DNA from: an uncultured Planctomycetales bacterium
GTDB lineage: Bacteria > Omnitrophota > Gorgyraeia > Zapsychrales > CAYJUK01
Length of the DNA stretch: 61,246 bases
Reading direction: 5' to 3'
NCBI GenBank assembly: GCA_964373335.1
Contig: CAYJUK010000001.1
Coordinates: 719 to 61,964 of the forward strand
The translations under genes and the position numbers were made by a program. The notes under the pieces were generated by a model. That model was not told the origin of the DNA. It saw only the letters and a list, made by a program, of their open reading frames with translations, and did no database searches. Within the stretch, counting starts at the first letter, position 1; the number at the start of each line of letters is the position of its first letter. Positions 1-61,246 of this stretch are shown piece after piece.

Positions 1-1
1 G

Positions 2-775
2 ACCGGGATTGGGACCGTGTTCCATTTGGCCTCTATCGTCGGTGATCCAGCCTGCCAGAGATATCCGGAATTGGCCGCCGAGGTTAATCTTAAGGCTTCC
101 CATGATCTGCTGAAAAGTGCCCAGCAGCATCAGGTGAAAAGATTCATTTTCGCTTCGACCTGCAGCAATTATGGGAAGATGGATGTCAATAACGATTACG
201 TTGATGAACGGTCTCCATTACAACCCGTATCCCTTTACGCGAAATTGAAGGTGGATTTTGAGAATCACCTGCTGGAATCGAACTATCCGGATGATTTTAC
301 CGTGGTGTGTTTAAGATTCGCTACGGCTTATGGTCTGTCTCCGCGGATGAGATTTGATTTAACGGTGAATGAATTTATCAAAGATCTGTGTCTCAATAAA
401 GAGTTAGTTGTCTTTGGAGAACAGTTCTGGCGGCCTTATTGTCACATTGATGACATCGCCAGTGCCTGTATTTGCGCCCTGGAAGCAGATCGAGAGCTGG
501 TTCATAAAAATGTCTTTAATGTGGGGGATACCCAGGAGAATTATCAAAAGAAAATGATCGTTGACTTGATCAAGCAGCGATTGCCCCTGGGGAAGGTCAA
601 GTATATTCATAAAGAAGAAGATCCGCGGGATTATCGAGTCAAATTCGATAAGATTAAAGATGAGCTGCAGTTTTCGATATCTAAGAAAGTGTCGGATGGC
701 ATCGAGGAGATTATGCAGGCTATGAACTCCGGCATCTTTCAAGATCCCGAACAGAAAAAATATAAGAATTCTTAA
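2..775 (+). CDS. NAD-dependent sugar epimerase/dehydratase (extended SDR); N-terminus lies upstream of window
   Basis: Frame stays open to position 2; the M at 17 in the track is an internal GTG (Val) in ..TGIGTVFHLASIVGDP... Carries STCSNYG and catalytic YAKLK (YxxxK). First gene of the leg-type set, so possibly the 4,6-dehydratase step, but that cannot be shown here. Confidence 0.8.
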   Translation, partial: TGIGTVFHLASIVGDPACQRYPELAAEVNLKASHDLLKSAQQHQVKRFIFASTCSNYGKMDVNNDYVDERSPLQPVSLYAKLKVDFENHLLESNYPDDFTVVCLRFATAYGLSPRMRFDLTVNEFIKDLCLNKELVVFGEQFWRPYCHIDDIASACICALEADRELVHKNVFNVGDTQENYQKKMIVDLIKQRLPLGKVKYIHKEEDPRDYRVKFDKIKDELQFSISKKVSDGIEEIMQAMNSGIFQDPEQKKYKNS

Positions 776-1951
776 ATGGCGCAATCAAAATTTATTCCTT
801 TATCTGTCCCGCATATCTTCGGTCAAGAATGGCGGAAGGTCAAGCGGTGTTTTGATACGGGATGGGTTTCTTCGGCCGGACCTTTTGTCGATGAACTGGA
901 AAATGAGATTTGTCAATTGACCTCCTGTCAATACGCCGTGGCCTTGAGCAGCGGGACGGCGGCTCTGCAAGTGGCGTTAGAGGTCGTTGGGGTAGAAGCG
1001 GAGGATGAGGTGATTGTCCCCACGGTTACATTTATAGCCCCAGTGAATGCGGTGACGTATCTGGGGGCATATCCGGTTTTTATGGATTGCGATGATTATT
1101 TTAATATTGATTCTGAAAAGGTCATGACATTCTTAAATGAACAGACCTATATGAGAAACGGAGGGACTTACAATAGGAAAACTAAACGACGCGTACGCGC
1201 CATCATTCCAGTCCATATCTTTGGCAATGCCGTCCATCTTATGAGCCTAGTCCCGTTCTGCCGCAGGCGGAATATTTCGGTTGTGGAGGATGCCACAGAA
1301 AGCCTGGGCACTGTTTACAATAAAGGAATATATCAAGGAAGACATACCGGAACGATTGGAGATATCGGCTGCTATTCTTTTAATGGGAATAAGATTATCA
1401 CCGCTGGCGGTGGAGGAATGCTGGTGACTAATAATGTTCGATACGCTGAGCAGGCCAAATATTTAACGACGCAGGCCAAGGATGATGCCCTTTATTTTAT
1501 CCATAATTCTATCGGCTATAATTTCCGTTTGAATAGTCTTCAAGCGGCCATGGGGGCAGCCCAGCTGAAGGAACTGTCTAAGGTCATCCGCATCAAAAAG
1601 GTTAATTATCAAATTTACAAAGACGAACTTGACTCCATTAAAGGATTAATGTTGAGGGAGACCCCCCCGTTTGCGGATAATAACCATTGGATGTATGCCC
1701 TTCAGGTAGACGAGAAGAAGTATGGCCGATCGATTGATGATTTGATTCGTCTCTTTCAGGGGTTTAACATTGAGGTTCGGCCGCTCTGGTATTTGAATCA
1801 TCGGCAAAAACCTTATCGAGGCTGCCAAAGCTATGAGATTAAAAAAGCCCAGGTGATGCTGAAATCCACATTAAATATTCCTTGCAGCTGCGGGTTAACA
1901 AAAAATGAAATCTTCACAGTCATCAATTTTTTGAAAAAATGGAAAAGATAA
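776..1951 (+). CDS. PLP-dependent sugar aminotransferase (DegT/DnrJ/EryC1/StrS family; LegC-like position)
   Basis: SSGTAALQVAL, EDATESLG, and a PLP lysine in YSFNGNKIITAGGGGML. The ATG directly abuts the upstream TAA. Confidence 0.88.
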   Translation: MAQSKFIPLSVPHIFGQEWRKVKRCFDTGWVSSAGPFVDELENEICQLTSCQYAVALSSGTAALQVALEVVGVEAEDEVIVPTVTFIAPVNAVTYLGAYPVFMDCDDYFNIDSEKVMTFLNEQTYMRNGGTYNRKTKRRVRAIIPVHIFGNAVHLMSLVPFCRRRNISVVEDATESLGTVYNKGIYQGRHTGTIGDIGCYSFNGNKIITAGGGGMLVTNNVRYAEQAKYLTTQAKDDALYFIHNSIGYNFRLNSLQAAMGAAQLKELSKVIRIKKVNYQIYKDELDSIKGLMLRETPPFADNNHWMYALQVDEKKYGRSIDDLIRLFQGFNIEVRPLWYLNHRQKPYRGCQSYEIKKAQVMLKSTLNIPCSCGLTKNEIFTVINFLKKWKR

Positions 1952-2568
1952 TTGTTATCGGCGGGGGCGGACACGCTAAATCGGTGATCAGTGTCATTAA
2001 GAAGATGGGCCGGTTTCAAATCTTGGGGTACATTGATCTCTCGGATAAGGGACCGATTTTGGGAGTCGGTTATCTGGGGGATGACCGGCAGTTAGCGTCC
2101 ATTAAAAATCGATATCCCGATTGTCAGGCGGCCATCGGCATCGGTTATGTTGAGCTTTCTTCTAAGAGAGAAGGAATCCAGCAGCAATTATCGGCCTTAG
2201 GATTTGAATTGCCGGTTCTCATTTCGCCCACGGCTGTTATTAACGAGGATGTCCGGATTGGAAGGGGAACGGTTATTCATGATGGGGTTATTATTAATGT
2301 GGACTCGGTCATCGGGGAATGTGTTATCTTGAATACCAAAAGTTCCATCGATCACGATTGCCGGATCGGGAATTTTGTCCATATCGCTCCCGGGGCAACT
2401 CTCAATGGAGGCGTTATCATCGGGAAAAACTCAATTATAGGAACGGGAAGTACCATCATTCAGTATAAATCAGTTTGTGACAATTGTGTCATCGGGGCCG
2501 GGGCGATTGTGGTTGAGGATTGTCAGAATTCCGGGATTTATCTTGGGATCCCCGCGGAGATGAAATGA
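1939..2568 (+). CDS. sugar N-acetyltransferase, NeuD/PglD/LegH family (hexapeptide repeat)
   Basis: N-terminal IIVIGGGGHAKSVISVI lobe followed by a left-handed beta-helix repeat run (IGRGTVIHDGVIINVDSVIGECVILNTKSSIDHDCRIGNFVHIAPGATLNGGVIIGKNSIIGTGSTI). Overlaps the upstream gene by 13 nt. Confidence 0.85.
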   Translation: MEKIIVIGGGGHAKSVISVIKKMGRFQILGYIDLSDKGPILGVGYLGDDRQLASIKNRYPDCQAAIGIGYVELSSKREGIQQQLSALGFELPVLISPTAVINEDVRIGRGTVIHDGVIINVDSVIGECVILNTKSSIDHDCRIGNFVHIAPGATLNGGVIIGKNSIIGTGSTIIQYKSVCDNCVIGAGAIVVEDCQNSGIYLGIPAEMK

Positions 2569-3593
2569 ACTCAAAGTTAAGCTTTGTTTCCCAAGGGGTA
2601 TTCATTATTGCGGAAGCCGGCGTCAATCATAACGGCCAGATCGGCATGGCCAAACGTTTGATTGATACGGCCAAGTCCGCCGGGTGCGATGCCATCAAAT
2701 TTCAAACCTTCCAAGCGGAGAAATTTGTCAGCCGATTCGCCCCTAAGGCGGAATATCAAAAGAAGACCACGGATCGCCGGGAATCTCAACTGGAAATGAT
2801 CAAAAAGTTAGAACTCGATGAACAGGATCATAGGAAAATGATGGAATACTGCGTACAAAAAGGGATTATGTTTCTTTCGACTCCTTTTGATTTAGAAAGC
2901 ATCACCTTACTGCACAATCTGGGACTTAAGATATTTAAAGTTTCTTCCGGGGATATCATGAATTTACCTTATCTAAGAAAAATCGGCGGCCTGCGCGGGC
3001 AAGTGATTCTGTCTACCGGGATGGCGGAGATGGAGGATATCAAAAAGGCCTTGGAAGTCCTTATGGGGAATGGCACGAAAAAGCAGGATATCACGGTCTT
3101 GCATTGTACGACGGCCTATCCAGCGCCGTATGAAGAAGTCAATCTGCGGGCGATGCTGGCCATCCAGGAGACATTCCAGATCAAGGTTGGATATTCTGAC
3201 CATACGCAGGGGATTGAAATCTCTATCGCCGCCGTCGCATTGGGAGCCAGAGTTGTTGAAAAACATTTAACATTGGATAGACGTATGGAGGGCCCTGACC
3301 ATCAATCATCGTTAGAACCGGATGAATTTAAAGCGATGGTTCAGGCGATCAGACATGTGGAAAAGGCTATGGGCGATGGGATGAAAAGGCCTGCCGATTC
3401 CGCATTGAAGATTAGACCCGCGGCCTTAAAGAGTATCGTCGCCGCGAAGTCTATAAAAAAAAATGAGGTTATGAGTGATGAAAATATTGCCGTCAAACGG
3501 CCGGGGACAGGCATCAGCCCTATGAGATGGGATGAGGTTTTGGGGAAAAAGGCTGTCCGTGATTTTGCCGCTGATGAACTCATTGAGATCTAG
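2565..3593 (+). CDS. legI: NeuB-family nonulosonic acid synthase, probable legionaminic acid synthase
   Basis: The ATG at 2565 forms an ATGA overlap with the upstream stop; the track start at 2520 is a TTG inside the upstream gene. Motifs: IIAEAGVNHNG, DAIKFQTF, YSDHT, and a C-terminal SAF-like domain (VKRPGTGISP). The leg assignment comes from context (PtmE-like gene, gene order). Confidence 0.85.
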   Translation: MNSKLSFVSQGVFIIAEAGVNHNGQIGMAKRLIDTAKSAGCDAIKFQTFQAEKFVSRFAPKAEYQKKTTDRRESQLEMIKKLELDEQDHRKMMEYCVQKGIMFLSTPFDLESITLLHNLGLKIFKVSSGDIMNLPYLRKIGGLRGQVILSTGMAEMEDIKKALEVLMGNGTKKQDITVLHCTTAYPAPYEEVNLRAMLAIQETFQIKVGYSDHTQGIEISIAAVALGARVVEKHLTLDRRMEGPDHQSSLEPDEFKAMVQAIRHVEKAMGDGMKRPADSALKIRPAALKSIVAAKSIKKNEVMSDENIAVKRPGTGISPMRWDEVLGKKAVRDFAADELIEI

Positions 3594-3674
3594 CTCAAAT
3601 GATTCCTATGCGAAAGGGAGAGATGAATAGGAAGGAAAGCCTTTATCAGCGAATACCTTTTTGGGGTAAGAAAC

Positions 3675-4880
3675 ATGAGTAGGAAGATTGTTGTCTTCAC
3701 CGGAAACAGATCAGAATATGGTTTATTAAGACCGGTCATTAAGGAATTGTGTCGGGAGGCATCCTTTGAGATATCTTTGATTATTTCCGCGAGTCATCTG
3801 GATCGAGATTTTGGCGAGACTTTAGATGAAATAGAATTGAGAGACATCAGGAAGATCAAGAAGATCAAGAAGATTAAGATGAGGGATGTTTCTCAAGATG
3901 GGAAATCTATTCTTTTTCAAACAATCTCAACGATTGTGGATAAGGGAAGTAAAATCTTAAAGGATCTGAACCCGGATTTTATTATTTTAGCTGGGGACCG
4001 GTACGAAACGTTTGCCATGGCGATCGCGGCTTTTTATATGAATATCCCCATTGCTCATCTCTTTGGTGGGGATCTGACTGAAGGGGGCCACTTTGATGAT
4101 TCTGTCCGTCACAGTATTACTAAATTGGCGCACCTGCATTTTACCAGCAATGAGGACTCTTACCAAAGGGTTCTGGGACTCGGGGAGGAAAGATGGCGTG
4201 TTTTTAATGCCGGTTCACCGGCCGTGGATAATTTCAAAAATAAAGAATATGCGTTTCCAGAAGAATTGGCCCGGGAATTTAAGATCGATTTAAATCAACC
4301 TATTGTCCTTTTCACCCAGCATCCGGTGGCAGCACAGATCGATGCGGCCTACGAACAAGCCAAACAAAGTTTGGAGGCCTTGAAGGAATTGCGTTTTCAG
4401 ACAATGATTACCTATCCTTGTCCTGATCCTGGCAGTGAAGATATGATCAAGGCCATTGAGGAATATGCGGATGTTGCTTATTTCCGCATTCAGAAGAGTC
4501 TGGGAGTCAAGCGTTACTTTGGGTTCCTGGCCATTGCCTCTGTTGTCGTGGGGAATTCTAGCAGCGGTATCATTGAGACGCCTCTTTTTAAGGTGCCTTG
4601 TGTGAATATCGGGACAAGGCAAAAAGGAAGGCTTCGCGCCGAGAATGTCATTGATGTCATTTATGACAAGGAGCAAATTAAAAACGCCGTCAGGAAGGCG
4701 ATCGAGGATAAAGGATTTAAAGATAAGGTGCGGGGCTGTGTGAACCCTTATGGCCAGGGGAGTCCTTCTCAATTCATTGTCAATAAGCTCAAGACCATTC
4801 CCATCAACAGGCTGATAATTCAAAAGAGAATGGAGATCCGGGATTCTCAGGATAATAAATCAATGCTATCCGTATCTTAA
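3675..4880 (+). CDS. legG: hydrolysing NDP-sugar 2-epimerase (NeuC/LegG family)
   Basis: VVFTGNRSEYGLLRPVI N-terminus, LAGDRYE, HLFGGDLTEGG..DDSVRHSITKLAHLHF. Contains an in-frame KIK repeat insert (see the repeat feature). Confidence 0.85.
   Translation: MSRKIVVFTGNRSEYGLLRPVIKELCREASFEISLIISASHLDRDFGETLDEIELRDIRKIKKIKKIKMRDVSQDGKSILFQTISTIVDKGSKILKDLNPDFIILAGDRYETFAMAIAAFYMNIPIAHLFGGDLTEGGHFDDSVRHSITKLAHLHFTSNEDSYQRVLGLGEERWRVFNAGSPAVDNFKNKEYAFPEELAREFKIDLNQPIVLFTQHPVAAQIDAAYEQAKQSLEALKELRFQTMITYPCPDPGSEDMIKAIEEYADVAYFRIQKSLGVKRYFGFLAIASVVVGNSSSGIIETPLFKVPCVNIGTRQKGRLRAENVIDVIYDKEQIKNAVRKAIEDKGFKDKVRGCVNPYGQGSPSQFIVNKLKTIPINRLIIQKRMEIRDSQDNKSMLSVS
3852..3878 (+). repeat. in-frame 9-bp tandem repeat x3 (aagatcaag aagatcaag aagattaag) encoding KIKKIKKIK inside legG
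   Basis: Read directly from the sequence; the third unit has one C>T change. Confidence 0.9.
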
Positions 4881-4954
4881 GTTCATTTCACCGAAACTAT
4901 GGTCAGTGGTTCACGATTAGTTGGGTATCTTAGGACAAGGGATTTTATTAATCG

Positions 4955-6025
4955 ATGACTGAACTCTTAAAGAAGTTTTTTATAAAAGAAAATGTCACCG
5001 TTAAGCAAGCGATGCGGCAGATGGGGCGGACGGCCAAGAGAGTCTTGTTTATTGTTGATGATCAACAGAAATTATTGGGCTCATTAACAGATGGGGATAT
5101 TCGTCGCTGGGTCTTAGCCGGAGGCAGACTCTCGGATACCATTCACAAGGCTTATAATAAGAAACCCATCTTTGTTAAACAGCATTATAAAGATGAGAGC
5201 GTGAAAAAGATCATGCTGCATGACCGTATTGAATCTATCCCAGTGGTCGATCAAAACAATATGATAAAGAAAATCCTGCTATGGAATCATCTATTTGACG
5301 GTCATGCAAAAACAATTTATAAGCAGATTGATACCCCCGTTGTTATTATGGCCGGCGGGAAGGGTACCCGATTAGATCCCTACACGCGGGTGCTGCCCAA
5401 ACCCCTTGTTCCTATTGGGGAAAAGACGATCCTGGAATTAATCATTGAGAGATTTGTCAGCTTCGGGGTAGAGGAATTCTATTTATCTATTCATCATAAA
5501 TCCCGTATGATCAAGGCCTATTTTGAGGAAATTAGTCCCAATTTTAAAATCCATTATATCGAAGAAAAAAAGCCTTTAGGAACAGCCGGTAGCCTAAGGC
5601 TTCTCTATAATAAAGTTAAGGGATCCATTATGGTTTCTAACTGCGACATCATGATTGAAACCGATTATTCTGCCTTGCTCGAGTTTCATGAGTCTCAAGA
5701 GTATGATCTTTCGGTTGTCGGCTCTTTTCGTCATTATACTATCCCTTACGGGGTCTGCTCTATTGAGAATGGCGGAAGTCTCCGGGAAATTCATGAGAAA
5801 CCCGAATATGACTTTTTGGCCAATACGGGGATGTACGTCCTTAATGATCGCGTGTTGGGATTGATCCCAGTGAACAAGCTTTTTCATATGACGGATTTAA
5901 TCAAGAGGATCAAAAAAGAAAAGGGTAAGGTGGGTCTTTATCCTATCGATGAAAAATCCTGGGTCGATATTGGTCAATTAGAAGAATATCATCGAGTCCT
6001 TAAACAGCTAGAGATTAACCGATGA
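4955..6025 (+). CDS. ptmE: CBS-domain sugar-1-phosphate nucleotidyltransferase (PtmE-like)
   Basis: Two CBS-like repeats (LGSLTDGDIRRW; IESIPVVDQNN) followed by an NTP-transferase core, VVIMAGGKGTRLDPYTRVLPKPLVPIG. Same architecture and position as C. jejuni PtmE in the GDP-GlcNAc branch of legionaminic acid synthesis. Confidence 0.8.
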   Translation: MTELLKKFFIKENVTVKQAMRQMGRTAKRVLFIVDDQQKLLGSLTDGDIRRWVLAGGRLSDTIHKAYNKKPIFVKQHYKDESVKKIMLHDRIESIPVVDQNNMIKKILLWNHLFDGHAKTIYKQIDTPVVIMAGGKGTRLDPYTRVLPKPLVPIGEKTILELIIERFVSFGVEEFYLSIHHKSRMIKAYFEEISPNFKIHYIEEKKPLGTAGSLRLLYNKVKGSIMVSNCDIMIETDYSALLEFHESQEYDLSVVGSFRHYTIPYGVCSIENGGSLREIHEKPEYDFLANTGMYVLNDRVLGLIPVNKLFHMTDLIKRIKKEKGKVGLYPIDEKSWVDIGQLEEYHRVLKQLEINR

Positions 6026-6972
6026 AGATCATCTTTTTTGGCCTCGGGTCATCAGGACTGAGACACGCCCGACGCCTCAATCAATATAAAAATATAGAGC
6101 TCTACGCTTTTCGGACCGGGAAAGGACAAAAAAAGGTAACGATCAAGACGAAAGAAGTGAGGGCCTGGGAGGATATTGATCGGATCAAACCGGATGTCGC
6201 CTTTATCACCAATCCAACTTCATTACATGTGAAGACAGCCTTAGCGTGCGCCCGTAGAAATATGGATCTCTTTATCGAGAAACCTTTGGATAGTCAGATA
6301 AAAGATCTGGATCAATTTCTGAAGATCGTGAGAAAGAAAAATATTGTCACGTATGTCGCTTATGTCTTAAGGTTCCATCCGGTTATTCAGGAGTTGAGAA
6401 AATATATCCGGAAATATCCCTATTTACATATGCGGGTGACAGCCACATCCCTGCTTTACGGATGGCGGCCTTACGAAGACGTGAAAAAAAGCTATTCTTC
6501 CTTTAAGGAAATGGGAGGAGGCGTAATCTACGATCTCTCCCACGAGATTGACTATGCCCAATATCTTTTGGGGGATATCAAGAATATGCAAGGGCAGTTT
6601 TCCCGCCGCAGTCATATGACGGTAGATTCGGAAGATTACGCCGACTTCTTGATCCAAACCCAGAAGGGACCGGTGAATATTCATATGAATTTCTTGAGTC
6701 AATTATGGCAGCGTATTATTCAAGTTGATTTTAAGGGTAGGACTGTTATCGGAGATTTAAGAAAAAGCACGATTGTAGAGTATCAAAATAATAAAATCGT
6801 TAAGACGAAGCAGTTTGCCTATGGGACCAGGGAGTGTTTTGGTCTGCAGATAAAATATTTTCTTAAAAATTGGAAGGATAAGAACTCCCGGATGATGAAT
6901 AATGTTTTTGAGGCGGCAAAATTATTAAGAATAATATACCGCTTCAAAAAATCTCAGGAGCAATATGCCTAA
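6022..6972 (+). CDS. Gfo/Idh/MocA-family oxidoreductase (PtmF-like position)
   Basis: ATGA overlap with the upstream gene. N-terminal Rossmann KIIFFGLGSSGLRHARRL and an EKP motif (FIEKPLD). Confidence 0.75.
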   Translation: MKIIFFGLGSSGLRHARRLNQYKNIELYAFRTGKGQKKVTIKTKEVRAWEDIDRIKPDVAFITNPTSLHVKTALACARRNMDLFIEKPLDSQIKDLDQFLKIVRKKNIVTYVAYVLRFHPVIQELRKYIRKYPYLHMRVTATSLLYGWRPYEDVKKSYSSFKEMGGGVIYDLSHEIDYAQYLLGDIKNMQGQFSRRSHMTVDSEDYADFLIQTQKGPVNIHMNFLSQLWQRIIQVDFKGRTVIGDLRKSTIVEYQNNKIVKTKQFAYGTRECFGLQIKYFLKNWKDKNSRMMNNVFEAAKLLRIIYRFKKSQEQYA

Positions 6973-7678
6973 TATCTTATTGACCATAGCAGCCAGGGGG
7001 GGATCGAAGGGAGTCAAAGGAAAAAACCTCCGACCCCTTTTGGGAAAACCCCTGATTGCGCATACCATCGAACAGGCCCTTCAGTGGGGGAAGGCCAAAC
7101 AGGTGGTGGTGACGACCGATTCCCCTGACATCGCCCGGATTGCTAAAGACTATGGGGCCCAGGTCCCTTTTCTGCGTCCGGTGGAATTGGCGGATGATCA
7201 TGCCGCCAAGGGTCCGGTTCTGCAGCACGCCTTATTAAATTGCGAAAGGATTTTTAAAGAGCAATTTGATGTTGTGGTGGATTTGGATCCTACCTGCCCC
7301 ATGAGATCAGCGGAAGATTTAGATCATTGCCTGGACATCTTCCTTAAGGATAAACCTAAAACTCTTTTTAGTGTTGTCGCCGCTCATAAAAATCCTTATT
7401 TCAATATGGTTGAGCTTAAAGAAAACGGAAATTATGAATTGTGTAAAAAATTCGATAAGCCGTTTTATTGCCGGCAAGATGCCCCGAAAGTTTATGCGAT
7501 GAATGCCTCTATTTATTTGTATGAGAGGGATTTTCTTCTTAAGACCGCAGTCCCTTCTCCTTTCAGCGATCGGACCAGGATTTATGTGATGAACGAAGAT
7601 TGTGGGATCGATATTGATCGAGAGGTTGATTTTAGGTTGGTTGAATTCTTATTTAAAGAGAAGCTAGTGGAACGATGA
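6965..7678 (+). CDS. legF: CMP-nonulosonic acid synthetase (acylneuraminate cytidylyltransferase family; LegF/PtmB-like)
   Basis: LTIAARGGSKGVKGKNLRPLLGKPLIAHTI P-loop-like N-terminus typical of NeuA/CTP_transf_3 enzymes. 8-nt overlap with the upstream gene. Confidence 0.82.
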   Translation: MPNILLTIAARGGSKGVKGKNLRPLLGKPLIAHTIEQALQWGKAKQVVVTTDSPDIARIAKDYGAQVPFLRPVELADDHAAKGPVLQHALLNCERIFKEQFDVVVDLDPTCPMRSAEDLDHCLDIFLKDKPKTLFSVVAAHKNPYFNMVELKENGNYELCKKFDKPFYCRQDAPKVYAMNASIYLYERDFLLKTAVPSPFSDRTRIYVMNEDCGIDIDREVDFRLVEFLFKEKLVER

Positions 7679-8478
7679 TCAATTATCTGGAAAAGTTCTT
7701 TCTCAAAGGGAAAACAGCGTTTATAACCGGCGGGGCGGGGTTAATTGGCAGCGAGGTCTCAAAGGCTTTAGCGAGTGCGGGTGCTCAAGTGATCATATTA
7801 GACATTGATCTCAAGAAAAGTCAAACGCTGGTGAGAGAGATTCAGAGGGCAGGACATAACGCCAGCTATGAATTTTTTGATATGACCCGGATGAAAATTT
7901 TTGAGAGGAAGATTGAGCTGCTGGTGCGAAAATATCACGGAGCTGATATCTGGGTCAATATGGCGTATCCACGAACGAAAGATTGGAGTGATCCTATAGA
8001 GGAAGTCACTCTTAGCAATTTAAGAAACAATGTGGACATTCAGACGAATTCCTACGCGTGGTCATCGCGGATCATCGCTTTAAATATGAAAAAGAGAAAA
8101 ACGAAAGGAGTGATTATCAATTGCGGTTCGATTTATGGCGTGGTCGCCAATGATTTTACAATTTATGAAGGAACTAAGATGACCGGGCCTATGGCCTATT
8201 CCTTGATTAAAGGGGGAATTGTTCATTTCACCCGTTATATGGCTTCTTATTTTGGGAGATTCGGTATCCGTTTTAATAGTGTCTGTCCCGGGGCCATTGT
8301 CTATCAAGAAGATCAGATCAACCCCATTTTTCTTAAGAACTATAAAAAGAGAGTTCCCCTCAATCGATTGTGCCGAGCCGAAGATATAGCCTGCGGAACC
8401 CTCTTTTTAGCCAGCGATGCCGCTGCTTATGTTACTGGCCATACCTTAATGGTTGACGGGGGATGGACAATTATATGA
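7675..8478 (+). CDS. short-chain dehydrogenase/reductase (PtmA-like position)
   Basis: ATGA overlap. TGGAGLIGS cofactor motif and catalytic YSLIK (YxxxK). Confidence 0.8.
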   Translation: MINYLEKFFLKGKTAFITGGAGLIGSEVSKALASAGAQVIILDIDLKKSQTLVREIQRAGHNASYEFFDMTRMKIFERKIELLVRKYHGADIWVNMAYPRTKDWSDPIEEVTLSNLRNNVDIQTNSYAWSSRIIALNMKKRKTKGVIINCGSIYGVVANDFTIYEGTKMTGPMAYSLIKGGIVHFTRYMASYFGRFGIRFNSVCPGAIVYQEDQINPIFLKNYKKRVPLNRLCRAEDIACGTLFLASDAAAYVTGHTLMVDGGWTII

Positions 8479-9359
8479 AAAATATCCGTGTGATTGCTCG
8501 ATTGGATATCAAAGGTCCCAATCTGGTGAAAGGGATTCATCTCGAAGGTCTACGCGTGCTGGGTAAGCCTGAACATTTTGCCCGTTATTATTATGAAAAC
8601 GGTGCGGATGAATTATTCTATATGGATTTAGTGGCCAGTCTTTATGGCCGCAACAGCCTGCTGCATATTATTCAAAAGACGGCGCAAGAGACCTTTATTC
8701 CCTTGACCGTTGGGGGAGGGTTAAGAACCGTTGAGGATATCAATGCGGTCTTGCGGGCAGGAGCCGATAAGGTCTCGATCAACACCGCTGCCATCAATAA
8801 TCCCCTGTTCATTCAAGAGGCGGCGAAAAGATTCGGTTCTTCAACAATTATCGTAACTATTGAAGCGATCAAACAAGCGGATGGCAGATACTTGGTTTTT
8901 ACCAATAACGGCCGGGAACATACCGGCCGAGAGGTTGTGCAATGGGCGTGTCAGGTCGAAGCGTTAGGGGCGGGAGAGATTATGCTGACTTCTGTTGATA
9001 GAGAAGGGACAGGTCTGGGGTATGATATTGAGCTGACCAAGATGGTCTCTGAAGGTGTCTCTATTCCCGTGATCGCTTGCGGTGGCGCCGGAAAACTGGA
9101 ACATATCAGCGATGTTATTCTTCAAGGCCATGCGGATGCGGTCACTATCGCGTCTATGCTGCATTATGATTTCATTTATAATCATCGCCATGAAGCGATG
9201 GGGGCTGATTATTCTGAGGAAGGGAATATTGAGTTTTTAAAAAGCGGGACTCTTTTTACGAAAATTCAATATTCGAATATCAGTTCGATTAAATCTTATT
9301 TATTATCAAAGGCTATTTCTTGCCGTCATGAGATTGAAGAGAAGACGCTGAGGGTTTAG
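8475..9359 (+). CDS. imidazole glycerol phosphate synthase cyclase-subunit paralogue (HisF/WbuZ-like) for acetamidino-sugar formation
   Basis: The ATG at 8475 gives an ATGA overlap; the track start at 8463 is also possible. Motifs: [33 protein letters not shown]. Paired with a HisH-like gene and a PP-loop amidotransferase rather than with his genes. Confidence 0.85.
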
Positions 9360-9364
9360 AACCA

Positions 9365-10039
9365 ATGTCCATTAACATTGCTATAGTTGATTTTCAGATG
9401 GGGAATCTTAATAGTGTGCAAAGGGCATGCACCTCGGTAGGATTAATTGCGAAAATTGTCAATGAGAAGCAGGAAATTTTAGATGCCGATGGTGTTATTA
9501 TCCCCGGCGTAGGGGCCTTTGGAGATGCCATGATCAATCTGGAAAGACTTGATCTCATTAATACGATTAGGGAGATCATTGATCAAGGGAAGCCGGTTAT
9601 GGGGATCTGTTTGGGGATGCAGTTATTGATGTCGAATAGCGAAGAATTTGGCTGGCACAAAGGGTTAGATCTCTTCCCGGGGGCGGTGGTGAGATTCCCG
9701 GCGACTGGGGATAATAATAGGAAGATAAAAGTTCCCCAGGTCGGCTGGAGCGAGATTTATCCGCCTCTTTCTGATCAAGAGGATTTTGGGGAAGATTCTT
9801 TCTTAAAAGGCATTCAGCGCGGGGAATATATGTATTTTGTGCATTCTTATTATGCCCAGCCGGAACAATCAGAACTCATCATCGCTGCTTCCAGATATGA
9901 AGGAATCAAATATTGTTCTGCTATTCAATGGAAGAACGTCTTCGCTACCCAATTCCATCCGGAGAAAAGCGGCCGGGAGGGGTTAAAGATTTATCAAAAC
10001 TGGGCGCATCAAAACTGGGATATCGATAAAACCATATAA
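9365..10039 (+). CDS. class I glutamine amidotransferase, HisH/WbuY-like
   Basis: IIPGVGAFG, catalytic Cys in GICLGMQLL, and FATQFHPEKS. Confidence 0.87.
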   Translation: MSINIAIVDFQMGNLNSVQRACTSVGLIAKIVNEKQEILDADGVIIPGVGAFGDAMINLERLDLINTIREIIDQGKPVMGICLGMQLLMSNSEEFGWHKGLDLFPGAVVRFPATGDNNRKIKVPQVGWSEIYPPLSDQEDFGEDSFLKGIQRGEYMYFVHSYYAQPEQSELIIAASRYEGIKYCSAIQWKNVFATQFHPEKSGREGLKIYQNWAHQNWDIDKTI

Positions 10040-10055
10040 ACCAGGGAGATCAATA

Positions 10056-11303
10056 ATGTTGTTTAAGGAATCCATTGATGGTCAGCCGAGGGTTGTCGAC
10101 AAGGTCGTGTACTGCAAAAAATGTGTCGTTTCGAATCAAAGGCCGCGGATCACCTTCAATGAAGAAGGTGTCTGCAATGCCTGCCAAAATGCTTATAGGA
10201 AACATCACGTGATCAATTGGAAGGAACGCGAAGAAATGCTGTTGGAATTGTTAGCCAAATTCCGTTCAAAAGATGGCAGCTATGATTGTATCGTCCCCGC
10301 CAGCGGCGGCAAAGACAGCGGGTATGTCGCCTATCAATTAAAATATCAATATGGAATGCATCCTTTAACGGTCACATATGCCCCGTTTATTTATACCGAT
10401 ATCGGCTGGCGCAACTATCTGGCGTTTAAGGATTCCGGATTTGATAATCTCCTTTTTTTTCCCAATGGGAAGGTTCACCGAAAATTGGCCCGATTGTGTT
10501 TTGAGCTGATTGGGGATGCCTGGCAGCCTTTTACCTATGGCCAAAAGGCCTATCCCTGGCAAATGGCAGTCAAATATCAGATTCCACTTATTTTTCACGG
10601 TGAGAACGGGGAAGTCGAGTATGGCGGATCAACGAAATATTGGAACAAACCCTATGAATCCGATCTGAGCGATTGGAATGATCATCATTTTCGTCGTGCC
10701 GATGTCGATCGGGTGATCGAAAAAGGATTGGAGGCCGGGATTTTTACCAAGGAGGAAGTGAATAACAACTCTTTTGATCATTACCGCCAGCCCAGACGAG
10801 AGAATGTCGAAAAGCTGGGAGCTCAGATGCATTGGTTTTCTTTTTATAAAAAATGGATCCCGCAGGAAAATTATTATTGCGCGGTAGAACATACCGGCTT
10901 TCAGGCGAATCCGGAGCGGACCGAAGGAACTTATTCAAAATATGCGAGCCTGGATGACCGATTGGATGGCTTCCATTATTATTTAGGTTACATTAAATTT
11001 GGCATAGGCCGGGCAACCTCCGATGCCGCTCACGAAATTCGGGATGGCCATCTCACCAGAGAAGAGGGGGTGGCCTTGGTCCGGCGGTATGACGGCGAGT
11101 TCCCTAAAAAATATTTTAAGGATTTTTTGGCATATCTTAACATCACAGAAGAGGAATGCTGGGAGGTCATTGATTTTTATCGGCAGCGATCTGCTCATCT
11201 TTGGGAGAGAGCCGATGGTCAGTGGCGATTAAAGTATCAGGTCACTGATTTGACGGATACCGCCCCGCCTCATCCGATCTCTGTTTCTGGGTCGACCAGG
11301 TAA
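10056..11303 (+). CDS. N-acetyl sugar amidotransferase (PP-loop; PseA/WbpG/LfnA family)
   Basis: N-terminal Cys cluster CKKCVVSNQRP..CNAC and a PP-loop in VPASGGKDSG. Follows the HisF/HisH paralogues as in known acetamidino-sugar loci. Confidence 0.8.
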   Translation: MLFKESIDGQPRVVDKVVYCKKCVVSNQRPRITFNEEGVCNACQNAYRKHHVINWKEREEMLLELLAKFRSKDGSYDCIVPASGGKDSGYVAYQLKYQYGMHPLTVTYAPFIYTDIGWRNYLAFKDSGFDNLLFFPNGKVHRKLARLCFELIGDAWQPFTYGQKAYPWQMAVKYQIPLIFHGENGEVEYGGSTKYWNKPYESDLSDWNDHHFRRADVDRVIEKGLEAGIFTKEEVNNNSFDHYRQPRRENVEKLGAQMHWFSFYKKWIPQENYYCAVEHTGFQANPERTEGTYSKYASLDDRLDGFHYYLGYIKFGIGRATSDAAHEIRDGHLTREEGVALVRRYDGEFPKKYFKDFLAYLNITEEECWEVIDFYRQRSAHLWERADGQWRLKYQVTDLTDTAPPHPISVSGSTR

Positions 11304-11425
11304 CCCACAGGTATTGGGTAAAGGTTTAAGGATGCGGAAACCTTAAGGCGTGTGGCTTATGACTAATCAATTTATTGGCAAACGACAAATCTGAGATGAG
11401 TTTAAATAAGGAGTTGAAAAACTTA

Positions 11426-11453
11426 TAGACAATAAAACACTGTAATTTATAAT
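11426..11453 (+). promoter_or_regulatory. candidate sigma70-type promoter (TAGACA, 16 nt, TATAAT) in the 282-nt gap before the phosphonate module
   Basis: -35-like 11426-11431 and -10 11448-11453. The 10-nt direct repeat tgtaatttat occurs at 11441-11450 and 11458-11467, overlapping the -10. In an AT-rich gap a chance match is possible. Confidence 0.35.
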
Positions 11454-11585
11454 AAATTGTAATTTATCAATATAGATGATTTCAAATTTTTTGGAGTTTT
11501 GAACCCCGATTTCTATTTAGAAAACGCTGTTTCCCTCGAGTTTCCAGGAATCTCAATTTCCAGATAGGAATCAGGGTTTGAAAGA

Positions 11586-13256
11586 TTGAATATGATTGAA
11601 AAGAATCAGTTTCAAGGGAAAAGGCTGAATGAATCTTTAGGCAATAATGAGCTTCGAGAATATTTAGCTAATAAAGCTGAAACAAGTCTTGGAAAGATTG
11701 CCGTTCCGCATTCTCCTGATTTCAGGTATTACAAAAAGCCTATCCTGTCCAACATCGAAGTGTTGTTGATTGCCCCTCCCATTACTATCCCTCAGAACAT
11801 GATCAAAAGATGTATTCCGCCTCTGGGATTGAGTTATATTGCCGGATTCATTGAATCAGCAGGGTATAATATTTCGATGATCGATTGTGTTGTCGAAGGA
11901 TATGAACAGGAGATGCTGGATGGGAATCTCCTGACGTATGGATTAACCCCTCAGAAGATTGAGCAGCGATTAAGGTTATGTAAGCCGCCTGATGTGGTTT
12001 GCACCTCTGTTTTGTTTTCTACCGACCTGAATAATTTGTTCGCTCTCACCAGACGTGTTAGAAATGTTTTTCCAGAGACTATTATCGTGGTTGGAGGATT
12101 GCACCCCACCATTTATCCTAAAGATATATTCGAAATAGACCAGTCGTGCAATGGTCCTGATCGGACAGTTGATTTTGTTTTCCGCGGCGAGGGGGAACAC
12201 CGTATTGTTGAATTTTTAAGCAATTTAAAGCAGGGAAAAATTGACCGTAATGCCGATGGATTGGTTGGGTTTATTAATGATGAGTTCTTTTGTAATCATC
12301 AGAGATCCACAATCGACAATCTCGATGAGCTGCCTTTTCCAGCTTATCACCTTCTTCCCATGGAGAGGTATTTTGAAATCAATGTTCCGTTTTCCCCGGT
12401 GCCGCAGGGATCACGTGTTGCCCAAGTTTTGACATCTCGTGGCTGCCCGGTGAGTTGTACGTTTTGCGCGAGTACCAACATGTACAAAAAATTTCGATAT
12501 CGTTCAGTGGAAAATGTTATCGCCGAGATTAAAGATTTGAAAGAAAGGTACGGTATTGATGAGGTCCAATTTGCAGATGACAATTTGACCCTTGATCGAA
12601 AGCATTCCATAGAATTTTTTACAGCCCTTCGGGATGTGGGAATCAAGTGGTGTACTCCCAACGGCACAATGATTAATACTCTCACCCCCGAGTTAATGGA
12701 TCTTATGGCCCAATCAGGACTTTATCAGATTACTTTATCATTGGATAGCGGCAGTGCCCGGACCCTGAAGGAACTCCATCATAAACCGGTGAATTTAAAC
12801 AGCATTCCCGGATTGATCGCCAAAGCCAAAGAGTATGGGATCTTTACTCATGGGACATTGGTTGTCGGCATGCCGGGGGAAACTATAGAAGATATTGAAG
12901 AAGGGTTTAATTTTGTTAAGAATCATCTGGCCTTTACCAGTATATCCGTTTTTATCGCAACGGCCATTCCCGGTTCGGAACTTTATCATCAAGCCTTAGA
13001 AAAAAAGCTAATCACTAAAGAAGATGCCCATCGGGTCAATTTTACGAAAAGCCGAATACATTTAGCCAATATTGATCCCCTCCTTTTGGAAGAACGGGTT
13101 AAAAGGTTTTATGCCGATTTTACCGAGATTGCCAAGAAGCGTGACCCTGAAGAATATTACCGGAAATATTCGAATCTGATCAGATCCAAGAAGAATACAC
13201 ATTTCATTGAGGCGAGCTCAGAAGTGGAAGGGGTTTCTGTCGTCCGGCTTACTTAA
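11586..13256 (+). CDS. cobalamin-binding-domain radical SAM enzyme (class B), substrate unknown
   Basis: N-terminal B12-binding-like Rossmann (VLLIAPP.., VVGGLHPT), then a CxxxCxxC cluster in SRGCPVSCTFCAS. The track start is a TTG; the ATG at 11592 is an equally plausible start. Confidence 0.78.
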   Translation: MNMIEKNQFQGKRLNESLGNNELREYLANKAETSLGKIAVPHSPDFRYYKKPILSNIEVLLIAPPITIPQNMIKRCIPPLGLSYIAGFIESAGYNISMIDCVVEGYEQEMLDGNLLTYGLTPQKIEQRLRLCKPPDVVCTSVLFSTDLNNLFALTRRVRNVFPETIIVVGGLHPTIYPKDIFEIDQSCNGPDRTVDFVFRGEGEHRIVEFLSNLKQGKIDRNADGLVGFINDEFFCNHQRSTIDNLDELPFPAYHLLPMERYFEINVPFSPVPQGSRVAQVLTSRGCPVSCTFCASTNMYKKFRYRSVENVIAEIKDLKERYGIDEVQFADDNLTLDRKHSIEFFTALRDVGIKWCTPNGTMINTLTPELMDLMAQSGLYQITLSLDSGSARTLKELHHKPVNLNSIPGLIAKAKEYGIFTHGTLVVGMPGETIEDIEEGFNFVKNHLAFTSISVFIATAIPGSELYHQALEKKLITKEDAHRVNFTKSRIHLANIDPLLLEERVKRFYADFTEIAKKRDPEEYYRKYSNLIRSKKNTHFIEASSEVEGVSVVRLT

Positions 13257-13277
13257 CCTTATCATGATTAAAATTTC

Positions 13278-14039
13278 ATGAACAAAGAGAGAACGCTTTT
13301 AAGTCCAGCGCATTGGCGGCAAATCAGCGAAGAAACCAGGATAAGGCTGGGGAGGCAAGGTTTTTATAATACCGCTTTTTCCGAAAGATTTTTCGATATC
13401 TTGAGTTATTTGTTATGTCCCATTTTTCTGAAAGCCAGGATTTCCGCAAATTTCATAACATTTTGCACCTTGGTCTGGGGAGCAATCAGTGCCCTGATTA
13501 TTAGTGTAGGGACACACCCAGCCTGGATCATTGGACTTTTGATCTTTACCATGACCAATCTGTTAGACCACATTGATGGCAGAGTTGCCAGCAGTACCCA
13601 TACGGCTACCTATTACGGATATTTTATTGACGGGTTGACAGACGCGTTTGTTTTATGTCTTTTCCGTTTTGGCCTGGTGATCTCTATTTATAAACAGTTT
13701 CATTTTTCAACGCTCTTTATCCTGGCCATGAGTGTTCTAATTTTAACCCCGTTTTATATTTTTATTTATGACAAATACGCGGCTTTTGCCAGAAGGATTA
13801 ATCAAGAAAAAAATACGAATATCAAGCCGTATGTTCGCAATGATCATCTCAAGGTCCCGGCGAATCTTGTTATTGATTTAGAACGGGTAGCTTTATTAAT
13901 ATCTCTTTTTCACTTTCCAACGGGGCTGTGGATTTATTTTTCTCTGAATCTCTGCCTGGAAATGGGATTTATTTTTTATCATATCTTTTGCGCTTATCAA
14001 CAAATGCGGATTTCAAATTTAGAGATGTTAAGAAGTTGA
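13278..14039 (+). CDS. CDP-alcohol phosphotransferase-family membrane protein
   Basis: Polytopic hydrophobic protein. DHIDGRVASSTHTATYYGYFIDGLTDAF fits DGx2ARx8Gx3Dx3D, except that Arg is replaced by Ser. Confidence 0.7.
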   Translation: MNKERTLLSPAHWRQISEETRIRLGRQGFYNTAFSERFFDILSYLLCPIFLKARISANFITFCTLVWGAISALIISVGTHPAWIIGLLIFTMTNLLDHIDGRVASSTHTATYYGYFIDGLTDAFVLCLFRFGLVISIYKQFHFSTLFILAMSVLILTPFYIFIYDKYAAFARRINQEKNTNIKPYVRNDHLKVPANLVIDLERVALLISLFHFPTGLWIYFSLNLCLEMGFIFYHIFCAYQQMRISNLEMLRS

Positions 14040-14059
14040 GAAGGCGATTGGGAAAAAGT

Positions 14060-14683
14060 ATGGAAGAATTCGATTGGCATAAAGTTTGGGAGAGAAAAGG
14101 TCTGCTCGCGACAGATGATTTAGGGGTGTTGGATGGATATGAGTATACAGAGATAACTCCGGAAGAAGTGGCGCAGAGAATAACAAAAATTTTGGATATC
14201 AAAAAAGAAGACAGGATTTTGGAAGTCGGGTGCGGGGCAGGGGCTGTTGCTGCCTATTTAGATTGTCATTATGTTGGGATTGATTACTCATTCCCTTTAG
14301 TTAAGAAACATATCAAGATTCTTAATCATCAGGTATTGTATGGGGAAGCGAATAATCTTATTTTTAAAGACAAGTCTTTTGATAAGGTTTTCTGCTTTAG
14401 TGTCTTTCAATATTTTCCTGGTAAAGACTATGCCTTGCAAACCATGGCGGAGATGAAAAGAGTGGCACGAATAAGTGTCTTGATTTGTGATTTGGCTCTT
14501 AAATCTCATCGGAAAGAACATTTCGTGTACGAAAAATCTGACTTTGAGGGGTGGGAAATCAGCGAGGGCTTTCATGCCAGCAATGGATCATTACGGTTTA
14601 ATGCCAGGTTTGATCTTGGGACAAAAAATCCCATTTCAGGCAAGGAATTAGATAAAAGATGGCTTACCATTTCATCATTATAG
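14060..14683 (+). CDS. class I SAM-dependent methyltransferase
   Basis: Start moved to the ATG at 14060; the track start at 13928 lies inside the upstream membrane-protein gene. SAM motif I ILEVGCGAGAVAAYL and a motif-II-like FDKVFCFSVFQYF. Confidence 0.8.
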   Translation: MEEFDWHKVWERKGLLATDDLGVLDGYEYTEITPEEVAQRITKILDIKKEDRILEVGCGAGAVAAYLDCHYVGIDYSFPLVKKHIKILNHQVLYGEANNLIFKDKSFDKVFCFSVFQYFPGKDYALQTMAEMKRVARISVLICDLALKSHRKEHFVYEKSDFEGWEISEGFHASNGSLRFNARFDLGTKNPISGKELDKRWLTISSL

Positions 14684-14687
14684 AAAT

Positions 14688-16349
14688 ATGAAAAAAGAAG
14701 AATTTGCTAAGTTGATAAAAAGTAACAGCCTTATTTATACCATGGGTGCTCATAATGGTCTCAGTGCCAAGCTGGCTGAACGCAATGGATTTGATGCTGT
14801 TTGGGCCAGTGGTTTAGAGATATCAGCATCCTATGCCGTCCCGGACGCAAATATCCTGACGATGACCCAGTATCTGGAGAAGTCCTGTGAAATGAACGAA
14901 GCCATATCTCTTCCAGTTGTCTGTGACTGTGATACGGGATATGGAAACTCAAATAATGTTATTTATTTAGTTAAGAAATATGAGGCGGCCGGTATGGCCG
15001 CTATATGTTTAGAAGATAAGTTGTTTCCTAAAGCAAATAGTTTTATTAAAGGCCGTCAGGAGTTAGCTCCTATCGCGGAATTCGTAGGAAAAATTATGGC
15101 CGCAAAGAGTACGCAGAGGAGCGAAAATTTTAAACTTATCGCCCGGGTAGAAGCGCTTATTGCCGGATGGGACGAATCAGAGGCCCTTTTAAGAGCTGAG
15201 AAATATGTTGAAGCCGGAGCCGATGCAATCTTGATCCATTCCAAACAGTCGCATTATGATCAAATTATCAGTTTCGCCAAAAAATGGGGAAAGCAATCTC
15301 CGTTAGTGATTGTTCCTACGACTTACCCAACGATCATGAAAGATTTGACAGAAGAAGAATTGTTAGGATTAGGTATCAAGATGGTTATTTTCGCCAATCA
15401 GGGAATTAGGGCGAGTATAAAGGTGATGAATGACGTTATGTCCAGGATTCGAAAAATGCGGCATACCTGCGCGGTCGAAAAGGATATTGTTTCCATGGGA
15501 GAAGTTTTTGAACTGCAGGGGATGACGCAGATGAATGCGAGTGAACGGAAGTATTTAAAGACGGCCACCGAGGAATTTAATGCTATTTTTTTGGCTGCCG
15601 GGGGCCCGCACAATCAAGACGATCTAGCCCCGTTGTTACGAGATAGACCGGTCGCTTTGCTGGATATTAATGGACAGTCTTTGTTAAAAAGAAATGTGTC
15701 CACTATCTCTAAGTTTAATGTTGATCAGATTACTGTCGTGACCGGATATTGCAGTGAGCAATTTAACCTCGAAGGAGTTTCCTTAATTCATAATCTGGAA
15801 TATAACGAAAAAAATATTTTACATTCACTGATGTTGGCCGAAGAAAAATTGACCGGGAGGGTTTTGCTGGCTTATGCGGATGTATTCTTTGAGAAAGAGA
15901 TAGTAGAGAAACTTTTAAAGACCGAGAATGATATCGTGCTGGTCGGGGATCCGACATTCAAAAATATTAAAAATACCCGTAATAGCAAATTAGATCTACT
16001 CATTACAGATAGCCAACCCAACATTAGCCACCGATCCATCGATGATAATTATCTGCCTAAAGTTCTCAAAATCGGAGATCACATTGCGGAAGAAAATGCC
16101 CATTACGAATTTGTTGGTCTGGCTTTCTTGAGTGAGAAAGGTATTGGGTTGTTAAGGGAAGTTTACCACGATATGAAAGACGGAAACCCAGGTCATAAAC
16201 ATAAAGATTTTGATAAGATGACTATCAATGATGTTTTACAGGAGATCATAAACCGAAAATTTCCCATCCATGTATTGAAGGTCAACTCAGGTTGGGTAGA
16301 AATACATTCCTTTGAGAATTACCGATTAGCCTGTTCGAGTATAAAATGA
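14688..16349 (+). CDS. ppm: phosphoenolpyruvate mutase fused to a C-terminal nucleotidyltransferase-like domain
   Basis: The N-terminal ~290 aa carry the PEP mutase signature EDKxxxxxNS (CLEDKLFPKANS) and DCDTGYGN. The C-terminal ~250 aa start with IFLAAGGPH..LLDINGQSLLKRNV, which is MobA/NTP_transf-like. Confidence 0.82.
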   Translation: MKKEEFAKLIKSNSLIYTMGAHNGLSAKLAERNGFDAVWASGLEISASYAVPDANILTMTQYLEKSCEMNEAISLPVVCDCDTGYGNSNNVIYLVKKYEAAGMAAICLEDKLFPKANSFIKGRQELAPIAEFVGKIMAAKSTQRSENFKLIARVEALIAGWDESEALLRAEKYVEAGADAILIHSKQSHYDQIISFAKKWGKQSPLVIVPTTYPTIMKDLTEEELLGLGIKMVIFANQGIRASIKVMNDVMSRIRKMRHTCAVEKDIVSMGEVFELQGMTQMNASERKYLKTATEEFNAIFLAAGGPHNQDDLAPLLRDRPVALLDINGQSLLKRNVSTISKFNVDQITVVTGYCSEQFNLEGVSLIHNLEYNEKNILHSLMLAEEKLTGRVLLAYADVFFEKEIVEKLLKTENDIVLVGDPTFKNIKNTRNSKLDLLITDSQPNISHRSIDDNYLPKVLKIGDHIAEENAHYEFVGLAFLSEKGIGLLREVYHDMKDGNPGHKHKDFDKMTINDVLQEIINRKFPIHVLKVNSGWVEIHSFENYRLACSSIK

Positions 16350-16417
16350 TCAGTGAGGAATCGATTTTTAACTTAATGCAATAAGCTCAGAATTAAAAAG
16401 ATTAAGGATGCGACGAT

Positions 16418-18187
16418 ATGCCATTAAACAATAAAAACTATACTATTGAGGATATCATAAGCAATGGATATGGCAATGATAGAAAGATGGGATTGCGAAT
16501 CCTATTTGTCTATGCGAATACCGCCGGTGACCCGCTTGTCCCGGTAGGGATCCCGCAGCTTTATGCCGTTATTAAACAAAATTCCCATCAAGCCCGTCTC
16601 TTCGACACAACGTGGTATCGTTCACCGTTTTTCAGCTCTGACACAGGTAATAAAGAACGAGCGGCCACATTAAGCATCAGAGCAACAAATCCTGAGGATG
16701 TGGGGGTAGGATTTTATGATAGAAATATTTATGAGTCATTTGAGAAAGAAGTCGCGACATACAAACCTCACCTGATTGCTATCTCAGCGTTAGAAATGAC
16801 CGCCACGTTAGGATTTTCTCTCTGTGCTTATATTCGCAAAAAAGGATACTTCATTCCGACAATTGTTGGCGGTGAATACGCAACAACCTCTCAGCATCTT
16901 GTTTTTAAATATGATGATCCTGATCGTGCCGTAGATATGCTCTGTGTTGGAGAAGGAGAAAGGGCCTTTGCAGAATTAACAAATGAATTAGCGAAATTAA
17001 ATGCTTCCGCCGAGAATATCCGTAAGATTCAAGGGATCTGGACAAGAGATTCCTCTCTGTTTGGATTCACGGATACACGCTGGGGAAGTGCTGTTTCCTT
17101 AAATGAATTGCCGATAGGGGATGTCGATATCTTCCTGAATCCTGATTTAGGGGGAGATCCGAAAGTGATCTACAAGCCTATGTATGGGAAGTGGTGGAAA
17201 TCCTTGACCGTTGAGAAGGCCAGGGGATGTCATTTTAAATGCGCATTTTGTTGTCATGATCTCTATCATGACATGTATACCAATAACCCCGATTTATTTA
17301 AAATTGTTAACGGTCATACCGTAAAGGAAAATTTTAGAAGGGATAAATCCTACGAGCGTTTTATTGAAGACGCACGCAGAAAGATCGATAGATATGGGAT
17401 GAATTTTGTTTACGTGATGGATGAGGATGCCATCCCGCCTCCCTCACACGATGGATTGCGTAAAACAATCGAGTTCTCTCGTTTGTATGATCAATATATT
17501 AAGCTGCCTTTTTGGATAGAAACACGGCCGGAAACGATCACCCCTGAGGTTATTGGGGAATTAAGTCATTATTGCAAAGGGATTAGTGTGGGGGTTGAAA
17601 GCGGTTCCCCTCTAATAAGACAAAAGGTCATGAAGCGGGGCATGAGGCAGGAAAAAATTTTAAGCGCTTTTAAAATTTTATATCAAAAGGGGATAGAATA
17701 TGTCTCGGCAAACTTTATTCTGGGGACACCGCATGTTGTCGATAGGAAGCTTATTGGAGAAACAAGAGAGCAGATGATTGAATCAATCGAACTGGCTAAG
17801 CAGATTAAGGAAATCAATCCGCGGGTAACGCCTGTTTTTAATATCGCCCAGCCCTATCGAGGAACGACCTACCGGAAAGATTCTATCGCCGCGGGTTTGA
17901 TACCTGAAGATTATAGGTGTGGAGATTATCGTCGGCCTTCCAATGCTATCGGTTTAGGTGAGATCATGTCTAAACAAGAGTTAATCGGTCTACATCGATG
18001 CTCCGCATTATATGTTCATTTCCCGCGACAGAGATGGAACGAAGTCCTGGAGGCGGAAACGAATGATGTTGCATTCGATGCTCTCGTTGCGGAAGCCTCA
18101 AAGGAATATTTTAAAAGTACCCCCGAAAATTCACCTGAACAATCCAACCCTCAAGACCAAAATTATAGTAAGGTCGCTGCTCAATAA
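16418..18187 (+). CDS. cobalamin-binding-domain radical SAM enzyme (class B), paralogue of 46102
   Basis: LRILFVYAN..LFDTTWY B12-domain N-terminus, CVGEGERAF, and a CxxxCxxC cluster in ARGCHFKCAFCCH. Aligns by eye with the 46102 product (LKILLIYPN..LFDTTYY, CKGEGEDAL, HRGCPYTCAFCNS). Confidence 0.78.
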   Translation: MPLNNKNYTIEDIISNGYGNDRKMGLRILFVYANTAGDPLVPVGIPQLYAVIKQNSHQARLFDTTWYRSPFFSSDTGNKERAATLSIRATNPEDVGVGFYDRNIYESFEKEVATYKPHLIAISALEMTATLGFSLCAYIRKKGYFIPTIVGGEYATTSQHLVFKYDDPDRAVDMLCVGEGERAFAELTNELAKLNASAENIRKIQGIWTRDSSLFGFTDTRWGSAVSLNELPIGDVDIFLNPDLGGDPKVIYKPMYGKWWKSLTVEKARGCHFKCAFCCHDLYHDMYTNNPDLFKIVNGHTVKENFRRDKSYERFIEDARRKIDRYGMNFVYVMDEDAIPPPSHDGLRKTIEFSRLYDQYIKLPFWIETRPETITPEVIGELSHYCKGISVGVESGSPLIRQKVMKRGMRQEKILSAFKILYQKGIEYVSANFILGTPHVVDRKLIGETREQMIESIELAKQIKEINPRVTPVFNIAQPYRGTTYRKDSIAAGLIPEDYRCGDYRRPSNAIGLGEIMSKQELIGLHRCSALYVHFPRQRWNEVLEAETNDVAFDALVAEASKEYFKSTPENSPEQSNPQDQNYSKVAAQ

Positions 18188-18219
18188 TCACAGGGTATTA
18201 TTCAGTAATATTATTAAAA

Positions 18220-19014
18220 ATGAAAAAGAGTAATTCTAACAGTCGAGTTAAAATGGCGGTTATTTTGGCCGCCGGTTTAGGTTCACGAATGAGAAACATT
18301 ATTCATGATAAACCAAAGGGATTCCTCCAGTTTGGTTCAAAGCCTATTATTGAGGAATCGATAGAAAGTTTAATCAGTTGTGGGATCGAAGAGATCATTA
18401 TCGTAACCGGATATCAAAGTCAATTTTATGAAAGGTTAACCCGAGATCATAGTTGTCTTAAGACCGTAAAAAATCGACATTATGCTTCTTCCGGAAGTAT
18501 GTACTCCCTGTCTTGTGCTAAAGATTTGATTAAGGAAGATTTTCTATTAGTCGAATCGGATATCATCTATGAAAGAAAGGCGGCAAAATCCATCGTCAGT
18601 ACACAATATGAAAATTGTATATTGATTTCAGGAAAAACGAGGGCAGGAGATGAGGTATTTGTCGCTTCAATCAAGGGAAGGATCACCGACTTATCTAAAG
18701 ATTCAAAAAGGCAAGATCACTCAAGCGGTGAACTCGTGGGCCTATCAAAAATATCCAAGCCATTTTTTAGTAAAATGGTATCAATGAGTGAATTATTATT
18801 TAAGTCAAATAGAGATATTGATTATGAAAAGTGTATTTCCTCTTTGGCTAAAAAAGAGGCGATTTATTCTTATAAGATTGACGATTTATTGTGGGCGGAA
18901 GTTGACAATGAGAGCCATTTTAGAAGAGCCGAACAAATATATCCTAAAATTCTTGAAAAGGATCATCGAAACCCCAACTCCGAATCAAAAATGTTTTTTC
19001 GATCCCAATTTTAA
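18220..19014 (+). CDS. nucleotidyltransferase, LicC/PntC-like (candidate phosphonate cytidylyltransferase)
   Basis: VILAAGLGSRMRN..KPKGFLQFGSKPIIE Gly-rich NTP-transferase N-terminus. Sits between the PEP mutase and the phosphonopyruvate decarboxylase. Confidence 0.72.
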   Translation: MKKSNSNSRVKMAVILAAGLGSRMRNIIHDKPKGFLQFGSKPIIEESIESLISCGIEEIIIVTGYQSQFYERLTRDHSCLKTVKNRHYASSGSMYSLSCAKDLIKEDFLLVESDIIYERKAAKSIVSTQYENCILISGKTRAGDEVFVASIKGRITDLSKDSKRQDHSSGELVGLSKISKPFFSKMVSMSELLFKSNRDIDYEKCISSLAKKEAIYSYKIDDLLWAEVDNESHFRRAEQIYPKILEKDHRNPNSESKMFFRSQF

Positions 19015-19027
19015 ATGCAAAATTGGG
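19004..19027. repeat. small palindromic element, copy A (CCCAATTTT-aaatgc-AAAATTGGG)
   Basis: 9-bp perfect stem overlapping the stop codon of 18220..19014, flanked by ttcgat/ttcgac. Same core as the copies at 35.4, 56.9 and 59.97 kb. Confidence 0.75.
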
Positions 19028-19161
19028 GTTCGACGGGCTATGCCTCATCCCCCGGGTGAAAAACTTCACCCCTCGAGCTCTTAAGGGGAGGATTATTTTC
19101 TAATGCGGAGTTGGAGTCGAAAGATGGCTGTGGCGTAACTCAGAGTTAGAGGGCCGGCGGG

Positions 19162-20292
19162 GTGCTCAATACAAAATTATTTGGTGAGGAAATGGAACAT
19201 CTGGGCTTTAAATTTTTTTCCGGGGTGCCCTGTTCCTTTCTGAAATATTTAATCAACTATGCCATAAATCATTTGCGGTATATTGCCGCGGCCAATGAAG
19301 GTGATGCCGTTGCGATTGCGGCCGGCGCGTATATCGGTGGAATGAAGTCAGTCGTGCTGATGCAGAATTCAGGTTTGACAAATGCATTATCACCATTGTC
19401 TTCGCTGATTTATCCCTTTCAGATTCCCTTGCTCGGTTTTGTCAGTCTGCGGGGAGAGGAATCTATTCAGGATGAACCACAACATGAACTGATGGGTAAA
19501 GTAACAGTATCTTTATTAGAAAAGATGGGAATATCGTGGGAATTTCTTTCAACGGATTTTTTAAAAGCCGGTGACCAGTTAAAGCGAGCCAGCCATTGTA
19601 TAGAAAATAATGAATCATTTTTCTTTATCATCAAGAAAGGAACTTTTCAAGAGGAAATTTTGACTCAACAGACCATACCGGATGCCCGCAATTGTGAAAA
19701 GATCATTCAATCGGGACCTTGTCAGCTGCCGACAAGGGTCGAGGCTTTAAAGGCCATTAATGGATGTAAGGATAGGAATACTGTCCTGCTGGCGACAACG
19801 GGACTGACCGGCAGGGAACTTTATGAAATCGATGACGCGGAAAATAATTTATATTTGGTGGGATCCATGGGATGTGTCAGCTCTTTAGGGTTAGGACTGG
19901 CGTTAGCCAGGCCACAGAAAGAGATCATTGCTATTGATGGAGACGGTTCACTCATCATGCGCATGGGATCATTGGCGACGAATGCAGCCTATCACCCGTC
20001 CAATATGCTGCATATTTTGTTGGATAACAATATTCATGACTCAACAGGCGGTCAGGATACGGCTGCTAAAAATATCAATTTTGTGGAAATAGCAGCTTCC
20101 TGCGGTTATCAGCGGGCATTGTATGCGCATAATTTATCCGAATTGACTCAGCAAATACATCTTTGGAAAAAAAGGATGGCCTTAACATTCCTCTACCTGA
20201 AAATTCGACCCGGGAGTCCCAAATATGTAGGACGCCCAAAAGCTAAACCGGTTGAGGTTAAAAACCGTTTAATGTTATTTTTAGAACGATGA
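19162..20292 (+). CDS. ppd: phosphonopyruvate decarboxylase (TPP-dependent)
   Basis: FFSGVPCSFLK N-terminal PYR domain, GSMGCVSSLGLGLALA, and the TPP motif IAIDGDGSLIMRMGSLAT..LDNN. About 375 aa as in AepY/Ppd. GTG start. Confidence 0.85.
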   Translation: MLNTKLFGEEMEHLGFKFFSGVPCSFLKYLINYAINHLRYIAAANEGDAVAIAAGAYIGGMKSVVLMQNSGLTNALSPLSSLIYPFQIPLLGFVSLRGEESIQDEPQHELMGKVTVSLLEKMGISWEFLSTDFLKAGDQLKRASHCIENNESFFFIIKKGTFQEEILTQQTIPDARNCEKIIQSGPCQLPTRVEALKAINGCKDRNTVLLATTGLTGRELYEIDDAENNLYLVGSMGCVSSLGLGLALARPQKEIIAIDGDGSLIMRMGSLATNAAYHPSNMLHILLDNNIHDSTGGQDTAAKNINFVEIAASCGYQRALYAHNLSELTQQIHLWKKRMALTFLYLKIRPGSPKYVGRPKAKPVEVKNRLMLFLER

Positions 20293-20306
20293 GAAGAACG
20301 ATGAGA
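20283..20306 (+). repeat. 12-bp perfect tandem duplication (agaacgatgaga x2) spanning the ppd stop codon
   Basis: Read directly: 20283-20294 equals 20295-20306. Confidence 0.9.
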
Positions 20307-20366
20307 ATAAAGCGGAACATCCTTAATGAGTCATCAAGGCCTTTGAGCGTTCTCTTGCGATGGTAG
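20289..20366 (+). other. 25-codon ORF (MRRTMRIKRNILNESSRPLSVLLRW) whose MRIKRNILN mimics the phnW N-terminus MRLKRNILLN; relic gene start or leader ORF
   Basis: Hand translation. The ATG at 20289 and its duplicate at 20301 overlap TGA stops in ATGA fashion. Confidence 0.4.
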
Positions 20367-20388
20367 TAGACAAACAGGATTAACCCCA

Positions 20389-21531
20389 ATGATGCGTTTG
20401 AAAAGAAATATTCTTCTGAATCCCGGACCAGCAACAACAACAGATTCGGTCAAAAGAGCCTTGCTGGTCCCTGATATCTGTCCGCGAGAAAAAGAATTTA
20501 CTAAACTTGTTACCGAGATCAGAAAAGATCTGGTGAAGGTCGCTGCGGGAGATAAAAGATACACCGCGGTGTTATTCTCTGGAGCGGGGACGGCAGCGAT
20601 GGAGGCATGCATGAGCTCTGTTGTTCCCCCAAATAAAAAAGTGGCCATTATTGTTAACGGGGCTTATGGAAAACGATTCGTCGAGATTGCAGAGACTTAT
20701 CAGCTGGAAACTGTTGTGATCCCGTTCCCATCCCATGAAATTCCCAATCTCAGAATCATTGAGGATGTCCTGAAGAAAGACCGGCAGATTCGGGTTTTGG
20801 CCATCATCCACCATGAGACCACAACCGGTCTTTTAAACCCTATTCGAGAAGTTGGGAAAATAGCCGCAAAATACCGCTGCACCTATATTGTGGATGCGAT
20901 GTCCAGTTTTGCCGGGATCCCAATTAATATTATTGATTGCGATATCGATTTTCTCATCTCTACTTCTAATAAATGTATCCAAGGGATGCCGGGTATTTCA
21001 TTTGTGATTGGCCGGATCGAGGCCCTGAATCGATTAGAAATGATTCCTCCCAGATCGTTTTACCTTAATCTTTATCAACAGTACCGTTTTCTGGAATTGA
21101 CTGGAGAGATGCAATTTACTCCCCCAGTGCAGGTCATCTATGCCTTGAAAAGGGCTATTCAAGAATATAGAACCGAAGGGGCATGGCATCGTTATCAAAG
21201 ATATTCTGAAAACTGGCTGACTTTGAGAAGAGGACTAGAAAAGTTGGGATTCAAATTCCTCCTGAATCAGGAGAATGAATCTCGTATCCTAACCACGGTT
21301 CATGAACCCCAGGACCCTAAATTCGATTTCCAGAAGTTCCATGATCAACTTTATAAAAAAGGTTATACCATCTATCCTGGGAAGTTGGGGGAGCTAAGGA
21401 CATTCCGTCTGGCCAATATGGGAGCCATAAACAAGAAGGATATTAAGAATTTTATGCGAGAAGTAGAAAAGGTCTTAAAAAAAATGGGCCTTCCGCTTAT
21501 TCAAAATAACGGGAAGGTGATTAGGGAATGA
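20389..21531 (+). CDS. phnW: 2-aminoethylphosphonate:pyruvate aminotransferase-type class V aminotransferase
   Basis: NILLNPGPATTTDSV N-terminus, IHHETTTGLLNP, and a PLP lysine in STSNKCIQGMPG. Adjacent to ppd. Confidence 0.82.
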   Translation: MMRLKRNILLNPGPATTTDSVKRALLVPDICPREKEFTKLVTEIRKDLVKVAAGDKRYTAVLFSGAGTAAMEACMSSVVPPNKKVAIIVNGAYGKRFVEIAETYQLETVVIPFPSHEIPNLRIIEDVLKKDRQIRVLAIIHHETTTGLLNPIREVGKIAAKYRCTYIVDAMSSFAGIPINIIDCDIDFLISTSNKCIQGMPGISFVIGRIEALNRLEMIPPRSFYLNLYQQYRFLELTGEMQFTPPVQVIYALKRAIQEYRTEGAWHRYQRYSENWLTLRRGLEKLGFKFLLNQENESRILTTVHEPQDPKFDFQKFHDQLYKKGYTIYPGKLGELRTFRLANMGAINKKDIKNFMREVEKVLKKMGLPLIQNNGKVIRE

Positions 21532-23636
21532 GTCGAGGAAACTTGCATCAACAAGAGAGGGCAGCTCATATTGGCTGGGTTGATACCCTGGGGACATATG
21601 TGCTGATCAAGATCCTTTGTCTCCACAGGCGGTATCGATTTAAGGAGGTCAATTATTTAACCATGAGTCCAAGGTGTCGATGGATTTTTTCCCGATGGTC
21701 AAAACATCCTTTGAAGTTTAAGCAAATCTTTCTTTCAGTCGAAGGATTGATGGCCAGTGATGAAAGGGTGACTACGGATAGAACTTTTTCTAATGTGAGT
21801 GAGCTCATTTACCGAAGCATCAAAACCGAAAGGTTTGTGGATAAGATGCTTGATCTCATTGATCCGCGGTATAACCGAAAGAAGATCGATCTTTATCTTA
21901 AGCAAGAAATTGCCGTTGAAATGAATAGTTATATGCTCGTTTTAGACTTTATTAAGCATTATTACCTCCCTCAGTCGCCTCATCCCAAGGCCCAACACCT
22001 GGTTTTCTTGAGAAGTGCTTATTGGCTGAAATATATCCGCGAGTTTTTTGGTGACCTGCCCGTCAGGATTATCCCCTATTTTAATATGATGGAAAAAATA
22101 AAGTTCGTTTTTGCATTTGTGAGGATTTTGGCCGAACTCGTTTTAAACCTCGGATTGATCCTCAGTGGAAAAGAACTTAAATTACAGGGAATCCCTCAGC
22201 AGCCCAAAATCGCTATAGCTCATCTGCAGGATTTTCATTTAGCAAGACGTTCTGATTTCTTCTGGCTTCCCGGGTCAGGGATAAAAATGCAAAATGTTCT
22301 TTTGTATTTTAAATATGCGAACCGGCCCGCTGATTCTGAGACCCTCCGGCATCTACGGATGGTGAATATCCCGTATATTAATCTTCTTCCTCTGAGGATT
22401 TCCTTAAAGAAGATCTTTGGAGGAACGGCGGAATTTAACAAGTTTCCCACTATGATTTATGTTCGTAAATGTCTCAGTACTTTTTGTGTTGCTATTCATC
22501 TATTCTTCTTCGCTTTAAGGCAGAGGGATAAGATTTATTTATCTCTTCTGACAAATTTGATTGATCTTTTAAATCAAGTTGATTTTTTTGAATCATTTTT
22601 TAAGACATACAAGGTTAAGGTCCATTTTGCCCTGCATGAAACTGGCCGGGATATGATCGCATCGAATATCGCTATGGAGTGCGTGGGGGGAGTGGATGTG
22701 GGTATGCATTGGTCCAGTTATGAGGTAATTCATTTAGCTTTAGGGAAGGTTCAAGATGTGCATTTTACCTGGGGACCGTTATATTACTCCAATTATTTTG
22801 ATAAACCCTATTACTTGGTTAAGAATTTTGTTTACACTGGTTACCCATTTGATCGATTCTTTAAATTAGGAGCCATTCAGGCCAGGCAATATCGAGATCT
22901 GTTATTACAGAATGGCGCCAAATTTATTATTTCGTATTTTGATCAAAGTAATAATGATGATCTGCCGTTATGGGATAAAGAGTTGGAGAATTTTTATCAA
23001 TGTCTTTTAGAGTTGGTGGTCAGGGATGAAAAATTTGGTCTTATTATTAAGCCAAAGAAAAGAAGTCCGGAGGGAAGAATGCCGAATCTTTCCAAATTTA
23101 TTCAAAAAGCGGTTTTAACGAGAAGATGCTTGATCCTGGATGCCCAAGTGTTTCCCAATGAAGCGGCTTTAGCCTCTGATCTGGCCGTTGCTATCCACGT
23201 GGCCAGTACACCGGCGGTAGAATCGGCCCTGGCAGGAATCTGTGCATTAACCTATGATCCCGAATCTCATTGGGAACACCCTTTTTATAAGCAAGGCTAT
23301 CGAAAGATCACATTTAACAATTTGGAGGAATTTTTTTCCGCTGTAGAGAAGATTCGAAATCAAACCGGGGATGCGAAGGAGATTGGGAATTATAATTTCC
23401 TTTTCCCGGGGATTGATCCTTTTAGAGATGGATGCGCCAGTCAAAGAATGGGACAGTACATGCACAGCCTGATCAAGTGCTTTGAGGAGGGACGAAATAA
23501 AGAGGAAGCGATCCTTTATGCAAATAAAATATATCAGGGAAAATGGGGAGAAAATGCTATCGTAAAGACATCTCAAAGAGAAGAAAAGGATCATGCCAGG
23601 GAAGGAATAAAAACAAAGGAAGCCTTAGTGAATTAG
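21528..23636 (+). CDS. uncharacterised 702-aa protein, paralogue of 30620; GT-B/TagF-like C-terminal half
   Basis: ATGA overlap with phnW. The C-terminal region aligns by eye with the 30620 product (IISYFDQSNNDD / IISVFDSTFNDN; GLIIKPKK / FIVLKEKK; VASTPAVESALAGICALTYDP / FTSTSLEALSIQKKAVWYDP). Has internal hydrophobic segments. Confidence 0.6.
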   Translation: MSRGNLHQQERAAHIGWVDTLGTYVLIKILCLHRRYRFKEVNYLTMSPRCRWIFSRWSKHPLKFKQIFLSVEGLMASDERVTTDRTFSNVSELIYRSIKTERFVDKMLDLIDPRYNRKKIDLYLKQEIAVEMNSYMLVLDFIKHYYLPQSPHPKAQHLVFLRSAYWLKYIREFFGDLPVRIIPYFNMMEKIKFVFAFVRILAELVLNLGLILSGKELKLQGIPQQPKIAIAHLQDFHLARRSDFFWLPGSGIKMQNVLLYFKYANRPADSETLRHLRMVNIPYINLLPLRISLKKIFGGTAEFNKFPTMIYVRKCLSTFCVAIHLFFFALRQRDKIYLSLLTNLIDLLNQVDFFESFFKTYKVKVHFALHETGRDMIASNIAMECVGGVDVGMHWSSYEVIHLALGKVQDVHFTWGPLYYSNYFDKPYYLVKNFVYTGYPFDRFFKLGAIQARQYRDLLLQNGAKFIISYFDQSNNDDLPLWDKELENFYQCLLELVVRDEKFGLIIKPKKRSPEGRMPNLSKFIQKAVLTRRCLILDAQVFPNEAALASDLAVAIHVASTPAVESALAGICALTYDPESHWEHPFYKQGYRKITFNNLEEFFSAVEKIRNQTGDAKEIGNYNFLFPGIDPFRDGCASQRMGQYMHSLIKCFEEGRNKEEAILYANKIYQGKWGENAIVKTSQREEKDHAREGIKTKEALVN

Positions 23637-23703
23637 TCAGCTCTATCTATGAACCAGGGGCTTTGGACTTTAGTCCGTGGTCCCTATCAATACAGGGAAG
23701 AAT

Positions 23704-24681
23704 ATGCTCAATGACAAAGTGATACTTATTACGGGAGGAACAGGATCATTCGGTCAGAAATTTACTGAAATTGTTCTGCAGAGATACCGGCCCAAAAAGC
23801 TCATTATTTTTAGCCGGGATGAGATGAAGCAGTATGAAATGCGTAAGAAATTTAATACCCCCAATATCCGTTATTTCGTTGGGGATGTCCGCGATATGGA
23901 CAGGTTACATAGAGCCTTCAATAAAGTGGATATCGTGGTTCATGCCGCTGCTTTGAAAATCGTACCAGCGGCGGAGTATGATCCCTTCGAAGCGGTTAAG
24001 ACAAATATTATTGGCGCGGAAAATGTGATTAATATCGCCTTGGATAATAAAGTGAAAAAGGTGATCGCTTTAAGCACGGACAAAGCCGCTAATCCGGTCA
24101 ACCTATACGGAGCCACAAAATTGTGCGCGGAAAAGTTATTTATTGCGGCCAACAACTATTCTGGAGACGCAAAAACTATTTTTAGTGTTGTCAGGTATGG
24201 AAATGTCTTTGGCTCCCGGGGAAGTGTTATTCATCATTTCCGGGAATGTGCAAAACAAGGATTGATTCCCATAACCCATGAAGAAATGACCCGTTTTTGG
24301 ATCACGTTATTTGATGGTGTTAACTTCGTTTTGAATTGTATCAAGGAAATGAAAGGGGCGGAGATCTTTATCCCCAAATTACCCAGCATGAAGATTCTCA
24401 ATTTGGCCAAGGCCTTATTTCCCCATATTAAGGTGAAGATCATCGGGATCCGTCCAGGGGAAAAACTCCATGAAACACTATTATCCTCAGACGATGGGAT
24501 TGATAGTTTTGAGTACGAGGATCAATTTGTCATTCGACCCAAGATTGCCGCTTTCGATAGACCCCAAAAGACCGCCGGGAAAAATCTAGGGATCAAATTT
24601 CGAGGATACCGCAGTGATAACAACACTCAGTGGTTAACCACTGAAGATTTAAAAAGGATCATTGCCGAGGAGAAGTTATAG
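23704..24681 (+). CDS. pseB: UDP-N-acetylglucosamine 4,6-dehydratase (inverting), PseB/FlaA1 type
   Basis: VILITGGTGSFGQKF and YGATKLCAEK (YxxxK). Start placed at the ATG at 23704 after AGGGAAG; the track GTG at 23677 is also possible. Confidence 0.88.
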   Translation: MLNDKVILITGGTGSFGQKFTEIVLQRYRPKKLIIFSRDEMKQYEMRKKFNTPNIRYFVGDVRDMDRLHRAFNKVDIVVHAAALKIVPAAEYDPFEAVKTNIIGAENVINIALDNKVKKVIALSTDKAANPVNLYGATKLCAEKLFIAANNYSGDAKTIFSVVRYGNVFGSRGSVIHHFRECAKQGLIPITHEEMTRFWITLFDGVNFVLNCIKEMKGAEIFIPKLPSMKILNLAKALFPHIKVKIIGIRPGEKLHETLLSSDDGIDSFEYEDQFVIRPKIAAFDRPQKTAGKNLGIKFRGYRSDNNTQWLTTEDLKRIIAEEKL

Positions 24682-24682
24682 G

Positions 24683-25834
24683 ATGTCAGTCCTCCCCTAC
24701 GGACGACAATCGATCGATGGAAATGATATTCAGGCTGTTGTTGAGGTGCTGAAGTCAAACTGGATCACTCAAGGGCCTCGGGTGGAATATTTCGAGGAGG
24801 CCTTGGCAAAATATTGCGGGGCCCGTTACGCTGTGGCTGTGTCTTCAGGAACTGCGGCTCTTCATTTGGCGTGTTTGGCTTTGAATTTAAAGAAAAATGA
24901 GGAGGCCATCACCTCCCCATTGACATTCCTATCGACGGCCAATGCCGTACTGTATGTGGGAGCAAAACCGGTTTTCGCGGATATCGATCCCCTGACCTTG
25001 AATATTGATTCTCAAGAGGTTTTAAAGCGTATCAACAAAAGGACCAGGATCCTGCTGCCAGTTCATTTCGCGGGGCGGCCGTGTGATATGGCATCACTGA
25101 ATCGCCTGGCCCAAAAAAATGGTTTACGGATCATTGAAGATGCCGCTCATGCCTTGGGGGCCCGATATAAAGTGGGTAACCAGTGGTACAAGGTGGGCAG
25201 TTGTCAGCATTCTGATATGACCATCTTCAGCTTTCATCCGGTTAAACACATCACCACGGGAGAAGGCGGGGCCATCACGACAAATGATCAATCCCTTTAT
25301 AAAAAGCTCCAGAGTTTGAGAGAACACGGGATTGTCAGAAATGATAAAAACAAAGTCGGCCCCTGGTATTATGAAATGAGATATTTGGGTTTAAACTATC
25401 GCATCACCGATTTTCAGTGCGCCTTAGGCTTATCACAGTTGAAACGATTAGATGACTTTGTAGAAAAAAGAAGATCGATCGCGGGGGAATATATCATTTC
25501 CTTTACGGAGAGACCGCAGGTCCGAATCATTCTGGAATCCAAAAATGTTTATGGGAGTTATCATCTGTTTGTCCTTTTGATCAATTTTGGAAAGATTAAA
25601 AGGACACGTAAAACGGTGATGCAGCACCTGCGCAAAAAAGGCATCTCGACTCAAGTCCACTATATCCCAATCTATCTGCAGCCTTATTATAGGAAGCTTG
25701 GTTATAAAACGGATGAGTTCCCAATGACAAACGCTTATTACCGGGAATGCTTGAGTATCCCTATTTATCCAGCGATGACGGAAGAGAACATTGCCAGGGT
25801 TATCCGGGAAATTTCGGATATCTTGGTGAATTAG
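24683..25834 (+). CDS. pseC: UDP-4-amino-4,6-dideoxy-N-acetyl-beta-L-altrosamine transaminase-type DegT enzyme
   Basis: LPYGRQSIDGNDIQAVVEVLKSNWITQGPRV N-terminus and a PLP lysine in FSFHPVKHITTGEGG. The ATG at 24683 lies 1 nt after the pseB stop. Confidence 0.86.
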   Translation: MSVLPYGRQSIDGNDIQAVVEVLKSNWITQGPRVEYFEEALAKYCGARYAVAVSSGTAALHLACLALNLKKNEEAITSPLTFLSTANAVLYVGAKPVFADIDPLTLNIDSQEVLKRINKRTRILLPVHFAGRPCDMASLNRLAQKNGLRIIEDAAHALGARYKVGNQWYKVGSCQHSDMTIFSFHPVKHITTGEGGAITTNDQSLYKKLQSLREHGIVRNDKNKVGPWYYEMRYLGLNYRITDFQCALGLSQLKRLDDFVEKRRSIAGEYIISFTERPQVRIILESKNVYGSYHLFVLLINFGKIKRTRKTVMQHLRKKGISTQVHYIPIYLQPYYRKLGYKTDEFPMTNAYYRECLSIPIYPAMTEENIARVIREISDILVN

Positions 25835-25882
25835 GGCTGTATTCCCAATCCCTCGTTTCATAAAATTTTGTAATTTCTAACC

Positions 25883-25915
25883 GGAGTTTGTTAAAGCGAT
25901 TTTTTAACAAACTCC
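25883..25915 (+). terminator. perfect 13-bp hairpin (GGAGTTTGTTAAA-gcgattt-TTTAACAAACTCC) downstream of pseC
   Basis: Arms at 25883-25895 and 25903-25915. No clean downstream T-tract, so it could be an attenuator, an RNA-stability element or a weak terminator. Confidence 0.4.
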
Positions 25916-25943
25916 TGCCGTGTAATTTTAATTTGCCCTGTAC

Positions 25944-27149
25944 ATGGAAAATCGATTTGAACGATACAAATATTTCGTCATACCCTGTTTTTGGGTGTGT
26001 TTAATTTTGGGAATAGAGATTTCCATTTCTTTATTTCAATTTATAAGGTACAAAAATGAAATAAAACCTTATTACGTCACTCCCATTTTAAGGCCGTTAG
26101 TACGACTATTTGTGGCTGAAGATTTTGTGCCCAGAACCATGTCAATGTATGAGTGGCCGTGGGATTATAAAACAGATCGAGCCCGTCCCGGATATTATCC
26201 TAATCCCCTAGATCCTCAATCTCCGCCTTATACGATTAATTCTTTCGGATTAAGAGGAAAGGAATTTCTCATTCCTAAGACTCAAGGGACATATCGTATT
26301 GTTGTCTACGGGGGTTCGACCACTTTTGGTTCTGAAAGTACCGATGATGAAACGTATCCGGCCCGTCTTGAACAAATATTGCGTCAACGGACAGGGAATC
26401 AGGATGTTGAAGTGATCAATTATGGTGCCCATAGTAAAAGCTTATACTGGATTGCACAACAATACTTTCGGGAGGTGAAAAGAATTGAACCCGATCTCAT
26501 TGTGATCAACAATATTCGTAATACTTTTTTTGATCAGACGCAGAAGTACACTCCTTACACAGACATTGTCACCCCCAATAAAGCGTATGTCCTGAAAGTT
26601 CATTTATTTCTCTCGGATCATTTATTGCTTTATAGATTTATGAGGCGAGCGATAGAAAAAATTCAGTTTTCTGCAGTTATGCATCCTTTTGTCAATCGAA
26701 AGGAAGGCTGGATGATCAAGGATGGGATGCTTGATGAGACATTACCCGGTTTTTTTAATGATTTATATCCTGGTGTCATTGAAGGTATCTATACGGATGC
26801 TAAGAAGCGCGGGATTAGGCTCATGTTGGTAATAGAACCGATCCGATGCGAACCTTGCATAGAAATCAAAGGTCCAACCTGTATGTGGGGAAAATGTTCT
26901 GATAAAGTGCCTCTTTATTATGATGCCTTTCGCCGAGCGATCAAAAAGATGCAGGAGCAATATCCGGATATTATAGTCTTAGACCCAGTTGAAGATATGA
27001 TTCGCTTAGCTGATCAAGAGCCTCATGCTCAGACTATTTTTTATGGCGCCTTGCATTTAACGCCAAAGGGAAATATGATTTTAGCTGATTTCATTGCCTC
27101 AAAGATTATGAGAGAGAAATTATTATTGGATGAATCAATAAGACCTTAA
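25944..27149 (+). CDS. membrane-anchored SGNH/GDSL-like hydrolase or acyl-esterase family protein
   Basis: N-terminal TM helix (FVIPCFWVCLILGIEISISLF), block I VVYGGSTTFGSES, and a block V-like GALHLTPKGN. Confidence 0.6.
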   Translation: MENRFERYKYFVIPCFWVCLILGIEISISLFQFIRYKNEIKPYYVTPILRPLVRLFVAEDFVPRTMSMYEWPWDYKTDRARPGYYPNPLDPQSPPYTINSFGLRGKEFLIPKTQGTYRIVVYGGSTTFGSESTDDETYPARLEQILRQRTGNQDVEVINYGAHSKSLYWIAQQYFREVKRIEPDLIVINNIRNTFFDQTQKYTPYTDIVTPNKAYVLKVHLFLSDHLLLYRFMRRAIEKIQFSAVMHPFVNRKEGWMIKDGMLDETLPGFFNDLYPGVIEGIYTDAKKRGIRLMLVIEPIRCEPCIEIKGPTCMWGKCSDKVPLYYDAFRRAIKKMQEQYPDIIVLDPVEDMIRLADQEPHAQTIFYGALHLTPKGNMILADFIASKIMREKLLLDESIRP

Positions 27150-27271
27150 TAGGGCAATGAGTTGTGTGATCCGACAGCATCCAAGGCCACGGGTTTTACC
27201 CGTTTAGTGTATACGGTACCCCGCCAACAGCGAAGCGGCGAAGTGTAGGTAACCCGGTATTTAGGGAAGGC

Positions 27272-28024
27272 ATGGCTATAACAACAGGGAAAGTGATCTG
27301 CATTATGCAGGCTCGGTTGAGTTCAACACGATTGCCCGGGAAGGTGATGAAAAGGATTTGCGATAAACCGGTGATTCAGCACATTTGGGAGAGATTAAAA
27401 TTGTCTCAGACCATTGATCAGATTGTTGTGGCTACGACAACAAATCCTAAGGATGAGGAAATTGTTGAACTCTGTTGTCATGAATCTTTACCCTTTTATC
27501 GAGGGAGTGAGGAAGATACCTTGTCAAGGTATTATGAAGCGGCTACTACTTTTGGCGGACAAATCATTGTGAGGGTCACCTCGGACTGTCCCCTGATCGA
27601 TCCTTTTATCCTTGATGCCATGATTCAGCTTTATAAGACCAGCCCGTACGCTTGCGTCTCCAACGCGGGTTTGAATCAAAGCCATAGGACGTTCCCCCGG
27701 GGTCTGGACGCGGAGATATTTGGTTATAATGTGTTAAAGGAGGCGCAGGAGAAATCCGATCAACCTTATCAAAGAGAACACGTTACTCCTTACATTTATG
27801 AACATTTCCCTAGTATTTATTATTATAAAAATGATATCGACTATTCTCATTATCGCTGGACCCTGGATACAAATGAGGATTTGGCTCTGATGGAAGCAAT
27901 TTATGAGGATCTTTATCACGGGAAACCAGATTTTTTTTTGAAAGAGATCTTAGCCCTCTTTAAGAAGAAACCTTGGTTACAAGAGATCAATAAAGATGTG
28001 ATTCAAAAGCAAATCAAACAGTAA
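27272..28024 (+). CDS. pseF: cytidylyltransferase of the SpsF/FlmC/PseF type (probable CMP-pseudaminic acid synthetase)
   Basis: ICIMQARLSSTRLPGKVMKRICDKPVIQHI and VRVTSDCPLIDP. Located inside the pse gene set. Confidence 0.75.
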   Translation: MAITTGKVICIMQARLSSTRLPGKVMKRICDKPVIQHIWERLKLSQTIDQIVVATTTNPKDEEIVELCCHESLPFYRGSEEDTLSRYYEAATTFGGQIIVRVTSDCPLIDPFILDAMIQLYKTSPYACVSNAGLNQSHRTFPRGLDAEIFGYNVLKEAQEKSDQPYQREHVTPYIYEHFPSIYYYKNDIDYSHYRWTLDTNEDLALMEAIYEDLYHGKPDFFLKEILALFKKKPWLQEINKDVIQKQIKQ

Positions 28025-28099
28025 TGAGTTCAATGTCAAACTCTTGTCAGATAACCCGAGAGTTCATTGAGCAATGATCTTGAGGACGGATGTGAGTTG

Positions 28100-29572
28100 A
28101 TGACCATGGCGTTTCGTATCTTAGTGATCACCGAAGGCAAGAGGACTATTGGGTTAGGGCACCTATCCCGATGCCTGGCCTTAGTTCAGGCCTTTCAGGT
28201 TGTGAGAAAAGATTGTACCGTCAAGTTTATTGTGAACGGTGATCGTATCGCCGGGGAATTTCTCCGGAAAAATCAAATGGGATATCAATTGACGGACTGG
28301 CTGAGGCAAAAACAAAGACTTTTCAAGCTTTGTGAACAAGTGGATATTGTGATCATCGACACGTATTTAGCTAAGGAGGATTTCTTTGAAGAAGTAGATA
28401 AGGCTAAACGGTCCGAGGCCCTGGTGATTGTCATCGATGACAGTAACAGGATACATTATCAAGCGGATGTGATTGTCAACCCGTTCATTTATGGAGGGCG
28501 TCTCCCTTACCGAGAGGATTCTCAAATATTTCTGGCAGGCAGAAAATTCGTTATTGTCAGGAAGGAGTTCTGGAACGTCCCTTTCAAAAAGATCAAAAGA
28601 GAGGTCAAGGATGTCCTCATTATCTTTGGGGGGACTGATCAATCATTAAGGATCAAAAAAGTGGTTGATTGTATATTGAAATGGAACCCTTTCTTGAGGA
28701 TCCATATTGTCTCACCTCATTCTTTAAGTTCGTTGAGGAAACTCAACGGTGTCATTTTTTATCAAAATCTCCCAGGCCATAAAATCAAGGATCTGATGTT
28801 AAGGGCTGATGTCTGTTTAACCGGCGGAGGACAAACCACAAATGAATTAGCCAGATGCGGTGTCCCTTCGATTGGCATCGGCTTTGCTGAAAACCAAAGA
28901 TTGAGCCTGGAAGGTTGGAAGGATTGGGGATTTATGAAAGATTATCTCTGGGCTCATGATCCGCATTTGGCCGATAAATTGCCCTTGATCTTTGGGAGAA
29001 TCTGGGCTTATGAAAAACGCTTAATCCTTTCGAAAAGGGGACGAAGCCTCATTGATGGTCAAGGTCCTTTGAGGATTGCTAAGTCGGTCATCGCTTTGAA
29101 AAGGGAGAGTTTAAAATTAAGAAAGGTTAAAAAAGAAGACTGTGGTTTCCTTTTCCGCTGGCGGAATCATCCCGAGGTCCGGAGATACAGTCTAAATCAC
29201 AATAGGATTAAATATGCGGAGCATCAGCAATGGTTTTTTCGTGTCATCCGTGATCCTAACATCAAGATTTTTATTGCTTATCACGGGAAAGAACGCATCG
29301 GTGTGATTCGATTTCATCGGGGACCGTCGAAAAGCATCATTAACGTGAACCTCAATCCCCGCTTTATTGGAAAGGGCTTAGGTCCCGGGATTATCAGAGA
29401 TGGGACAAGGAGATACATTCAAGAAAACCGGGTCAAGAAACCTATTATTGCGGAGACATTGAAGAGCAATGTTAGGTCTCAAAGGGCCTTCGAAAAGGCG
29501 GGGTTTCATCTGTGTCGAACTAACGGAGAGTCTTCAGGGGTGGTGAGATATGAATATTGTCAGGCGCCATGA
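28100..29572 (+). CDS. PseG-like UDP-sugar hydrolase (GT28-like fold) fused to a PseH-like GNAT N-acetyltransferase
   Basis: N-terminal FRILVITEGKRTIGLGHLSRCLALVQAF and GGGQTTNELARCGVPSI (PseG type). The C-terminal ~160 aa, LRKVKKEDCGFLFRWRNHPEVRRYS..GKGLGPGII..AFEKAGF, is GNAT. The start is ambiguous (TTG 28067, ATG 28100 or ATG 28106). Confidence 0.75.
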   Translation: MTMAFRILVITEGKRTIGLGHLSRCLALVQAFQVVRKDCTVKFIVNGDRIAGEFLRKNQMGYQLTDWLRQKQRLFKLCEQVDIVIIDTYLAKEDFFEEVDKAKRSEALVIVIDDSNRIHYQADVIVNPFIYGGRLPYREDSQIFLAGRKFVIVRKEFWNVPFKKIKREVKDVLIIFGGTDQSLRIKKVVDCILKWNPFLRIHIVSPHSLSSLRKLNGVIFYQNLPGHKIKDLMLRADVCLTGGGQTTNELARCGVPSIGIGFAENQRLSLEGWKDWGFMKDYLWAHDPHLADKLPLIFGRIWAYEKRLILSKRGRSLIDGQGPLRIAKSVIALKRESLKLRKVKKEDCGFLFRWRNHPEVRRYSLNHNRIKYAEHQQWFFRVIRDPNIKIFIAYHGKERIGVIRFHRGPSKSIINVNLNPRFIGKGLGPGIIRDGTRRYIQENRVKKPIIAETLKSNVRSQRAFEKAGFHLCRTNGESSGVVRYEYCQAP

Positions 29573-29581
29573 GGGGATTTC

Positions 29582-30613
29582 ATGAAAGAATTCCGATTCC
29601 CTAAAAGCTGTTTCATCATTGCGGAGATTTCCGCGAATCACGGAAGGAGTTTTCAAAGGGCTGCTTCATTAATCAAAATGGCTAAAACCGCTGGCGCGGA
29701 CGCGGTCAAATTTCAAGTCTATACCCCGGAAACCATCAGTTTGAATTCGAGAAATAAATACTTTATGATTCAACATCCTCAATGGGGAGGGCAATCGCTC
29801 TTTGATCTCTATCAAAAGGCTTATACCCCTTGGTCATGGTTTAAGGGATTAAAACGAATCGCTGAGGAGCAGGGGCTTGTCTTTTTTGCCAGTGTATTTG
29901 ATAAAAGTTCGGTTGATTTTCTGGAAGGACTGGGGGTGTCTTTATATAAAATTGCCTCTTTTGAGCTGGTGGATTTGCCGCTGATCGCTTATGCGGCTAA
30001 GACTAAAAAACCTATCATCATCTCCACCGGAATGGCGACGAAAAGAGAGATCGATGAGGCCGTTCAGGAGGCGCGGAAAAACGGGGCTAAGGAATTGGCC
30101 ATCCTCAAATGCGTTAGCAGCTATCCCGCTGATCCGAGCCATATGAATTTACGAAGTATCCCTCATATGCAAAAAACTTTCGGCTTGCCCATCGGATTAT
30201 CGGATCATACCCTAGGAGTTGGAGTTTCGGTGGCGGCGGTGACTCTGGGCGCTCGGGTGATTGAGAAACATATCATATCTTCAAGAAGGCTTAAGACTCC
30301 CGATCATTTTTTTTCGATGGAGCCCCATGAGTTCAAATTGCTGGTAGAAAGTATTAGAACTGTTGAAAAGGCCATGGGAAAGGTTCATTACGGTTTAACC
30401 CCGGAAGAATATCAAAGCCGGATATTCCGGCGTTCCCTTTTCGTTGTGAAGGATATCAAAAAGGGAGAGTTGTTATCGGAAGAGAATGTCAGATCAATAA
30501 GGCCTGCCAATGGTCTGGCTCCTAAAAATGTGTATAAGATAATCGGGAAAAGAGCCCAATGGGATTTAAAGAGGGGAACCCCATTAACCAAAGAGATGGC
30601 CGGGGTTAATTAA
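29582..30613 (+). CDS. pseI: pseudaminic acid synthase (NeuB family)
   Basis: FIIAEISANHG, DAVKFQVYT, LSDHT, and a C-terminal SAF domain (VRSIRPANGLAP). Confidence 0.86.
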   Translation: MKEFRFPKSCFIIAEISANHGRSFQRAASLIKMAKTAGADAVKFQVYTPETISLNSRNKYFMIQHPQWGGQSLFDLYQKAYTPWSWFKGLKRIAEEQGLVFFASVFDKSSVDFLEGLGVSLYKIASFELVDLPLIAYAAKTKKPIIISTGMATKREIDEAVQEARKNGAKELAILKCVSSYPADPSHMNLRSIPHMQKTFGLPIGLSDHTLGVGVSVAAVTLGARVIEKHIISSRRLKTPDHFFSMEPHEFKLLVESIRTVEKAMGKVHYGLTPEEYQSRIFRRSLFVVKDIKKGELLSEENVRSIRPANGLAPKNVYKIIGKRAQWDLKRGTPLTKEMAGVN

Positions 30614-30619
30614 AGGAAG

Positions 30620-32593
30620 ATGATGCGAAAGATTATTGTCTTTGAAGAGATTATACCGGCCTACCGTTGGCTGATTGAGATCTATCTCAGAATGGGTTTT
30701 GAAGTCTATTATTGGAGGATCAATAAATCCATTGAGGAGATGGGTTGGTTTAAGAGAAATTTAAAGCCGGGGAGGATCAAAAAGGTTCCATTCAGCTTTC
30801 TTCTTCATTATACCGATGGGATTTCCGACACCCAGGCCTTCGAGAATTTAGAGCGCTTTTTCCCTGCCTTCCTGAAAAGAAATCCAGTCCTCCCTGACAT
30901 GAAAAAGCTTTATGATTCCGATCATATTGAATTAGCCTTTAAGAATATCCTGATCAAGAAACTGGCCAGGTTTTATTACCTTAAAGAAAATATGTCGCGG
31001 CTGAGAGAGTCTTTTGGGAAAGAGGATGTGATTCTTTTTTATCCGGTCCGGTCAACAGATGTTTTCCAGATTCTTGATTGTGATGTCTCGGATTATCAAA
31101 TGTTTATTAAAGAGGACCATCTCCTTGGGGCAGAGATCAAAAACAATCACAATGTCCATTTCCCTCGCTGGCTGATTTTGTCAAGGTCTATTCAATGCCA
31201 ATGGAAACGGCTGATTTGTCTGGCGAAGATTTTTATGATAATGGGATACATGGTCATCAACTTGGCGAGAAAGCCTCTTCAAAAACAATTCTTTAAATAC
31301 GGGATCCTGGTGCTCTCGGAAAGGCAGTTTGAGACAGACCTCAAGCCCATAGATTTTCTGGCGGATGGGACCCAAATTTTAAAATCCGAGATCATCTTTA
31401 TTCCTTACAACCGTCTCACCAAGAATCAAATCGATCATCTGAAACGGAAACGATTGAATTATATTGAAGACTCCAATACCTTTTTTAAATGGTCGGTAGT
31501 CAAGAAAGGAATTGCCTATTTTCTAAGATTAATCAAAGTGAGTTTACTGCTGGACATTGATATCTTATCGAATACCATGCGGCTGATTTATTATTACGTG
31601 AAGTGGGAATCGTTTTCCGAGAGACTGGGAGTCCAGCATTCCATCACCCAGAATACGGATACAGTGAATCAAGCGATTGCCCGCGATTTGATCTTTAAGC
31701 AGAAAGGGACGGTGAGCTGGAAATATATGGATTCTTCGAGTCTGGTGAATTATTTTTTCCCATTGAAAGATGTCACCATGGCCAAGGAGAACTCATTTGT
31801 TTATATGTATTGCGACAATCTTGTTTCCTGGTCTAGAGATAATACAGAGATTTTTAAAACGACAAGATCCGTGGTACAAAATTACTGGGAGACAGGACAT
31901 TTTTGGGCCGAATATGCTCGCATGATCCAGGAGCAAAGGATCGTCTCCATCCTCAAGGATATCCTGAGCTGCAATGGTTTGAGCGAACATCACAAAATTA
32001 TCAGTGTCTTTGACTCAACCTTCAATGACAATACCATGAACACCTATGAGGAGGGGATCAGGTTTCTAGAGGATATCTATAGGCTCTTAGAAGAATTCCC
32101 GGATGTTTTTATTGTTTTAAAAGAGAAGAAAACCAGAGAGGCGGTCTTTGGAGATTCTCCAACGATGGCCAACTTGTACAGCAAAGTCGAATGTCATCCG
32201 CGGTTCTATTCGGTTAAAAATTTTATCAGCCCGTCAGAGGTCATTGCGTTCAGTGAGGTGGTGATATCATTTCCTTTTACTTCAACGAGTTTGGAGGCCT
32301 TATCGATTCAGAAAAAGGCCGTTTGGTATGATCCCACTCATCTTTACCAGGGGACATTTTATGATAAAGTGCCGGGCTTGGTGTGTCATAACTATCAAGA
32401 GCTTTTATCGCAAGTCAGAAAATTGTTATATCAGACAACGGAAGAACAATACCGAGAATTCCTTAAAAGGTATATTGAGAATTATTGCTGTTCTTCTTTG
32501 GATGGATTAGGGATCACGCGATTCCGCGGGCTTTTGGTTAAATATGAAAATTTAGTCAATCTTCATAAGCTTGAGAAATCATTGATAGCATAA
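30620..32593 (+). CDS. uncharacterised 657-aa protein, paralogue of 21528; GT-B/TagF-like C-terminal half
   Basis: See 21528 for the alignable blocks. No canonical GT2/GT4 motif. Confidence 0.6.
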   Translation: MMRKIIVFEEIIPAYRWLIEIYLRMGFEVYYWRINKSIEEMGWFKRNLKPGRIKKVPFSFLLHYTDGISDTQAFENLERFFPAFLKRNPVLPDMKKLYDSDHIELAFKNILIKKLARFYYLKENMSRLRESFGKEDVILFYPVRSTDVFQILDCDVSDYQMFIKEDHLLGAEIKNNHNVHFPRWLILSRSIQCQWKRLICLAKIFMIMGYMVINLARKPLQKQFFKYGILVLSERQFETDLKPIDFLADGTQILKSEIIFIPYNRLTKNQIDHLKRKRLNYIEDSNTFFKWSVVKKGIAYFLRLIKVSLLLDIDILSNTMRLIYYYVKWESFSERLGVQHSITQNTDTVNQAIARDLIFKQKGTVSWKYMDSSSLVNYFFPLKDVTMAKENSFVYMYCDNLVSWSRDNTEIFKTTRSVVQNYWETGHFWAEYARMIQEQRIVSILKDILSCNGLSEHHKIISVFDSTFNDNTMNTYEEGIRFLEDIYRLLEEFPDVFIVLKEKKTREAVFGDSPTMANLYSKVECHPRFYSVKNFISPSEVIAFSEVVISFPFTSTSLEALSIQKKAVWYDPTHLYQGTFYDKVPGLVCHNYQELLSQVRKLLYQTTEEQYREFLKRYIENYCCSSLDGLGITRFRGLLVKYENLVNLHKLEKSLIA

Positions 32594-32610
32594 TCAAAGA
32601 AATATAATCT

Positions 32611-34590
32611 ATGCGTATTATTCTCTTAGAGTTTATTGATGAAGTCCAGGCGTTGATAAAACTTTATGGGAAAGAATTTTTTCTGGATACTGACACAATA
32701 ACCATCTGCATTCACCCTAAGGCGAGAGCTTATTTGAAAAATCTTGGAATACATTCTCAAGACACCCTTCCGTATTTAGATAATGAAGCTCAAAATCGCA
32801 TCATTTTAAAAAGTGAACAGTTAACCGTCAAATTAGTGGAGGAGCTGCGATTCAAAGACGATTTTGGATTTGAGAAGGGTTATCGGGAGACGTGTATTCA
32901 TCATGTGCGGTTTTATATTAATTATTTTCTCTGGATTATTGAGCTCCTGAAAGGAATCTTTGAAAAACATGGATCACAAGTTGAGGCTGTTTATGCCTGT
33001 ATCCCTCTTGGCCAGGTTCAATGCAATTCACGGCTGGGTTATATCCAGGATAGGGAACGTTATTTGGGGGTCATGACGAAGGAGTATTGTCTGATCAAAG
33101 ACGTTAATTTTATTCCTGCCAAGATGGTTCTTCAGCAAGAGCCATTCTGGGAACGGTGTGCTGCCGCTTTTGCCCGTCAACTTTTGAAAGTCTTTTTTAG
33201 GATTCATTATAAGATCTTGGCAAGGAGGGATTATAAAAATCATGACGTGGTCATCGTACCTGGCCTTTCCTATCGGATGGATCTATTGCTGAAAGATATT
33301 AAAAATCGTTATCCTCAAGTTAAAGCCTTTATGATTTGGGAAGGAGGGGAATCCTTTAGAAGACAATTAGCCAAGAGTTATATGACATTAACCCATCTCC
33401 AAAAAAAATGGAAAAGGGAGAATCTTTTGGAGTCGATCATTCATTTAGATTTTATCAAGGGAGATTTTCGTTTAGATCCCGCGATACAAAAAAATTTTTC
33501 TCAACACTTCGACGCATTGCTGGCTATGATTGACTCCGGCTTCAAGGAAGAATGTCATTATGAAGGGATAACGATCGCCCCTTACTTGAAAGAAAAGGTA
33601 GGCGGAGGGTTAAAACAGGAAATCTTGAATTTACAGCATTCCACGTATTGTTTAAGTGAAATCTTTAAAAAGTTTAAGCCCAGACTCTTGATCTCTATGT
33701 ACAGTGCCGGCATCTTTTATATGATGGGCGAGTTGGCTAATTATTATCATTTTCCCGCGCTTAATATCAGTCATGGGACGCATGTTCCTCCCAATAATGA
33801 ATTTGAAAGGATTGAAAATTATCGGCTTTCGACCAGCGTGATTATGAATACTTATCCCATTGTGGCTGTCCAAACCCCCTGGGCGGAAAAATTTTTGGAT
33901 TATTATGGAGATCGCCGCAAAAGGATTTTAACCGGCCCGTTGTTGTATTCGGAGATTAATCGCAGTGAAAGAGAGGCCCTGCTTCAACACCTTTGGGGTC
34001 ATCAATCGAATAGAAAAATTATTGTTCATGCGGCTACCCAGAAACCACGGTATGGCCTCCGTTTTCATATCACCGAAAGCCTCGATGAATATATCGCTGC
34101 TCTTGCTGATATTGTTGGGGTTGTCAATAACCTCAAAGACGTTTATCTTATCATTAGACCCCATCCCAGCTGTAATCTCAGCGAGGAAGAATTTCGCCTC
34201 CTATTGCCAGATTCCACGAAGGTCAAGGTGCTAGGGAAGGGGCCTTTCTCCCGCATTCTCTCTGCCAGTGATTTGATGATCAGTTATTCTTCAACTTGTA
34301 TTGAGGAGGCCACCCAGAATGGAGTTCCGGTATTGCTGTATGATAAGTGGAAGAGGTATAATCACTTTAATATTGGGGAGATTGATGATCCTTTTTCTTT
34401 AAAAAAGCAACCCTCCTACTATTTGACACATTCGGATTTATTGAAGCCAACCCTAGAAAAACTTCTCACGATGTTTCCTGATCCTTCTTTTGCAGGCCAG
34501 GAAATCCCCGAGTACAAATACCCCAAGAATTATCGGACTCATTTCACTCAATTTGTGGATCAAGCATTGAATGGAGGTATTCCTCAGTGA
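32611..34590 (+). CDS. uncharacterised 659-aa putative GT-B transferase with an HP...SxSST signature (sialyltransferase/TagF-like)
   Basis: C-terminal Rossmann-like unit KIIVHAATQ.., VYLIIRPHPSCN, then DLMISYSSTCIEEATQNGVPVLLYD. Confidence 0.6.
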   Translation: MRIILLEFIDEVQALIKLYGKEFFLDTDTITICIHPKARAYLKNLGIHSQDTLPYLDNEAQNRIILKSEQLTVKLVEELRFKDDFGFEKGYRETCIHHVRFYINYFLWIIELLKGIFEKHGSQVEAVYACIPLGQVQCNSRLGYIQDRERYLGVMTKEYCLIKDVNFIPAKMVLQQEPFWERCAAAFARQLLKVFFRIHYKILARRDYKNHDVVIVPGLSYRMDLLLKDIKNRYPQVKAFMIWEGGESFRRQLAKSYMTLTHLQKKWKRENLLESIIHLDFIKGDFRLDPAIQKNFSQHFDALLAMIDSGFKEECHYEGITIAPYLKEKVGGGLKQEILNLQHSTYCLSEIFKKFKPRLLISMYSAGIFYMMGELANYYHFPALNISHGTHVPPNNEFERIENYRLSTSVIMNTYPIVAVQTPWAEKFLDYYGDRRKRILTGPLLYSEINRSEREALLQHLWGHQSNRKIIVHAATQKPRYGLRFHITESLDEYIAALADIVGVVNNLKDVYLIIRPHPSCNLSEEEFRLLLPDSTKVKVLGKGPFSRILSASDLMISYSSTCIEEATQNGVPVLLYDKWKRYNHFNIGEIDDPFSLKKQPSYYLTHSDLLKPTLEKLLTMFPDPSFAGQEIPEYKYPKNYRTHFTQFVDQALNGGIPQ

Positions 34591-35348
34591 ATGTTGTCCT
34601 GATCATGGCTAAAGAAGGAAGTCTGGGCCTTCCGGGGAAAAACATATGGAAGATTAAGGAGAAAGGGACATTGCTTGAGTGGACGATCTCGGATGGCCGG
34701 CAATCCAAACTCGTTGATCGGGTTTTTGTCAGTACTAATGGGGAGAAGATCGCTCGTATCGCTCAAGAGGCCGGGGCTGAGGTGATCAGGAGAGAAGATG
34801 AGTTAGCCAAGAATGAAAAATTCCTGGAAGGTGTGGATCATGCCATCAGGACAATCAAAACATTCCATCCCTCGTTGGCTGTAATTGCGATTCCGCAATG
34901 CGTGGTTCCTTTCCGGGATCCTGATATCTTTGACCGCTGCATCTCGTTTTTATTGGAGAATAAGGCATATGATTCCGCGATCACGATTCGGAATGTGGGA
35001 TTTATCCCGGAGGCCTTAATGAAGATTGAGGGAGAAGATCTCATCCCTTATTTCCCTCACACGCAGGCCAACGTCTCCGGCTCCCGGCAAGACAGCTCCG
35101 GTTATGAGATTGATCATGCAGTAGAATGTTTTCGTTATGAGTCCTGGTTGAATCGAGAAAAAGGTATCCGGCCGTGGAATTATTTGGGGCGTAAGATCAA
35201 GGGAATCAAACAGTATTTTCATAATCCCAATTGCTTTGTCGATGTCCATGAGATCGATGACATCCGCTGGCTGGAATTTATTATTGATCATTGGGGATGC
35301 CAAGGGATGAAGTCTGCGACTTTAAGGAAAGATTATACTTGTTCTTAA
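34587..35348 (+). CDS. acylneuraminate cytidylyltransferase-family protein (third CMP-NulO-synthetase-like gene)
   Basis: GTGA overlap with the upstream gene. VVLIMAKEGSLGLPGKNIWKIKEKGTLLEWTI resembles the NeuA N-terminus. Confidence 0.72.
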   Translation: MNVVLIMAKEGSLGLPGKNIWKIKEKGTLLEWTISDGRQSKLVDRVFVSTNGEKIARIAQEAGAEVIRREDELAKNEKFLEGVDHAIRTIKTFHPSLAVIAIPQCVVPFRDPDIFDRCISFLLENKAYDSAITIRNVGFIPEALMKIEGEDLIPYFPHTQANVSGSRQDSSGYEIDHAVECFRYESWLNREKGIRPWNYLGRKIKGIKQYFHNPNCFVDVHEIDDIRWLEFIIDHWGCQGMKSATLRKDYTCS

Positions 35349-35493
35349 TGAAAACTTCGCACAAAACGGCGAAGTTTTCATTAAACCCCAATTTTGCAAT
35401 ACAAAATGTGGGGTTAAACCCCAATTCAACACCCGGGTGCTGAATTGGGGTAAACAAGCATTTCCTAAATACGAAATTTTGATTAATAGGTGG
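35334..35493 (+). repeat. left copy of a long inverted repeat; composite of three hairpins
   Basis: Hairpin 1 has a 16-bp perfect stem (35345-35360 / 35369-35384). Hairpin 2 is at 35384-35415 (AACCCCAATTTTG..CAAAATgTGGGGTT). Hairpin 3 has an 11-bp perfect stem (35418-35428 / 35441-35451). Its reverse complement recurs at 56829-56952. Confidence 0.85.
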
Positions 35494-35498
35494 GATAG

Positions 35499-36443
35499 AT
35501 GTCAAAAGGGAAATTATTTATATCAACGACCACATTTGGGCTCTGTGATCCAATGCCTTTATTGAAATTAAAAAAGGCAAAGATCAATTTTTCCTTGAAT
35601 CCTTTAAAAAGGACATTAACCACCGCGGAGCTCATCAATTTTCTGGATGGATCAAATTATCTGATCGCGGGAACGGAAAGAATTACCCGGGAAGTCTTTC
35701 GCCAATGTCCTCATCTGGAATTCATCTCACGCTGTGGCAGCGGAATCGATAACATTGACCTTAAGGCGGCGGAACAATATAATGTTTCAATTTCCTCAAC
35801 CCCGGAAGCGCCGGTTGGGGCAGTGGCCGAACTGACGCTTGCTTTCATATTGAATACATTAAGAAATATCAATTCCGCCGATCGGATGTTGCGAGAGGGG
35901 AAGTGGCAGAAGCCCATGGGAAATCTCCTCTTTGGGAAGAAGATTGGGATTCTTGGATTCGGCAGGGTTGGCAGACGATTGGCCCATTTATTGCAGCCTT
36001 TCGAGGTACAGTTTTTGATCCACGAGATCATGCCTCCAAAGATTGTCAAGGGGCTGAAAAATCTCCAATTTTTATCACTCAGAGAGGTTTGTAAGCAAGC
36101 TGATATTTTGACAATTCATTTGCCTTACTCTTTCAAGGTTCATCATCTGATCAATCAGAGGACTTTAAGTTTGATGAAAAAGGATTTGATATTGATCAAT
36201 ACCTCCCGGGGAGAGATTGTGGATGAACAGGCCTTGGCCGATGCCCTTTCACAAAAGAAAATCAAAGCAGCTGCCTTGGACGTATTCGAGCAGGAACCTT
36301 ATTCCGGCCCGTTGACACAGTTTGAAAACGTTCTTCTAACTCCGCATCTGGGAGCTTATACGAAAGAAACACGTGTCGCGATGGAGCTAAAGGTTGTAGA
36401 GAACGTTTTAGATTATCTTCAGAGGCGCCCCGCCAATGATTAA
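35499..36443 (+). CDS. D-isomer-specific 2-hydroxyacid dehydrogenase (phosphoglycerate dehydrogenase/hydroxypyruvate reductase-like)
   Basis: NAD motif KIGILGFGRVGRRLAHLL, then INTSRGEIVDEQAL and TPHLGAYT (catalytic His region). Confidence 0.82.
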   Translation: MSKGKLFISTTTFGLCDPMPLLKLKKAKINFSLNPLKRTLTTAELINFLDGSNYLIAGTERITREVFRQCPHLEFISRCGSGIDNIDLKAAEQYNVSISSTPEAPVGAVAELTLAFILNTLRNINSADRMLREGKWQKPMGNLLFGKKIGILGFGRVGRRLAHLLQPFEVQFLIHEIMPPKIVKGLKNLQFLSLREVCKQADILTIHLPYSFKVHHLINQRTLSLMKKDLILINTSRGEIVDEQALADALSQKKIKAAALDVFEQEPYSGPLTQFENVLLTPHLGAYTKETRVAMELKVVENVLDYLQRRPAND

Positions 36444-37092
36444 GGCTATTATCTTAGATTTTGACGGGATTATTCTAGAGACCAATAGGATTAAGCTCAA
36501 TGGATTCTTGCATTTGTTTCGAGACTATCCTTTGAAAATTCGAAGAAGGATTAGAGATTTACATCTGAATAATGGAGGGGTTTCCCGATTTAAGAAATTC
36601 CGAATCATTTATCATGAGTTTTTGAAAGCACCTTTAATCCCTAAGGAAGAAAAGCGCTTAGGAGAAGAATTTTCCTCATATTGCTTCCAACAGGTCTTAA
36701 AAGCCCCTTATGTAAAAGGCATAAAGGTATTTTTAAATTGGGCTTACAGAAGGTATAATTTATTCATTGTCTCAGCCACTCCAGAGGCCGAAATCAGAGA
36801 GATCGTAAAGCGAAGAAAATTAAATAAATTTTTCAAATCTGTGTATGGATCACCCCATCCCAAAGAAGCCCTTTGCCGTAAGATTATCAAGAAGAATAAA
36901 TTTAAAAAAGAAGACGTATTGTTTATTGGGGACTCTCTGAGTGATCTCAGAGGGGCGGAGGCCAATCAGGTGGATTTTGTTGTGAGGATTCATGAGGATA
37001 ATAAAAAATTATTCAAGAATAAGGAGATTCTTCGAATTAAAAATTTTGTCAATTTTCCAGCCCGATTGAGAAAATCTTATGAAGAAAAATAA
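36436..37092 (+). CDS. HAD-superfamily phosphatase
   Basis: Motif I IILDFDGIILET (DxD), motif II VSATP, motif IV FIGDSLSD. Confidence 0.78.
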   Translation: MIKAIILDFDGIILETNRIKLNGFLHLFRDYPLKIRRRIRDLHLNNGGVSRFKKFRIIYHEFLKAPLIPKEEKRLGEEFSSYCFQQVLKAPYVKGIKVFLNWAYRRYNLFIVSATPEAEIREIVKRRKLNKFFKSVYGSPHPKEALCRKIIKKNKFKKEDVLFIGDSLSDLRGAEANQVDFVVRIHEDNKKLFKNKEILRIKNFVNFPARLRKSYEEK

Positions 37093-38014
37093 ATTGAAAA
37101 TCGTTGTCTTTGGGGGATCGGGATTTTTAGGCCGTTATCTTGTCGAAGCCCTTTTGCCGGAAGGCCATGAGGTGACCGTCTTTGATCTTAAACAATCAAG
37201 GGTGGAGGAGCAAGGGGGCAGATTTATTCATGGAGACATTATTGATCGTAAAAGGGTGGCCCCTGCCTTAAAAGGGGTGGATGTGGCCTACAATCTGGCG
37301 GCTATTTCCGATATCGATGAATGTATCCAAAATCCGGTTGAGGCCGTGAGACAAAACATCCTGGGAAATACGATCATCCTGGATGAATGTGTTAAGTCCC
37401 AGGTGAAGAGATTTATCCTGGCCAGCACATTGTATGTTTATTCCTCCTCGGGAGGAATCTATCGATCCACCAAACAGGCGTGTGAGTCCATTGTGGAAGA
37501 TTATCATAAATATTATGACCTCGATTTTACGATCTTAAGATACGGGACCCCTTACGGACCGGGAGCCAATGGGAACAACAGTGTTTATCGATTTTTAAGA
37601 CAGGCGATTGAGGAAAAGAAGATCGAATACCGCGGCACCGGGAATGAGATGCGGGAATATATTCACGCCCATGACGCCGCCTTGTTAAGCATCAAAGTGC
37701 TTGAGGAACAGTACCGGAATGAACGCGTGATCCTTTCCGGCCCCCATCCTATTAAGATCAGTGATTTTTTTATGATGATTAATGAGATTTTTGGTAATAC
37801 CTTGGAGATTCAATATGTGAATAACGAGAAGAAAATCCCGGAAAGACATTACCAGATGACGCCGTATTCTTATAATCCCAAGATAGCCAAAAAATTAGTC
37901 GGTCAGTCTTATCTGGACCTCGGGCAGGGCATCCTGGATTGCATTGAGGGCATTAAACAAAAAATCCCTGTGTCCTCGGCAGACCTCAATCAGACCTTCC
38001 CACAATTAAAATGA
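37079..38014 (+). CDS. NAD-dependent epimerase/dehydratase (extended SDR)
   Basis: IVVFGGSGFLGRYL and YRSTK (YxxxK). Confidence 0.82.
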   Translation: MKKNKLKIVVFGGSGFLGRYLVEALLPEGHEVTVFDLKQSRVEEQGGRFIHGDIIDRKRVAPALKGVDVAYNLAAISDIDECIQNPVEAVRQNILGNTIILDECVKSQVKRFILASTLYVYSSSGGIYRSTKQACESIVEDYHKYYDLDFTILRYGTPYGPGANGNNSVYRFLRQAIEEKKIEYRGTGNEMREYIHAHDAALLSIKVLEEQYRNERVILSGPHPIKISDFFMMINEIFGNTLEIQYVNNEKKIPERHYQMTPYSYNPKIAKKLVGQSYLDLGQGILDCIEGIKQKIPVSSADLNQTFPQLK

Positions 38015-38769
38015 AAGAGATCCGCCATATCTGTTTGGATAAAGATGGAACCCTCATCGATGTTCATCTCTATTGGTCGTCCATTATTCACAAACGCTCA
38101 TTAAAAATCCTTGAACAATATTCAATCTCCAGGGAATATCTAGGTGATTTATGCCTGGCGATGGGGATTGATCTTCCTCGGCAGAAGATCATTAAGGATG
38201 GGCCGGTGGGGTATAAACCGCGCCAGATCGTGATCGAGGCGGCTGTCCGAACTCTCAAAGGATTAAATAAAGCCGCCACCTTTCGTCTGGTCAGCGAATT
38301 ATTTGAAGCTGTTGACCGAGAGATGCAGCAGAGGGAAGATTATCAAATAAAGGTTTTACCGAATATTGGACCTGCCTTGAAGGTTATGAAGGAACTGGAT
38401 TTGAAAATCTCCATATACACCTCAGACCGTTTAGAGAATCTGAAAAGCATTATGCGAAAATTGAAGCTAGAAACTTTTTTTGATGGATTGATTGGAGGAG
38501 ATTTAGTCAAGAATCCCAAACCGGATCCGGAAGGGTTCTTACTGGCCTGTGAGGCGGTAGGTGTTTCTTTAGAGCATTCCATTTATGTCGGTGATACTGT
38601 GGATGACATGCAGATGGCCAAGCTGTCTTCAGATGGTCAGGGATGGGGAGTAACGACGGGTCTGTGTTCTCAGAAAGAGTTGCTGAAGCACACACCGTAT
38701 GTTTTCCCTTCTTTACTGGCTATGAGTGATCATTTGATGAAAGGACGCAACCGGTGTATAACGCATTAG
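38011..38769 (+). CDS. HAD-superfamily phosphatase (phosphoglycolate-phosphatase-like)
   Basis: ATGA overlap. ICLDKDGTLIDV (DxDGT), IYTSD, KPDPEGF, YVGDTVDD. Confidence 0.8.
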   Translation: MKEIRHICLDKDGTLIDVHLYWSSIIHKRSLKILEQYSISREYLGDLCLAMGIDLPRQKIIKDGPVGYKPRQIVIEAAVRTLKGLNKAATFRLVSELFEAVDREMQQREDYQIKVLPNIGPALKVMKELDLKISIYTSDRLENLKSIMRKLKLETFFDGLIGGDLVKNPKPDPEGFLLACEAVGVSLEHSIYVGDTVDDMQMAKLSSDGQGWGVTTGLCSQKELLKHTPYVFPSLLAMSDHLMKGRNRCITH

Positions 38770-39623
38770 TCAAAATCGTCTGCCGAGATGAGCACAAGAT
38801 GATTTTCCGGGTTTATCCTGACGCGATCAAGATCAAATACCAGGCCGGTCAGTATGGGGCCTTAGGCCTCAGTAACCATGTCAATCGGATTGATCGAGAA
38901 ACCTTGTTCCGAAAGAATGGTGAGCTCCTGATCAAAAGGGCTTATTCCCTCTCCAGTCCAATCCTGGATGAACAGGATCACCTCTTGGATCCTTCCCACT
39001 TGAATTATTATGAATTCTATGTGGATTTGGTCTTAGCCGATGAGGAGTCAAAACCCCGTCTTTCTCCGCGGCTATTTTTCCTTAATGACAATGATCGTAT
39101 TTATGTTGGCCCCAAGATCGTTGGGCATTATACCTTACAGACAAGGGAAAAAGAGAGGAATGTCCTCTTTATTTCAACGACAACCGGAGAGTCTCCTCAT
39201 AATTCCATGATCTTGGAACTCTTGAAAAATAATGAAGCCATGGCTATGAGCAATCTTGTTGTCAGTGAAAAGGGCTGGATATCGGCCTATCATAATGTTC
39301 ATAGGCGTCTTATGAAACTGATTCCTCATTATAAATATATAACCTTTCAGAATGATGCGGGTTTTAGGAATTTAGAAACCTTTTTAGAACAGTGTCTGCG
39401 AGATTCGCGTTTTTCTCAAGAGGCCATGGGATGGGAGGTTAATGCAAAGAATACGCATATTTATCTTTGCGGGGATCCCCGGATGATCGGAGCACCGTTA
39501 AAATTAGGTGGATGGAAGTATGAATACCCGGATTATGGCTTAATGAGATTATTGCAGAAGTTTAAATTTCAGCCGTCCACAAGGTTCCAATTGGGCAATG
39601 TCAGTTTTGAATCCTATTGGTAG
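38754..39623 (+). CDS. ferredoxin-NADP(+) reductase-like flavoenzyme
   Basis: RAYSLSS (the RxYS FAD motif), FISTTTGESP (NAD(P) GxG-like) and YLCGDPRMI. GTG start overlapping the upstream gene by 16 nt. Confidence 0.7.
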   Translation: MYNALVKIVCRDEHKMIFRVYPDAIKIKYQAGQYGALGLSNHVNRIDRETLFRKNGELLIKRAYSLSSPILDEQDHLLDPSHLNYYEFYVDLVLADEESKPRLSPRLFFLNDNDRIYVGPKIVGHYTLQTREKERNVLFISTTTGESPHNSMILELLKNNEAMAMSNLVVSEKGWISAYHNVHRRLMKLIPHYKYITFQNDAGFRNLETFLEQCLRDSRFSQEAMGWEVNAKNTHIYLCGDPRMIGAPLKLGGWKYEYPDYGLMRLLQKFKFQPSTRFQLGNVSFESYW

Positions 39624-39629
39624 GAGAGA

Positions 39630-40688
39630 ATGATGGATCGATTTGAGTTAGAGAAAAAGATTCTATCCCAAGGGCATTTTTTCAAGTTGATTTGCGGGGC
39701 TGGTAATGAGGATGCCGAGGAAGTCTATAAGCTCACCCTAGTCTATGCCTTGGCTGGTGCCCTGGGCGTGGATGTCTCAGCCAAACCGCAGGTCGTCACC
39801 TCGGCGAAAAGAGCGGTTTTGAAGGCGAGATCCCTGGCTCCACAATTCGGTATCCAGAAATTTGTTGATCCCTATATCACTGTTTCAGTTGGGATGCCGG
39901 GAGATCAGCATGTGCGTAAGGCCCATATCATTACCGAGAATTGCACCGAATGCAATGCCTGTATTCCTGTTTGTCCAACGGATGCGATTCCTAAAGAACT
40001 TGTCATCATTCGTCAGCGATGTATTGGCTGCGGGGCATGTTCTGTCGCTTGTCAAGATGATGCCATTGGTTATACGCATAATCAAATCGATATGGAGCGA
40101 GTGTTGAATGAATGCATCGAAGCCGGCGCTGAGAATATTGAATTACACTCGAATATCCCAGATCATGAACCCACCCTGGTGGAATGGGAATTGATCAATA
40201 AGCTTTTACCGGACAGCTACGTGAGTGTGTGCACTGATCGAGGATATTTATCCAATCATGAACTCATGAAACGAATTAAGATGATGTTAGAGGTAGCCCC
40301 AGGAAGGATGATTGTGCAAGCAGATGGTATCCCTATGAGCGGAGGAAAGGATGATTACAATACCACACTGCAGGCTGTCGCCACAGCCGATATCGTGGCT
40401 AAAAGTCAGCTTCCTGTTTTTATCCTCCTCTCGGGAGGGACGAATTCAAAGAGTATCGAGCTATCCAAGGCGTGCGGTGTCCCTTACGCCGGTGTTTCTA
40501 TTGGAACATTTGCCCGGCATCGGGTTTATCCCATTATTAATCAGCCGGAATTTCCTGAACAGGGTCTTCTGAAGCAGGCTGTGCAAGTGGCCCGTCAACT
40601 GGTAGCGACCTGTTATCCCTTTGATAAGGAATATGAAGATTCACGGACAGAATTAGCCAGGAGAACATATACCGCGATTGAACCCTAG
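39630..40688 (+). CDS. 2x[4Fe-4S] ferredoxin-domain protein, LdpA-like
   Basis: FKLICGAGNEDAEEV..VDVSA N-terminus plus CTECNACIPVCP and CIGCGACSVAC clusters. GGAGAG lies upstream of the ATG. Confidence 0.72.
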   Translation: MMDRFELEKKILSQGHFFKLICGAGNEDAEEVYKLTLVYALAGALGVDVSAKPQVVTSAKRAVLKARSLAPQFGIQKFVDPYITVSVGMPGDQHVRKAHIITENCTECNACIPVCPTDAIPKELVIIRQRCIGCGACSVACQDDAIGYTHNQIDMERVLNECIEAGAENIELHSNIPDHEPTLVEWELINKLLPDSYVSVCTDRGYLSNHELMKRIKMMLEVAPGRMIVQADGIPMSGGKDDYNTTLQAVATADIVAKSQLPVFILLSGGTNSKSIELSKACGVPYAGVSIGTFARHRVYPIINQPEFPEQGLLKQAVQVARQLVATCYPFDKEYEDSRTELARRTYTAIEP

Positions 40689-40755
40689 AGAAACGTGGTA
40701 TTATCCCTCGTTTTTCTGGGATCAAAGAAATTTTTAATATTGCGAACTTAATGAA

Positions 40756-41586
40756 ATGAGAGGGATAGAGTTGACAACGAACAGTCAAGCGAGTCTTAAA
40801 GAGCGATTGAAGAAAGGAGAGGTTGTTTTAGGAACTTGGGGGACTCTTCCTTCGGCTTCGGTGATGAATGTCCTCGGCCTCAGTGGTTTGGATTTTGTGA
40901 TCATTGATATGGAACACGGGCCTATTGATATAGGACAGGCAGAACAGATGGTGCAAACTTTAGAGGTCAGTGGAACAGTCCCTATTATTCGTGTCTCTAC
41001 CAACGATCCGTCATTAATCCTAAGGGCCCTGGATATTGGTGCCCAGGGAGTTCAGATCCCCCATATCTCAACGGAAGAGGATGCCCGACTGGCTGTTCGC
41101 AGTGCTAAATATGCCCCGGAAGGAGAGCGGGGATTCACACCATTCACTCGAGCTGGGCAGTATGGATTAGCCGCGGAAGGATATGCGGAAAAGGCCAATG
41201 AACAGACAATGGTGATTTTGAATGTCGAGGGGGTAAAAGGATTACATAATCTTAAAGAAATCCTTAAGGTGAATGATATTGATGTTGTTTTCATCGGGCC
41301 GTATGATCTGTCTCAATCTTTAGGCAAAACCGGACAGGTAGAAGATCCTAAGATCGTAGATTATATCCGTTCCAGTGTGCAATTGATGAAAAGTCAGGGG
41401 GTGGCGTGCGGTTCTTTTGCGGGGAATGGGGAATTTCTTAAAATCCTCATGGATTGCGGAGTACAGTATATTACTTTTTCCGTCGATTCTGCGGTGATGA
41501 TGAAGGCCTATCAGGATATTCTCTCTCAATTTCATATGATGAAGAAAGGATCTAGGCGTGGACAATCGATTCCCAACAGAACTTGA
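40756..41586 (+). CDS. HpcH/HpaI-family class II (pyruvate-dependent) aldolase
   Basis: VLGTWGTLPSASVMNVLGLSGLDFVIIDMEHGP, then GAQGVQIPHISTEEDA and FIGPYDLS. Confidence 0.8.
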   Translation: MRGIELTTNSQASLKERLKKGEVVLGTWGTLPSASVMNVLGLSGLDFVIIDMEHGPIDIGQAEQMVQTLEVSGTVPIIRVSTNDPSLILRALDIGAQGVQIPHISTEEDARLAVRSAKYAPEGERGFTPFTRAGQYGLAAEGYAEKANEQTMVILNVEGVKGLHNLKEILKVNDIDVVFIGPYDLSQSLGKTGQVEDPKIVDYIRSSVQLMKSQGVACGSFAGNGEFLKILMDCGVQYITFSVDSAVMMKAYQDILSQFHMMKKGSRRGQSIPNRT

Positions 41587-43282
41587 AATCTTAGATTGTA
41601 CCATTCGGGATGGCGGGTATTTGAACCAATGGCAGTTCGATAAGAAGCTGGTCAAAGAACTCTACCGGAATCTTTCCCGCACTGGAGTGGATATCATCGA
41701 GATTGGGCTGCGAAATATTCAAAAAAAGGACTGCGGCCTATGGTATTCCACCCCGGAAGAATTGATCAATGAACTCTTTCAAGATTGTTCCGGAGCCGCT
41801 CTGGCCTTGCTGATTGATGAAGCTCGGTCTGACTTGTCTTGTATCCCTGAGGCTAAGGAAAGTTTGGTCAGGTTATACCGTATCGCCTGTCATAAAAACA
41901 GGGTTCTGGAAACTATCCATTTGTGCGAAGCGATTAAGGCCAAGGGATATAGGACTTCGTTACAGTTGATGGGTATTGTCGGTTATTCGGAAAAGGATTT
42001 TGAATCGATTATCAAGCCTGTTGCCCAGTCGTCCGTAGATTATATTTATTTTGCCGATAGTTATGGTTCCCTTTTTCCTCCCGACATTAAAAGATGTATC
42101 CAATGGTTAAGGCCAACCGGGAAAAAGATCGGATTTCACCCCCATAATAACCTGCAATTGGCCTTTGCAAATACCCTGGAGGCTATCAATAACGGTATTG
42201 ATATCGTTGATGGAACAGTCAATGGGATGGGTCGGGGGGCAGGCAATCTCCCTTTAGAGGTTTTGATAATCTATTTAGAAAAAACACTCAATCATAGAAA
42301 ATATAACTCACTTCCGATCCTGGACTTGATCGACCGGTATTTTAAGGCTTTACGCGTTGAATTTCAGTGGGGTTATAGTCTCCCGTATATGTTATCGGGG
42401 ATTTCTGAGGTTCATCCTGATTATGCCAAGACGCTTATTGATCAGTATCAATATAGCGTTGATGAGATGGTGAAGATTTTGGATATGATTAAAGATCTCA
42501 ACCCCATTGGCTTTAATAAAGAGTTATTAGATCGGGTGATCAGCAGTGGGTTTATCAGACCTATGGATATTCAGACAGAGCGGGGACATAATATTCTTGA
42601 AATAGAGAATCTTTTTAAAAAGCATCCGGTAAGGCATAAAGATCGTCATACGGGAAGAGACTTTTTAATCTTGGCCAATGGGCCCAGCCTCAAAGAGCAC
42701 AAGGATGAAATAGATGAGTTCATAAAGATTTATGATCCCATCGTGATGGGGGCGAATTACCTGGCAGGATTATTTAAACCCCATTATCATGCCTTCAGTA
42801 ATAAAAAGAGATTCATGACCTACGTAGATCAGGTGGATGAGCAGTCTCAGCTTTTGCTTTCTTGCATCTTTGATGAAGAATTCATCCGGGATTATACAAA
42901 AAGGAAATACGAGACGATCGTGCATTTGAACCGTTTTTCCGACAATTTTGAGATCGTTAACGATGTCATAACCTCAAACTGTAGGACGATTTCTATTCTC
43001 CTGATTGGGGTGGCCATCATGATGGGAGCCAAAAGGATTTTTATCGCTGGGATGGACGGATACAAAAGTCATGAGGATTTTATCTTGAACAATCTCCATT
43101 TTTATCAAGAGACTGCTGAGACGAAAAATTTCAAAGCCCTGCTGGAATTGCACAATTGGAATGAGAGGTTGTTGAGCAGCATCAATGCTTATCTTTTAGC
43201 GCGGAATAAAGAAGGCCTGAGCATTATTACACCAACAAGTCATAAGTATTTCTATAATAGCATTTATAACCTGCAAAGGTAG
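41558..43282 (+). CDS. HMGL-like (pyruvate carboxyltransferase/aldolase TIM-barrel) domain fused to a DUF115/Maf-like domain
   Basis: N-terminal ILDCTIRDGGY..FHPHNNLQLAFANTLEA..VDGTVNGMGRGAGN. The C-terminal ~230 aa, FLILANGPSLKEH..MGANY..IFIAGMDGY, resemble the MptE/motility-accessory-factor domain. GTG start with a 29-nt overlap. Confidence 0.68.
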   Translation: MDNRFPTELEILDCTIRDGGYLNQWQFDKKLVKELYRNLSRTGVDIIEIGLRNIQKKDCGLWYSTPEELINELFQDCSGAALALLIDEARSDLSCIPEAKESLVRLYRIACHKNRVLETIHLCEAIKAKGYRTSLQLMGIVGYSEKDFESIIKPVAQSSVDYIYFADSYGSLFPPDIKRCIQWLRPTGKKIGFHPHNNLQLAFANTLEAINNGIDIVDGTVNGMGRGAGNLPLEVLIIYLEKTLNHRKYNSLPILDLIDRYFKALRVEFQWGYSLPYMLSGISEVHPDYAKTLIDQYQYSVDEMVKILDMIKDLNPIGFNKELLDRVISSGFIRPMDIQTERGHNILEIENLFKKHPVRHKDRHTGRDFLILANGPSLKEHKDEIDEFIKIYDPIVMGANYLAGLFKPHYHAFSNKKRFMTYVDQVDEQSQLLLSCIFDEEFIRDYTKRKYETIVHLNRFSDNFEIVNDVITSNCRTISILLIGVAIMMGAKRIFIAGMDGYKSHEDFILNNLHFYQETAETKNFKALLELHNWNERLLSSINAYLLARNKEGLSIITPTSHKYFYNSIYNLQR

Positions 43283-43340
43283 GAAGGTAGGGAAGAGGAA
43301 GACCATTCTTCGCTGTCCAACTCCTTTTCTGGGAATCATA

Positions 43341-44075
43341 ATGAGAGTGATCGGTGTTATACCAGCGCGTTTAAAATCTACCCGGCTTCCCAATAAGGCC
43401 CTGGTGGATATTGAAGGGCTCCCCATGATTGTCCATGTCTTTAAACGAGCGGCGTTGTCTCAAGTCCTCGATGATGTCTTTGTCGCCACGGATAGTCCGG
43501 AGATTTATCAAACAGTCGTTCGTTTTGGCGGGAAGGCGGTTATGACAGCTTCTCACCATCAAACTGGTACGGATAGAGTTGCAGAAGCGGTTTCGTCTTT
43601 AACAACAGATATTGTTGTTAACATTCAAGGGGATGAACCTTTATTGGTCCCAGAGCATATTGATCAGGTTGTTGAACCCCTCTTGAGGGATAAGAATATT
43701 CAGGTGGCTATTTTAGTGGCTCCTTTTTCGAGAAAAAATAGTCCTTCGGATATTAAGGCCGTTCTGGATTTAGACCATAATATATTATATTGTTCCCGGA
43801 CAGATCTCCCTAGCCAGGCCCGGAATCCGGTGGAAATGATGTGGAAGATGTGTTTCATCGTCCCCTTTCGAAAGGATTTTCTTCTTCAATATACTTCCTG
43901 GTCTCAGACACCTTTGGAAAAGATTGAATTGAATGAATATTTACGGATTTTGGAACATAGTCATAAAATTAAAGCGGTTTGTGTACAGAAGGCCCATATC
44001 AGCGTCGATACTCCTCAGGATCTTGAAGAAGTTAAAGAGATCATGAAACAGGATCCCATCAAGCCCATGTACTGA
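43341..44075 (+). CDS. KdsB-family 3-deoxy-ulosonic acid cytidylyltransferase
   Basis: VIGVIPARLKSTRLPNKALVDIEGLPMIVHV, HQTGTDRVAEA, VNIQGDEPL. Confidence 0.82.
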   Translation: MRVIGVIPARLKSTRLPNKALVDIEGLPMIVHVFKRAALSQVLDDVFVATDSPEIYQTVVRFGGKAVMTASHHQTGTDRVAEAVSSLTTDIVVNIQGDEPLLVPEHIDQVVEPLLRDKNIQVAILVAPFSRKNSPSDIKAVLDLDHNILYCSRTDLPSQARNPVEMMWKMCFIVPFRKDFLLQYTSWSQTPLEKIELNEYLRILEHSHKIKAVCVQKAHISVDTPQDLEEVKEIMKQDPIKPMY

Positions 44076-44132
44076 GCTCCATACATACCTTAAGATAAAA
44101 CTGTTAATCAAAGAAGCAATATTTATCACCTT

Positions 44133-45956
44133 ATGATCATCCTTTCTAATATCCCGGGAGTTATTCTGAATTTCCTCCTTCATGGTTACCCTGTTAGCCA
44201 ATGGATCTATTTAGGGAAAAGTGATAAAGTTCTCTATAAATTAAAACGTTTTCTCCCTTCCCAGGCTCATTCCATTGATTATGCCCGTAAGCTCTATGAA
44301 TTAAGCGAAAAATGGAGAGATCAATATATCCGCTGGATCGATGAAATTTCTTTTTCCGGGCCGATCAGTAAAGAATGGCTTTTCTCTGTCCCCGCGGTTA
44401 AAAATCCCTATATTAGCAATGTTTATCTTTATCTTTGCTACTTCTTTGTATTGGAAGAATATCTTCGGGAAGATAAAAAAATAGATCTGGTGATCGTTGA
44501 TTCTCCTGCCTTAAGTTTCCTGTTGAAAAAGTATTTTTCCAAACGCATCCGATCCCATCCTATCAATGCTTTCCTGGGAAGCAGAATTTATCTGGAAGTC
44601 TTTTTCCGGACTATTTTAAGATTCTTTCGGCATGCCATTGATTTTGCCAGGGCTTGGGTTGCGGCCAAGAGGGTCTTTAAAGACAGATGCAGAAAGCTAC
44701 TCCGAGATAAGAAGATTATACTTATTAGAAATTATATTACGGTTCAGTATTTAAAATCCAAAACGGAAGAATTTGATCTACGGTACTTCCCTAAACTTTA
44801 TTCTTATCTTCAAGAACATAATAGTGTTCCTGTCTTTCTCCCATTGGCTGTGGTGAGGAATTATCGTAAATTATATAAGAAGGTGAGGGAGAGTAAACAA
44901 CTGATTATTTTTCCAGAGGAATTTTATAAAGTCCGGGATTATTTCAATACTTTTTCCAGTCCTCTGCGTGCCTTATGTTATCCATTAAAAATCCCGGAGT
45001 TATCGGGTTACTCTTTCGCTCCTCTGATTCGGGAAGAATATTATGCTAACCTGACTCAATCTGGCATCCTTAATGCCATTCTTCTATCCTGTTTTGGCAG
45101 ACGGTTAAAACAAAGCGCCATTGATCTTAAAGGGATCATCAATTGGGCGGAATTTCAAGCCTTTGAAAAGGGATTGGTGAGTGGATTAAGAGAGGCGTTC
45201 CCTGCGGCCAAGTTCATCGGCAGTCAGCCCTTTTTGACTGCTCCTAATCATATGTCACTGATCCCTAGTCAACAAGAGAGATTATTAAGATTAATTCCCG
45301 ACCGTCTTCTGGTATTAGGCCCTCTCGGGAAAAGACTAATCAACGACTATACTGTTAATGTGAATGTTGATTTTACTCCTGCATTTCGTTATCAATCCGT
45401 TTTCAAGTCTTTTTCTTCCAGAAACGGTGAGCATAAGAATATTTTGGTCTTGATGGGATATAGTTTGACCAATGCGGTCCATACCATGAAGATCTTGTGT
45501 CAGTGTCGAGAATATTTACAGGACTATCAATCCGTATATATTAAACTTCATCCAGTTGCGAATTATAACAAAGAGATTTTGATGAAGGAGACTATTATGG
45601 CCTTGCCTCATAATTTTAAATTTGTTGAAGGGGCCCTGGAGAGTTATCTGGAAAAGATTTCTTTGAGTATTTGTGGAGGTTCTGGAACGGCTGTTGAGGT
45701 TGTTTTGAGAGGTATTCCCGTCATCCTTATAGCTGATAGTAACACATTGACTATGAATTATCTCTCTTATAAGCGGGATCCCTATTTATGGAGGTTGTGT
45801 TTTTCTCAAGATGAGGTCAAGGAAGCTCTGCAATACTTTCGCAAAATCCTCTGTGAGCAGCCAGAACAATTAAGTCAAAAGGCTTTGGAGTTCAGAAGGT
45901 TATATTTTGCTGAACCGGATAATCGTTATTGGGAAAATTATTTGATTCGGGAATGA
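44133..45956 (+). CDS. uncharacterised 607-aa putative GT-B transferase with an HP signature
   Basis: C-terminal NILVLMGYSL.., VYIKLHPVANY, then ISLSICGGSGTAVEVVLRGIPVILI. Same layout as the product of 32611. Confidence 0.58.
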   Translation: MIILSNIPGVILNFLLHGYPVSQWIYLGKSDKVLYKLKRFLPSQAHSIDYARKLYELSEKWRDQYIRWIDEISFSGPISKEWLFSVPAVKNPYISNVYLYLCYFFVLEEYLREDKKIDLVIVDSPALSFLLKKYFSKRIRSHPINAFLGSRIYLEVFFRTILRFFRHAIDFARAWVAAKRVFKDRCRKLLRDKKIILIRNYITVQYLKSKTEEFDLRYFPKLYSYLQEHNSVPVFLPLAVVRNYRKLYKKVRESKQLIIFPEEFYKVRDYFNTFSSPLRALCYPLKIPELSGYSFAPLIREEYYANLTQSGILNAILLSCFGRRLKQSAIDLKGIINWAEFQAFEKGLVSGLREAFPAAKFIGSQPFLTAPNHMSLIPSQQERLLRLIPDRLLVLGPLGKRLINDYTVNVNVDFTPAFRYQSVFKSFSSRNGEHKNILVLMGYSLTNAVHTMKILCQCREYLQDYQSVYIKLHPVANYNKEILMKETIMALPHNFKFVEGALESYLEKISLSICGGSGTAVEVVLRGIPVILIADSNTLTMNYLSYKRDPYLWRLCFSQDEVKEALQYFRKILCEQPEQLSQKALEFRRLYFAEPDNRYWENYLIRE

Positions 45957-46002
45957 CAGGTTCTTAATCCAAAAATCACGCATCTTCTATAAAGGTGAGG
46001 AA

Positions 46003-46032
46003 AGTAAAGATTAGTAAAGATTAGTAAAGATT
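46003..46032 (+). repeat. 10-bp perfect tandem repeat x3 (agtaaagatt)
   Basis: Read directly: 46003-46012, 46013-46022 and 46023-46032. One helical turn per unit, immediately upstream of a candidate promoter. Confidence 0.9.
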
Positions 46033-46036
46033 AAAC

Positions 46037-46064
46037 TTGGAAAAGAAAAGAAGTTTGTTATAAT
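46037..46064 (+). promoter_or_regulatory. candidate extended -10 promoter (TTGGAA, 16 nt, TGtTATAAT) for the radical SAM gene at 46102
   Basis: -35-like 46037-46042, TGn 46056-46058, TATAAT 46059-46064. TAAGGT lies about 12 nt before the ATG. Confidence 0.4.
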
Positions 46065-46101
46065 CATTTTTAATATATATAGAAAATAAGGTTAATCATT
46101 T

Positions 46102-47658
46102 ATGAGTTTAAAAATACTGCTTATTTACCCCAATTTTAGAGGCATGAACATGCTGCCGCCAGGAATTTCCCTTCTCTCCGCTGTTCTTAAGCAGAGAGGT
46201 TTTCGGGTGAAACTTTTTGATACCACATATTATGATTCCATCGAAGGCAAGTCTCTGGATTCGGATGCCTCTAAAAGTGACCGACTCATGGCCCGTCCAT
46301 TTAAGATGCCCAATGAGATCTCCTATACACGAACAGATTGCTTTGAAGATTTTGAGAAAGAAGTATTAGATTTCCAACCGGATCTATTGGCCTTATCCTG
46401 CACGGAAGATATGTTCTCACTGGGGATTAAATTGTTAAAGAAGGCCAGATATTTAAATATCCTGACCATTGCGGGTGGTGTTTTTCCTACCTTTGCCTCT
46501 AAGCTTGTCCTCAGTTTCCCAGAGGTAGATATCGTTTGTAAAGGAGAAGGAGAGGATGCCTTAAGCACTTTGTGCGAACGTCTTCAGAAGGGCGAACAAT
46601 TCGATGATGTCAGTAATTTATGGATTAAAAAGAATGATGGAACTATCAAGATTAACCCCACCCGAATGGTGGACATGGATTCTAATCCCCTGATAGATAT
46701 GTCAATCTTTGAGGAGGCACGATTCTACCGCCCCATGGGGGGGAAAGTTTACCGGATGTTTCCGGTAGAGACTCATCGGGGTTGTCCCTATACATGTGCC
46801 TTTTGCAATTCTCCTTCCCAAATGGAGTTATATAAGAAAGAGGAGGGGAAGTCCTATCTTCGCCGGAAATCCTTTAAGAATATGTATCAGGAGCTTCTCT
46901 TTTATAAAAACGTAATGAAGGCAGAGTATCTCTATTTTTGGGCTGACACTTTTTTCTCCTGGAAGAAGGGAGAATTTGAAGAATTTTCAGAGATGTATAA
47001 AGATATTCGCCTCCCCTTTTGGTGCCAGACCAGGATCGAAACCGTTACCCCGGAACGTTTGATTTTATTAAAAGGGATTGGATGCGCGCGGATATCATTT
47101 GGGATAGAACATGGGAACGAACAGTTCCGCAGACAATGGTTAAAACGGCCGGTTTCAAATGAATTAATGATTAAAAATTTTAAGTTTGTCAGAGACAGCG
47201 GCATCCCATTCAGTGTGAATAATATTGTTGGGTTTCCTCATGAGACCTATGACTTGGCTTTTGATACGGTCCGTTTTAATCGGTTCATTGAAGCCGATGA
47301 CCGGAACGCGTATCATTTTACTCCTTTTCACGGCACACCCTTGCGAGATGAATGTGAACGATCCGGTTTTATTAAATCAGAAGACATTTGCCAGTCGTTT
47401 GTTATCGGAGATGCAATCTTAGATATGCCTCAATTTCCTAAAAAGACTGTACAAAGACTGATTAAAACTTTTAATATGTATGTGAAATTTCCCGAATCCC
47501 GATGGTCAGAAATTAAAAAGGCTGAAGAAGATTCTGCGGAGGGGAAAAAAATTTATCAGGCTTTAAAAGTAGAATTTAAGGATCGTTTTTTTAATATCCG
47601 CGATGAAAGTTTTGAAGCCGCTGCTATGGAAAAAGTTCTTACGGCCCCAATGAACTAA
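46102..47658 (+). CDS. cobalamin-binding-domain radical SAM enzyme (class B), paralogue of 16418
   Basis: LKILLIYPN..LFDTTYY, CKGEGEDAL, and CxxxCxxC in HRGCPYTCAFCNS. Confidence 0.8.
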   Translation: MSLKILLIYPNFRGMNMLPPGISLLSAVLKQRGFRVKLFDTTYYDSIEGKSLDSDASKSDRLMARPFKMPNEISYTRTDCFEDFEKEVLDFQPDLLALSCTEDMFSLGIKLLKKARYLNILTIAGGVFPTFASKLVLSFPEVDIVCKGEGEDALSTLCERLQKGEQFDDVSNLWIKKNDGTIKINPTRMVDMDSNPLIDMSIFEEARFYRPMGGKVYRMFPVETHRGCPYTCAFCNSPSQMELYKKEEGKSYLRRKSFKNMYQELLFYKNVMKAEYLYFWADTFFSWKKGEFEEFSEMYKDIRLPFWCQTRIETVTPERLILLKGIGCARISFGIEHGNEQFRRQWLKRPVSNELMIKNFKFVRDSGIPFSVNNIVGFPHETYDLAFDTVRFNRFIEADDRNAYHFTPFHGTPLRDECERSGFIKSEDICQSFVIGDAILDMPQFPKKTVQRLIKTFNMYVKFPESRWSEIKKAEEDSAEGKKIYQALKVEFKDRFFNIRDESFEAAAMEKVLTAPMN

Positions 47659-48043
47659 TAGAAAAGCGAAGCAAACCATTTCGAGGCAGAATTCCCTCAC
47701 AATTTAAAGCTGCTTTTTTCCCCTGCAGTAAATTTTATATTGATCATTTTTTCCTCGCTACCTGTTTGCCGAACAGGCAGGTGGGGTCCGTAGGTAAATG
47801 AAAAATAATTTTTAAAGAAGATTATATTGATTTCAACGGGTTTATAAACTTAAAAATCATATTTTGTAAGCCCGCGGAATAGAGTTTGTTAGCCTTAGTT
47901 CCGCAGTTTGGCAGAAAGAATTTTTGAAGGCTAAATTTTCCACGACAGCCAATACAGTCTTTTATCGAGTGCGATTTAAACTGTGGAACCAGGGTGAGAT
48001 GAAGAATCCCTTGGGTCTTAAGTCTTTCTTAAAGAATTAGATA

Positions 48044-49027
48044 ATGTTATATAACAATCATTCCATAAGTAGGTTAGATAAATTTTTTGCTGAGAATTAT
48101 GTCCGGATATGGGGTGAACGCAAAGGTTGTCTGTCGACTTTCCTTTTTCATGGGGTCTTTCGTGACAAAAATGAATGCCGTAATGAATTACTGGATATTC
48201 AACAGGGTATTACCGTAAAGCACCTTGAGACCTTTATTGAATATTTTCTTGATCAGCAATATTTTTTTGTCAGACAGAACGATATCTTAAATGGATTGGA
48301 TCCTCAAAAGAAATATGCTCTTATGACCTTTGATGACGGTTATTATAATAATATCTATGCCATCGACATTTTAAAAAAATTTCAAGTGCCTGCTATTTTT
48401 TTTATATCCACTAACCATATTCTTGAGCAGAAAACCTTTTGGTGGGATGTCATCTCTAGAGAACGTTGGAAACAAGGCGCTAGCCGCGAAAAGATTATCC
48501 GTGAACAAAATTTTTTAAAAATGAAAAAAAATGATGAGATCGAAAATTACATTATGGTTCAGTTTGGACATCATGCCTTAAGGCCTATTTGCGATGTGGA
48601 TAGGCCTTTAACCGTTAATGAACTGAAAAATTTATCGCGTCAACCTTTTGTTGAAATAGGTAATCATACCAGCAATCACGCCATTTTACCGAACTATTCA
48701 TACGACGCAGCAAAAGATGAAATGCTGCAGGCACAAAATCATCTTCAAGAAATAACCGGGATCAAGCCCGCAGCCGTTTCTTATCCCAATGGGAGCTTTT
48801 CAGATGAAACCGTTACGGCTGCCAAAGAAGTGGGATTTAAAATAGGGATAACAACATGGGAAGGAAAGAATTACCTGCCTCTTAACTTTAATAACAATGA
48901 ATTGTTTTGTTTGAAACGCTTTACTCTTTGGGGAGACGGCCGTTTCGTTGGTGAATGTGATCGGACCAGATCGGATTTTCAATTAAAGAGTTCTTTAAAA
49001 GAGCTCTTAGGGAAAGTTAAAAAATAA
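48044..49027 (+). CDS. polysaccharide deacetylase (NodB homology, CE4)
   Basis: Motif 1 MTFDDGY, motif 2 GNHTSNH (HxxxH), and YPNGSF. Confidence 0.82.
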   Translation: MLYNNHSISRLDKFFAENYVRIWGERKGCLSTFLFHGVFRDKNECRNELLDIQQGITVKHLETFIEYFLDQQYFFVRQNDILNGLDPQKKYALMTFDDGYYNNIYAIDILKKFQVPAIFFISTNHILEQKTFWWDVISRERWKQGASREKIIREQNFLKMKKNDEIENYIMVQFGHHALRPICDVDRPLTVNELKNLSRQPFVEIGNHTSNHAILPNYSYDAAKDEMLQAQNHLQEITGIKPAAVSYPNGSFSDETVTAAKEVGFKIGITTWEGKNYLPLNFNNNELFCLKRFTLWGDGRFVGECDRTRSDFQLKSSLKELLGKVKK

Positions 49028-49030
49028 ACT

Positions 49031-49885
49031 ATGCTTAAAGTTCTTCCGGCTAAGAAAGAGAATTTTGATAAGGTTTATCCGCTTTTAATAAAGATTCCTT
49101 CACCGATATCCATTCCCAAGGAAACCTGGCGTAATTTATTTAACCAACAATGGGATGGTCAAGTTGAACCGTTGGGGTATGTTTTGATGAAGGAAAATGA
49201 GATAGTCGGTTATATCGGTTTAATTACGGTGCAAAGAGAAATTCAGGGGCAACGGCATGAAATCATGGATTTGACAAGCTGGACGGTTAAAAAACAATAC
49301 GGCGTTCATGCGATCCAAATGCTTCTTCCCTTTATCCAGGACCAAAAAAGAACCTTGAGGTGTTTTACTCCCGCCAAGAGTATTGATGTAATTTTTCGCA
49401 GATTCGGATTTCAAGAACTGAATGCCTTTTTGCAAATCATTCCGTTTTGGGCCATATCATTCGGTCAAAATGATTATGAAATCTCGTTTGATATCGAAGG
49501 GAATCGGCAATTATTGACAAAAGAGGATTGGCAAATCTATTGCGATCATCGCAAATTCTCTAGCGAACATTTTATTATTAAAAAAGACCAGACCTATTGC
49601 TATGTGATCGCCAAACGGATTTTTAAGAAAAAATTGCCGTTTTTACATATCCATTATATGAGCGATAAGAAACAGTTTGCACAGGGAATTCAAAAGTTTG
49701 TAGGGACAATTTGTTGTCGCTCAAGGACGCTGGGTTTAATGATTTTCGAGCATTGTCTGGGGCAGGAAAGATTGCCAGGAGTCATAAAGATGAAAATGCG
49801 TGCTAAACCTTTGTTTCGATCGGTTTACTTAAAACCGGAAGATATCGATTCTTTGTATTCTGAATTTTTTGTTTTAAACTTTTAA
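49031..49885 (+). CDS. hypothetical protein, possibly a GNAT-fold acyltransferase
   Basis: Long ORF in tight spacing with its neighbours. The N-terminal half (EIVGYIGLITVQ..TSWTVKKQYGVHAIQ..FRRFGFQEL) loosely resembles GNAT strands, but no clean motif A is present. Confidence 0.5.
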   Translation: MLKVLPAKKENFDKVYPLLIKIPSPISIPKETWRNLFNQQWDGQVEPLGYVLMKENEIVGYIGLITVQREIQGQRHEIMDLTSWTVKKQYGVHAIQMLLPFIQDQKRTLRCFTPAKSIDVIFRRFGFQELNAFLQIIPFWAISFGQNDYEISFDIEGNRQLLTKEDWQIYCDHRKFSSEHFIIKKDQTYCYVIAKRIFKKKLPFLHIHYMSDKKQFAQGIQKFVGTICCRSRTLGLMIFEHCLGQERLPGVIKMKMRAKPLFRSVYLKPEDIDSLYSEFFVLNF

Positions 49886-49896
49886 AGTCCATCCTC

Positions 49897-50871
49897 ATGA
49901 ATCAATTTAATTCCATGGGTGACAACGAGTCTGAACTGATCAATGGCTATCCCATATTCAAACGACTTGTGGAAAGAGTCTTTTTAAAATCTCCTATGCA
50001 AAGGAAATATCTGAGTCATCACCTTGCCCAAAGAGACATCACGTTCTTCAGGCGTGCCGAGGGATTTGCCGGAAGATTCATAATCTATCTTGATGACATT
50101 GGCCTCTCGATCGACCAGGCCGTTGATGCCTATCTTGAGGTATGCAGAGATATGCTCACCAGCCAGATGAGATTTAAAAAAACACAAAAATATTCGTGTC
50201 GCAGCGCCAACGAAGCCAATGGTCTTGTATATTCGTCGACTGACAAAATGACGAACTATATGATCGGCCTGCTTTTGTCTCAGTTTATGTGGCCGAATCA
50301 TTATGAAATGTATGATTTTTTTATCGAGCAAAGTCAAAAGCTCATCAACATTAAGACAGTCCTCGAAATTGGCCCCGGGCATGGTCTTTATCTTGCCGAG
50401 TCCGTTTCTCTCTTTCCCGATGCCCAATTTGACGCCATTGATATCAGTCCGACTTCGAAGAAGCTCTGTGAGGCCCTTGTTTTTCATCTAACCGGAAACA
50501 TCCGATGCAAAGTTCAGCTTAAAGACATTAATCAGCTTGAGGATTGCGGTCCCTATGATTATATTGTCATGGGGGAGGTTTTAGAACATCTCGATGACCC
50601 GAGATCTGCCTTGAGGAAAATCCATAATTTATTAAATGAAGACAGCCATTTTTTTATAACAACCTGCGCCAATGCCCCAGCCATTGATCACGTTTATTTG
50701 TATGATAGTGTTGGGCATATCCAACGCGATATCCGTATGAGCGGTTTTGCACCTCTCTTCGAGCTGGCATTACCCGTTGAAGATGTCCCAGAGGATCAGT
50801 GGGAAGAACAGAAGGTCGAAGTCAACTATGCGGCCATGTATAAGAAGTCTAAGATGACCGATCAAAACTGA
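49897..50871 (+). CDS. class I SAM-dependent methyltransferase with an N-terminal extension
   Basis: VLEIGPGHGLYLAE (motif I), AIDIS, YDYIVMGEVLEHLDDP. Confidence 0.8.
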   Translation: MNQFNSMGDNESELINGYPIFKRLVERVFLKSPMQRKYLSHHLAQRDITFFRRAEGFAGRFIIYLDDIGLSIDQAVDAYLEVCRDMLTSQMRFKKTQKYSCRSANEANGLVYSSTDKMTNYMIGLLLSQFMWPNHYEMYDFFIEQSQKLINIKTVLEIGPGHGLYLAESVSLFPDAQFDAIDISPTSKKLCEALVFHLTGNIRCKVQLKDINQLEDCGPYDYIVMGEVLEHLDDPRSALRKIHNLLNEDSHFFITTCANAPAIDHVYLYDSVGHIQRDIRMSGFAPLFELALPVEDVPEDQWEEQKVEVNYAAMYKKSKMTDQN

Positions 50872-50932
50872 TGTTGACCGCTGAGCAGGGGAATCCGTAT
50901 TTAGAAATGAACGGCTTTTAAGGAAAGCATTG

Positions 50933-52897
50933 ATGATCAACGATCAAGTTGTGAGTAAAAATAACTTATCTATGGATCAGGGCTTGTTCAAAAAAGGCAT
51001 TTTGATCAGATCTGTTGAAAATAAACTTTTGCAGTTATTTTCAGAAGGAAAACTCAATGGGACTGTCCATACGTGTGTGGGCCAGGAATTTTCCGCTTTG
51101 GCTTTTGCCGGTCAATTATCCAACAAAGATATTGTTTTCTCAAATCATAGGTGTCACGGACACTATATATCGTTTACTGGTGATTATGAAGGTCTGTTGG
51201 CCGAATTGATGGGTAAAAGAAGCGGTGTGTGTAGTGGTATCGGAGGGAGCCAGCATCTTTGTAAAGACAATTTTTACTCGAATGGAATTCAGGGCGGGAT
51301 TGTTCCCGTTGCTGCCGGAATGGCCTTAGCCGCAAAACTCAATGGAAACCGGAACATTGTTGTCGTTTATATCGGAGAGGGAATGTTGGGAGAAGGGGTT
51401 GTCTACGAAACTTTCAATATCATATCCAAGTGGGGTCTCCCTATTTTAATTGTGTGCGAGAACAATTATTATGCCCAATCAACGCCAATGAGGTTTAATT
51501 TAGCCGGTGATATTCTAAAACGCGCCGAGGCTTTTGGGATTCAGACGTATTATAACGACATCTGGAATACGGAAGGATTGATGCAGGCAGCCTGTCAGTC
51601 GATTTCATACGTGCGCGAATATCAAAAACCCGTTTTTCATTTAGTTGAGACTTATCGGCTTAATCCACATTCTAAGGGTGATGATGACCGCGACCCTGCT
51701 GAAATTAACCTTTTTAAAGAAAAAGATCCTATCAATATCTTTGCCAGAGAAAATAAACAATTATTTGAGAAAATCCAATTGGAGACAGAACATCAGGTCA
51801 ATGCAGCGGTTGAAAAGATATTGAAACAATCTGAATTAGATATCGGCGATTATTATGAACCATTGAAGGAAAGACCTCGGGATCCATGGGAATCCCTTGA
51901 AGAAATTGACTTTAGGCAAGTTGAGCTTATTAATGCTTTCTTTAAAGAACAAATGCAACGCAATCGTTCGATCATTTTTATCGGTGAAGATGTTTTATCT
52001 CCTTATGGTGGGGCCTTTAAGATTGCCCGAGATTTATCAGATTTGTTTCCTGATAGAGTTTTTTCAACGCCGATCAGTGAAGCAGCCATTATCGGAATTT
52101 CGAATGGGTTGGCCATAAAAGGTTTTCGACCCTTTACCGAGATCATGTTCGGTGATTTTATCACTCTGGGGATGGACCAAATTGTTAATCATGCGGCTAA
52201 ATTTTACGATATGTACAACAAGCAGGTAAAATGTCCCATTGTCATTAGAACGCCGATGGGAGGAAGACGCGGTTATGGGCCGACACATTCACAGACTCTG
52301 GATCGTTTTGTTACTGGTATCCCTAATGTGAAAACGATAGCTTTAAATACATTGACGAATCCTAAAATAATCTACCAGAATGTCTTGGAGAAAGAGGAAC
52401 ATCCTGTTATTGTGATTGAAAATAAACTTGACTATGGCAGCAAGATTGCCAAAAAGAAGCTTAAACATTACAGGTATGAAAAGACCACCGGGGATTATCC
52501 CGTTGTCAGGATCCGTCCCTTCCAAGCTGTTCCCAATGCAACTCTTCTTTGTTATGGCGGCATGGTTAACATTGTCCTTGATTGTTTAGAACCGTTATTT
52601 GTGAATTTTGAATTAAAATCTGAGGTGATCGTTTTAACGAAGATATCACCCATTGAATATTCTGAGATTATCGAATCCGTCAGAAAGACGAAAAGGTTAT
52701 ATGTCATTGAAGAAGGAACGATGGCTGGAGGTATTGGCAGTGAAGTGGTCGCTTCTGTAGCTGAGATTTTAACAGAATATGTTACGATAAAACGCATTGC
52801 CGCATTACCGGTTCCGATTCCATCGGTCAGGTCATTGGAGAATCAGGTCTTGCCTAATGTCGAGACAATTCTTCGTTCCATTGCAGAAACTTTATAG
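50933..52897 (+). CDS. 2-oxoacid dehydrogenase E1 component, fused alpha and beta subunits (TPP-dependent)
   Basis: Alpha part: GTVHTCVGQEF and the TPP motif YIGEGMLGEGVVYETFNIISKWGLPILIVCENN. Beta part: IFIGEDVLSPYGGAFKI..STPISEAAIIGISNGLA. The ATG at 50933 follows AAGGAAAG. Confidence 0.82.
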   Translation: MINDQVVSKNNLSMDQGLFKKGILIRSVENKLLQLFSEGKLNGTVHTCVGQEFSALAFAGQLSNKDIVFSNHRCHGHYISFTGDYEGLLAELMGKRSGVCSGIGGSQHLCKDNFYSNGIQGGIVPVAAGMALAAKLNGNRNIVVVYIGEGMLGEGVVYETFNIISKWGLPILIVCENNYYAQSTPMRFNLAGDILKRAEAFGIQTYYNDIWNTEGLMQAACQSISYVREYQKPVFHLVETYRLNPHSKGDDDRDPAEINLFKEKDPINIFARENKQLFEKIQLETEHQVNAAVEKILKQSELDIGDYYEPLKERPRDPWESLEEIDFRQVELINAFFKEQMQRNRSIIFIGEDVLSPYGGAFKIARDLSDLFPDRVFSTPISEAAIIGISNGLAIKGFRPFTEIMFGDFITLGMDQIVNHAAKFYDMYNKQVKCPIVIRTPMGGRRGYGPTHSQTLDRFVTGIPNVKTIALNTLTNPKIIYQNVLEKEEHPVIVIENKLDYGSKIAKKKLKHYRYEKTTGDYPVVRIRPFQAVPNATLLCYGGMVNIVLDCLEPLFVNFELKSEVIVLTKISPIEYSEIIESVRKTKRLYVIEEGTMAGGIGSEVVASVAEILTEYVTIKRIAALPVPIPSVRSLENQVLPNVETILRSIAETL

Positions 52898-52908
52898 AAG
52901 ATAGTTCC

Positions 52909-54111
52909 ATGAAACCTTTACAGTCAATAATTGTTCCCCATGAGATCGTCAATGATGAATTTGTGACAATTGTCCAATGTCATTTTAACAACGGGGACAG
53001 GATTAAAGAAGGAGATCCCCTCATCACCATTGAGACCTCAAAGATGGTCGAAGATCTTTATGCGGCATTTGGCGGTTATATTTATTATCTGTGCCAAGAA
53101 GGATCTGAAATCAAGATTGGCGAAGTCATTATAGAAATCTATGATCAGCCTCTTATTCAGAGGAGTGCTCTTACTCAAGAAACAGTGGAAAAAAGAGAAA
53201 CCTCTTTGCCGGAGGACGATGTTATTTTTTCTCAATCGGCCTTGCGGATGATCGAAGAACTTAAGATGAGTAAAGAGAAGTTTAAAGGTCGGACTTTTGT
53301 GAGTACAGAAGATGTCAGGTTTGTTCAACGTCAAATCAGCCAAAATCAGTTTGCCTGGCGGGGAGCTTCGGAATCAACCCATTCGACCGTCCCCGGCCTA
53401 AAGTCCGGGGACTGCTCAGGGTTGACACTGAGCGGCGCCGAAGTGTCAAATTTTGAAAGGATGACGGCGAGTCCCGATATCGAATTTTTAAAGATTAGTC
53501 CCATTAAGAAAAGGGAGATTGAAAATCTTAATGCTGTGCAATCATCGCATCTGAGTAACGTGGTGAGTATGCTCATTGATGTGACTTCTTTTATTGACAA
53601 GTTGAAGCGTGAGAGTAAATTTTTTAAAAATTCTTTACTTCTGATCGTGATTTCGAAATTGCCGGCGTTGTTGGAAGAGTATCCGGAATTTAACGCCTTC
53701 TATAAAGATGGGACAATAGGTTTTTATAAGAATATTGCAATAGGATTTGCCGTGAACTTAGGGGATGGATTGCGGGTCTTGAAGTTACCCGTTACGAACG
53801 AAAAAAGTATTGCCGAGATAGAAATAATGATTTTTGACATGATCAAACAATATCTTGACAAAAAGTTAACCCCTCAGGACTTGGCCAGGGTCACTTTTAC
53901 GGTCACCGACCTTTCGAATGAGGGCATTCATTTTTTTATCCCGCTTATACCCAAAGGCCAGTCCGCGATCTTAGGCATTTCTGCCATTGATGAGAAGCTG
54001 CAGCGTAGCATAGTATCGCTTTCTTTCGATCACCGTGTGACGGATGGCAAAAAAGCCAGCGAGTTTTTGCGAAAATTAAAGAAGAGAATCGAGGCTGACT
54101 CGGTTGGTTGA
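52909..54111 (+). CDS. lipoyl-domain acyltransferase (2-oxoacid dehydrogenase E2-like)
   Basis: N-terminal lipoyl/biotinyl-type domain with ITIETSKMVEDL. C-terminal catalytic domain with SFDHRVTDGKKASEF (DHRxxDG). Confidence 0.8.
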   Translation: MKPLQSIIVPHEIVNDEFVTIVQCHFNNGDRIKEGDPLITIETSKMVEDLYAAFGGYIYYLCQEGSEIKIGEVIIEIYDQPLIQRSALTQETVEKRETSLPEDDVIFSQSALRMIEELKMSKEKFKGRTFVSTEDVRFVQRQISQNQFAWRGASESTHSTVPGLKSGDCSGLTLSGAEVSNFERMTASPDIEFLKISPIKKREIENLNAVQSSHLSNVVSMLIDVTSFIDKLKRESKFFKNSLLLIVISKLPALLEEYPEFNAFYKDGTIGFYKNIAIGFAVNLGDGLRVLKLPVTNEKSIAEIEIMIFDMIKQYLDKKLTPQDLARVTFTVTDLSNEGIHFFIPLIPKGQSAILGISAIDEKLQRSIVSLSFDHRVTDGKKASEFLRKLKKRIEADSVG

Positions 54112-54178
54112 CTTAAGAAAGAAACAAAAAATGTGAGACCGTTCAGTTTTATTGATTCTTAAAAGGTGGAGATAAAAA

Positions 54179-54427
54179 ATGCAAGAGCAAATACGACAAA
54201 TCATGTGCCAAATTTTTCATGTTCCCTTTGGACACATCACAGATGAGACCAAAGTCGAGACGATTGAATCATGGGATTCCTTAAATCATATCAATCTGAT
54301 CTTGGCCTTAGAGCTGGAGTTTAGGACAACGTTCTCTCCAGAGGAAATGATCAAAATGGTCAGTTTTCAAGAGATTCTGGAAATTTTAAAACAAAAGACG
54401 CAGGCTTGTGAAATAAGAGAAAAATAA
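54179..54427 (+). CDS. acyl carrier protein
   Basis: 82 aa. WDSLNHINLILALE carries the DSL phosphopantetheine-attachment motif. GGTGGAG lies upstream of the ATG. Confidence 0.8.
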   Translation: MQEQIRQIMCQIFHVPFGHITDETKVETIESWDSLNHINLILALELEFRTTFSPEEMIKMVSFQEILEILKQKTQACEIREK

Positions 54428-54537
54428 AATTATACACAATCACGTTGAAGATTACAGACTTCCGATCTCCCATGATCAACAAACGCGTAAATTCTTCCGG
54501 GAATTCGGTAAATTTTGGGATCACTTGATCAGACCCT

Positions 54538-54567
54538 TTGACAGCCTACATCATTTCTGGTGAAAAT
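54538..54567 (+). promoter_or_regulatory. weak candidate promoter (TTGACA, 18 nt, GAAAAT) in the 235-nt gap after the ACP gene
   Basis: TTGACA at 54538-54543 and a poor -10 at 54562-54567. Confidence 0.2.
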
Positions 54568-54662
54568 GCCTTTCCCAAACGCAAGGACAGGGATTTTTTT
54601 ACCGCGCTTGATATCGATGAGTCTCAAAATATTCCTACTTATTCTTTTGTAAGAGGTCATTT

Positions 54663-55559
54663 ATGAACAATCATTGTGATTATCTTTTAATTGGCGCTAA
54701 TGGATTGATCGGTAGTGCTGTGGCTGAAGAGTTGGATTCCCAATATAGCTGGGTGGGGACTTCCTTTAAGCGGAGTTCAGGCCGTTTGCATTTTTTGGAT
54801 ATTCTGGATAAAGAAAATTTAAAAAATGTTTTGCAGGTCTTGAAGCCAAAATATGTTGTGCTCGCGGCGAACCTTTCGGGCGGAACGGAATTTGCCCAAA
54901 CTCACCCGGATGTGGCCAAAACATTTTATTACGATGCGACAAAAAACTTAGGGGAACTCTGTTTAACCCAAAAAGTACGTTTGATTTTTATCTCCACGGA
55001 ATGTGTCTTTGATGGGAAAAGAGAGATTTATCAGGAGGATGATGAACCCAATCCGCTGAATCTCTACGGCCAATGGAAAGCCGAAAGCGAAATGTGGATA
55101 AAAAAAAATTTAGAAAATTATATTATTGTACGTACGATATCTGTCTTTGGCTGGCAACCCGAAACCGTGACCCCCAACGCTGTCATGAAAGCCTATTTTG
55201 CCATTTTGAAGAAGGAAAAAATCTTTGTTCCTACATACCGGTGGGTGACGCCAACATATGTTCACGATTTGGCCAAGGCCTTGGTTGAATTAAATCTTTC
55301 TGGTGCTCAAGGAATTTATCATGTCGCTGGCAGCACGTACATCAATCGCTATGAGTGGCTTAGAAAAGTATGCGGCGTTATGGAGTGGGATTCTTCCTGG
55401 CTTTGCCCGCAAAATGAAATTCATCCCGGGGCTACACCTTATCCGCTCAAAATAAGGCTCGATACGCAAAAATTCCGCCTTTGTCATAAGACAAGATTGC
55501 ACAGCCTTGAGGAATCTATGTTCATGTTGAAAAATGATATTTTTACGACCAGCCGGTAG
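54663..55559 (+). CDS. RmlD-like NAD(P)-dependent sugar reductase (dTDP-4-dehydrorhamnose reductase family)
   Basis: YLLIGANGLIGSAV, STECVFDG, YGQWK (YxxxK). Confidence 0.72.
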   Translation: MNNHCDYLLIGANGLIGSAVAEELDSQYSWVGTSFKRSSGRLHFLDILDKENLKNVLQVLKPKYVVLAANLSGGTEFAQTHPDVAKTFYYDATKNLGELCLTQKVRLIFISTECVFDGKREIYQEDDEPNPLNLYGQWKAESEMWIKKNLENYIIVRTISVFGWQPETVTPNAVMKAYFAILKKEKIFVPTYRWVTPTYVHDLAKALVELNLSGAQGIYHVAGSTYINRYEWLRKVCGVMEWDSSWLCPQNEIHPGATPYPLKIRLDTQKFRLCHKTRLHSLEESMFMLKNDIFTTSR

Positions 55560-55561
55560 CG

Positions 55562-56629
55562 ATGAATGCGCACCCCAAACTAAGCGTTGTGATGACGACT
55601 TACAATGCCGAGCGGTATATCGAAGAGGCAGTTCAAAGTATACTCAATCAGAGTTTTTCTGATTTTGAATTTATTATCGTTGATAATGACAGCCAGGATG
55701 AGACTTCGCTTAGGATGTTATCTTTTCATGACCCCCGGATTATTTTTATTCAGAATAATCGAAACATGGGGCAGACCAAAGCCCTTAATATCGGCATCGG
55801 TAAAAGCCAGACACGGTATATCGCGAGAATGGATGCTGATGATGTGGCGGAACCCGAACGTCTAGCGATTCAATATGAATTTCTGGAAAATCATCCTGAT
55901 ATAGCTTTGGTGGGGACTGCGTGGCAGTATATCGATCAAAACGGTAAATCCCTCCGCCGTGTTAAAGTTCCTACGGATCCTTTAACCATTCGATGTTATC
56001 TTTTAGCCTCTGGGGATTTGACTTCATGGTGTGTTGGGCATCCAACAGTTATGATGCGTAAATCAGCATTGGAAGAAGTGGGATTATACAATGAGCAAGA
56101 AAGTTTTGATGGTTATCCGCAGGATTACGCCTTATGGAGGGTGCTCTCGGCGAAATACAGCTTTGCTAATGTTGATCGGCCGCTTTTAAAATATCGTATA
56201 TTAAAAAATTCTGAATCAAGGAAATTTTTTGATAAATCATGCGAGTATCGCTATAACATTACACTTAAATATATTACCTCTTGCTTGACCAATTTCAATG
56301 AATACGAGAGAATTTCTCTCGCCAATATGCTGGAATACCGATCACAAGGATCAAAAAAGGATGGGGAAAATATTTTTGAAATTTTTGACCGCTATTTTGA
56401 TGTATCTGCAGGAAAATTCGGCGCCTTGGATAAAACGAAAAATTTTCGAAATCAAATGAAACTCTATTATCTTCCAAAATTATTTTTAACCAACAAGTGT
56501 CTATCACTAAAAGAGTTCATCGGGTTGGTTGTCCACTATCCAGTTTATCTTTTTGATATCAAATTCTATCGGAAGGTCATTAAAGTCATGCTGCAAAGTT
56601 TACTATTACAGCGTTTCAAAAATTCATGA
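55562..56629 (+). CDS. family 2 glycosyltransferase
   Basis: LSVVMTTYNAERYIEEAVQSILNQS, IIVDNDSQD, ARMDADD. Confidence 0.86.
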   Translation: MNAHPKLSVVMTTYNAERYIEEAVQSILNQSFSDFEFIIVDNDSQDETSLRMLSFHDPRIIFIQNNRNMGQTKALNIGIGKSQTRYIARMDADDVAEPERLAIQYEFLENHPDIALVGTAWQYIDQNGKSLRRVKVPTDPLTIRCYLLASGDLTSWCVGHPTVMMRKSALEEVGLYNEQESFDGYPQDYALWRVLSAKYSFANVDRPLLKYRILKNSESRKFFDKSCEYRYNITLKYITSCLTNFNEYERISLANMLEYRSQGSKKDGENIFEIFDRYFDVSAGKFGALDKTKNFRNQMKLYYLPKLFLTNKCLSLKEFIGLVVHYPVYLFDIKFYRKVIKVMLQSLLLQRFKNS

Positions 56630-56828
56630 ACAGGTTCTATCTTAAACGGCAAGAGGTTTGCCTGTCGGTTACAAAAAACAGATGCAAATTTTGTTAATAT
56701 GGTTATAATGCCAACTGAAAGTCTAGCCCTCCGTGATTTTAGTTTTTGGACACATCTATTATCCACGTGAGGGCTACTTTATTAATATTTTATTCAAAAT
56801 GAATTTCTAAAGTCGATTTGAACCTTTA

Positions 56829-56952
56829 CCACTTATTAATTGTGATTTCGTAATAGGAAATGCTTGTTTAACCCCACATTTTGCCTCGCAAGATTGGGGT
56901 TTAATGAAAACTTCGCTGTTTTATAAAAAAAATTTCATTAAGAACATGTATA
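56829..56952 (-). repeat. right (inverted) copy of the long repeat seen at 35334-35493
   Basis: The reverse complement shares identical runs with the left copy: gcgaagttttcattaaaccccaat (24 nt), caaaatgtggggttaaac (18 nt), aagcatttcct (11 nt) and tgttcttaatgaaa (14 nt). It lacks hairpin 3, and the left arm of hairpin 1 is degenerate. Confidence 0.85.
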
Positions 56953-56965
56953 TATTAAAGAATGC

Positions 56966-58780
56966 GTGTTAAATGTGAATAGACAATTAGTTTCCGATTT
57001 AATCCGTGGACTAGGATTTTGTCTCCTGGTGATCCTGGGATTTTGCTATTCGATATTTGAGAGGGGGTTTGCCGAGTTACATATCCAGTTATCGTTCCTT
57101 GACTTTCCTATTTTTGTTGGGGAAATCTTTTTAGGAATTTGTCTCTTATTATTAATCTTTTTTTTTATTACCCAACCTAAAATAATTCACAAATGGCATT
57201 CCATTATTGTCATTTATCTGGCCTGGCTTCTCGGGAAGTCGTTTTTAGGTTATTTTGTGGATGGACCATTTGCCTTTCGCACCGCAGCCCTTTTTTATTA
57301 TCCACTGTTCTCTGTTATCGGATACTATTCTTATGATCGAAGATTCTTTACCACAAGATCAGTTGCGGTGATGCTGGTCATCTTAATTGGAGTTATCTTA
57401 ATAATGAAACCCATTGTTGTCCTCAGTTACTACCATTTTGTGTATCTGATCCTCCCATTTGTTCTGCTGCTTTCTTTGAGATCTTTAGGGCTGAAAATCA
57501 TCCTTTCTCTTCTTATTCTTTTATTATTTCCCTGGGATTTGTATCTCGGTGGAGCGAGGACCAGATTCATAGGCTTTATTATTTCTGGTATTTTTATCGC
57601 TGCTTACATTAGTTTCTCTTTCCTCAGAATAAAAAAAGCTTCCAGCCATTTTTTATTTCTAGGGATGGTCGGATTTCTATTTTTATTTCTTATGAGCCAA
57701 GCCTCATCCAATAAGATCAAATCTTTATATAAGATAAACAAATTATCCCAGATTTATCAGAAACAACAGAGGTTCATTGATGAAAAAGAAAAAGATTTTA
57801 TTTTTCGAGAAATTCCTGTCAAGCTTTACCGGAAGGAATCTGACAAGATCACCAAGGAAGAGTTTGAAGATTATGTTAAGAGAACCACTCTGAGGTCACT
57901 GAATTATCCCGATGATTATGTGGTGGGGCTTAAATCCATTAAGGAAGAACAGAAAAGTGAGACTGAAAAAGAATTAGAAAATATTATTCGAGACCTATTT
58001 TTATTAGTTAAGGATAAATTATCAGAAGCTGTTAGTAACCAGGATGATTTAAAGAAAGAAAGTGGTTTAACTCCGACACAGATTCGTTATAAGATTGAGA
58101 AAGATTTTGAGCCAGAAATTCAATTAGTCATTGAAGATGTGGGGAAAAGGCTGGATCAATTGGTAGAGTCAGAACAATCTTTATCACAAGAGATGCCACC
58201 ATCAACGGAGACACCACCTTCACCGGAGAATGACCCGGAATCTATAGATAAAGAGCATATTAAAAAGCAAGTTGAAATTAAACTGAGAAGTTATATGGAA
58301 TTATATTTAAATCGAGATGTGACCTGGAATAAACCTTGGCCGGTAGAAGTGGATTATGGGAATATTCTTTTTCGTTTATTTATGTGGAAAGATTTGATTG
58401 ATGAATTAATCAAGACTCAATCCTGGATGGGAATAAGCTTTGGCAAACCATTTCGATCAAAGAGTATCGAAATCCTGAGTATTGCCCAGGGGGAGTGGGC
58501 GAGTGTGGGATGGGTTGATATTCACAATTCTTTTTTGAATACCATATACCGTTCTGGAATTGTTGGTCTCATCCTTCTCGTTTTATTATTTGGGAAGATA
58601 TTCTTAATCATAAGAAAATTTATCACCGCAAGGTCATTAAAGGGGATTTTATTGTGTAGTATCCTGATTGATTTCTTGGTTTATGCCTGTTTTTTAAGTA
58701 CCTTAGAAATGCCTTATACATCAATTACATTTTGGAGTTTATTAGGGATGACCCTGGCTTATCAGAAGCAACTCGCATGA
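56966..58780 (+). CDS. O-antigen ligase/polymerase-like (Wzy_C-type) polytopic membrane protein with a long hydrophilic insert
   Basis: About 8 N-terminal TM helices, a ~230-aa charged, Pro-rich segment, then WVDIHNSFLNTIYRSGIVGL (HNxxLxxxxxxGxxG-like) and C-terminal TM helices. GTG start. Confidence 0.72.
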   Translation: MLNVNRQLVSDLIRGLGFCLLVILGFCYSIFERGFAELHIQLSFLDFPIFVGEIFLGICLLLLIFFFITQPKIIHKWHSIIVIYLAWLLGKSFLGYFVDGPFAFRTAALFYYPLFSVIGYYSYDRRFFTTRSVAVMLVILIGVILIMKPIVVLSYYHFVYLILPFVLLLSLRSLGLKIILSLLILLLFPWDLYLGGARTRFIGFIISGIFIAAYISFSFLRIKKASSHFLFLGMVGFLFLFLMSQASSNKIKSLYKINKLSQIYQKQQRFIDEKEKDFIFREIPVKLYRKESDKITKEEFEDYVKRTTLRSLNYPDDYVVGLKSIKEEQKSETEKELENIIRDLFLLVKDKLSEAVSNQDDLKKESGLTPTQIRYKIEKDFEPEIQLVIEDVGKRLDQLVESEQSLSQEMPPSTETPPSPENDPESIDKEHIKKQVEIKLRSYMELYLNRDVTWNKPWPVEVDYGNILFRLFMWKDLIDELIKTQSWMGISFGKPFRSKSIEILSIAQGEWASVGWVDIHNSFLNTIYRSGIVGLILLVLLFGKIFLIIRKFITARSLKGILLCSILIDFLVYACFLSTLEMPYTSITFWSLLGMTLAYQKQLA

Positions 58781-59958
58781 AGATATCGAAAAATAAAAAG
58801 GGTATCTTGTTTATTGTCCCAACTCCGCCGCCTTATGCCGGGCCAGAAATATTATATCAGGCCATTTTAAAGTCTCCTTTAACAGAAGAATTTGAGATTT
58901 TCCATTTGCGCTGTAATATCCACCGGACCAATGCGCAAAGGGGTACCATCACGGTATTCTCTGTCCTAAAATATTTAGGACTTTTGGGACAGATGTTTTT
59001 GATCTTAACTATTCGTCGTCCCTATTGTGTTTATACGATCCTCAATCAAAATTTTAGCGGATTTATGCGGGATTCCCTATTAGTGATCATATCTAAAATT
59101 TTTAGAAGAAAGGTCATTCTGCATTTCCATGGTTCCAATTTTGAGTATTTCTATAAAACCCGGGGGACTCTTTTTAAAAAATATATTCTTTTTATCTTAA
59201 ATTTATCCGATAAGGTTATCTTGCAGGCGCAAAGGGTCAAAGAAAGGTTTAAGAAGTTTGTCCCTGAAAAGAAGTTATGTCTTATTTATAATGCGGTTCC
59301 CGAACATTTTATTGGCGCCCAACGTGGGCCAAAAGGGCAAGGAGAAAAAAGGGGGATTCATGTTTTGTTCTTAAACCATCTCTCTGTGGCCAAGGGGTTC
59401 TTGGATTTATTGGAAGCAGCCAAACGAATATTAGGTGAAAGAGAGGATATTCATTTTATTATCGCAGGGGACATCATTAATAAAGAGAAGAATATCCTAT
59501 TTTCGGAGAATGGGCAACAGATCATTTTCAAGGATATTCCTGACGCTATTGAGACGTTACGGCAAAATAAAAATTCCAATGGGAACATTCGTTTCTTAGG
59601 TGAGGTGTCGGAAATCAATGAAAAATTGAGGCTTTTCCGTTCTGCTGATATTTTTGTCCTCCCTTCGTATTCGGAAGGGTGTCCCATGTCCGTTTTAGAG
59701 GCCATGGCGGTGGGATTACCCCTGGTTGTGACCCCGGTGGGGGCCTTGGTTGATATTATCAAAGAAAGAGAGAATGGGGTTTTTGTTGCCATCGGACAAC
59801 CGGAAGATCTTAAAAATAAAATTGTTGCTTTAGCGGATAACCCTTCTTTGTGCAGGACAATAGGGCATAATAATCAATTATTAGTTCAATCTAGATTTAA
59901 TATTTCAATTTTATCTCAACAGTTATCTTCCGTTTTCAATGAATTAGCATTAAATTAA
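58777..59958 (+). CDS. family 4 glycosyltransferase (GT-B)
   Basis: The ATG at 58777 forms an ATGA overlap with the upstream stop; the track start at 58732 is inside the upstream gene. EX7E motif in SYSEGCPMSVLEAMAVGLPLV. Confidence 0.86.
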   Translation: MKISKNKKGILFIVPTPPPYAGPEILYQAILKSPLTEEFEIFHLRCNIHRTNAQRGTITVFSVLKYLGLLGQMFLILTIRRPYCVYTILNQNFSGFMRDSLLVIISKIFRRKVILHFHGSNFEYFYKTRGTLFKKYILFILNLSDKVILQAQRVKERFKKFVPEKKLCLIYNAVPEHFIGAQRGPKGQGEKRGIHVLFLNHLSVAKGFLDLLEAAKRILGEREDIHFIIAGDIINKEKNILFSENGQQIIFKDIPDAIETLRQNKNSNGNIRFLGEVSEINEKLRLFRSADIFVLPSYSEGCPMSVLEAMAVGLPLVVTPVGALVDIIKERENGVFVAIGQPEDLKNKIVALADNPSLCRTIGHNNQLLVQSRFNISILSQQLSSVFNELALN

Positions 59959-59989
59959 ACCCCATATTTTACATTGCAAAATTGGGGTT
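59958..59989. repeat. small palindromic element, copy D (AACCCCAtATTTT-acattgc-AAAATTGGGGTT)
   Basis: Starts at the GT4 stop codon and is flanked on both sides by TTAAAC. Confidence 0.75.
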
Positions 59990-60080
59990 AAACAATCTTT
60001 GTGGTCATTTTGACATAAGGATTGAATACTTAATATGTTATTTCCTTTGGGTATTGGATAGGGTAGAGGAGGTAGGCATT

Positions 60081-60764
60081 ATGGGATCACCCGTAGGACC
60101 AATCGCACAAACAGCCATAGCGATTTCCCTTATTGATCTTATTGTCGGAATAATCTTATCGATTGTCATTGGGTTGGGGATTGTCTGGATTTATCGATGG
60201 ACCCACCGCGGGTTGAATTATGAAAGATCTTTTTTGGTGACATTATTGTTGATCGGTCCCATTATCAGCCTGATTATGATGCTTATTGGCAGTAATTTAG
60301 CATTATCCTTAGGGATGGTGGGCTCTTTATCAATAATCCGTTTCCGAACTGTCATCAAAGACTCACGAGATATGATTTTTTTATTTTGGATGATTGCTGT
60401 TGGGTTAGGGTGCGGAACCAGCAATTGGATTGCTATTATCATTGCCAGCATATTTATAGCCGGTGTGATCTTGATATTGCATTATGTTCAATACGGCCAG
60501 GTGATCCATTCCGATTTTGTGCTTGTGGTGGGAGGCGAGGGACAGGTCGCAATTGATGCGGTGAAACAAACGGTAGCTCAATATTCAGCTATGTATCAGC
60601 TGCGTTCTTATGAGGTCATCAATAACGGTTGGGAGATTGTATTCGAAGTCAGGTGCATGAGAGCAGACATGAAAAATGAACAAGAAATGATTGTGGAATT
60701 GAAAAGGACAAAAGGAGTGAATAAAGTATCCTTACTCATTCCTCAACTTGCTTTGCCGGTCTAA
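60081..60764 (+). CDS. DUF4956-family membrane protein
   Basis: The ATG at 60081 follows GGAGG. LSLGMVGSLSIIRFRTVIKDSRD is the family hallmark as I recall it. Confidence 0.72.
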   Translation: MGSPVGPIAQTAIAISLIDLIVGIILSIVIGLGIVWIYRWTHRGLNYERSFLVTLLLIGPIISLIMMLIGSNLALSLGMVGSLSIIRFRTVIKDSRDMIFLFWMIAVGLGCGTSNWIAIIIASIFIAGVILILHYVQYGQVIHSDFVLVVGGEGQVAIDAVKQTVAQYSAMYQLRSYEVINNGWEIVFEVRCMRADMKNEQEMIVELKRTKGVNKVSLLIPQLALPV

Positions 60765-60779
60765 TCCTTTCCTCGGTGT

Positions 60780-61246
60780 ATGTTAGAGAAATCATATAAA
60801 AGACTTACGATCTTAAATTTTATTATTCTTATTCTATTTTTGATTTTTGTTCTTGGAGGATTTTTAGTAGTTAAAGATCATCCGGTCATAAAAAAAATTA
60901 TCGATACAAAATTAAAGAGTCTCCCTGCCATTGAGTTTCATCGATCTAAATTTTTTCGGGTTTCGCCGGGTTCCGATCTCAAGGAGTCCGGTGATACTCC
61001 CCCTGCTTATGAAATCAAAATCAAATCCCGGGATGTTCGTAAAATTCAGCTCCTTATTCAGGAGATGGCGGAAAAAGGACGTATGACCGATGAAGAGAAA
61101 CGATGGTTCCCCATGACCTTTTTTGCTGAGGGGCAAATCTATAAAGGAAAAATCCGGGTTCGGGGCGATGCCATGGAACATTGGATCAATCCCAAAAAAT
61201 CATGGCGGAGATCAAGACCCGCCCGGACGTGCCGCCCGATCGCAAG
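60780..61246 (+). CDS. CotH-like protein, 3'-truncated by window edge
   Basis: Not in the ORF track because it has no stop. I translated it by hand from the ATG at 60780: MLEKSYKRLTILNFIILILFLIFVLGG.. (signal anchor) ..YKGKIRVRGDAMEHWINPKKSWR, which resembles the CotH N-terminal RxRG..PKKS block. DUF4956 and CotH genes commonly co-occur. Confidence 0.55.
   Translation, partial: MLEKSYKRLTILNFIILILFLIFVLGGFLVVKDHPVIKKIIDTKLKSLPAIEFHRSKFFRVSPGSDLKESGDTPPAYEIKIKSRDVRKIQLLIQEMAEKGRMTDEEKRWFPMTFFAEGQIYKGKIRVRGDAMEHWINPKKSWRRSRPARTCRPIA

What the first reader, a model, noticed from the sequence alone, without database searches (positions are those of the whole stretch)
11586..23636. Phosphonate module with two cobalamin radical SAM enzymes, two nucleotidyltransferase domains and a CDP-alcohol-type transferase, wedged between two NulO pathways
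Seen in sequence: a true PEP mutase signature (CLEDKLFPKANS = EDKxxxxxNS) at 14688; a TPP-dependent phosphonopyruvate decarboxylase at 19162; and an AEP-type class V aminotransferase at 20389. Together these are the canonical 2-aminoethylphosphonate core. Around it sit two class-B radical SAM genes (11586, 16418), a class I methyltransferase (14060), a LicC/PntC-like nucleotidyltransferase (18220), a nucleotidyltransferase domain fused to Ppm, a CDP-alcohol-phosphotransferase-like membrane protein (13278) and a coupled 702-aa unknown (21528). Established precedent: Fom1 is a cytidylyltransferase-PEP mutase fusion, and the cobalamin radical SAM Fom3 C-methylates the CMP-activated hydroxyethylphosphonate. 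PhpK is a cobalamin radical SAM P-methyltransferase. PntC-type enzymes make CMP-AEP for glycan and lipid decoration. Inference: the module makes a C-, P- and/or N-methylated AEP-like phosphonate as a CMP conjugate and installs it on the NulO glycan or on a lipid. I do not know of a described pathway with this combination.
Basis: partly seen in the sequence, partly recalled or inferred. Interest (0 to 1): 0.78.

Follow-up and report, generated by a model that had tools for sequence, protein, structure and literature searches.

The report
Phosphonate cassette inside a legionaminic-acid operon
An uncultivated bacterium has a nine-gene cassette in the middle of a sialic-acid-like sugar operon; it makes an activated, probably methylated, aminoethylphosphonate, apparently to decorate a surface glycan, and it gives a natural context to a radical enzyme family whose real substrate is unknown.

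Summary
Confirmed parts:
- PEP mutase with the EDKLFPKANS motif
- phosphonopyruvate decarboxylase and AEP transaminase, both above NCBIfam cut-offs
- a genuine PntC cytidylyltransferase (175 bits to PDB 6pd1)
- a small CDP-alcohol phosphotransferase homologue
- a class I methyltransferase
- two cobalamin radical SAM enzymes
- legionaminic genes on the left and pseudaminic genes on the right

The interpretation needs three corrections.
1. The core (Ppm-NTase fusion, PntC, Ppd, AEPT, CDP-OH transferase) is already catalogued bioinformatically. The first radical SAM belongs to the studied Sden_1168 family.
2. The 702-aa "unknown" is a GT-B transferase (pLDDT 93; best fold match TagF). Its relatives directly follow the WbuX amidotransferase in legionaminic operons without phosphonate genes. 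The cassette (about 11.3-21.5 kb) therefore looks inserted into that operon.
3. The Ppm-fused "nucleotidyltransferase" lacks the canonical GxGxR/K signature.

Syntenic cassettes occur in other MAGs. Orthologues of the second radical SAM were found only in such cassettes.

Best reading: CMP-AEP is C- and N-methylated and transferred to a NulO-containing glycan. This is a new variant of a known kind. The product is unproven.

The parts
17..11303 (+). Left flank: pathway for an acetamidino-legionaminic-acid-type sugar. Genes: LegB fragment, LegC, PglD-like acetyltransferase, NeuB-type synthase, NeuC-type epimerase, CBS-NTP transferase, GFO oxidoreductase, CMP-NulO synthetase, SDR, HisF/HisH-like pair, WbuX amidotransferase.
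   Evidence: Pfam. NCBIfam: LegC family 443 bits (cut-off 420), NeuB_NnaB 504 (400), NeuC 399 (236), WbuX 351 (203).
11426..11453 (+). Promoter-like site (TAGACA-16-TATAAT, 11 of 12 matches) in the 283-nt gap before the first radical SAM gene.
   Evidence: Best-scoring consensus match in 11-24 kb. The total number of sites is no higher than in shuffles, so this is weak evidence.
11586..13256 (+). rSAM1: cobalamin-binding radical SAM enzyme of the Sden_1168 family, in a sister subclade to the core family. The start may be ATG 11592 rather than TTG 11586.
   Evidence: NF038361 605.8 bits (cut-off 575), B12-binding + Radical_SAM. CPVSCTFC motif. 67-73% identical orthologues in L001, L002, L004 and L005. 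Subclade scores 606-615 bits against 692-774 for the core family.
13278..14039 (+). Small, hydrophobic membrane CDP-alcohol phosphotransferase homologue. Candidate enzyme for moving the phosphonyl group from CMP to a hydroxyl.
   Evidence: PF01066 32.6 bits (gathering 22). Best NCBIfam hits are archaetidylinositol-phosphate synthase and DIPP synthase, both below cut-off. Motif is D97xxD100G..A104S105..G115xxxD119xxxD123, with the usual Arg replaced by Ser. Five overlapping hydrophobic windows merge into about three hydrophobic regions. Orthologues occur in L001, L002, L062 and L060.
14060..14683 (+). Class I SAM-dependent methyltransferase. Inferred N-methylation (or O-methylation) of the phosphonate.
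   Evidence: Methyltransf_11/25/31. A 62% orthologue lies next to the rSAM2 orthologue in L062, and a Pfam class I methyltransferase gene lies in the L060 cassette.
14688..16349 (+). PEP mutase (about residues 1-296) fused to a non-canonical NTP_transf_3-like domain (about residues 298-553).
   Evidence: PEP_mutase 175 bits. EDKLFPKANS motif. PDB 5unc E 1.5e-90. The fused domain matches only LicC at 34 bits, and its P-loop reads AAGGPHNQ instead of GxGxR, a feature conserved in 100 homologues. 7323 homologues at E <= 1e-20.
16418..18187 (+). rSAM2: cobalamin-binding radical SAM enzyme with no curated family. Inferred C-methyltransferase acting on the phosphonate.
   Evidence: B12-binding 34 bits and Radical_SAM 48.7 bits, CHFKCAFC motif. 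The only close orthologues (81%, 80%, 58%) where context could be read lie in phosphonate cassettes L062 and L060/L061. Phosphonate-only clade in the NJ tree.
18220..19014 (+). PntC-type AEP cytidylyltransferase, which makes CMP-AEP.
   Evidence: PDB 6pd1 (T. denticola Tde1415 PntC-AEPT) E 1.6e-50, 175 bits, residues 10-248. Canonical GLGSR...KPK signature.
19162..20292 (+). Phosphonopyruvate decarboxylase (TPP-dependent).
   Evidence: TIGR03297 399.2 bits (cut-off 312.5).
20389..21531 (+). 2-aminoethylphosphonate transaminase (PLP, class V).
   Evidence: TIGR03301 432.6 bits (cut-off 360.8).
21528..23636 (+). 702-aa GT-B-fold transferase, in an AEPT-linked clade of a family that otherwise directly follows WbuX in legionaminic operons. 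Most likely a CMP-donor-dependent NulO transferase; alternatively a TagF-like phosphonyl transferase.
   Evidence: AlphaFold pLDDT 93.2, pTM 0.92. Foldseek top hit TagF 3l7l (E 6e-8), also TarL, polysialyltransferase 5wcn and generic GT-B enzymes. 1538 representative homologues. Gene contexts. NJ tree.
23677..30613 (+). Right flank: pseudaminic acid pathway (PseB, PseC, GDSL-like protein, cytidylyltransferase, PseG-PseH-like fusion, PseI).
   Evidence: NCBIfam: PseB 489 bits (cut-off 408), PseC 504 (424), PseI 452 (340). Pfam.

Best explanation
The stretch is a cell-surface phosphonate-tailoring (Pnt-type) cassette. It sits inside a legionaminic-acid (Leg5Am7Ac-type) operon, between the WbuX amidotransferase and the operon's terminal GT-B transferase.

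Proposed steps:
1. Ppm, Ppd and the AEP transaminase make 2-aminoethylphosphonate. This rests on family membership above curated thresholds.
2. The stand-alone PntC converts it to CMP-AEP. This rests on strong homology to a characterised, solved enzyme.
3. The two cobalamin radical SAM enzymes and the class I methyltransferase methylate the phosphonate at carbon and probably nitrogen, most likely on the CMP conjugate by analogy with Fom3. This is inferred from gene association and family chemistry.
4. The small membrane CDP-alcohol phosphotransferase homologue transfers the phosphonyl group from CMP to a hydroxyl of the acceptor. This is inferred. The acceptor is unknown. A NulO-containing glycan, or the legionaminic acid itself, is favoured by the operon position.
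5. The 702-aa GT-B enzyme then transfers the NulO from its CMP donor to the growing glycan. This is inferred from fold and from what its relatives sit next to.

The tailoring set differs between related cassettes, so different lineages should make different AEP derivatives.
For: AEP core and PntC.

Operon-like packing and a promoter-like site in the only large upstream gap.

Synteny: an Omnitrophota MAG (L001 = L006) and a second MAG (L002) have Leg genes, then rSAM1, CDP-OH transferase, Ppm fusion, PntC and Ppd in the same order. L001 continues with AEPT and a 701-aa homologue; L002's contig ends inside Ppd.

rSAM2 and the methyltransferase:
- A metagenome contig (L062) carries CDP-OH transferase, methyltransferase, rSAM2 (81%), Ppm fusion, PntC, Ppd, AEPT and the start of a 702-aa homologue.
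- L060 carries rSAM2 (58%) among Ppm, Ppd, AEPT, an NTase, two CDP-OH transferases and a methyltransferase.

NJ tree of B12 radical SAM proteins: the rSAM2 clade is 3 of 3 in loci with the full phosphonate set. The rSAM1 clade is 4 of 5. The core Sden_1168 clade is 3 of 4 in loci with at least one phosphonate-pathway gene.

L005 places an rSAM1 orthologue (70%) next to a PF04464 TagF-family gene and a Fom1-like Ppm plus Ppd.

Evidence for insertion: homologues of the 702-aa protein at 34-35% identity directly follow WbuX in L070, L072, L074 and L075, with no phosphonate genes between.

The 702-aa protein has a GT-B fold.

Precedents from the literature:
- Fom1 cytidylylates HEP, and PntC makes CMP-AEP (PMC6697681).
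- Fom3 recognises and C-methylates cytidylyl-HEP (title of Sato et al. 2017, listed in the references of PMC9204698).
- Ppm-PntC + PntC + CDP-OH cores are common (PMC8942020).
Against: - No product chemistry is available.
- L004 has an rSAM1 orthologue (73%) next to an rSAM2-like gene in a NulO-type cluster, with no Ppm or Ppd within 10 kb. The radical SAMs could therefore act on the sugar.
- B12 radical SAM genes of other clades are common in NulO clusters that lack phosphonate genes.
- The CDP-OH motif is imperfect: Arg is replaced by Ser in the window, and the fourth Asp is lost in L062.
- Close homologues of the 702-aa protein (at least 38% identity) all follow AEPT, mostly with overlapping start and stop codons, and form one clade. 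TagF is the top fold hit. The protein might therefore be the phosphonyl transferase instead.
- The role of the non-canonical Ppm-fused domain is unexplained.
- The trees are simple NJ trees without support values.
- Context counts rest on about 20 loci.
Confidence: 0.5

Rival explanations
1. The 702-aa GT-B protein, not the CDP-OH homologue, is the phosphonyl transferase. Like TagF with CDP-glycerol, it would take CMP-(methyl)AEP and esterify a glycan hydroxyl, releasing CMP. The CDP-OH homologue would do something else or be vestigial.
For: - TagF and TarL are among the best fold matches.
- All homologues with at least 38% identity follow AEPT, mostly with 4-8 nt overlaps, in the window, L001, L063, L064 and L068. 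In L062 a truncated N-terminal fragment (33% identity) follows AEPT with a short gap.
- These AEPT-linked homologues form one clade.
- L005 pairs a true PF04464 TagF-family gene with an rSAM1 orthologue and Ppm/Ppd.
- The CDP-OH motif is degenerate in some orthologues.
- His366, His394 and His584 are invariant within the close subfamily.
Against: - The wider family at 34-35% identity directly follows WbuX in Leg operons without phosphonate genes. At 24-26% identity it follows Pse genes.
- There is no sequence-level match to PF04464 or to any PDB chain.
- No His is invariant across the wider family.
- The CDP-OH homologue is conserved in every cassette of this type.
Confidence: 0.25
2. The cassette makes a phosphonolipid. 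The CDP-OH homologue would transfer (methyl)AEP from CMP-AEP to diacylglycerol or another lipid alcohol, as proposed for the Burkholderia-type CDP-OH clusters. Its position in the NulO island would then be incidental.
For: - It shares the core gene set with the Group 1 phosphonolipid family (PMC8942020).
- The transferase is an integral membrane protein.
- L058 shows AEPT, an NTase and a CDP-OH transferase near LPG_synthase_TM.
Against: - The cassette lies inside a Leg operon in three independent loci.
- There is no second lipid gene.
- The best (sub-threshold) NCBIfam relatives of the transferase use polyol phosphates as acceptors, not diacylglycerol.
- L072 shows a different, HEP-type phosphonate module in another NulO island, so the NulO-phosphonate link recurs.
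Confidence: 0.15
3. One or both radical SAM enzymes tailor the nonulosonic acid (C-methylation of the sugar or of an N-acyl group) rather than the phosphonate. The phosphonate installed would then be plain or only N-methylated AEP.
For: - L004 has the rSAM1/rSAM2-like pair among NeuB, ATP-grasp and FkbM genes, with no Ppm within 10 kb.
- Other B12 radical SAM clades sit in phosphonate-free Leg/Pse clusters.
- The window has a third paralogue (46102) in another sugar block.
- rSAM1 lies at the Leg-proximal edge of the cassette.
Against: - rSAM2 orthologues are 3 of 3 in phosphonate cassettes, and one of these (L060) shows no NulO-pathway homologue of the window's genes.
- rSAM1 is absent from the WbuX-to-GT-B junction in phosphonate-free operons.
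- In L005, rSAM1 occurs with Ppm and Ppd and without NulO genes detectable by tblastn.
Confidence: 0.2
4. rSAM1 is a true P-methyltransferase, as its NCBIfam name says, and the product is a phosphinate.
For: - Membership of the Sden_1168 family.
- A weak relationship to PhpK (TIGR04479, 97 bits).
- The founding enzyme is reported to methylate a phosphinate in vitro (my recollection of Allen & Wang 2014; the review PMC9204698 says only that C- or P-methylation is proposed).
Against: - P-methylation needs a P-H phosphinate substrate. None of the window's ORFs carries a Pfam or NCBIfam annotation I recognise as belonging to that route. The enzyme list itself (HEP dioxygenase, phosphonoformate steps, CPEP mutase) comes from my own knowledge.
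- The review states that the physiological substrate is unknown.
Confidence: 0.05

Closest known systems
Phosphonyl tailoring (Pnt) pathway: PntC cytidylyltransferases such as T. denticola Tde1415 (Rice et al. 2019, PMC6697681)
   Same: Ppm fused to a PF12804 domain, plus a separate PntC making CMP-AEP from an AEP core, proposed for cell-surface decoration. The window's 18220 matches the solved PntC at 175 bits.
   Different: Those clusters are described with LicD-like phosphotransferases or glycosyltransferases. This cassette has a CDP-OH-type membrane transferase, two B12 radical SAM enzymes and a methyltransferase, and it lies inside a legionaminic-acid operon.
'Burkholderiales_CDP-OH' / Group 1 phosphonolipid gene cluster family (Li & Horsman 2022, PMC8942020)
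   Same: Ppm-PntC fusion, a second PntC, Ppd, AEPT and a CDP-alcohol phosphotransferase.
   Different: The window has no alpha-ketoglutarate oxygenase (the syntenic L001 has a PhyH gene) and no second lipid gene. It adds radical SAM and SAM methyltransferases and sits in a NulO operon. The products of the Burkholderia family are themselves uncharacterised.
Fosfomycin early steps: Fom1 (cytidylyltransferase-Ppm) and Fom3 (B12 radical SAM C-methylase acting on CMP-HEP)
   Same: The logic is shared: an NTase-Ppm fusion, a CMP-activated phosphonate and a cobalamin radical SAM methylation.
   Different: Fom1's NTase is an N-terminal PF01467 domain, while here it is a C-terminal, non-canonical PF12804 domain. 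The amine branch (AEPT) replaces the alcohol branch (FomC). Orthology of either radical SAM to Fom3 could not be tested. Relatives of rSAM2 and rSAM3 do occur in a Fom1-like + Ppd::rSAM + Fe-ADH locus (L003).
SD_1168 of Shewanella denitrificans (Sden_1168 family, NF038361) and PhpK
   Same: rSAM1 passes the family HMM cut-off and has the same B12-binding plus radical SAM architecture.
   Different: rSAM1 belongs to a lower-scoring sister subclade (606-615 bits against 692-774). The physiological substrate of the family is unknown (PMC9204698). I recognised no phosphinate-forming genes here.
TagF/TarL CDP-alditol phosphotransferases and GT-B sialyltransferases (for example polysialyltransferase 5wcn)
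   Same: The 702-aa protein has a GT-B fold. Its best structural matches are enzymes whose donors release CMP.
   Different: There is no sequence-level similarity. It carries an extra N-terminal region of about 230 residues. The TagF catalytic histidines could not be mapped. Family context points to CMP-NulO rather than a CDP-alditol as donor.
Campylobacter-type Leg5Am7Ac (ptm/leg) pathway and NulO glycosylation islands
   Same: The left flank has LegC, NeuB, NeuC, a CBS-NTP transferase, a GFO oxidoreductase, a CMP-NulO synthetase and a WbuX/HisH/HisF amidino set.
   Different: The window has no flagellin gene and no clear Maf gene. A phosphonate cassette is inserted before the terminal transferase.

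Membership tests
PEP mutase (Ppm) | EDKxxxxxNS active-site motif that separates Ppm from other isocitrate-lyase superfamily members | tested here: met
   EDKLFPKANS aligns with EDKRFPKVNS of solved PEP mutase 5unc. The solved phosphonopyruvate hydrolase 2dua has EDKTFPKDTS.
PEP mutase (Ppm) | Score above the curated TIGR02320 cut-off | tested here: not met
   296.9 bits against a cut-off of 319.55. It is the top-scoring family, closely followed by phosphonopyruvate hydrolase (286 bits). Motif and context decide in favour of Ppm.
Phosphonopyruvate decarboxylase | TIGR03297 equivalog cut-off | tested here: met
   399.2 bits against 312.5.
AEP transaminase (PhnW/AepZ) | TIGR03301 equivalog cut-off | tested here: met
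   432.6 bits against 360.8.
PntC (AEP cytidylyltransferase) | Full-length homology to a characterised PntC, with the GxGxR...K signature | tested here: met
   18220-19014 against 6pd1: E 1.6e-50, residues 10-248. Signature LAAGLGSRMR...KPKGF.
PntC (AEP cytidylyltransferase) | The same features in the Ppm-fused C-terminal domain | tested here: not met
   Only 34 bits to LicC. The signature reads AAGGPHNQ...RPVAL, lacking the Arg and Lys, and this is conserved in 100 homologues.
PntC (AEP cytidylyltransferase) | CTP + AEP -> CMP-AEP activity | not testable with these tools
   Needs an enzyme assay.
CDP-alcohol phosphotransferase | PF01066 gathering score and a multi-span membrane topology | tested here: met
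   32.6 bits against 22. Five overlapping hydrophobic windows merge into about three hydrophobic regions.
CDP-alcohol phosphotransferase | Complete DxxDGxxAR...GxxxDxxxD motif | tested here: inconclusive
   All four Asp and both Gly are present, but Arg is replaced by Ser105. Orthologues in L001 and L002 keep AR. L062 lacks the fourth Asp.
Sden_1168 family B12 radical SAM methyltransferase | NF038361 cut-off, B12-binding domain and CxxxCxxC | tested here: met
   605.8 bits against 575. PF02310 54 bits. CPVSCTFC.
Sden_1168 family B12 radical SAM methyltransferase | P-methylation of a phosphinate | not testable with these tools
   I recognised no phosphinate-forming genes in the window, and the family's physiological substrate is unknown (PMC9204698).
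Fom3-type CMP-phosphonate C-methylase | Orthology to Fom3 | not tested
   No Fom3 sequence or model was available in any tool. The only evidence is indirect: a relative of rSAM2 and rSAM3 is fused to Ppd beside Fom1-like and Fe-ADH genes (L003).
Class B (cobalamin) radical SAM, for rSAM2 | B12-binding domain plus radical SAM core with CxxxCxxC | tested here: met
   PF02310 34.0 bits against 32.1. PF04055 48.7 against 29.5. CHFKCAFC. No specific NCBIfam family (best 62 bits against a cut-off of 251).
TagF-like glycerophosphotransferase (PF04464) | Sequence membership | tested here: not met
   No Pfam hit. No PDB sequence hit even with a family profile at E <= 10.
TagF-like glycerophosphotransferase (PF04464) | GT-B fold resembling TagF | tested here: met
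   Foldseek top hit 3l7l_D: E 6e-8, TM 0.55 on the target, probability 1.00. Generic GT-B enzymes score nearly as well.
Burkholderiales_CDP-OH (Group 1 phosphonolipid) cluster family | Seven-gene core: Ppm-PntC, PntC, Ppd, AEPT, alpha-KG oxygenase and two lipid genes | tested here: not met
   Five of the seven are present. There is no oxygenase and no second lipid gene in the window. L001 has a PhyH gene.

The most novel reading that the evidence does not exclude
The phosphonate is attached to the legionaminic acid itself, before or at the CMP-sugar stage. This would create a phosphono-nonulosonic acid, a class of sugar decoration I know of no report of. The C- and N-methylated AEP head group would be built by Sden_1168-type and rSAM2-type cobalamin radical SAM enzymes whose physiological substrates are CMP-AEP or NulO-bound AEP. 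The AEPT-linked clade of the 702-aa GT-B family would be specialised to transfer this decorated NulO.
Probability: 0.2. Interest if true: 0.8.

Novelty: new variant of a known kind. Interest (0 to 1): 0.58.

Why it matters
Most bacterial phosphonate capacity is thought to go into cell-surface decoration. Yet the steps after CMP-AEP, namely who transfers it, onto what, and with what tailoring, are largely uncharacterised.

This cassette and its relatives offer three things:
1. A natural genomic context, and candidate substrates (AEP or CMP-AEP), for the Sden_1168 radical SAM family. Reviews state that its physiological role is unknown.
2. A second, unannotated B12 radical SAM clade found so far only in phosphonate cassettes.
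3. A recurrent physical link between phosphonate modules (AEP-type here, HEP-type in L072) and nonulosonic-acid operons in uncultivated phyla. The insertion point is clean and suggests the sugar or its glycan is the acceptor.

If confirmed, this would add C-methylated aminophosphonates and phosphonate-bearing NulO glycans to known surface chemistry. It would also give two concrete candidates for the missing phosphonyl transferase.

Tried and rejected
**Searches that returned nothing usable**
- An exact look-up of the window's Ppm returned nothing, although the identical protein P0001 is in the collection.
- The Allen & Wang SD_1168 paper is not held.
- The word-indexed homologue search for the 702-aa protein found only itself. 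The exhaustive HMMER search was needed.
- A single-protein scan of genome contigs with rSAM1 found nothing. An alignment-based scan worked.
- The 81-sequence alignment was too diverse for a metagenome scan and too large for a family scan. A 10-sequence alignment was used instead.
- Plasmid tblastn with the 702-aa protein gave no match. With rSAM1 it gave only distant relatives of at most 28% identity.
- Rfam found nothing in the window, including no cobalamin riboswitch before the B12 enzymes.
- There are no meaningful repeats or mobile-element scars at the cassette boundaries. The "insertion" is inferred only from comparison with other loci.
- A profile search of the 702-aa family against PDB sequences gave nothing.
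- The listing of cluster members gave no accessions or organism name, so the source organism remains unknown.

**Tests I could not run**
- A phylogeny with Fom3, PhpK, GenK, TsrM and HpnP/R needs reference sequences that no tool provides. NCBIfam HMM scores were used as a surrogate.
- Homology of the 702-aa family to the Campylobacter MeOPN transferases Cj1421/Cj1422 is an idea from memory and could not be tested.

**Readings rejected**
- My initial reading of the 702-aa protein as a dedicated TagF-like phosphonyl transferase was downgraded after one search showed relatives closing phosphonate-free Leg operons.
- A diffusible phosphonate antibiotic cluster was rejected. No gene annotated as a transporter or resistance determinant turned up among the ORFs of at least 150 aa scanned up to 58.8 kb, and the cassette is embedded in glycan genes.

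Full report
**Observation**

The window is one long, almost entirely plus-strand glycan biosynthesis island. Between 11586 and 23636 there are nine co-directional ORFs, with gaps of -4 to 147 nt.

- The PEP mutase domain carries EDKLFPKANS. In the alignment to solved structures this lines up with EDKRFPKVNS of PEP mutase 5unc (E 1.5e-90). The solved phosphonopyruvate hydrolase 2dua has EDKTFPKDTS at that place.
- The decarboxylase (TIGR03297, 399 bits) and the AEP transaminase (TIGR03301, 433 bits) are above equivalog cut-offs.
That start lies 20 nt after the upstream stop and gives the length of the L062 orthologue.
- The left flank is a legionaminic-acid pathway with the WbuX/HisH/HisF acetamidino set. 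The right flank is a pseudaminic-acid pathway.

**What the individual parts are**

*The stand-alone nucleotidyltransferase (18220)* is a true PntC. It matches the solved T. denticola PntC-AEPT protein 6pd1 over its whole length (175 bits) and keeps the GLGSR...KPK signature. CMP-AEP formation is therefore the best-supported step after AEP itself.

*The domain fused to Ppm* is different. It reaches only 34 bits against LicC. Its signature region reads AAGGPHNQ...RPVAL, without the Arg and Lys of the canonical motif. The variant AAGxPxNQ is conserved in 100 homologues. It is under selection, but it may not be an ordinary cytidylyltransferase.

*The first radical SAM (11586)* passes the NCBIfam Sden_1168 model (606 bits, cut-off 575). 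[quoted passage not shown] Scoring relatives against the same model shows two subclades:
- a window type, at 606-615 bits (window, L004, L005);
- a core type, at 692-774 bits (second copy in L001, L007, L008, L009).

*The second radical SAM (16418)* has no curated family. It has only three close relatives in 5.8 billion clusters (81%, 80% and 58% identity). Below these comes a large family of about 495-aa proteins at 33-36% identity.

*The CDP-alcohol phosphotransferase homologue* is small and hydrophobic. It has all four motif aspartates, but Ser replaces the motif Arg. Orthologues vary at this motif.

**Related loci**

The same cassette, in nearly the same order and also directly after legionaminic-acid genes, occurs in two MAG contigs: a Candidatus Omnitrophota MAG (L001 = L006) and a second MAG (L002). 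L001 differs in its tailoring genes. It has a second Sden_1168 paralogue, a PhyH dioxygenase and a Methyltransf_2 gene in place of the window's rSAM2 and class I methyltransferase.

The window's rSAM2 and methyltransferase reappear together in two other contigs:
- L062 carries CDP-OH transferase 62%, methyltransferase 62%, rSAM2 81%, Ppm fusion 67%, PntC 50%, Ppd 64%, AEPT 59%, then the start of a 702-aa homologue.
- L060/L061 carry rSAM2 at 58% among Ppm, Ppd, AEPT, an NTase, two CDP-OH transferases and a methyltransferase.

A neighbour-joining tree of all B12 radical SAM proteins from 20 loci gives these counts:
- The rSAM2 clade is found only in loci with the full phosphonate set (3 of 3).
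- The rSAM1 clade is 4 of 5.
- The core Sden_1168 clade is 3 of 4 in loci with at least one phosphonate-pathway gene.

L005 places an rSAM1 orthologue (70%) beside a PF04464 TagF-family gene and a Fom1-like Ppm plus Ppd.

The exception is L004, a Planctomycetia MAG. There an rSAM1 orthologue (73%) and an rSAM2-like gene sit among NeuB, ATP-grasp and FkbM genes, with no Ppm within 10 kb.

More distant relatives of rSAM2 and rSAM3 include a Ppd::radical-SAM fusion next to a Fom1-like gene and an Fe-ADH (L003). That is the fosfomycin-type early gene set. Others lie in contexts unrelated to phosphonates (L059).

**The 702-aa protein**

It has no Pfam hit. An exhaustive HMMER search finds 1538 representative homologues. 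With an 81-sequence alignment, AlphaFold gives a confident model (pLDDT 93.2, pTM 0.92). Foldseek against the PDB returns the teichoic-acid polymerase TagF first (E 6e-8), then TarL, a polysialyltransferase bound to CDP, and many generic GT-B enzymes. It is therefore a GT-B transferase. Its best matches use donors that release CMP.

Context splits by similarity:
- Homologues with at least 38% identity follow AEPT, mostly with overlapping stop and start codons (window, L001, L063, L064, L068). L062's truncated 33% N-terminal fragment follows AEPT after a short gap.
- Homologues at 34-35% identity directly follow WbuX at the end of legionaminic operons that have no phosphonate genes in between (L070, L072, L074, L075).
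- Homologues at 24-26% identity follow pseudaminic genes.

The AEPT-linked proteins form one clade in an NJ tree. The window's own 30620-32593 protein, right after PseI, is a distant paralogue (hhalign 97%).

The simplest reading is that this family transfers CMP-activated nonulosonic acids. The phosphonate cassette (about 11304-21527) would then lie between WbuX and that transferase, in an operon that elsewhere has the two adjacent. L075 even shows the window's overall layout (Leg pathway, the GT-B gene, then a second NulO pathway) without the cassette. L072 has a different, HEP-type phosphonate module (Fom1-like, Ppd, Fe-ADH) a few genes downstream in the same kind of island. The NulO-phosphonate association therefore recurs.

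**Mechanism**

Shown by family membership:
- PEP -> phosphonopyruvate -> phosphonoacetaldehyde -> AEP
- AEP -> CMP-AEP, by PntC

Inferred:
- The two cobalamin radical SAM enzymes C-methylate the phosphonate, and the class I enzyme N- or O-methylates it. This probably happens on the CMP conjugate, by analogy with Fom3, which recognises cytidylyl-HEP (title of Sato et al. 2017, listed in the references of PMC9204698). Fom1 makes that CMP-HEP (PMC6697681).
- The CDP-OH homologue transfers the phosphonyl group from CMP to a hydroxyl. Its nearest (sub-threshold) NCBIfam relatives use polyol phosphates as acceptors.
- The GT-B enzyme transfers the NulO.

The acceptor is not known. The operon position favours the legionaminic-acid glycan, or the sugar itself.

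P-methylation is unlikely, because I recognised no genes for making an H-phosphinate.

The main uncertainties are these:
- which of the two transferases handles the phosphonate;
- whether rSAM1 in particular acts on the sugar;
- what the non-canonical fused domain does.

**Comparison with what is known, and novelty**

Three elements are already in the literature:
- Ppm-PF12804 fusions make up a third of all Ppm proteins (PMC6697681).
- The five-gene core matches the 'Burkholderiales_CDP-OH' family, which has been catalogued but not characterised (PMC8942020).
- The Sden_1168 family has been studied in vitro.

I could not find the following described in the searched literature:
- this core combined with two B12 radical SAM enzymes and a methyltransferase;
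- its insertion in a legionaminic-acid operon;
- the rSAM2 clade;
- the AEPT-linked GT-B clade.

I rate it a new variant of a known kind. It is of moderate to good interest because it makes the Sden_1168 substrate question, and the question of who transfers CMP-phosphonates, directly testable.

**Limits**

- The source organism is unknown.
- All comparative loci are MAG or metagenome contigs, many of them truncated.
- The trees are NJ without support values.
- Context counts are small.
- No chemistry is available.

Noticed in passing
window 46102-47658: A third cobalamin radical SAM gene, a full-length 28% paralogue of rSAM2. It is closer than rSAM2 to the widespread ~495-aa family, including the Ppd::rSAM fusion in L003. 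It lies 22 kb from the phosphonate genes, in another sugar-tailoring block.
   Followed up: partly
window 34587-54111: A third CMP-sugar-type block with an unusual gene set: two CTP_transf_3 genes, a 2-hydroxyacid dehydrogenase, HAD phosphatases, an LdpA-like Fe-S protein, an HpcH aldolase, an HMGL-like::MptE-like fusion, a polysaccharide deacetylase, a methyltransferase, and a fused E1 plus E2 of a 2-oxoacid dehydrogenase complex.
   Followed up: no
window 30620-32593 and 32611-34590: Two proteins of about 660 aa with no Pfam hit, right after PseI. The first is a distant paralogue of the 702-aa GT-B protein (hhalign 97%). The second, together with the adjacent CTP_transf_3 gene (34587-35348), recurs at 43% and 70-80% identity in L072 and L073, and the second alone at 25-27% in L078, L079 and L081. 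In L072 it directly follows a HEP-type phosphonate module.
   Followed up: partly
window 15579-16349 (C-terminal domain of the Ppm fusion): The NTP_transf_3-like domain has AAGGPHNQ...RPVAL where LicC and PntC have GxGxR...PK. The variant AAGxPxNQ is conserved in 100 homologues. This very common Ppm-fused domain may not be a canonical cytidylyltransferase.
   Followed up: partly
L002 9279-10004: A second, degenerate CDP-OH transferase paralogue that lacks the DxxDG motif sits next to rSAM1. An intact copy follows the Ppm fusion. L060 also has two CDP-OH genes.
   Followed up: no
L003 6692-11772: A metagenome contig with a Fom1-like CTP_transf_like::Ppm gene, an 884-aa Ppd::B12-radical-SAM fusion and an Fe-ADH. 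This is a fused version of the fosfomycin-type early steps, set among glycosyltransferase genes.
   Followed up: no
L058 2662-9488 and L059 5090-9488: A conserved trio of a molybdopterin oxidoreductase, an AP_endonuc_2 (xylose-isomerase-like) protein and a 495-aa B12 radical SAM enzyme. It is next to AEPT, NTase and CDP-OH genes in L058 but has no phosphonate genes nearby in L059.
   Followed up: no
L063 4833-9302 and L072 12088-15601: Homologues of the 702-aa protein are followed by an ABC exporter. In L072 a PMT_2-like GT-C protein comes in between. In L063 an APS kinase, an ATP sulfurylase and a pyruvate kinase follow the exporter.
   Followed up: no
window 25944-27149 and 28067-29572: A GDSL-like protein is inserted between PseC and the cytidylyltransferase. 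A 501-aa PseG-like::GNAT (PseH-like) fusion follows; both halves score below their NCBIfam cut-offs.
   Followed up: no
window 11304-11585: The only large intergenic gap in the region (283 nt, AT-rich). It holds the best promoter-like match (11426-11453). It has no Rfam hit, including no cobalamin riboswitch.
   Followed up: partly

Follow-up and report, generated by a model that had tools for sequence, protein, structure and literature searches.

Two neighbouring genes for GT-B-fold proteins as candidate transferases of CMP-activated acidic sugars

What do two long, adjacent genes of uncharacterised function contribute to a surface glycan locus when they stand between pseI and a cytidylyltransferase gene? 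The window analysed here, a stretch of 61,246 nucleotides, poses this question with genes A and B (Table 1). A first-pass annotation had correctly placed both plus-strand open reading frames (657 and 659 amino acids), had grouped them with genes C and D, and had proposed that the two encode nonulosonic acid (NulO) transferases or polymerases. Our analysis partly confirms the observation and partly supports its interpretation. Specifically, we judge the chances to be about even that A and B are two GT-B transferases, each adding one CMP-activated acidic sugar to a surface glycan.

Table 1. Positions of the genes in the window and of the sequence features of proteins A and B
Feature	Position	Strand	Description
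Gene A	30620-32593	+	657-aa ORF, PFTS-motif protein (TIGR04417/PF27878), predicted GT-B fold
Gene B	32611-34590	+	659-aa ORF, GT-B protein, large uncharacterised family
Gene C	21528-23636	+	702 aa, paralogue of A over full length (K-P-K-K, hydrophobic helix)
Gene D	44133-45956	+	607 aa, B relative, invariant (K/R)xHP, directly 3' of KdsB-like cytidylyltransferase
pseI	29582-30613	+	NCBIfam equivalog, 452 bits vs cut-off 340
CT3	34587-35348	+	divergent CTP_transf_3 cytidylyltransferase, Pfam PF02348 51 bits
CT4	43341-44075	+	KdsB-type cytidylyltransferase 5' of D; NF009905 265 bits vs cut-off 255
A hydrophobic helix, residues 198-216	31211-31267	+	LICLAKIFMIMGYMVINLA; Kyte-Doolittle 19-residue mean 2.06
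A K501-E502-K503	32120-32128	+	invariant in 13/13 homologues; opposite RPHP of B (hhalign)
A S550-S557 (SFPFTSTS)	32267-32290	+	PFTS motif; aligned to SYSST of B (hhalign)
B I386-H391 (ISHGTH)	33766-33783	+	N-domain; H388, G389 43/43; H391 39/43
B R516-P517-H518-P519	34156-34167	+	(K/R)xHP CMP-binding-type motif; after C-domain strand 2
B S558-E566 (SYSSTCIEE)	34282-34308	+	Ser/Thr turn and acidic helix start; general GT-B nucleotide-binding element

Two families with a common C-terminal layout

A and B belong to different uncharacterised families that are very distantly related, and they are not duplicates. BLASTP finds no similarity between them (E > 0.5), which removes the idea of a tandem duplication, and they are unrelated outside the nucleotide-binding domain. 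Profile comparison with hhalign gives probabilities of 99.4% for A-C (over 561 columns), 95.4% for B-D, 95.3% for C-D, 93% for A-B and 87% for B-C, and the A and C families merge in jackhmmer. Thus, the proposed four-member set does have a C-terminal layout in common at the profile level (hhalign 87-99.4%), but it divides into two classes, A with C and B with D. These alignments pair motif with motif across the four proteins, which argues for the transfer of acidic sugars.

The predicted GT-B fold holds for both proteins, so the chief refuting outcome named in the earlier annotation, models that lack this fold, did not occur. Confident AlphaFold2 models (pLDDT 83 and pTM 0.82 for A; 91 and 0.91 for B) match GT-B enzymes in Foldseek, with OtsA, 2-epimerases and TagF found for A (E 3e-9 to 1e-7), and NeuC/UDP-GlcNAc 2-epimerases, CalG glycosyltransferases and PimB' found for B (E 2e-9 to 5e-7). 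UDP-sugar 2-epimerases, OtsA and ordinary GT-B enzymes rank level with or above TagF, and sialyl- or Kdo-transferases are absent from the top 50 matches of either model. Protein B carries an extra N-terminal alpha/beta domain ahead of its GT-B N- and C-domains and belongs to a large family: of 1.84 billion sequences representing clusters at 50% identity, 1464 match at E<=1e-3. Protein A is a genuine member of TIGR04417 (140.1 bits, cut-off 100), a model matched by 13/13 of its homologues. Its hydrophobic segment falls within helix 183-216 of the model and is possibly membrane-associated; residues 194-212 of C form an equivalent segment (19-residue mean 2.19), and B and D contain no 19-residue Kyte-Doolittle segment at or above 1.6.

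In the C-terminal Rossmann domain, a basic motif comes after the second strand (R-P-H-P in B, K-E-K-K in A), and about 42-50 residues farther on a Ser/Thr-rich turn leads to a conserved Glu (SYSSTCIEE in B, PFTSTSLE in A). The B model places HP after strand 511-516 and SST at the junction of strand 555-558 and helix 561-569, and in the A model K501-E502-K503 comes after strand 496-501. All motifs quoted in the earlier annotation are present, namely IIRPHPSCN (H518) and ISYSSTCIEEA (S560, 42 aa on) in B, and IKLHPVANY (H473) and ICGGSGTAVEV in D. The HP motif is nevertheless confined to B and D, the position being K-x-K-K in A and C.

Conservation of these elements differs between the families. 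All 43 B-family members examined have R or K at the first position of the basic motif, followed by H in 28 or R in 15, and P is present in 37. Among 66 genomic B homologues, 16 carry (K/R)xHP and about 50 carry (K/R)xR; the HP histidine is therefore not a family-defining catalytic residue. HP is kept in 19/19 D-family members. In the turn of B, S561 and T562 are invariant and S558, S560, E565 and E566 are conserved in at least 90% of sequences, and this region is the one that matches NF046086, TIGR04396 and Epimerase_2. Similarly, S550 and P552 are invariant in the 13 A homologues, with F553, S555, T556 and T557 at 90% or more. Many GT-B enzymes share a Ser/Thr turn followed by Glu, which counts against a specific link to acidic sugars. 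In the N-domain, ISHG(T/S)H is retained in nearly all 66 genomic B homologues and is a candidate for the catalytic base.

Gene neighbours and candidate donors

A PseB-PseC-(SGNH)-CT2-PseG/H-PseI set lies directly 5' of A, with pseI as its last gene and with PseB (489 bits), PseC (504) and PseI (452) each above its NCBIfam equivalog cut-off. Only 6 bp separate pseI from A and 17 bp separate A from B, and A and B are probably co-transcribed. The stop codon of B and the start codon of CT3 share a 4-bp overlap (GTGA, at 34587). The description of CT3 as a third CMP-NulO synthetase is not confirmed: it scores 49.7 bits against a PseF cut-off of 205.7, and its substrate is uncertain because it is only a weak PseF relative. 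It had also been noted that each of the four genes adjoins a nucleotidyl-activation gene. This is true of B and D, which abut cytidylyltransferase genes, but A abuts pseI, and the start of C overlaps the stop of a 2-aminoethylphosphonate (AEP) transaminase gene. Four CTP_transf_3 genes accompany the four GT-B genes A-D in the window, which counts in favour of acidic-sugar transfer.

Synteny sharpens the assignment of donors. Of 66 loci with B-type genes, 23 have a CTP_transf_3 gene no more than 50 bp away, 49 have one within 3 kb and 60 within 10 kb; only 8 have a NeuB/PseI synthase gene within 10 kb. In L001, L005, L010 and L016 a cytidylyltransferase gene likewise comes 0-16 bp after the B-type gene, and in several further loci one follows at slightly larger spacing. 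Given these counts, B probably uses the product of the overlapping 3' gene CT3 rather than Pse, and either Pse or Leg as its donor is doubtful. At the 9 places where 3 kb or more of sequence is available 5' of an A-type gene, that gene follows PseI/NeuB in 6: in the window, in L003/L004 (one arrangement), L078, L080/L081 (nearly one) and L083. C-type genes stand directly 5' of B-type genes in L001, L007, L010, L017, L051 and L057.

We hypothesize that A and B would each extend a growing surface glycan by one 2-keto-3-deoxy 'ulosonic' acid and release CMP. Because A follows pseI, its donor would be CMP-pseudaminic acid, making A a candidate CMP-Pse-dependent transferase. Gene order likewise points to the CT3 product as the donor of B; this product is probably no NeuB-type nonulosonic acid and may be made by the dehydrogenase, HAD and aldolase whose genes lie downstream. 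By analogy with sialyl- and Kdo-transferases of published structure, the first K/R of the basic motif would touch cytosine and the following H/R/K the phosphate, while the Ser/Thr turn and Glu would touch phosphate and ribose. The absence of a QXXXD nucleophile motif suggests an inverting mechanism with an N-domain base, which in B might be invariant H388 or E402. C and D would be the paralogues that correspond to A and B at other points of the locus, and D probably transfers a Kdo-like sugar.

Likenesses to characterised transferases

The (K/R)xHP motif is a CMP-binding signature conserved in sialyltransferases of GT29/38/42/52/80 and in the retaining Kdo transferases GT99/107 (PMC12887879). 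Tanf_01245 / TFUB4_00887 of Tannerella forsythia are genetically proven transferases of Pse/Leg derivatives, and Tannerella TagB-domain proteins are NulO transferases (PMC5420450). Like B, members of the Tannerella family NF046086 (BFO_1060) are encoded beside a CMP-NulO biosynthesis locus, are predicted to be GT-B/TagB-like and carry HP in the C-terminal domain. Residues 501-576 of B align to positions 211-288 of this model (E 1e-5), and 26/43 B-family members match its C-terminal part (best E 4e-9). However, B reaches 24.7 bits where the cut-off is 200, has 659 aa rather than about 445, and lacks N-terminal similarity. The A-D families have no conserved counterpart of the Tannerella D/E-D/E-G motif (a DXD is also reported there), and the partner cytidylyltransferase of B is no clear PseF or LegF. 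Bacillus subtilis SpsB also has a TagB domain and HP and adjoins a CMP-Leg pathway, yet it is dispensable for Leg transfer (PMC7439481); therefore, adjacency and HP together are no proof of function.

Retaining beta-Kdo and Pse transferases, comprising KpsC/KpsS (GT107), WbbB (GT99), KpsS1 (GT118) and KrkA (GT140), offer a second comparison based on CMP-ulosonic acid donors, a modified GT-B fold and (K/R)xHP. The D profile finds KpsC as its best PDB sequence match, with HP and the following Ser/helix aligned, at marginal E-values (0.036; WbbB 0.9), and D follows a KdsB-type gene. A and B have no sequence matches to this group, and none of the four families has the QXXXD nucleophile motif that WbbB, KpsC and KrkA share without exception. 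Sialyltransferases of GT38, GT52 and GT80 likewise combine CMP-NulO donors, a GT-B fold and a C-domain HP (PMC2169525, PMC12887879), but A-D show no sequence or Pfam match to them and no conserved D/E-D/E-G, and most B relatives have Arg in place of the HP histidine. Lacking both conserved motifs, A-D fall, by sequence, outside the known sialyl- and Kdo-transferase families. Matches to characterised families all lie far under the respective cut-offs and do not extend beyond the generic nucleotide-binding half, which weighs against acidic-sugar transfer.

The remaining matches are to annotation-only families: TIGR04417/PF27878 ('polysaccharide biosynthesis PFTS motif protein'), TIGR04396, TIGR04326 and TIGR04331 (LIC12162 family transferase). 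B, C and D have sub-threshold matches to TIGR04396 or TIGR04326 (3e-8 for D against TIGR04326), B being under every cut-off of these families. In one clinical Herbaspirillum strain, a 'surface carbohydrate biosynthesis protein' and a 'LIC12162 family transferase' occur together 3' of neu genes (PMC6679464). For NulO transfer as originally proposed, the GT-B fold, the (K/R)xHP of B and D, the NF046086 matches and the CTP_transf_3 linkage speak in favour, and the missing HP of A, the Arg substitution and the scarcity of NeuB/PseI near B-type genes speak against.

Alternative activities

It is unlikely that A and B are instead phosphotransferases resembling TagF/TagB (PF04464), which would place a phospho-alcohol or phosphonate (glycerol-phosphate, for instance, or AEP from CMP-AEP) on a glycan, releasing CMP without forming a glycosidic bond. 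TagF and TagB have a GT-B-like fold and CMP as leaving group, and transfer glycerol-phosphate rather than a sugar. Their C-domains carry K-x-HP and Y-S-S motifs, which the K-x-HP and x-Y-S-S seen here resemble. TagF structures 3l7m, 3l7k and 3l7j are among the top Foldseek matches of A (E about 1e-7), one JGI fragment of the B family is named TagB/SpsB-type, and the window encodes an entire AEP pathway together with nucleotidyltransferases and a CDP-alcohol phosphatidyltransferase; C overlaps the AEP transaminase gene. Yet only 1/43 B relatives matches the Pfam model (Glyphos_transf, 3.5e-5), and AEP genes are absent near A/C homologues in 36 other loci. The cytidylyltransferases beside B and D are of the ulosonic-acid-activating CTP_transf_3 (KdsB/NeuA/PseF) type, not TagD/IspD/LicC-type, no TagD-type enzyme was noticed in the locus, and the Tannerella TagB-domain proteins transfer NulO. 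Less probable again is a role as ordinary GT-B glycosyltransferases, with a neutral backbone built from UDP-, GDP- or dTDP-sugars and with neighbours that merely reflect one large glycan locus. UDP/TDP/GDP-dependent enzymes (OtsA, CalG1-3, PimB', VinC) do top the Foldseek list, the K-x-K-K of A and C resembles basic diphosphate-binding residues of retaining GT-B enzymes, and cytidylyltransferase and GT-B gene numbers are uncorrelated over 48 loci (rho 0.12), a result that also counts against acidic-sugar transfer. Against such a role stand the 4-bp overlap and the B-then-cytidylyltransferase order kept across phyla, an archaeal MAG included, and the presence of (K/R)xHP, a motif reported for CMP-dependent enzymes. 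Neither A nor B matches Pfam GT1, GT4 or GT28 models, Glycos_transf_1 is matched weakly by 1/18 D relatives, and conventional GT2 and GT4-like genes (assigned by eye from translations) already lie at 55562 and 58732.

Two further proposals concern B alone or the pair. That B is a sugar-nucleotide-modifying enzyme, a 2-epimerase or NeuC/PseG-like hydrolase supplying a precursor to CT3, is very improbable, even though its best Foldseek matches are NeuC and UDP-GlcNAc 2-epimerases (E 2e-9 to 1e-7, target TM 0.57-0.65) and 13/43 family members weakly match Epimerase_2. The match of B itself is below the cut-off (17.8 versus 30.6 bits) and confined to profile positions 177-284, in the nucleotide-binding half at the C-terminus. 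B also exceeds the epimerases in length by about 280 residues, NeuC- and PseG-type enzymes are already encoded in the locus, and its relative D matches Kdo transferases. Joint polymerisation by A and B of a Pse/Leg heteropolymer or poly-NulO chain, as the first-pass annotation suggested, is improbable, and nothing in the analysis points to it. Legionella makes polylegionaminic acid, and in a Legionellaceae MAG (L043) a B-type gene adjoins NeuB; A and B are adjacent and probably co-transcribed; and the hydrophobic helix of A/C-type proteins recalls many membrane-associated polymerases. Against this stand the unrelatedness of A and B outside the nucleotide-binding domain, the association of B with a non-Pse, non-Leg cytidylyltransferase, a distance of 20 kb to the Leg genes and the absence of tandem catalytic modules or repeats. 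Finally, with a Wzy_C/O-antigen-ligase-type protein encoded at 56966, the locus would have a separate means of polymerising or ligating repeat units.

Two protein classes in one glycan locus

The window constitutes a single long glycan-biosynthesis locus of co-directional genes, in which four CTP_transf_3 genes accompany four large proteins of one general kind, designated A through D. A complete pseudaminic acid (Pse) gene set is located upstream of A and encodes PseB, PseC, an SGNH-like protein, the CTP_transf_3 cytidylyltransferase CT2, a PseG-PseH fusion, and PseI.

Features of the glycan-biosynthesis locus and their positions in the window
Feature	Position	Strand	Description
Legionaminic-type pathway	first 11 kb		LegC, NeuD, NeuB, NeuC, PtmE-like, cytidylyltransferase, PtmA-like, WbuX amidotransferase
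2-Aminoethylphosphonate (AEP) pathway, complete	14688-21531		PEP mutase/NTP-transferase fusion, phosphonopyruvate decarboxylase (399 bits), aminotransferase, separate nucleotidyltransferase
C	21528-23636	+	702 aa; start overlaps AEP aminotransferase stop by 4 bp
PseB	upstream of A		489 bits
PseC	upstream of A		504 bits
CT2	27272		CTP_transf_3 cytidylyltransferase, in Pse gene set
PseG-PseH fusion	28067-29572		single 501-aa protein; PseG part 123 bits, PseH part 52 bits, both under equivalog cut-offs
PseI	immediately upstream of A		452 bits
A	30620-32593	+	657 aa; start 6 bp downstream of pseI
B	32611-34590	+	659 aa; start 17 bp downstream of A
CT3	start 34587	+	CTP_transf_3; GTG start within GTGA overlap with B stop; GGAGG 9 nt upstream
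Genes between CT3 and CT4	35499-43282		2-hydroxyacid dehydrogenase, two HAD phosphatases, SDR, LdpA-like Fe-S protein, HpcH/HpaI aldolase (40756), HMGL-aldolase/MptE-like fusion
CT4	43341		KdsB-type cytidylyltransferase, 265 bits (cut-off 255); followed by D
D	44133-45956	+	607 aa; follows CT4

The first-pass annotation, whose gene sizes, positions, and quoted peptides match the sequence exactly, treated A through D as a four-member set. This grouping holds at the profile level, where hhalign relates A to C (99.4% probability, 561 aligned columns), B to D (95.4%, 152 columns), C to D (95.3%, 233 columns), A to B (93%, 166 columns), and B to C (87%, 261 columns), with the A-D pair at 10% (304 columns). 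It does not hold by BLASTP, in which A-C is the one similarity detected (E 1e-6) and A and B show none. Iterated searches over the ORFs of related loci resolve two classes, in which A merges with C, B merges with D, and the classes stay apart. Because these searches never unite the two classes, the A-B pair is not a duplication but comprises one member from each of two distantly related classes. The idea that each of the four genes lies next to a nucleotidyl-activation gene is correct for B and D, which directly abut cytidylyltransferase genes, but not for A and C. A strongly hydrophobic helix is present near residue 200 in A (Kyte-Doolittle 2.06) and C (2.19), and none is present in B or D. 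We speculate that A is membrane-associated through this helix (residues 198-216).

Specifically, A belongs to the 'polysaccharide biosynthesis PFTS motif protein' family (NCBIfam TIGR04417, Pfam PF27878), scoring 140.1 bits against a cut-off of 100. TIGR04417 is matched by all 13 A homologues (best E 1e-48), and PF27878 is precomputed on every one of them. The P-F-T-S motif of A is SFPFTSTS at residues 550-557, with S550 and P552 invariant. We found no publication on this family, and no described member of either the A or the B family, in the literature searched.

B exceeds no curated family cut-off, and its sub-threshold matches all derive from residues 501-582. The surface carbohydrate biosynthesis model TIGR04396 (cut-off 125 bits) scores 32.7 bits for B (E 4e-8), 22.2 for C, and 15.9 for A; it is matched by 27 of 43 B relatives. 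NF046086, the 'BFO_1060 family glycosyltransferase' model (cut-off 200 bits), gives 24.7 bits for B (E 1e-5), aligning residues 501-576 with profile positions 211-288 of 365, and 26/43 relatives match it (best E 4e-9). Epimerase_2 (PF02350) reaches 17.8 bits (gathering score 30.6, E 1.6e-3) over profile positions 177-284 of 347 only, and is matched by 13/43 relatives. Seven of the 43 match TIGR04326. The LIC12162 family transferase models TIGR04331/PF27859 do not match B at E<=1; five of the 43 relatives match TIGR04331 weakly (best E 3.5e-4), and PF27859 is recorded on some B relatives, being marked weak in the one graded record set. Glyphos_transf (PF04464, TagF/TagB) matches none of A through D at E<=1, and a single B relative of 43 (E 3.5e-5).

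BFO_1060 is the orthologue, in strain FDC 92A2, of Tannerella Tanf_01245, which deletion and complementation have shown to be needed for attaching the Pse derivative to the O-glycan of this bacterium (PMC5420450). These Tannerella proteins are the nearest experimentally grounded relatives of B, and the likeness is confined to the nucleotide-binding half. A homology search with the B C-domain profile returned same-family fragments only and, one JGI name aside, connected B with neither the Tannerella nor the TagF families. Sequence searches with the A profile, the B profile, the B C-domain profile, and the single relative P0044 retrieved no relevant PDB chain.

The B family is large: HMMER, run exhaustively against 1.84 billion representatives at 50% identity, recovers 1,464 members at E<=1e-3 and, with the threshold set at E<=1e-30, 584. 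The relatives placed in genomes are all from metagenome-assembled genomes (MAGs), which represent Omnitrophota, Planctomycetota (including Brocadiaceae and Scalindua), Acidobacteriota, CPR groups, a Micrarchaeota archaeon, SAR86, Pelagibacteraceae, Legionellaceae, and Leptospiraceae. Because the genome scan started from the peptide S[YF]SST[CT]IEE, its invariance in loci L008-L072 follows by construction and does not count as evidence.

Predicted fold and CMP-site motifs

AlphaFold2 models built from a 43-sequence alignment for B and a 13-sequence alignment for A are confident (pLDDT 91 and pTM 0.91 for B; pLDDT 83 and pTM 0.82 for A). When compared with the PDB by Foldseek, B yields 182 matches and A yields 235 at E<=1e-3, and the best 50 for each are essentially all GT-B enzymes, aligned over approximately 430-520 columns. 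The leading matches of B are NeuC/UDP-GlcNAc 2-epimerases, CalG1-3, PimB', and VinC (E 2e-9 to 5e-7), and those of A are trehalose-6-phosphate synthases, 2-epimerases, and the teichoic-acid polymerase TagF (E 3e-9 to 2e-7; approximately 7e-8 for TagF itself). As modeled, both proteins are members of the GT-B fold superfamily, with two Rossmann-like domains of which the C-terminal one is predicted to bind the nucleotide, in agreement with the fold anticipated by the first-pass annotation. Its layout of a strand carrying HP, followed about 40 residues later by a Ser/Thr turn, also recurs in the B model, where HP follows strand 511-516 and S560-T562 lies between strand 555-558 and helix 561-569. 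The Foldseek ranking does not separate GT-B families from one another, and no sialyl- or Kdo-transferase appears among the best 50 matches of A or B.

A (K/R)XHP motif is conserved in the sialyltransferases of GT29, GT38, GT42, GT52, and GT80 and in the retaining Kdo transferases of GT99 and GT107, in which the proline packs on cytosine and the K/R residue usually hydrogen-bonds to cytosine O2/N3 (PMC12887879). This basic motif differs between our two classes. It is present in B (R516-P-H518-P519) and D (K471-L-H473-P474) and absent from A and C, which carry K-x-K-K at the aligned position (K-E-K-K and K-P-K-K, respectively). Its K/R, H, and P are invariant in the D family (19/19). In the B family, K/R is retained by 43/43 sequences and the His position is H in 28 and R in 15; among 66 genomic relatives, it is His in 16 and Arg in approximately 50. 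Because His and Arg interchange among relatives, this position seems to call for a basic residue that contacts the phosphate, and not strictly for histidine.

Two other motifs of these enzymes were sought. An alignment search for [DE][DE]G found the D/E-D/E-G motif of GT38, GT52, and GT80 conserved in none of the four families; A has a partial E/D-D-G at 477-479, in a C-domain helix and not in the N-domain. The QXXXD nucleophile motif is absolutely conserved in WbbB, KpsC, and KrkA, among the retaining enzymes of GT99, GT107, GT118, and GT140 (PMC12887879). It is absent from all four family alignments when defined as a column pair with Q in at least 60% of sequences and D/E in at least 60% at +4, and this absence weakly favors an inverting mechanism. 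To judge from their sequences, these proteins share a CMP-site signature with sialyl- and Kdo-transferases and fall outside the CAZy families of those enzymes. When a D-type profile (18 proteins) is searched against 177,635 PDB sequences, its best glycosyltransferase matches are KpsC (E 0.036) and WbbB (E 0.9), spanning approximately 80 residues with HP and the following Ser/helix aligned. This likeness is marginal, yet fits the KdsB-type neighbor of D.

Gene neighborhoods of the two classes

In 72 loci, we called ORFs and annotated them by phmmer searches with the proteins of the window, taking distances between matching ORFs.

Genes found near 66 B-type genes
Neighbor	<=50 bp	<=3 kb	<=10 kb
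CTP_transf_3	23/66	49/66	60/66
NeuB/PseI-family synthase	0/66	1/66	8/66
HpcH or HMGL aldolase	4/66	16/66	28/66
A/C-type protein	7/66	10/66	24/66

Close B relatives (42-52% identity, with RPHP) are followed by a CT3-like gene and then usually by a HAD protein of 214-223 residues. Farther along are an HpcH aldolase, a KdsB-like cytidylyltransferase, a 2-hydroxyacid dehydrogenase, and SDRs, which together correspond to the module at 34587-44075 of the window. Within 10 kb of such modules, a gene for a NeuB-type synthase is usually missing, which suggests an undescribed CMP-activated acidic sugar. In some loci (L006, L007, L008, L011, L016) the module of divergent cytidylyltransferase, HAD, HpcH/HpaI, KdsB-like, 2-hydroxyacid dehydrogenase, and SDR genes is bracketed by B- and D-type genes. 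Distant B relatives, which carry RFRP in place of RPHP, adjoin a cytidylyltransferase of approximately 245 residues. They also adjoin a fusion of approximately 450 residues joining a GT2 (GT-A) domain to a cytidylyltransferase, and often an MsbA/PglK-like ABC transporter, according to domain calls made by eye (L023, L025, L028, L030, L036, L044, L046, L047, L052, L053, L055, and others). Across loci that end at +/-10 kb, and thus as a weak test, gene counts for cytidylyltransferases and for large GT-B proteins are uncorrelated (rho 0.12, p 0.43).

An A/C-type gene is directly upstream of B in seven loci. One of these, in a Candidatus Micrarchaeota archaeon MAG (L015, 5101-6933 and flanks), has the exact order of the window, namely A-type, B-type, and cytidylyltransferase, implying either that the cassette has crossed between domains or that the contig was mis-binned.

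A-type genes were sampled from 13 metagenome loci plus L003/L004, and most of these contigs begin at the gene. PseI/NeuB is encoded upstream in six of the nine places with at least 3 kb of upstream sequence, a count in which L003/L004 share one arrangement and L080/L081 nearly do. The separation is 6 bp in the window, 0.6 kb in L083, 2 kb in L003/L004, 3.3 kb in L078, and 8 kb in L080/L081; no PseI/NeuB gene is upstream in L079, L084, or L015. Phosphonate (AEP) genes are near A/C relatives in none of 36 other loci. PAPS or sulfotransferase genes occur with A/C-type genes in only about four independent loci of these 36. ATP sulfurylase, APS kinase, and sulfotransferase genes flank them in L001/L009 (4154-7856) and L003/L004 (L003 12028-16011), and a sulfotransferase alone does so in L007 (378-1466) and L079 (2808-3827). 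These hint at sulfated glycans, an association too infrequent to call.

Proposed functions and competing explanations

We propose that A and B are CMP-dependent GT-B transferases that each add one acidic sugar to a surface glycan, an assignment that we consider about evenly balanced between right and wrong. The analysis itself shows the fold, where the motifs lie, how the families are related, and the synteny. To judge from published structures of other families, K/R would contact cytosine, H/R/K the phosphate, and the Ser/Thr turn with a Glu the phosphate and ribose. The catalytic base of B might be the invariant H388 of ISHG(T/S)H, or E402, although this is speculative. In our reading, A goes with Pse synthesis and B with a cytidylyltransferase of its own, which probably acts on something other than a NeuB-type nonulosonic acid (NulO). 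From gene order, the donor of A would be CMP-Pse and that of B the CT3 product, and these particular donors are more doubtful than the general assignment.

Part of this picture is already known, in that GT-B transferases with a CMP-type site are familiar neighbors of sugar-acid activation genes, related families are already annotated 'transferase', and a Herbaspirillum genome paper has speculated on the same function (PMC6679464). What is new is that A and B stand for two distinct, large, and wholly uncharacterised families; that neither, by motif searches, carries the catalytic motifs that define any characterised NulO- or Kdo-transferase family; and that B-type genes reside in a conserved cassette with a divergent cytidylyltransferase, mostly without NeuB. 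The overall claim regarding A and B is reasonable but unproven.

Could these proteins instead transfer a phospho-alcohol or phosphonate in the manner of TagF, a reaction that would also release CMP? TagF is a leading structural match of A, weak TagB/TagF annotations exist, the window makes AEP, and C overlaps the AEP transaminase gene; however, the cytidylyltransferases that accompany these genes belong to the ulosonic-acid type, and A/C relatives in 36 other loci lack AEP genes. The Foldseek ranking would accommodate ordinary NDP-sugar GT-B enzymes, a view opposed by (K/R)xHP and by the maintained overlap with cytidylyltransferase genes. The best Foldseek matches of B would fit a NeuC/PseG-like epimerase or hydrolase, but its Epimerase_2 match is below threshold and covers the nucleotide-binding half alone. 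The earlier suggestion that A and B form a polymerase for a NulO heteropolymer finds no specific support. A published negative precedent for this type of inference is provided by Bacillus subtilis SpsB, which has a TagB domain and HP motifs, is encoded beside CMP-legionaminic acid (Leg) genes, and is not needed for Leg transfer (PMC7439481).

A broader and rather unlikely reading is that the locus includes a pathway to ulosonic acids made without NeuB, served by dedicated transferases, with B- and D-type proteins as founding members of new glycosyltransferase families. Its sugars would derive from the HpcH/HpaI and HMGL-MptE aldolases, the 2-hydroxyacid dehydrogenase, and HAD phosphatases, with CT3 and CT4 as activating enzymes, and the A/C-type PFTS proteins would be membrane-associated counterparts for Pse/Leg-type sugars. 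If true, a widespread undescribed acidic-sugar pathway would exist in Omnitrophota, Planctomycetota including anammox lineages, CPR, SAR86, Pelagibacteraceae, and a Micrarchaeota MAG.

To our knowledge, few enzymes are known to attach Pse, Leg, or related acids, namely Maf proteins, the Tannerella enzymes, KpsS1 (GT118), and a few promiscuous sialyltransferases. CAZy is still gaining families, such as GT118 and GT140, that are each founded on one characterised example, and the B family, with approximately 1,460 representatives at 50% identity, has no studied member. If A and B are CMP-sugar transferases, they would offer handles for the chemoenzymatic synthesis of NulO glycosides and would make the surface glycans of uncultured phyla readable from genomes. 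The tight pairing of B with an unusual cytidylyltransferase also opens a direct route to learning what CT3 activates.

Other proteins of the locus deserve mention. The 574-residue product of 41558-43282 is a fusion of an HMGL-like pyruvate aldolase with an MptE-like domain (32.7 bits, cut-off 34.6), a domain of the type that Maf flagellin NulO transferases contain. The same fusion, of 540-580 residues, is encoded beside B-type genes in L023, L026, L030-L032, L038, L040, L043, and L055, where genes for an LdpA-like Fe-S protein, a HAD phosphatase, and a KdsB-like cytidylyltransferase often accompany it. The fusion could act as an additional transferase or belong to a route to ulosonic acids that does not use NeuB. 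Finally, three B12-binding radical SAM proteins of the locus (11586-13256, 16418-18187, 46102-47658), with many more in related loci, suggest that the sugars or phosphonate are extensively methylated at C or P.

Follow-up and report, generated by a model that had tools for sequence, protein, structure and literature searches.

The two inverted, hairpin-rich repeats that bracket a 21-kb gene block in the window (the whole stretch of 61,246 nt that was analysed) are two of a dozen or more scattered copies of a small mobile element. This unit of approximately 125–165 nt, which we named E1, is an ordinary dispersed, modular, MITE-like repeat and belongs to an already known class of small dispersed repeats. 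MITEs are small (about 50–800 bp) and do not carry a transposase gene (PMC11602168, PMC3184786); E1 has a length of 125–164 nt and no ORF of its own. We conclude with good confidence that the pair arose by independent insertions of a non-autonomous MITE in opposite orientations.

The left E1 copy (35334–35497, + strand) is complete, with 164 nt including the flanking TA dinucleotides at 35334–35335 and 35496–35497. The head carries the terminal repeat TAC TTGTTCTTAATGAAAA and the tail terminates in TTAATAGGTGGGA, with hairpin 1 (35346–35383), hairpin 2 (35384–35415), and hairpin 3 (35418–35451), an optional module, between them. The bounds at 35334 and 35497 were set by steps in the contig depth together with the terminal repeats. 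The initial annotation had placed this copy at 35334–35493; the start was confirmed, and the end was moved to 35497, so that 1 nt rather than 6 nt separates the copy from the ATG at 35499. AGGTGGG, a Shine-Dalgarno-like motif, lies within the copy, 4–10 nt upstream of this ATG. The terminal inverted repeats were imperfect (14 of 21 positions; 19 of 30), and the fraction of random 164-mers from the window that reached a terminal complementarity of 14/21 was 5e-5. The RNA fold of the left copy had a calculated energy of -62.5 kcal/mol (z = -7.4), and none of 200 shuffled sequences was as stable. The core hairpin motif, AACCCCA-N-TGGGGTT, occurred 3 times in the window against 0.02 times expected. 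The whole window gave no match in Rfam 15 at the gathering score, and neither a U-tract terminator nor a + strand promoter-like site was detected inside either E1 copy by sequence scans.

The right copy (56828–56952, - strand) is inverted, has 125 nt, and is more decayed than the left copy: hairpin 1 is degraded, hairpin 3 is missing, and the tail end is shortened. The flanks of other E1 copies diverge from it at 56952, and this head end lies 13 nt, not 14 nt as first described, upstream of the GTG start codon (56966) of the Wzy-like gene. The right copy folded more weakly than the left copy, with -26.5 kcal/mol on the + strand and -21.1 kcal/mol on the - strand. A global alignment paired 127 bases of the two copies, of which 107 matched and 20 did not (84% identity), and contained 38 gap columns; the longest identical runs were 24, 16, 14, and 13 nt. 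The extra hairpin of the left copy, described initially as 35 nt, was present and accounted for 36 of the 38 gap columns, which gives it a length of 36 nt. A repeat search returned inverted arms of 57 nt with 91% complementarity (35363–35419 and 56866–56922), and a BLASTN search of the window with the left unit recovered the right copy as two segments, one of 87 nt (85%, E 3e-20) and one of 53 nt (83%, E 2e-7). The inverted, hairpin-rich repeats of ~125–160 nt reported by the initial annotation were thus located in the sequence, and all of the identical strings listed for the pair were present.

We evaluated the copy number of E1 in the Logan contigs of the source metagenome runs X1–X6, which are short and end within the repeat. 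The depth increased approximately 12–25-fold exactly between 35334 and 35497. At a likeness of ≥90%, the E1 word depths in four runs were 79, 60, 60, and 18, compared with 8.5, 3.5, 4.3, and 5 in the flanking gene; at ≥80%, the values were ~100 versus 8.5 in X1 and ~105 versus 4.3 in X3. Dispersal was likewise seen for the right copy, with word depths of 58, 34, and 56 at 56863–56913 versus ~4–6 in its flanks, and in runs X4–X6. At each E1 end, at least 4–5 contigs diverged into flanks in each of X1 and X3, and the adjoining flank sequences listed singly were unrelated to one another; those of the tails contained no consistent start codon. Of the 27–28 contigs aligned to the left copy, 16 matched only in part. 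The additional copies come from metagenome contigs of similar depth and, judged from this depth, would lie in the same genome. Occurrence at many unrelated sites, which the initial annotation had named beforehand as the sign of an ordinary dispersed repeat, is therefore what the metagenome contigs display.

The contigs also indicated that E1 is modular. Contigs joining 35380 to 35414, with 13 ambiguous letters at the joint, have lost hairpin 2; those joining 35381 to 35451 or 35391 to 35445 have lost hairpins 2 and 3; and those joining 35419 to AAGCATTT have lost hairpin 3. Each hairpin module is opened by a 12–13-nt direct repeat, (T)TAAACCCCAAT, and the modules were presumably gained and lost between these repeats.

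A third, hairpin-only copy (59958–59989) and a related family, E2 (18972–19116), were both missed in the first reading of the window. The former is a solo hairpin-2 module (AACCCCATATTTTACATTGCAAAATTGGGGTT; no strand assigned) that begins at the last stop-codon base of the GT1 gene (58732–59958). The match to hairpin-2 modules inside other E1 copies is confined to this segment, over which the depth rises from 2.5–4 to 15–34. E2 is a second, more abundant MITE-like family, represented by 145 nt on the + strand. Its terminal repeats, CCCCAACTCCG and CTCCAACTCCG, agree at 10 of 11 positions, and a 6-bp direct repeat, TCGAAA, lies on either side of it (18966–18971 and 19117–19122). The final 14 codons of the gene at 18220, together with its stop codon, come from E2. 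The CCCAATTTT...AAAATTGGGG hairpin in E2 is of the same type as that in E1. The contig depth rises over E2 from 4–5 to 80–185 in X1–X3, with many different flanks. Copies of E1 and E2 abut each other in other metagenome contigs, and in one X3 contig an E2 copy is immediately adjacent to the head of an E1 copy.

The cytidylyltransferase (CTP_transf_3, Pfam PF02348) gene at 34587–35348 on the + strand has a 3′ end altered by the E1 insertion. As the initial annotation had noted, the left copy contains the end of this gene: the last 4 codons and the stop codon (YTCS*, stop at 35346–35348) are supplied by E1, and homologues with 65–75% identity align to residues 1–242/243 only. Deletion of 35336–35497 in silico gave ...AAA GAT TAG|ATG..., a compact gene junction like that of the relatives, and the protein after the modelled excision has 249 aa, within the 242–252 aa range of the relatives. 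In five relatives' loci (L089, L090, L092, L093, and L094), the cytidylyltransferase gene overlaps the next gene or lies no more than ~50 nt away from it. The equivalent junction in relatives at 65–75% protein identity, among which there is no close strain, does not contain E1, and no E1-like sequence was found in 1.3–1.6 Mb of the relatives' loci. An empty E1 site was not found in a close strain, the nearest flanking-protein homologue being 77% identical. An allele of E1 is present at the same site as the left copy in runs X4–X6.

The 19-gene block between the E1 copies (35499–56629, + strand; Pfam, NCBIfam, and synteny with relatives) encodes a 2-hydroxyacid dehydrogenase, HAD phosphatases, an epimerase, an HpcH aldolase, an HMGL/MptE-like protein, a second CMP-sugar synthetase, a B12-radical SAM enzyme, a deacetylase, a methyltransferase, E1/E2 2-oxoacid dehydrogenase components, an ACP, an RmlD-like protein, and a GT2. 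One suggestion of the initial annotation was that the repeats bound an acquired cassette. Horizontal acquisition of the 21-kb module would agree with this unusual chemistry, with a gene order that differs from that of the relatives (the 2-hydroxyacid dehydrogenase is first here and HAD is first there), and with the fall of GC to 0.35–0.37 to the right of 56 kb. However, the comparison with relatives that it had proposed revealed that the cytidylyltransferase homologue in six Omnitrophota MAG loci (L086, L089, L090, L092, L093, and L094) is directly followed, without the repeat, by same-strand homologues of at least seven block genes (35499, 36436, 37079, 40756, 43341, 46102, and 55562). Because of this linkage, the block is not regarded as a cassette delimited by repeats; judged from its synteny, it appears to be part of the ancestral locus. 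Neither GC nor GC skew breaks at 35.4 kb, and E1 is also dispersed elsewhere, so that acquisition as a cassette is very improbable. Recombination between the copies, homologous or site-specific, has a similarly low probability as a switch that flips 35.5–56.8 kb and turns 19 glycan genes off, and the pair is probably not such a switch, even though two inverted copies bracket the block with a 57-nt core in common at 91% and inversion between Correia-type repeats of Neisseria is reported in work cited in PMC10969869. The + strand ORFs of the 61-kb window gave only families of sugar and glycan biosynthesis and no recombinase, transposase, or invertase in Pfam and NCBIfam scans, in agreement with the initial annotation. 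Moreover, the copies, with 84% identity, share no more than 24 nt of perfect identity and differ by a 36-nt indel, E1 occurs at many places other than the block borders, GC skew is positive throughout the block, and, with respect to the left flank, the genes have the same order and strand in the relatives. Neither recombinant junctions nor chimeric tails (head-L + core + AAGCATTTCCTATTACG) were present among the listed loose ends, an absence that is uninformative since the contigs break inside the repeat. There is a very slim chance that this pair occasionally recombines in a RecA-dependent manner via the 57-nt core and flips the 21.3-kb block; a subpopulation would then carry the third sugar-modification pathway antisense to the operon, and the surface glycan of an Omnitrophota cell would undergo phase variation of a crude kind, driven by a MITE.

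Two other readings concern the nature of the element. The CCCCAAT...ATTGGGG hairpins could be REP-like palindromes spread by a RAYT transposase (IS200/IS605-like); E1 and E2 would then not be classical cut-and-paste MITEs but mosaics around the hairpins, comparable to BIME clusters. The window contains no RAYT gene. The 32-nt hairpin module that stands alone right after a stop codon (59958–59989), the variable number of hairpins inside E1, the hairpin inside the different element E2, and the adjoining E1 and E2 copies, which resemble mosaic REP clusters, are in line with this reading, and the solo hairpin and the hairpin in E2 fit a REP-like module as well as a part of a MITE. We nevertheless consider it unlikely, as both E1 and E2 possess terminal inverted repeats that are separate from the hairpins, with sharp, constant ends, the main repeated units are 125–165 nt long, and the 13-nt direct repeats at the module borders account for module loss. 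Furthermore, E2 lies between 6-bp direct repeats and E1 between TA dinucleotides, whereas RAYT/IS200-type mobility is not known to produce duplications. Slightly less likely still is that E1 is not selfish but a functional intercistronic structure (a processing site, stabiliser, or attenuator) under selection. A fold far more stable than that of shuffled sequences, a position inside a long co-directional operon, and the stop codon and SD-like motif given by the left copy would suit such a role, and MITEs such as Correia and ERIC affect mRNA cleavage and stability (PMC10969869, PMC3049150). On the other hand, the copies in the window are opposite in orientation with respect to transcription and the antisense one is decayed, and the missing Rfam match, terminator, promoter-like site, and consistent start codon beside other tails also argue against selection.

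We therefore return to independent insertion, one of the origins offered by the initial annotation, with which the multicopy status, unrelated flanks, terminal repeats, TA dinucleotides, and absence from the relatives' junction agree. The host is an uncultured Candidatus Omnitrophota bacterium, and E1 consists of a conserved head and tail with imperfect terminal inverted repeats and a variable set of strong hairpins between them. The most likely target of E1 is TA, which would be duplicated on insertion. The TA on both sides of the left copy is, with 2 bp, weak evidence of duplication when taken by itself; the alignments of other E1 copies in metagenome contigs extend through TA at both ends, and at the right copy, which is decayed at one end, the duplication is visible only in part. 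The TA rule suggests a transposase of the IS630/Tc1-like type. The left copy would have inserted at the TA within the TAG that originally terminated the cytidylyltransferase gene and was immediately followed by the ATG of the next gene. Since E1 now provides a new stop after 4 extra codons, and its AGGTGGG-bearing 3′ end lies 1 nt before the ATG, both genes remain intact. The right copy is probably older and occupies a true 336-nt gap before the Wzy-like gene. The bracketing of the 21-kb block would then be a coincidence: the glycan locus is very tightly packed on one strand, and each insertion would have hit one of its few non-coding spots. E1 is presumably co-transcribed with the operon, and the -62 kcal/mol structure may affect mRNA processing or stability.

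An E1 terminal sequence abuts an IS66-family IS in a third MAG (L106). This IS was the only candidate for a cognate transposase and was rejected; closely related copies of it terminate at GTATCC..., within the E1-like sequence, so that the 25 nt resembling E1 are not part of the IS.

Several known systems resemble E1. BOX of Streptococcus pneumoniae (boxA-boxB(n)-boxC) is likewise composite and modular, with conserved terminal modules that enclose self-folding internal modules; the latter vary in number, and their absence or multiplication leaves the remaining fold undisturbed (PMC3049150). It is also under about 200 bp and intergenic, and can enter transcribed regions and modify gene ends (PMC3049150). 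E1 differs from BOX in that it contains two related, non-identical hairpins instead of one boxB repeated in tandem, and in its host phylum; a sequence relation is not expected. Correia elements generate a TA target duplication. These elements (Correia/NEMIS, Neisseria) are MITEs of 100–200 bp with terminal inverted repeats, are present in tens to hundreds of copies, often lie immediately beside gene starts, form a long hairpin once transcribed, and can support inversions as copy pairs (PMC10969869). The terminal repeats of E1 (14/21) are much less perfect than those of Correia. Correia carries defined promoters and an IHF site and is a substrate of RNase III; the scans of the two E1 copies gave no + strand promoter-like site. 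REP, BIME, and REPIN sequences, like the hairpin module, are short palindromes with G+C stems just after stop codons, single or in mosaics, and insertions of IS elements and of other repeats occur beside them (PMC3184786; PMC3116915). The repeated unit of REP/REPIN is an imperfect palindrome of about 20–40 nt. In contrast, E1 and E2 have distinct terminal repeats, flanking direct repeats, and a length of 125–165 nt. ERIC/IRU of enterobacteria is an imperfect palindrome of ~127 bp that, like E1, is inserted between the genes of operons, in transcribed regions and in both orientations, and its effects on mRNA depend on the orientation (PMC3049150, PMC10969869). ERIC forms one long imperfect hairpin, whereas E1 is a string of separate hairpin modules, and the two have no sequence relation. 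Finally, a 146-nt element in the Omnitrophota MAG CSMAG_1852 (L099, 1132–1277) differs from E1 in its unrelated interior, which contains no CCCCAAT hairpins, and in its near-perfect terminal repeats (18 bp), whereas both of its termini have the same TA|TACTGGTTCTTAAT(G/C)A sequence as E1, TA flanks it on each side, its size is similar, and it comes from the same phylum.

We compared the two copies of the hairpin-rich, MITE-like repeat, termed E1, that lie on either side of a block of 19 genes (35499-56629), the left copy at 35334-35497 on the + strand and the right copy at 56828-56952 on the − strand. The inverted repeats that the initial annotation described at 35334-35493 and 56829-56952 were confirmed in the sequence. 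The longest inverted pair that a repeat search found in the window has 57-nt arms at 35363-35419 and 56866-56922, which are 91% complementary. BLASTN aligned the two copies in two segments, one of 87 nt (85%, E 3e-20) and one of 53 nt (83%, E 2e-7). In a global alignment, 107 positions matched and 20 did not; a 36-nt gap corresponds to the extra hairpin of the left copy, and the longest identical runs are 24, 16, 14, and 13 nt. Moreover, the window contains three instances of the hairpin core AACCCCA...TGGGGTT, where 0.02 would be expected. The inverted repeat pair is real and far above chance.

The left copy begins with TA and the head TACTTGTTCTTAATGAAAA..., continues with hairpin 1 (35346-35383, a 15-bp stem), hairpin 2 (35384-35415), and hairpin 3 (35418-35451), and ends on the same + strand with the tail ...TTAATAGGTGGGA and a further TA. 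Head and tail form imperfect inverted repeats (14 of 21 positions), which random 164-mers of the window equal at a frequency of 5e-5, and the copy folds at −62.5 kcal/mol (z = −7.4). Other E1 copies are without hairpin 2, without hairpin 3, or without both, and their joints are 35380>35414, 35381>35451, 35391>35445, and 35419>AAGCATTT. The 13 ambiguous letters at the joint 35380>35414 correspond to the direct repeat (T)TAAACCCCAAT, with which each module opens; the hairpin modules were therefore probably lost or gained via slippage or recombination between these repeats. Hairpin 3 had roughly half the depth of the head and the tail, which indicates that approximately half of the E1 copies carry it. 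A solo hairpin-2 module of 32 nt lies at 59958-59989, beginning on the final nucleotide of the stop codon with which the GT1 gene (58732-59958) ends, and this hairpin is the only part there that matches other E1 copies. Both window copies have C in ATTTCCTA at the equivalent positions 35464 and 56859, where every other contig, from five runs, has T (ATTTTCTTA); the two copies share this C although the left copy is otherwise closer to the family than to the right copy, and local copying or gene conversion is a possible source of the shared base. An Rfam search of the window returned no matches. Furthermore, inside either E1 copy the promoter scan found no promoter-like site on the + strand, and the terminator scan found no terminator-like site whose T-run falls entirely within the copy.

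The DNA of the locus is present as Logan contigs in six metagenome runs (X1-X6) from two studies. We aligned the contigs of four runs to the left junction at ≥90% likeness and repeated the alignment at ≥80%. At ≥90%, the word depths of the cytidylyltransferase gene left of E1 (34587) were 8.5, 3.5, 4.3, and 5, versus 79, 60, 60, and 18 for E1; at ≥80%, E1 reached approximately 100 in X1 and 105 in X3. The edges of this depth were sharp, rising at 35334 and falling after 35497. Among the 27-28 contigs placed on the 251-nt stretch, 16 matched it only in part. At least 4-5 contigs diverged at each end of E1 in X1 and again in X3, and the flanks of those listed singly were mutually unrelated. The right copy was likewise multicopy with diverging contigs; as it departs more from the family consensus, it reached a lower depth peak. 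The picture in X4-X6 was as in the other runs. With E1 alone as the query, only four runs matched, all from the same two studies. The flanking contigs had depths similar to that of the locus, and a location of all E1 copies in one genome would fit as a still unproven reading. Occurrence at many unrelated sites, one of the two observations that the initial annotation had set against its own proposals of a cassette border or a switch, was thus what the source metagenomes contained: E1 is multicopy and its flanks are unrelated.

TA stands at both ends in the alignments of all E1 copies. Removal of 35336-35497 in silico, with TA taken as the target duplication, gave ...AAA GAT TAG|ATG TCA..., in which the reconstructed cytidylyltransferase has 249 aa and its TAG stop is followed immediately by the ATG of the downstream gene. 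Relatives have junctions of the same type: their cytidylyltransferases are 242-252 aa long, and the following gene, where identified, overlaps or lies at most about 50 nt away. We infer a TA target duplication and a restored TAG|ATG junction, a duplication of 2 bp being a weak mark. E1 would have landed in the TA of the TAG stop codon, bringing its own stop. As it stands, the left copy provides four codons and TAA (YTCS*) to the cytidylyltransferase gene and ends 1 nt before the ATG of the following gene, with AGGTGGG 4-10 nt upstream of that ATG. The left copy is thus an element in a zero-spacer gene junction with both genes unbroken. For the left copy, TA was preferred to a 3-bp GAT duplication, because a stop codon is restored only under the TA model and because a TA-flanked element in a related genome (L099) has no 3-bp repeat. 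No close strain with an empty site was found; the nearest homologue of the flanking protein is 77% identical, and X4-X6 have an E1 allele at the same junction. An adapter role, in which E1 would regularly give a Shine-Dalgarno sequence and start context to the downstream gene, was not supported; the tail flanks of other copies have no consistent start codon, and many genes of the locus are without an obvious Shine-Dalgarno sequence. At the E1 site, the order of genes in 35499-38014 is unlike that in about 10728-14745 of four relatives (L089, L090, L092, and L094): here the 2-hydroxyacid dehydrogenase gene follows the cytidylyltransferase gene, and in the relatives the HAD phosphatase gene comes first, with the dehydrogenase three genes later. 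This local rearrangement coincides with the E1 insertion point.

A second MITE-like family, E2 (18972-19116, 145 nt), occupies the 147-nt gap after the gene at 18220. The depth rose from 4-5 to 80-185 at E2 in X1-X3, which is 20-40 times the locus depth, and the copies are 80-90% alike. E2 has terminal inverted repeats CCCCAACTCCG and CTCCAACTCCG (10 of 11), is flanked by a perfect 6-bp direct repeat TCGAAA (18966-19122 including flanks), and contains the E1-type hairpin CCCAATTTT...AAAATTGGGG. The gene 18220-19014 takes its last 14 codons and its stop from E2; under an excision model, its protein would have 255 aa and end HRKMAVA*. Contigs elsewhere contain E1 and E2 copies that adjoin each other. 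The genome is generally seeded with hairpin-rich MITE-like repeats; therefore, two E1 copies per 61 kb, in either orientation, need no special explanation. The locus contigs of all six runs end inside these repeats, which break up short-read assemblies of the lineage and bear on binning and on the reading of synteny. Omnitrophota, an uncultured phylum with very small, possibly host-dependent cells, have at least two abundant MITE-like families; a literature search found no report coupling MITEs with Omnitrophota.

The inverted pair had suggested the borders of an acquired cassette or the substrates of an inversion switch, and neither reading is supported. In six loci from relatives (L086, L089, L090, L092, L093, and L094), homologues of block genes at 30-65% identity follow the cytidylyltransferase homologue on the same strand, and the next gene, where identified, overlaps it or is separated from it by no more than about 50 nt. 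The block genes concerned encode the 2-hydroxyacid dehydrogenase (35499), the HAD phosphatase (36436), an epimerase (37079), the HpcH aldolase (40756), a CMP-sugar synthetase (43341), a B12-radical SAM enzyme (46102), and a GT2 (55562). This same-strand linkage indicates that the association of the block with its left flank is old and that E1 is the newcomer. Furthermore, neither GC content nor GC skew breaks at 35.4 kb. As for a switch, two inverted copies could in principle recombine; their identity is 84%, however, and no perfectly identical run exceeds 24 nt. No recombinase is encoded in the window, as the initial annotation had stated, and no transposase family was matched there. The block has the same orientation as in the relatives, its GC skew is positive throughout, no inversion joint was seen, and no chimeric tail stood among the listed loose ends. 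The contigs break inside the repeat and could miss a rare inversion of the block, which is considered very improbable. E1 is an ordinary dispersed mobile repeat, and the bracket around the 21-kb "unconventional" part has no structural meaning and is no basis for defining a cassette or postulating a switch.

The window is a single long polysaccharide locus on the + strand, encoding two NeuB-type synthases, several CMP-sugar synthetases, PglD/PseB/PseC-type enzymes, a phosphonate branch (PEP mutase, a TPP decarboxylase-like enzyme, and an aminotransferase), three B12-radical SAM enzymes, glycosyltransferases, 2-oxoacid dehydrogenase E1/E2 components with ACP, and, near the 3' end, a Wzy-like protein (start 56966). 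At least four CTP_transf_3-type cytidylyltransferases and four "surface carbohydrate biosynthesis" proteins of 600-700 aa are present, and a co-directional surface-glycan locus spanning 1-61246 is of unusual size in an Omnitrophota bacterium. A literature search found nothing linking Omnitrophota with nonulosonic acids. The closest GTDB homologues of PseB and the cytidylyltransferase are in Candidatus Omnitrophota MAGs at 65-75% protein identity, which assigns the DNA to an uncultured Omnitrophota bacterium; with the flanking cytidylyltransferase as the query, no homologue exceeded 77% identity. Exact protein matches were limited to Logan contigs of 0.9-2 kb, two of which end inside E1. Downstream of the GT2 gene, a long terminator-like hairpin with the stem TAGCCCTC...GAGGGCTA precedes a T-rich tract (56718-56800). 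The GC content falls to 0.35-0.37 right of 56 kb, in the Wzy-like and GT1 genes, which may form a separate transcription unit. Approximately 60 nt across the GT2 stop codon (56601-56662) had a 4-5-fold depth in X1 and X2 and not in X3, and in all three runs this stretch was followed by a differing sequence (GGTATATGTCCATTTATATGG...); it represents a further small repeat or, in a co-occurring strain, an alternative arrangement downstream.

The 24-nt core and hairpin 2 had no match among GTDB representative genomes in exact and gapped pattern scans, and BLASTN of the whole unit against 1.3 Mb of mostly Omnitrophota loci gave none. A hairpin-2 scan of JGI metagenome contigs gave 4 matches, all unrelated chance palindromes. 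When the terminal repeat was searched in degenerate form, ten matches were obtained, two of them in Omnitrophota MAGs (L099 and L106), and both agree with the E1 end at unspecified positions too; the terminal sequence common to the three is TATACTGGTTCTTAAT. L099 contains a TA-flanked MITE of 146 nt (1132-1277) with 18-bp near-perfect terminal repeats TACTGGTTCTTAAT... and an interior unrelated to E1. In L106 (3186-4572), an E1-like end of 25 nt abuts a single-ORF IS66-family IS with the end GTATCC..., 64 nt from the stop of the transposase. Transposases 84-91% identical to this one occur in three further loci (L107-L109), where the IS copies end GTATCC...AATGGTAAA and the flanks differ; the 25 nt therefore lie outside the IS, and in L106 an IS has most likely inserted into or next to a MITE. 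The IS was rejected as the parent of E1. By the TA rule, the mobilising enzyme is presumably of the IS630/Tc1-like type.

E1 has the size, terminal repeats, dispersed copies, and structure of a MITE; a cognate transposase was not found, the IS66-family IS of L106 having been the sole candidate. Correia/NEMIS elements are flanked by TA. They are close to E1 as small MITEs beside gene starts (PMC10969869), and REP/BIME mosaics resemble E1 in some traits (PMC3184786). By sequence, E1 is a member of none of BOX, Correia/NEMIS, and REP/BIME. The working principle closest to that of E1 is found in the modular BOX elements, which likewise combine conserved ends with variable self-folding internal modules (PMC3049150).
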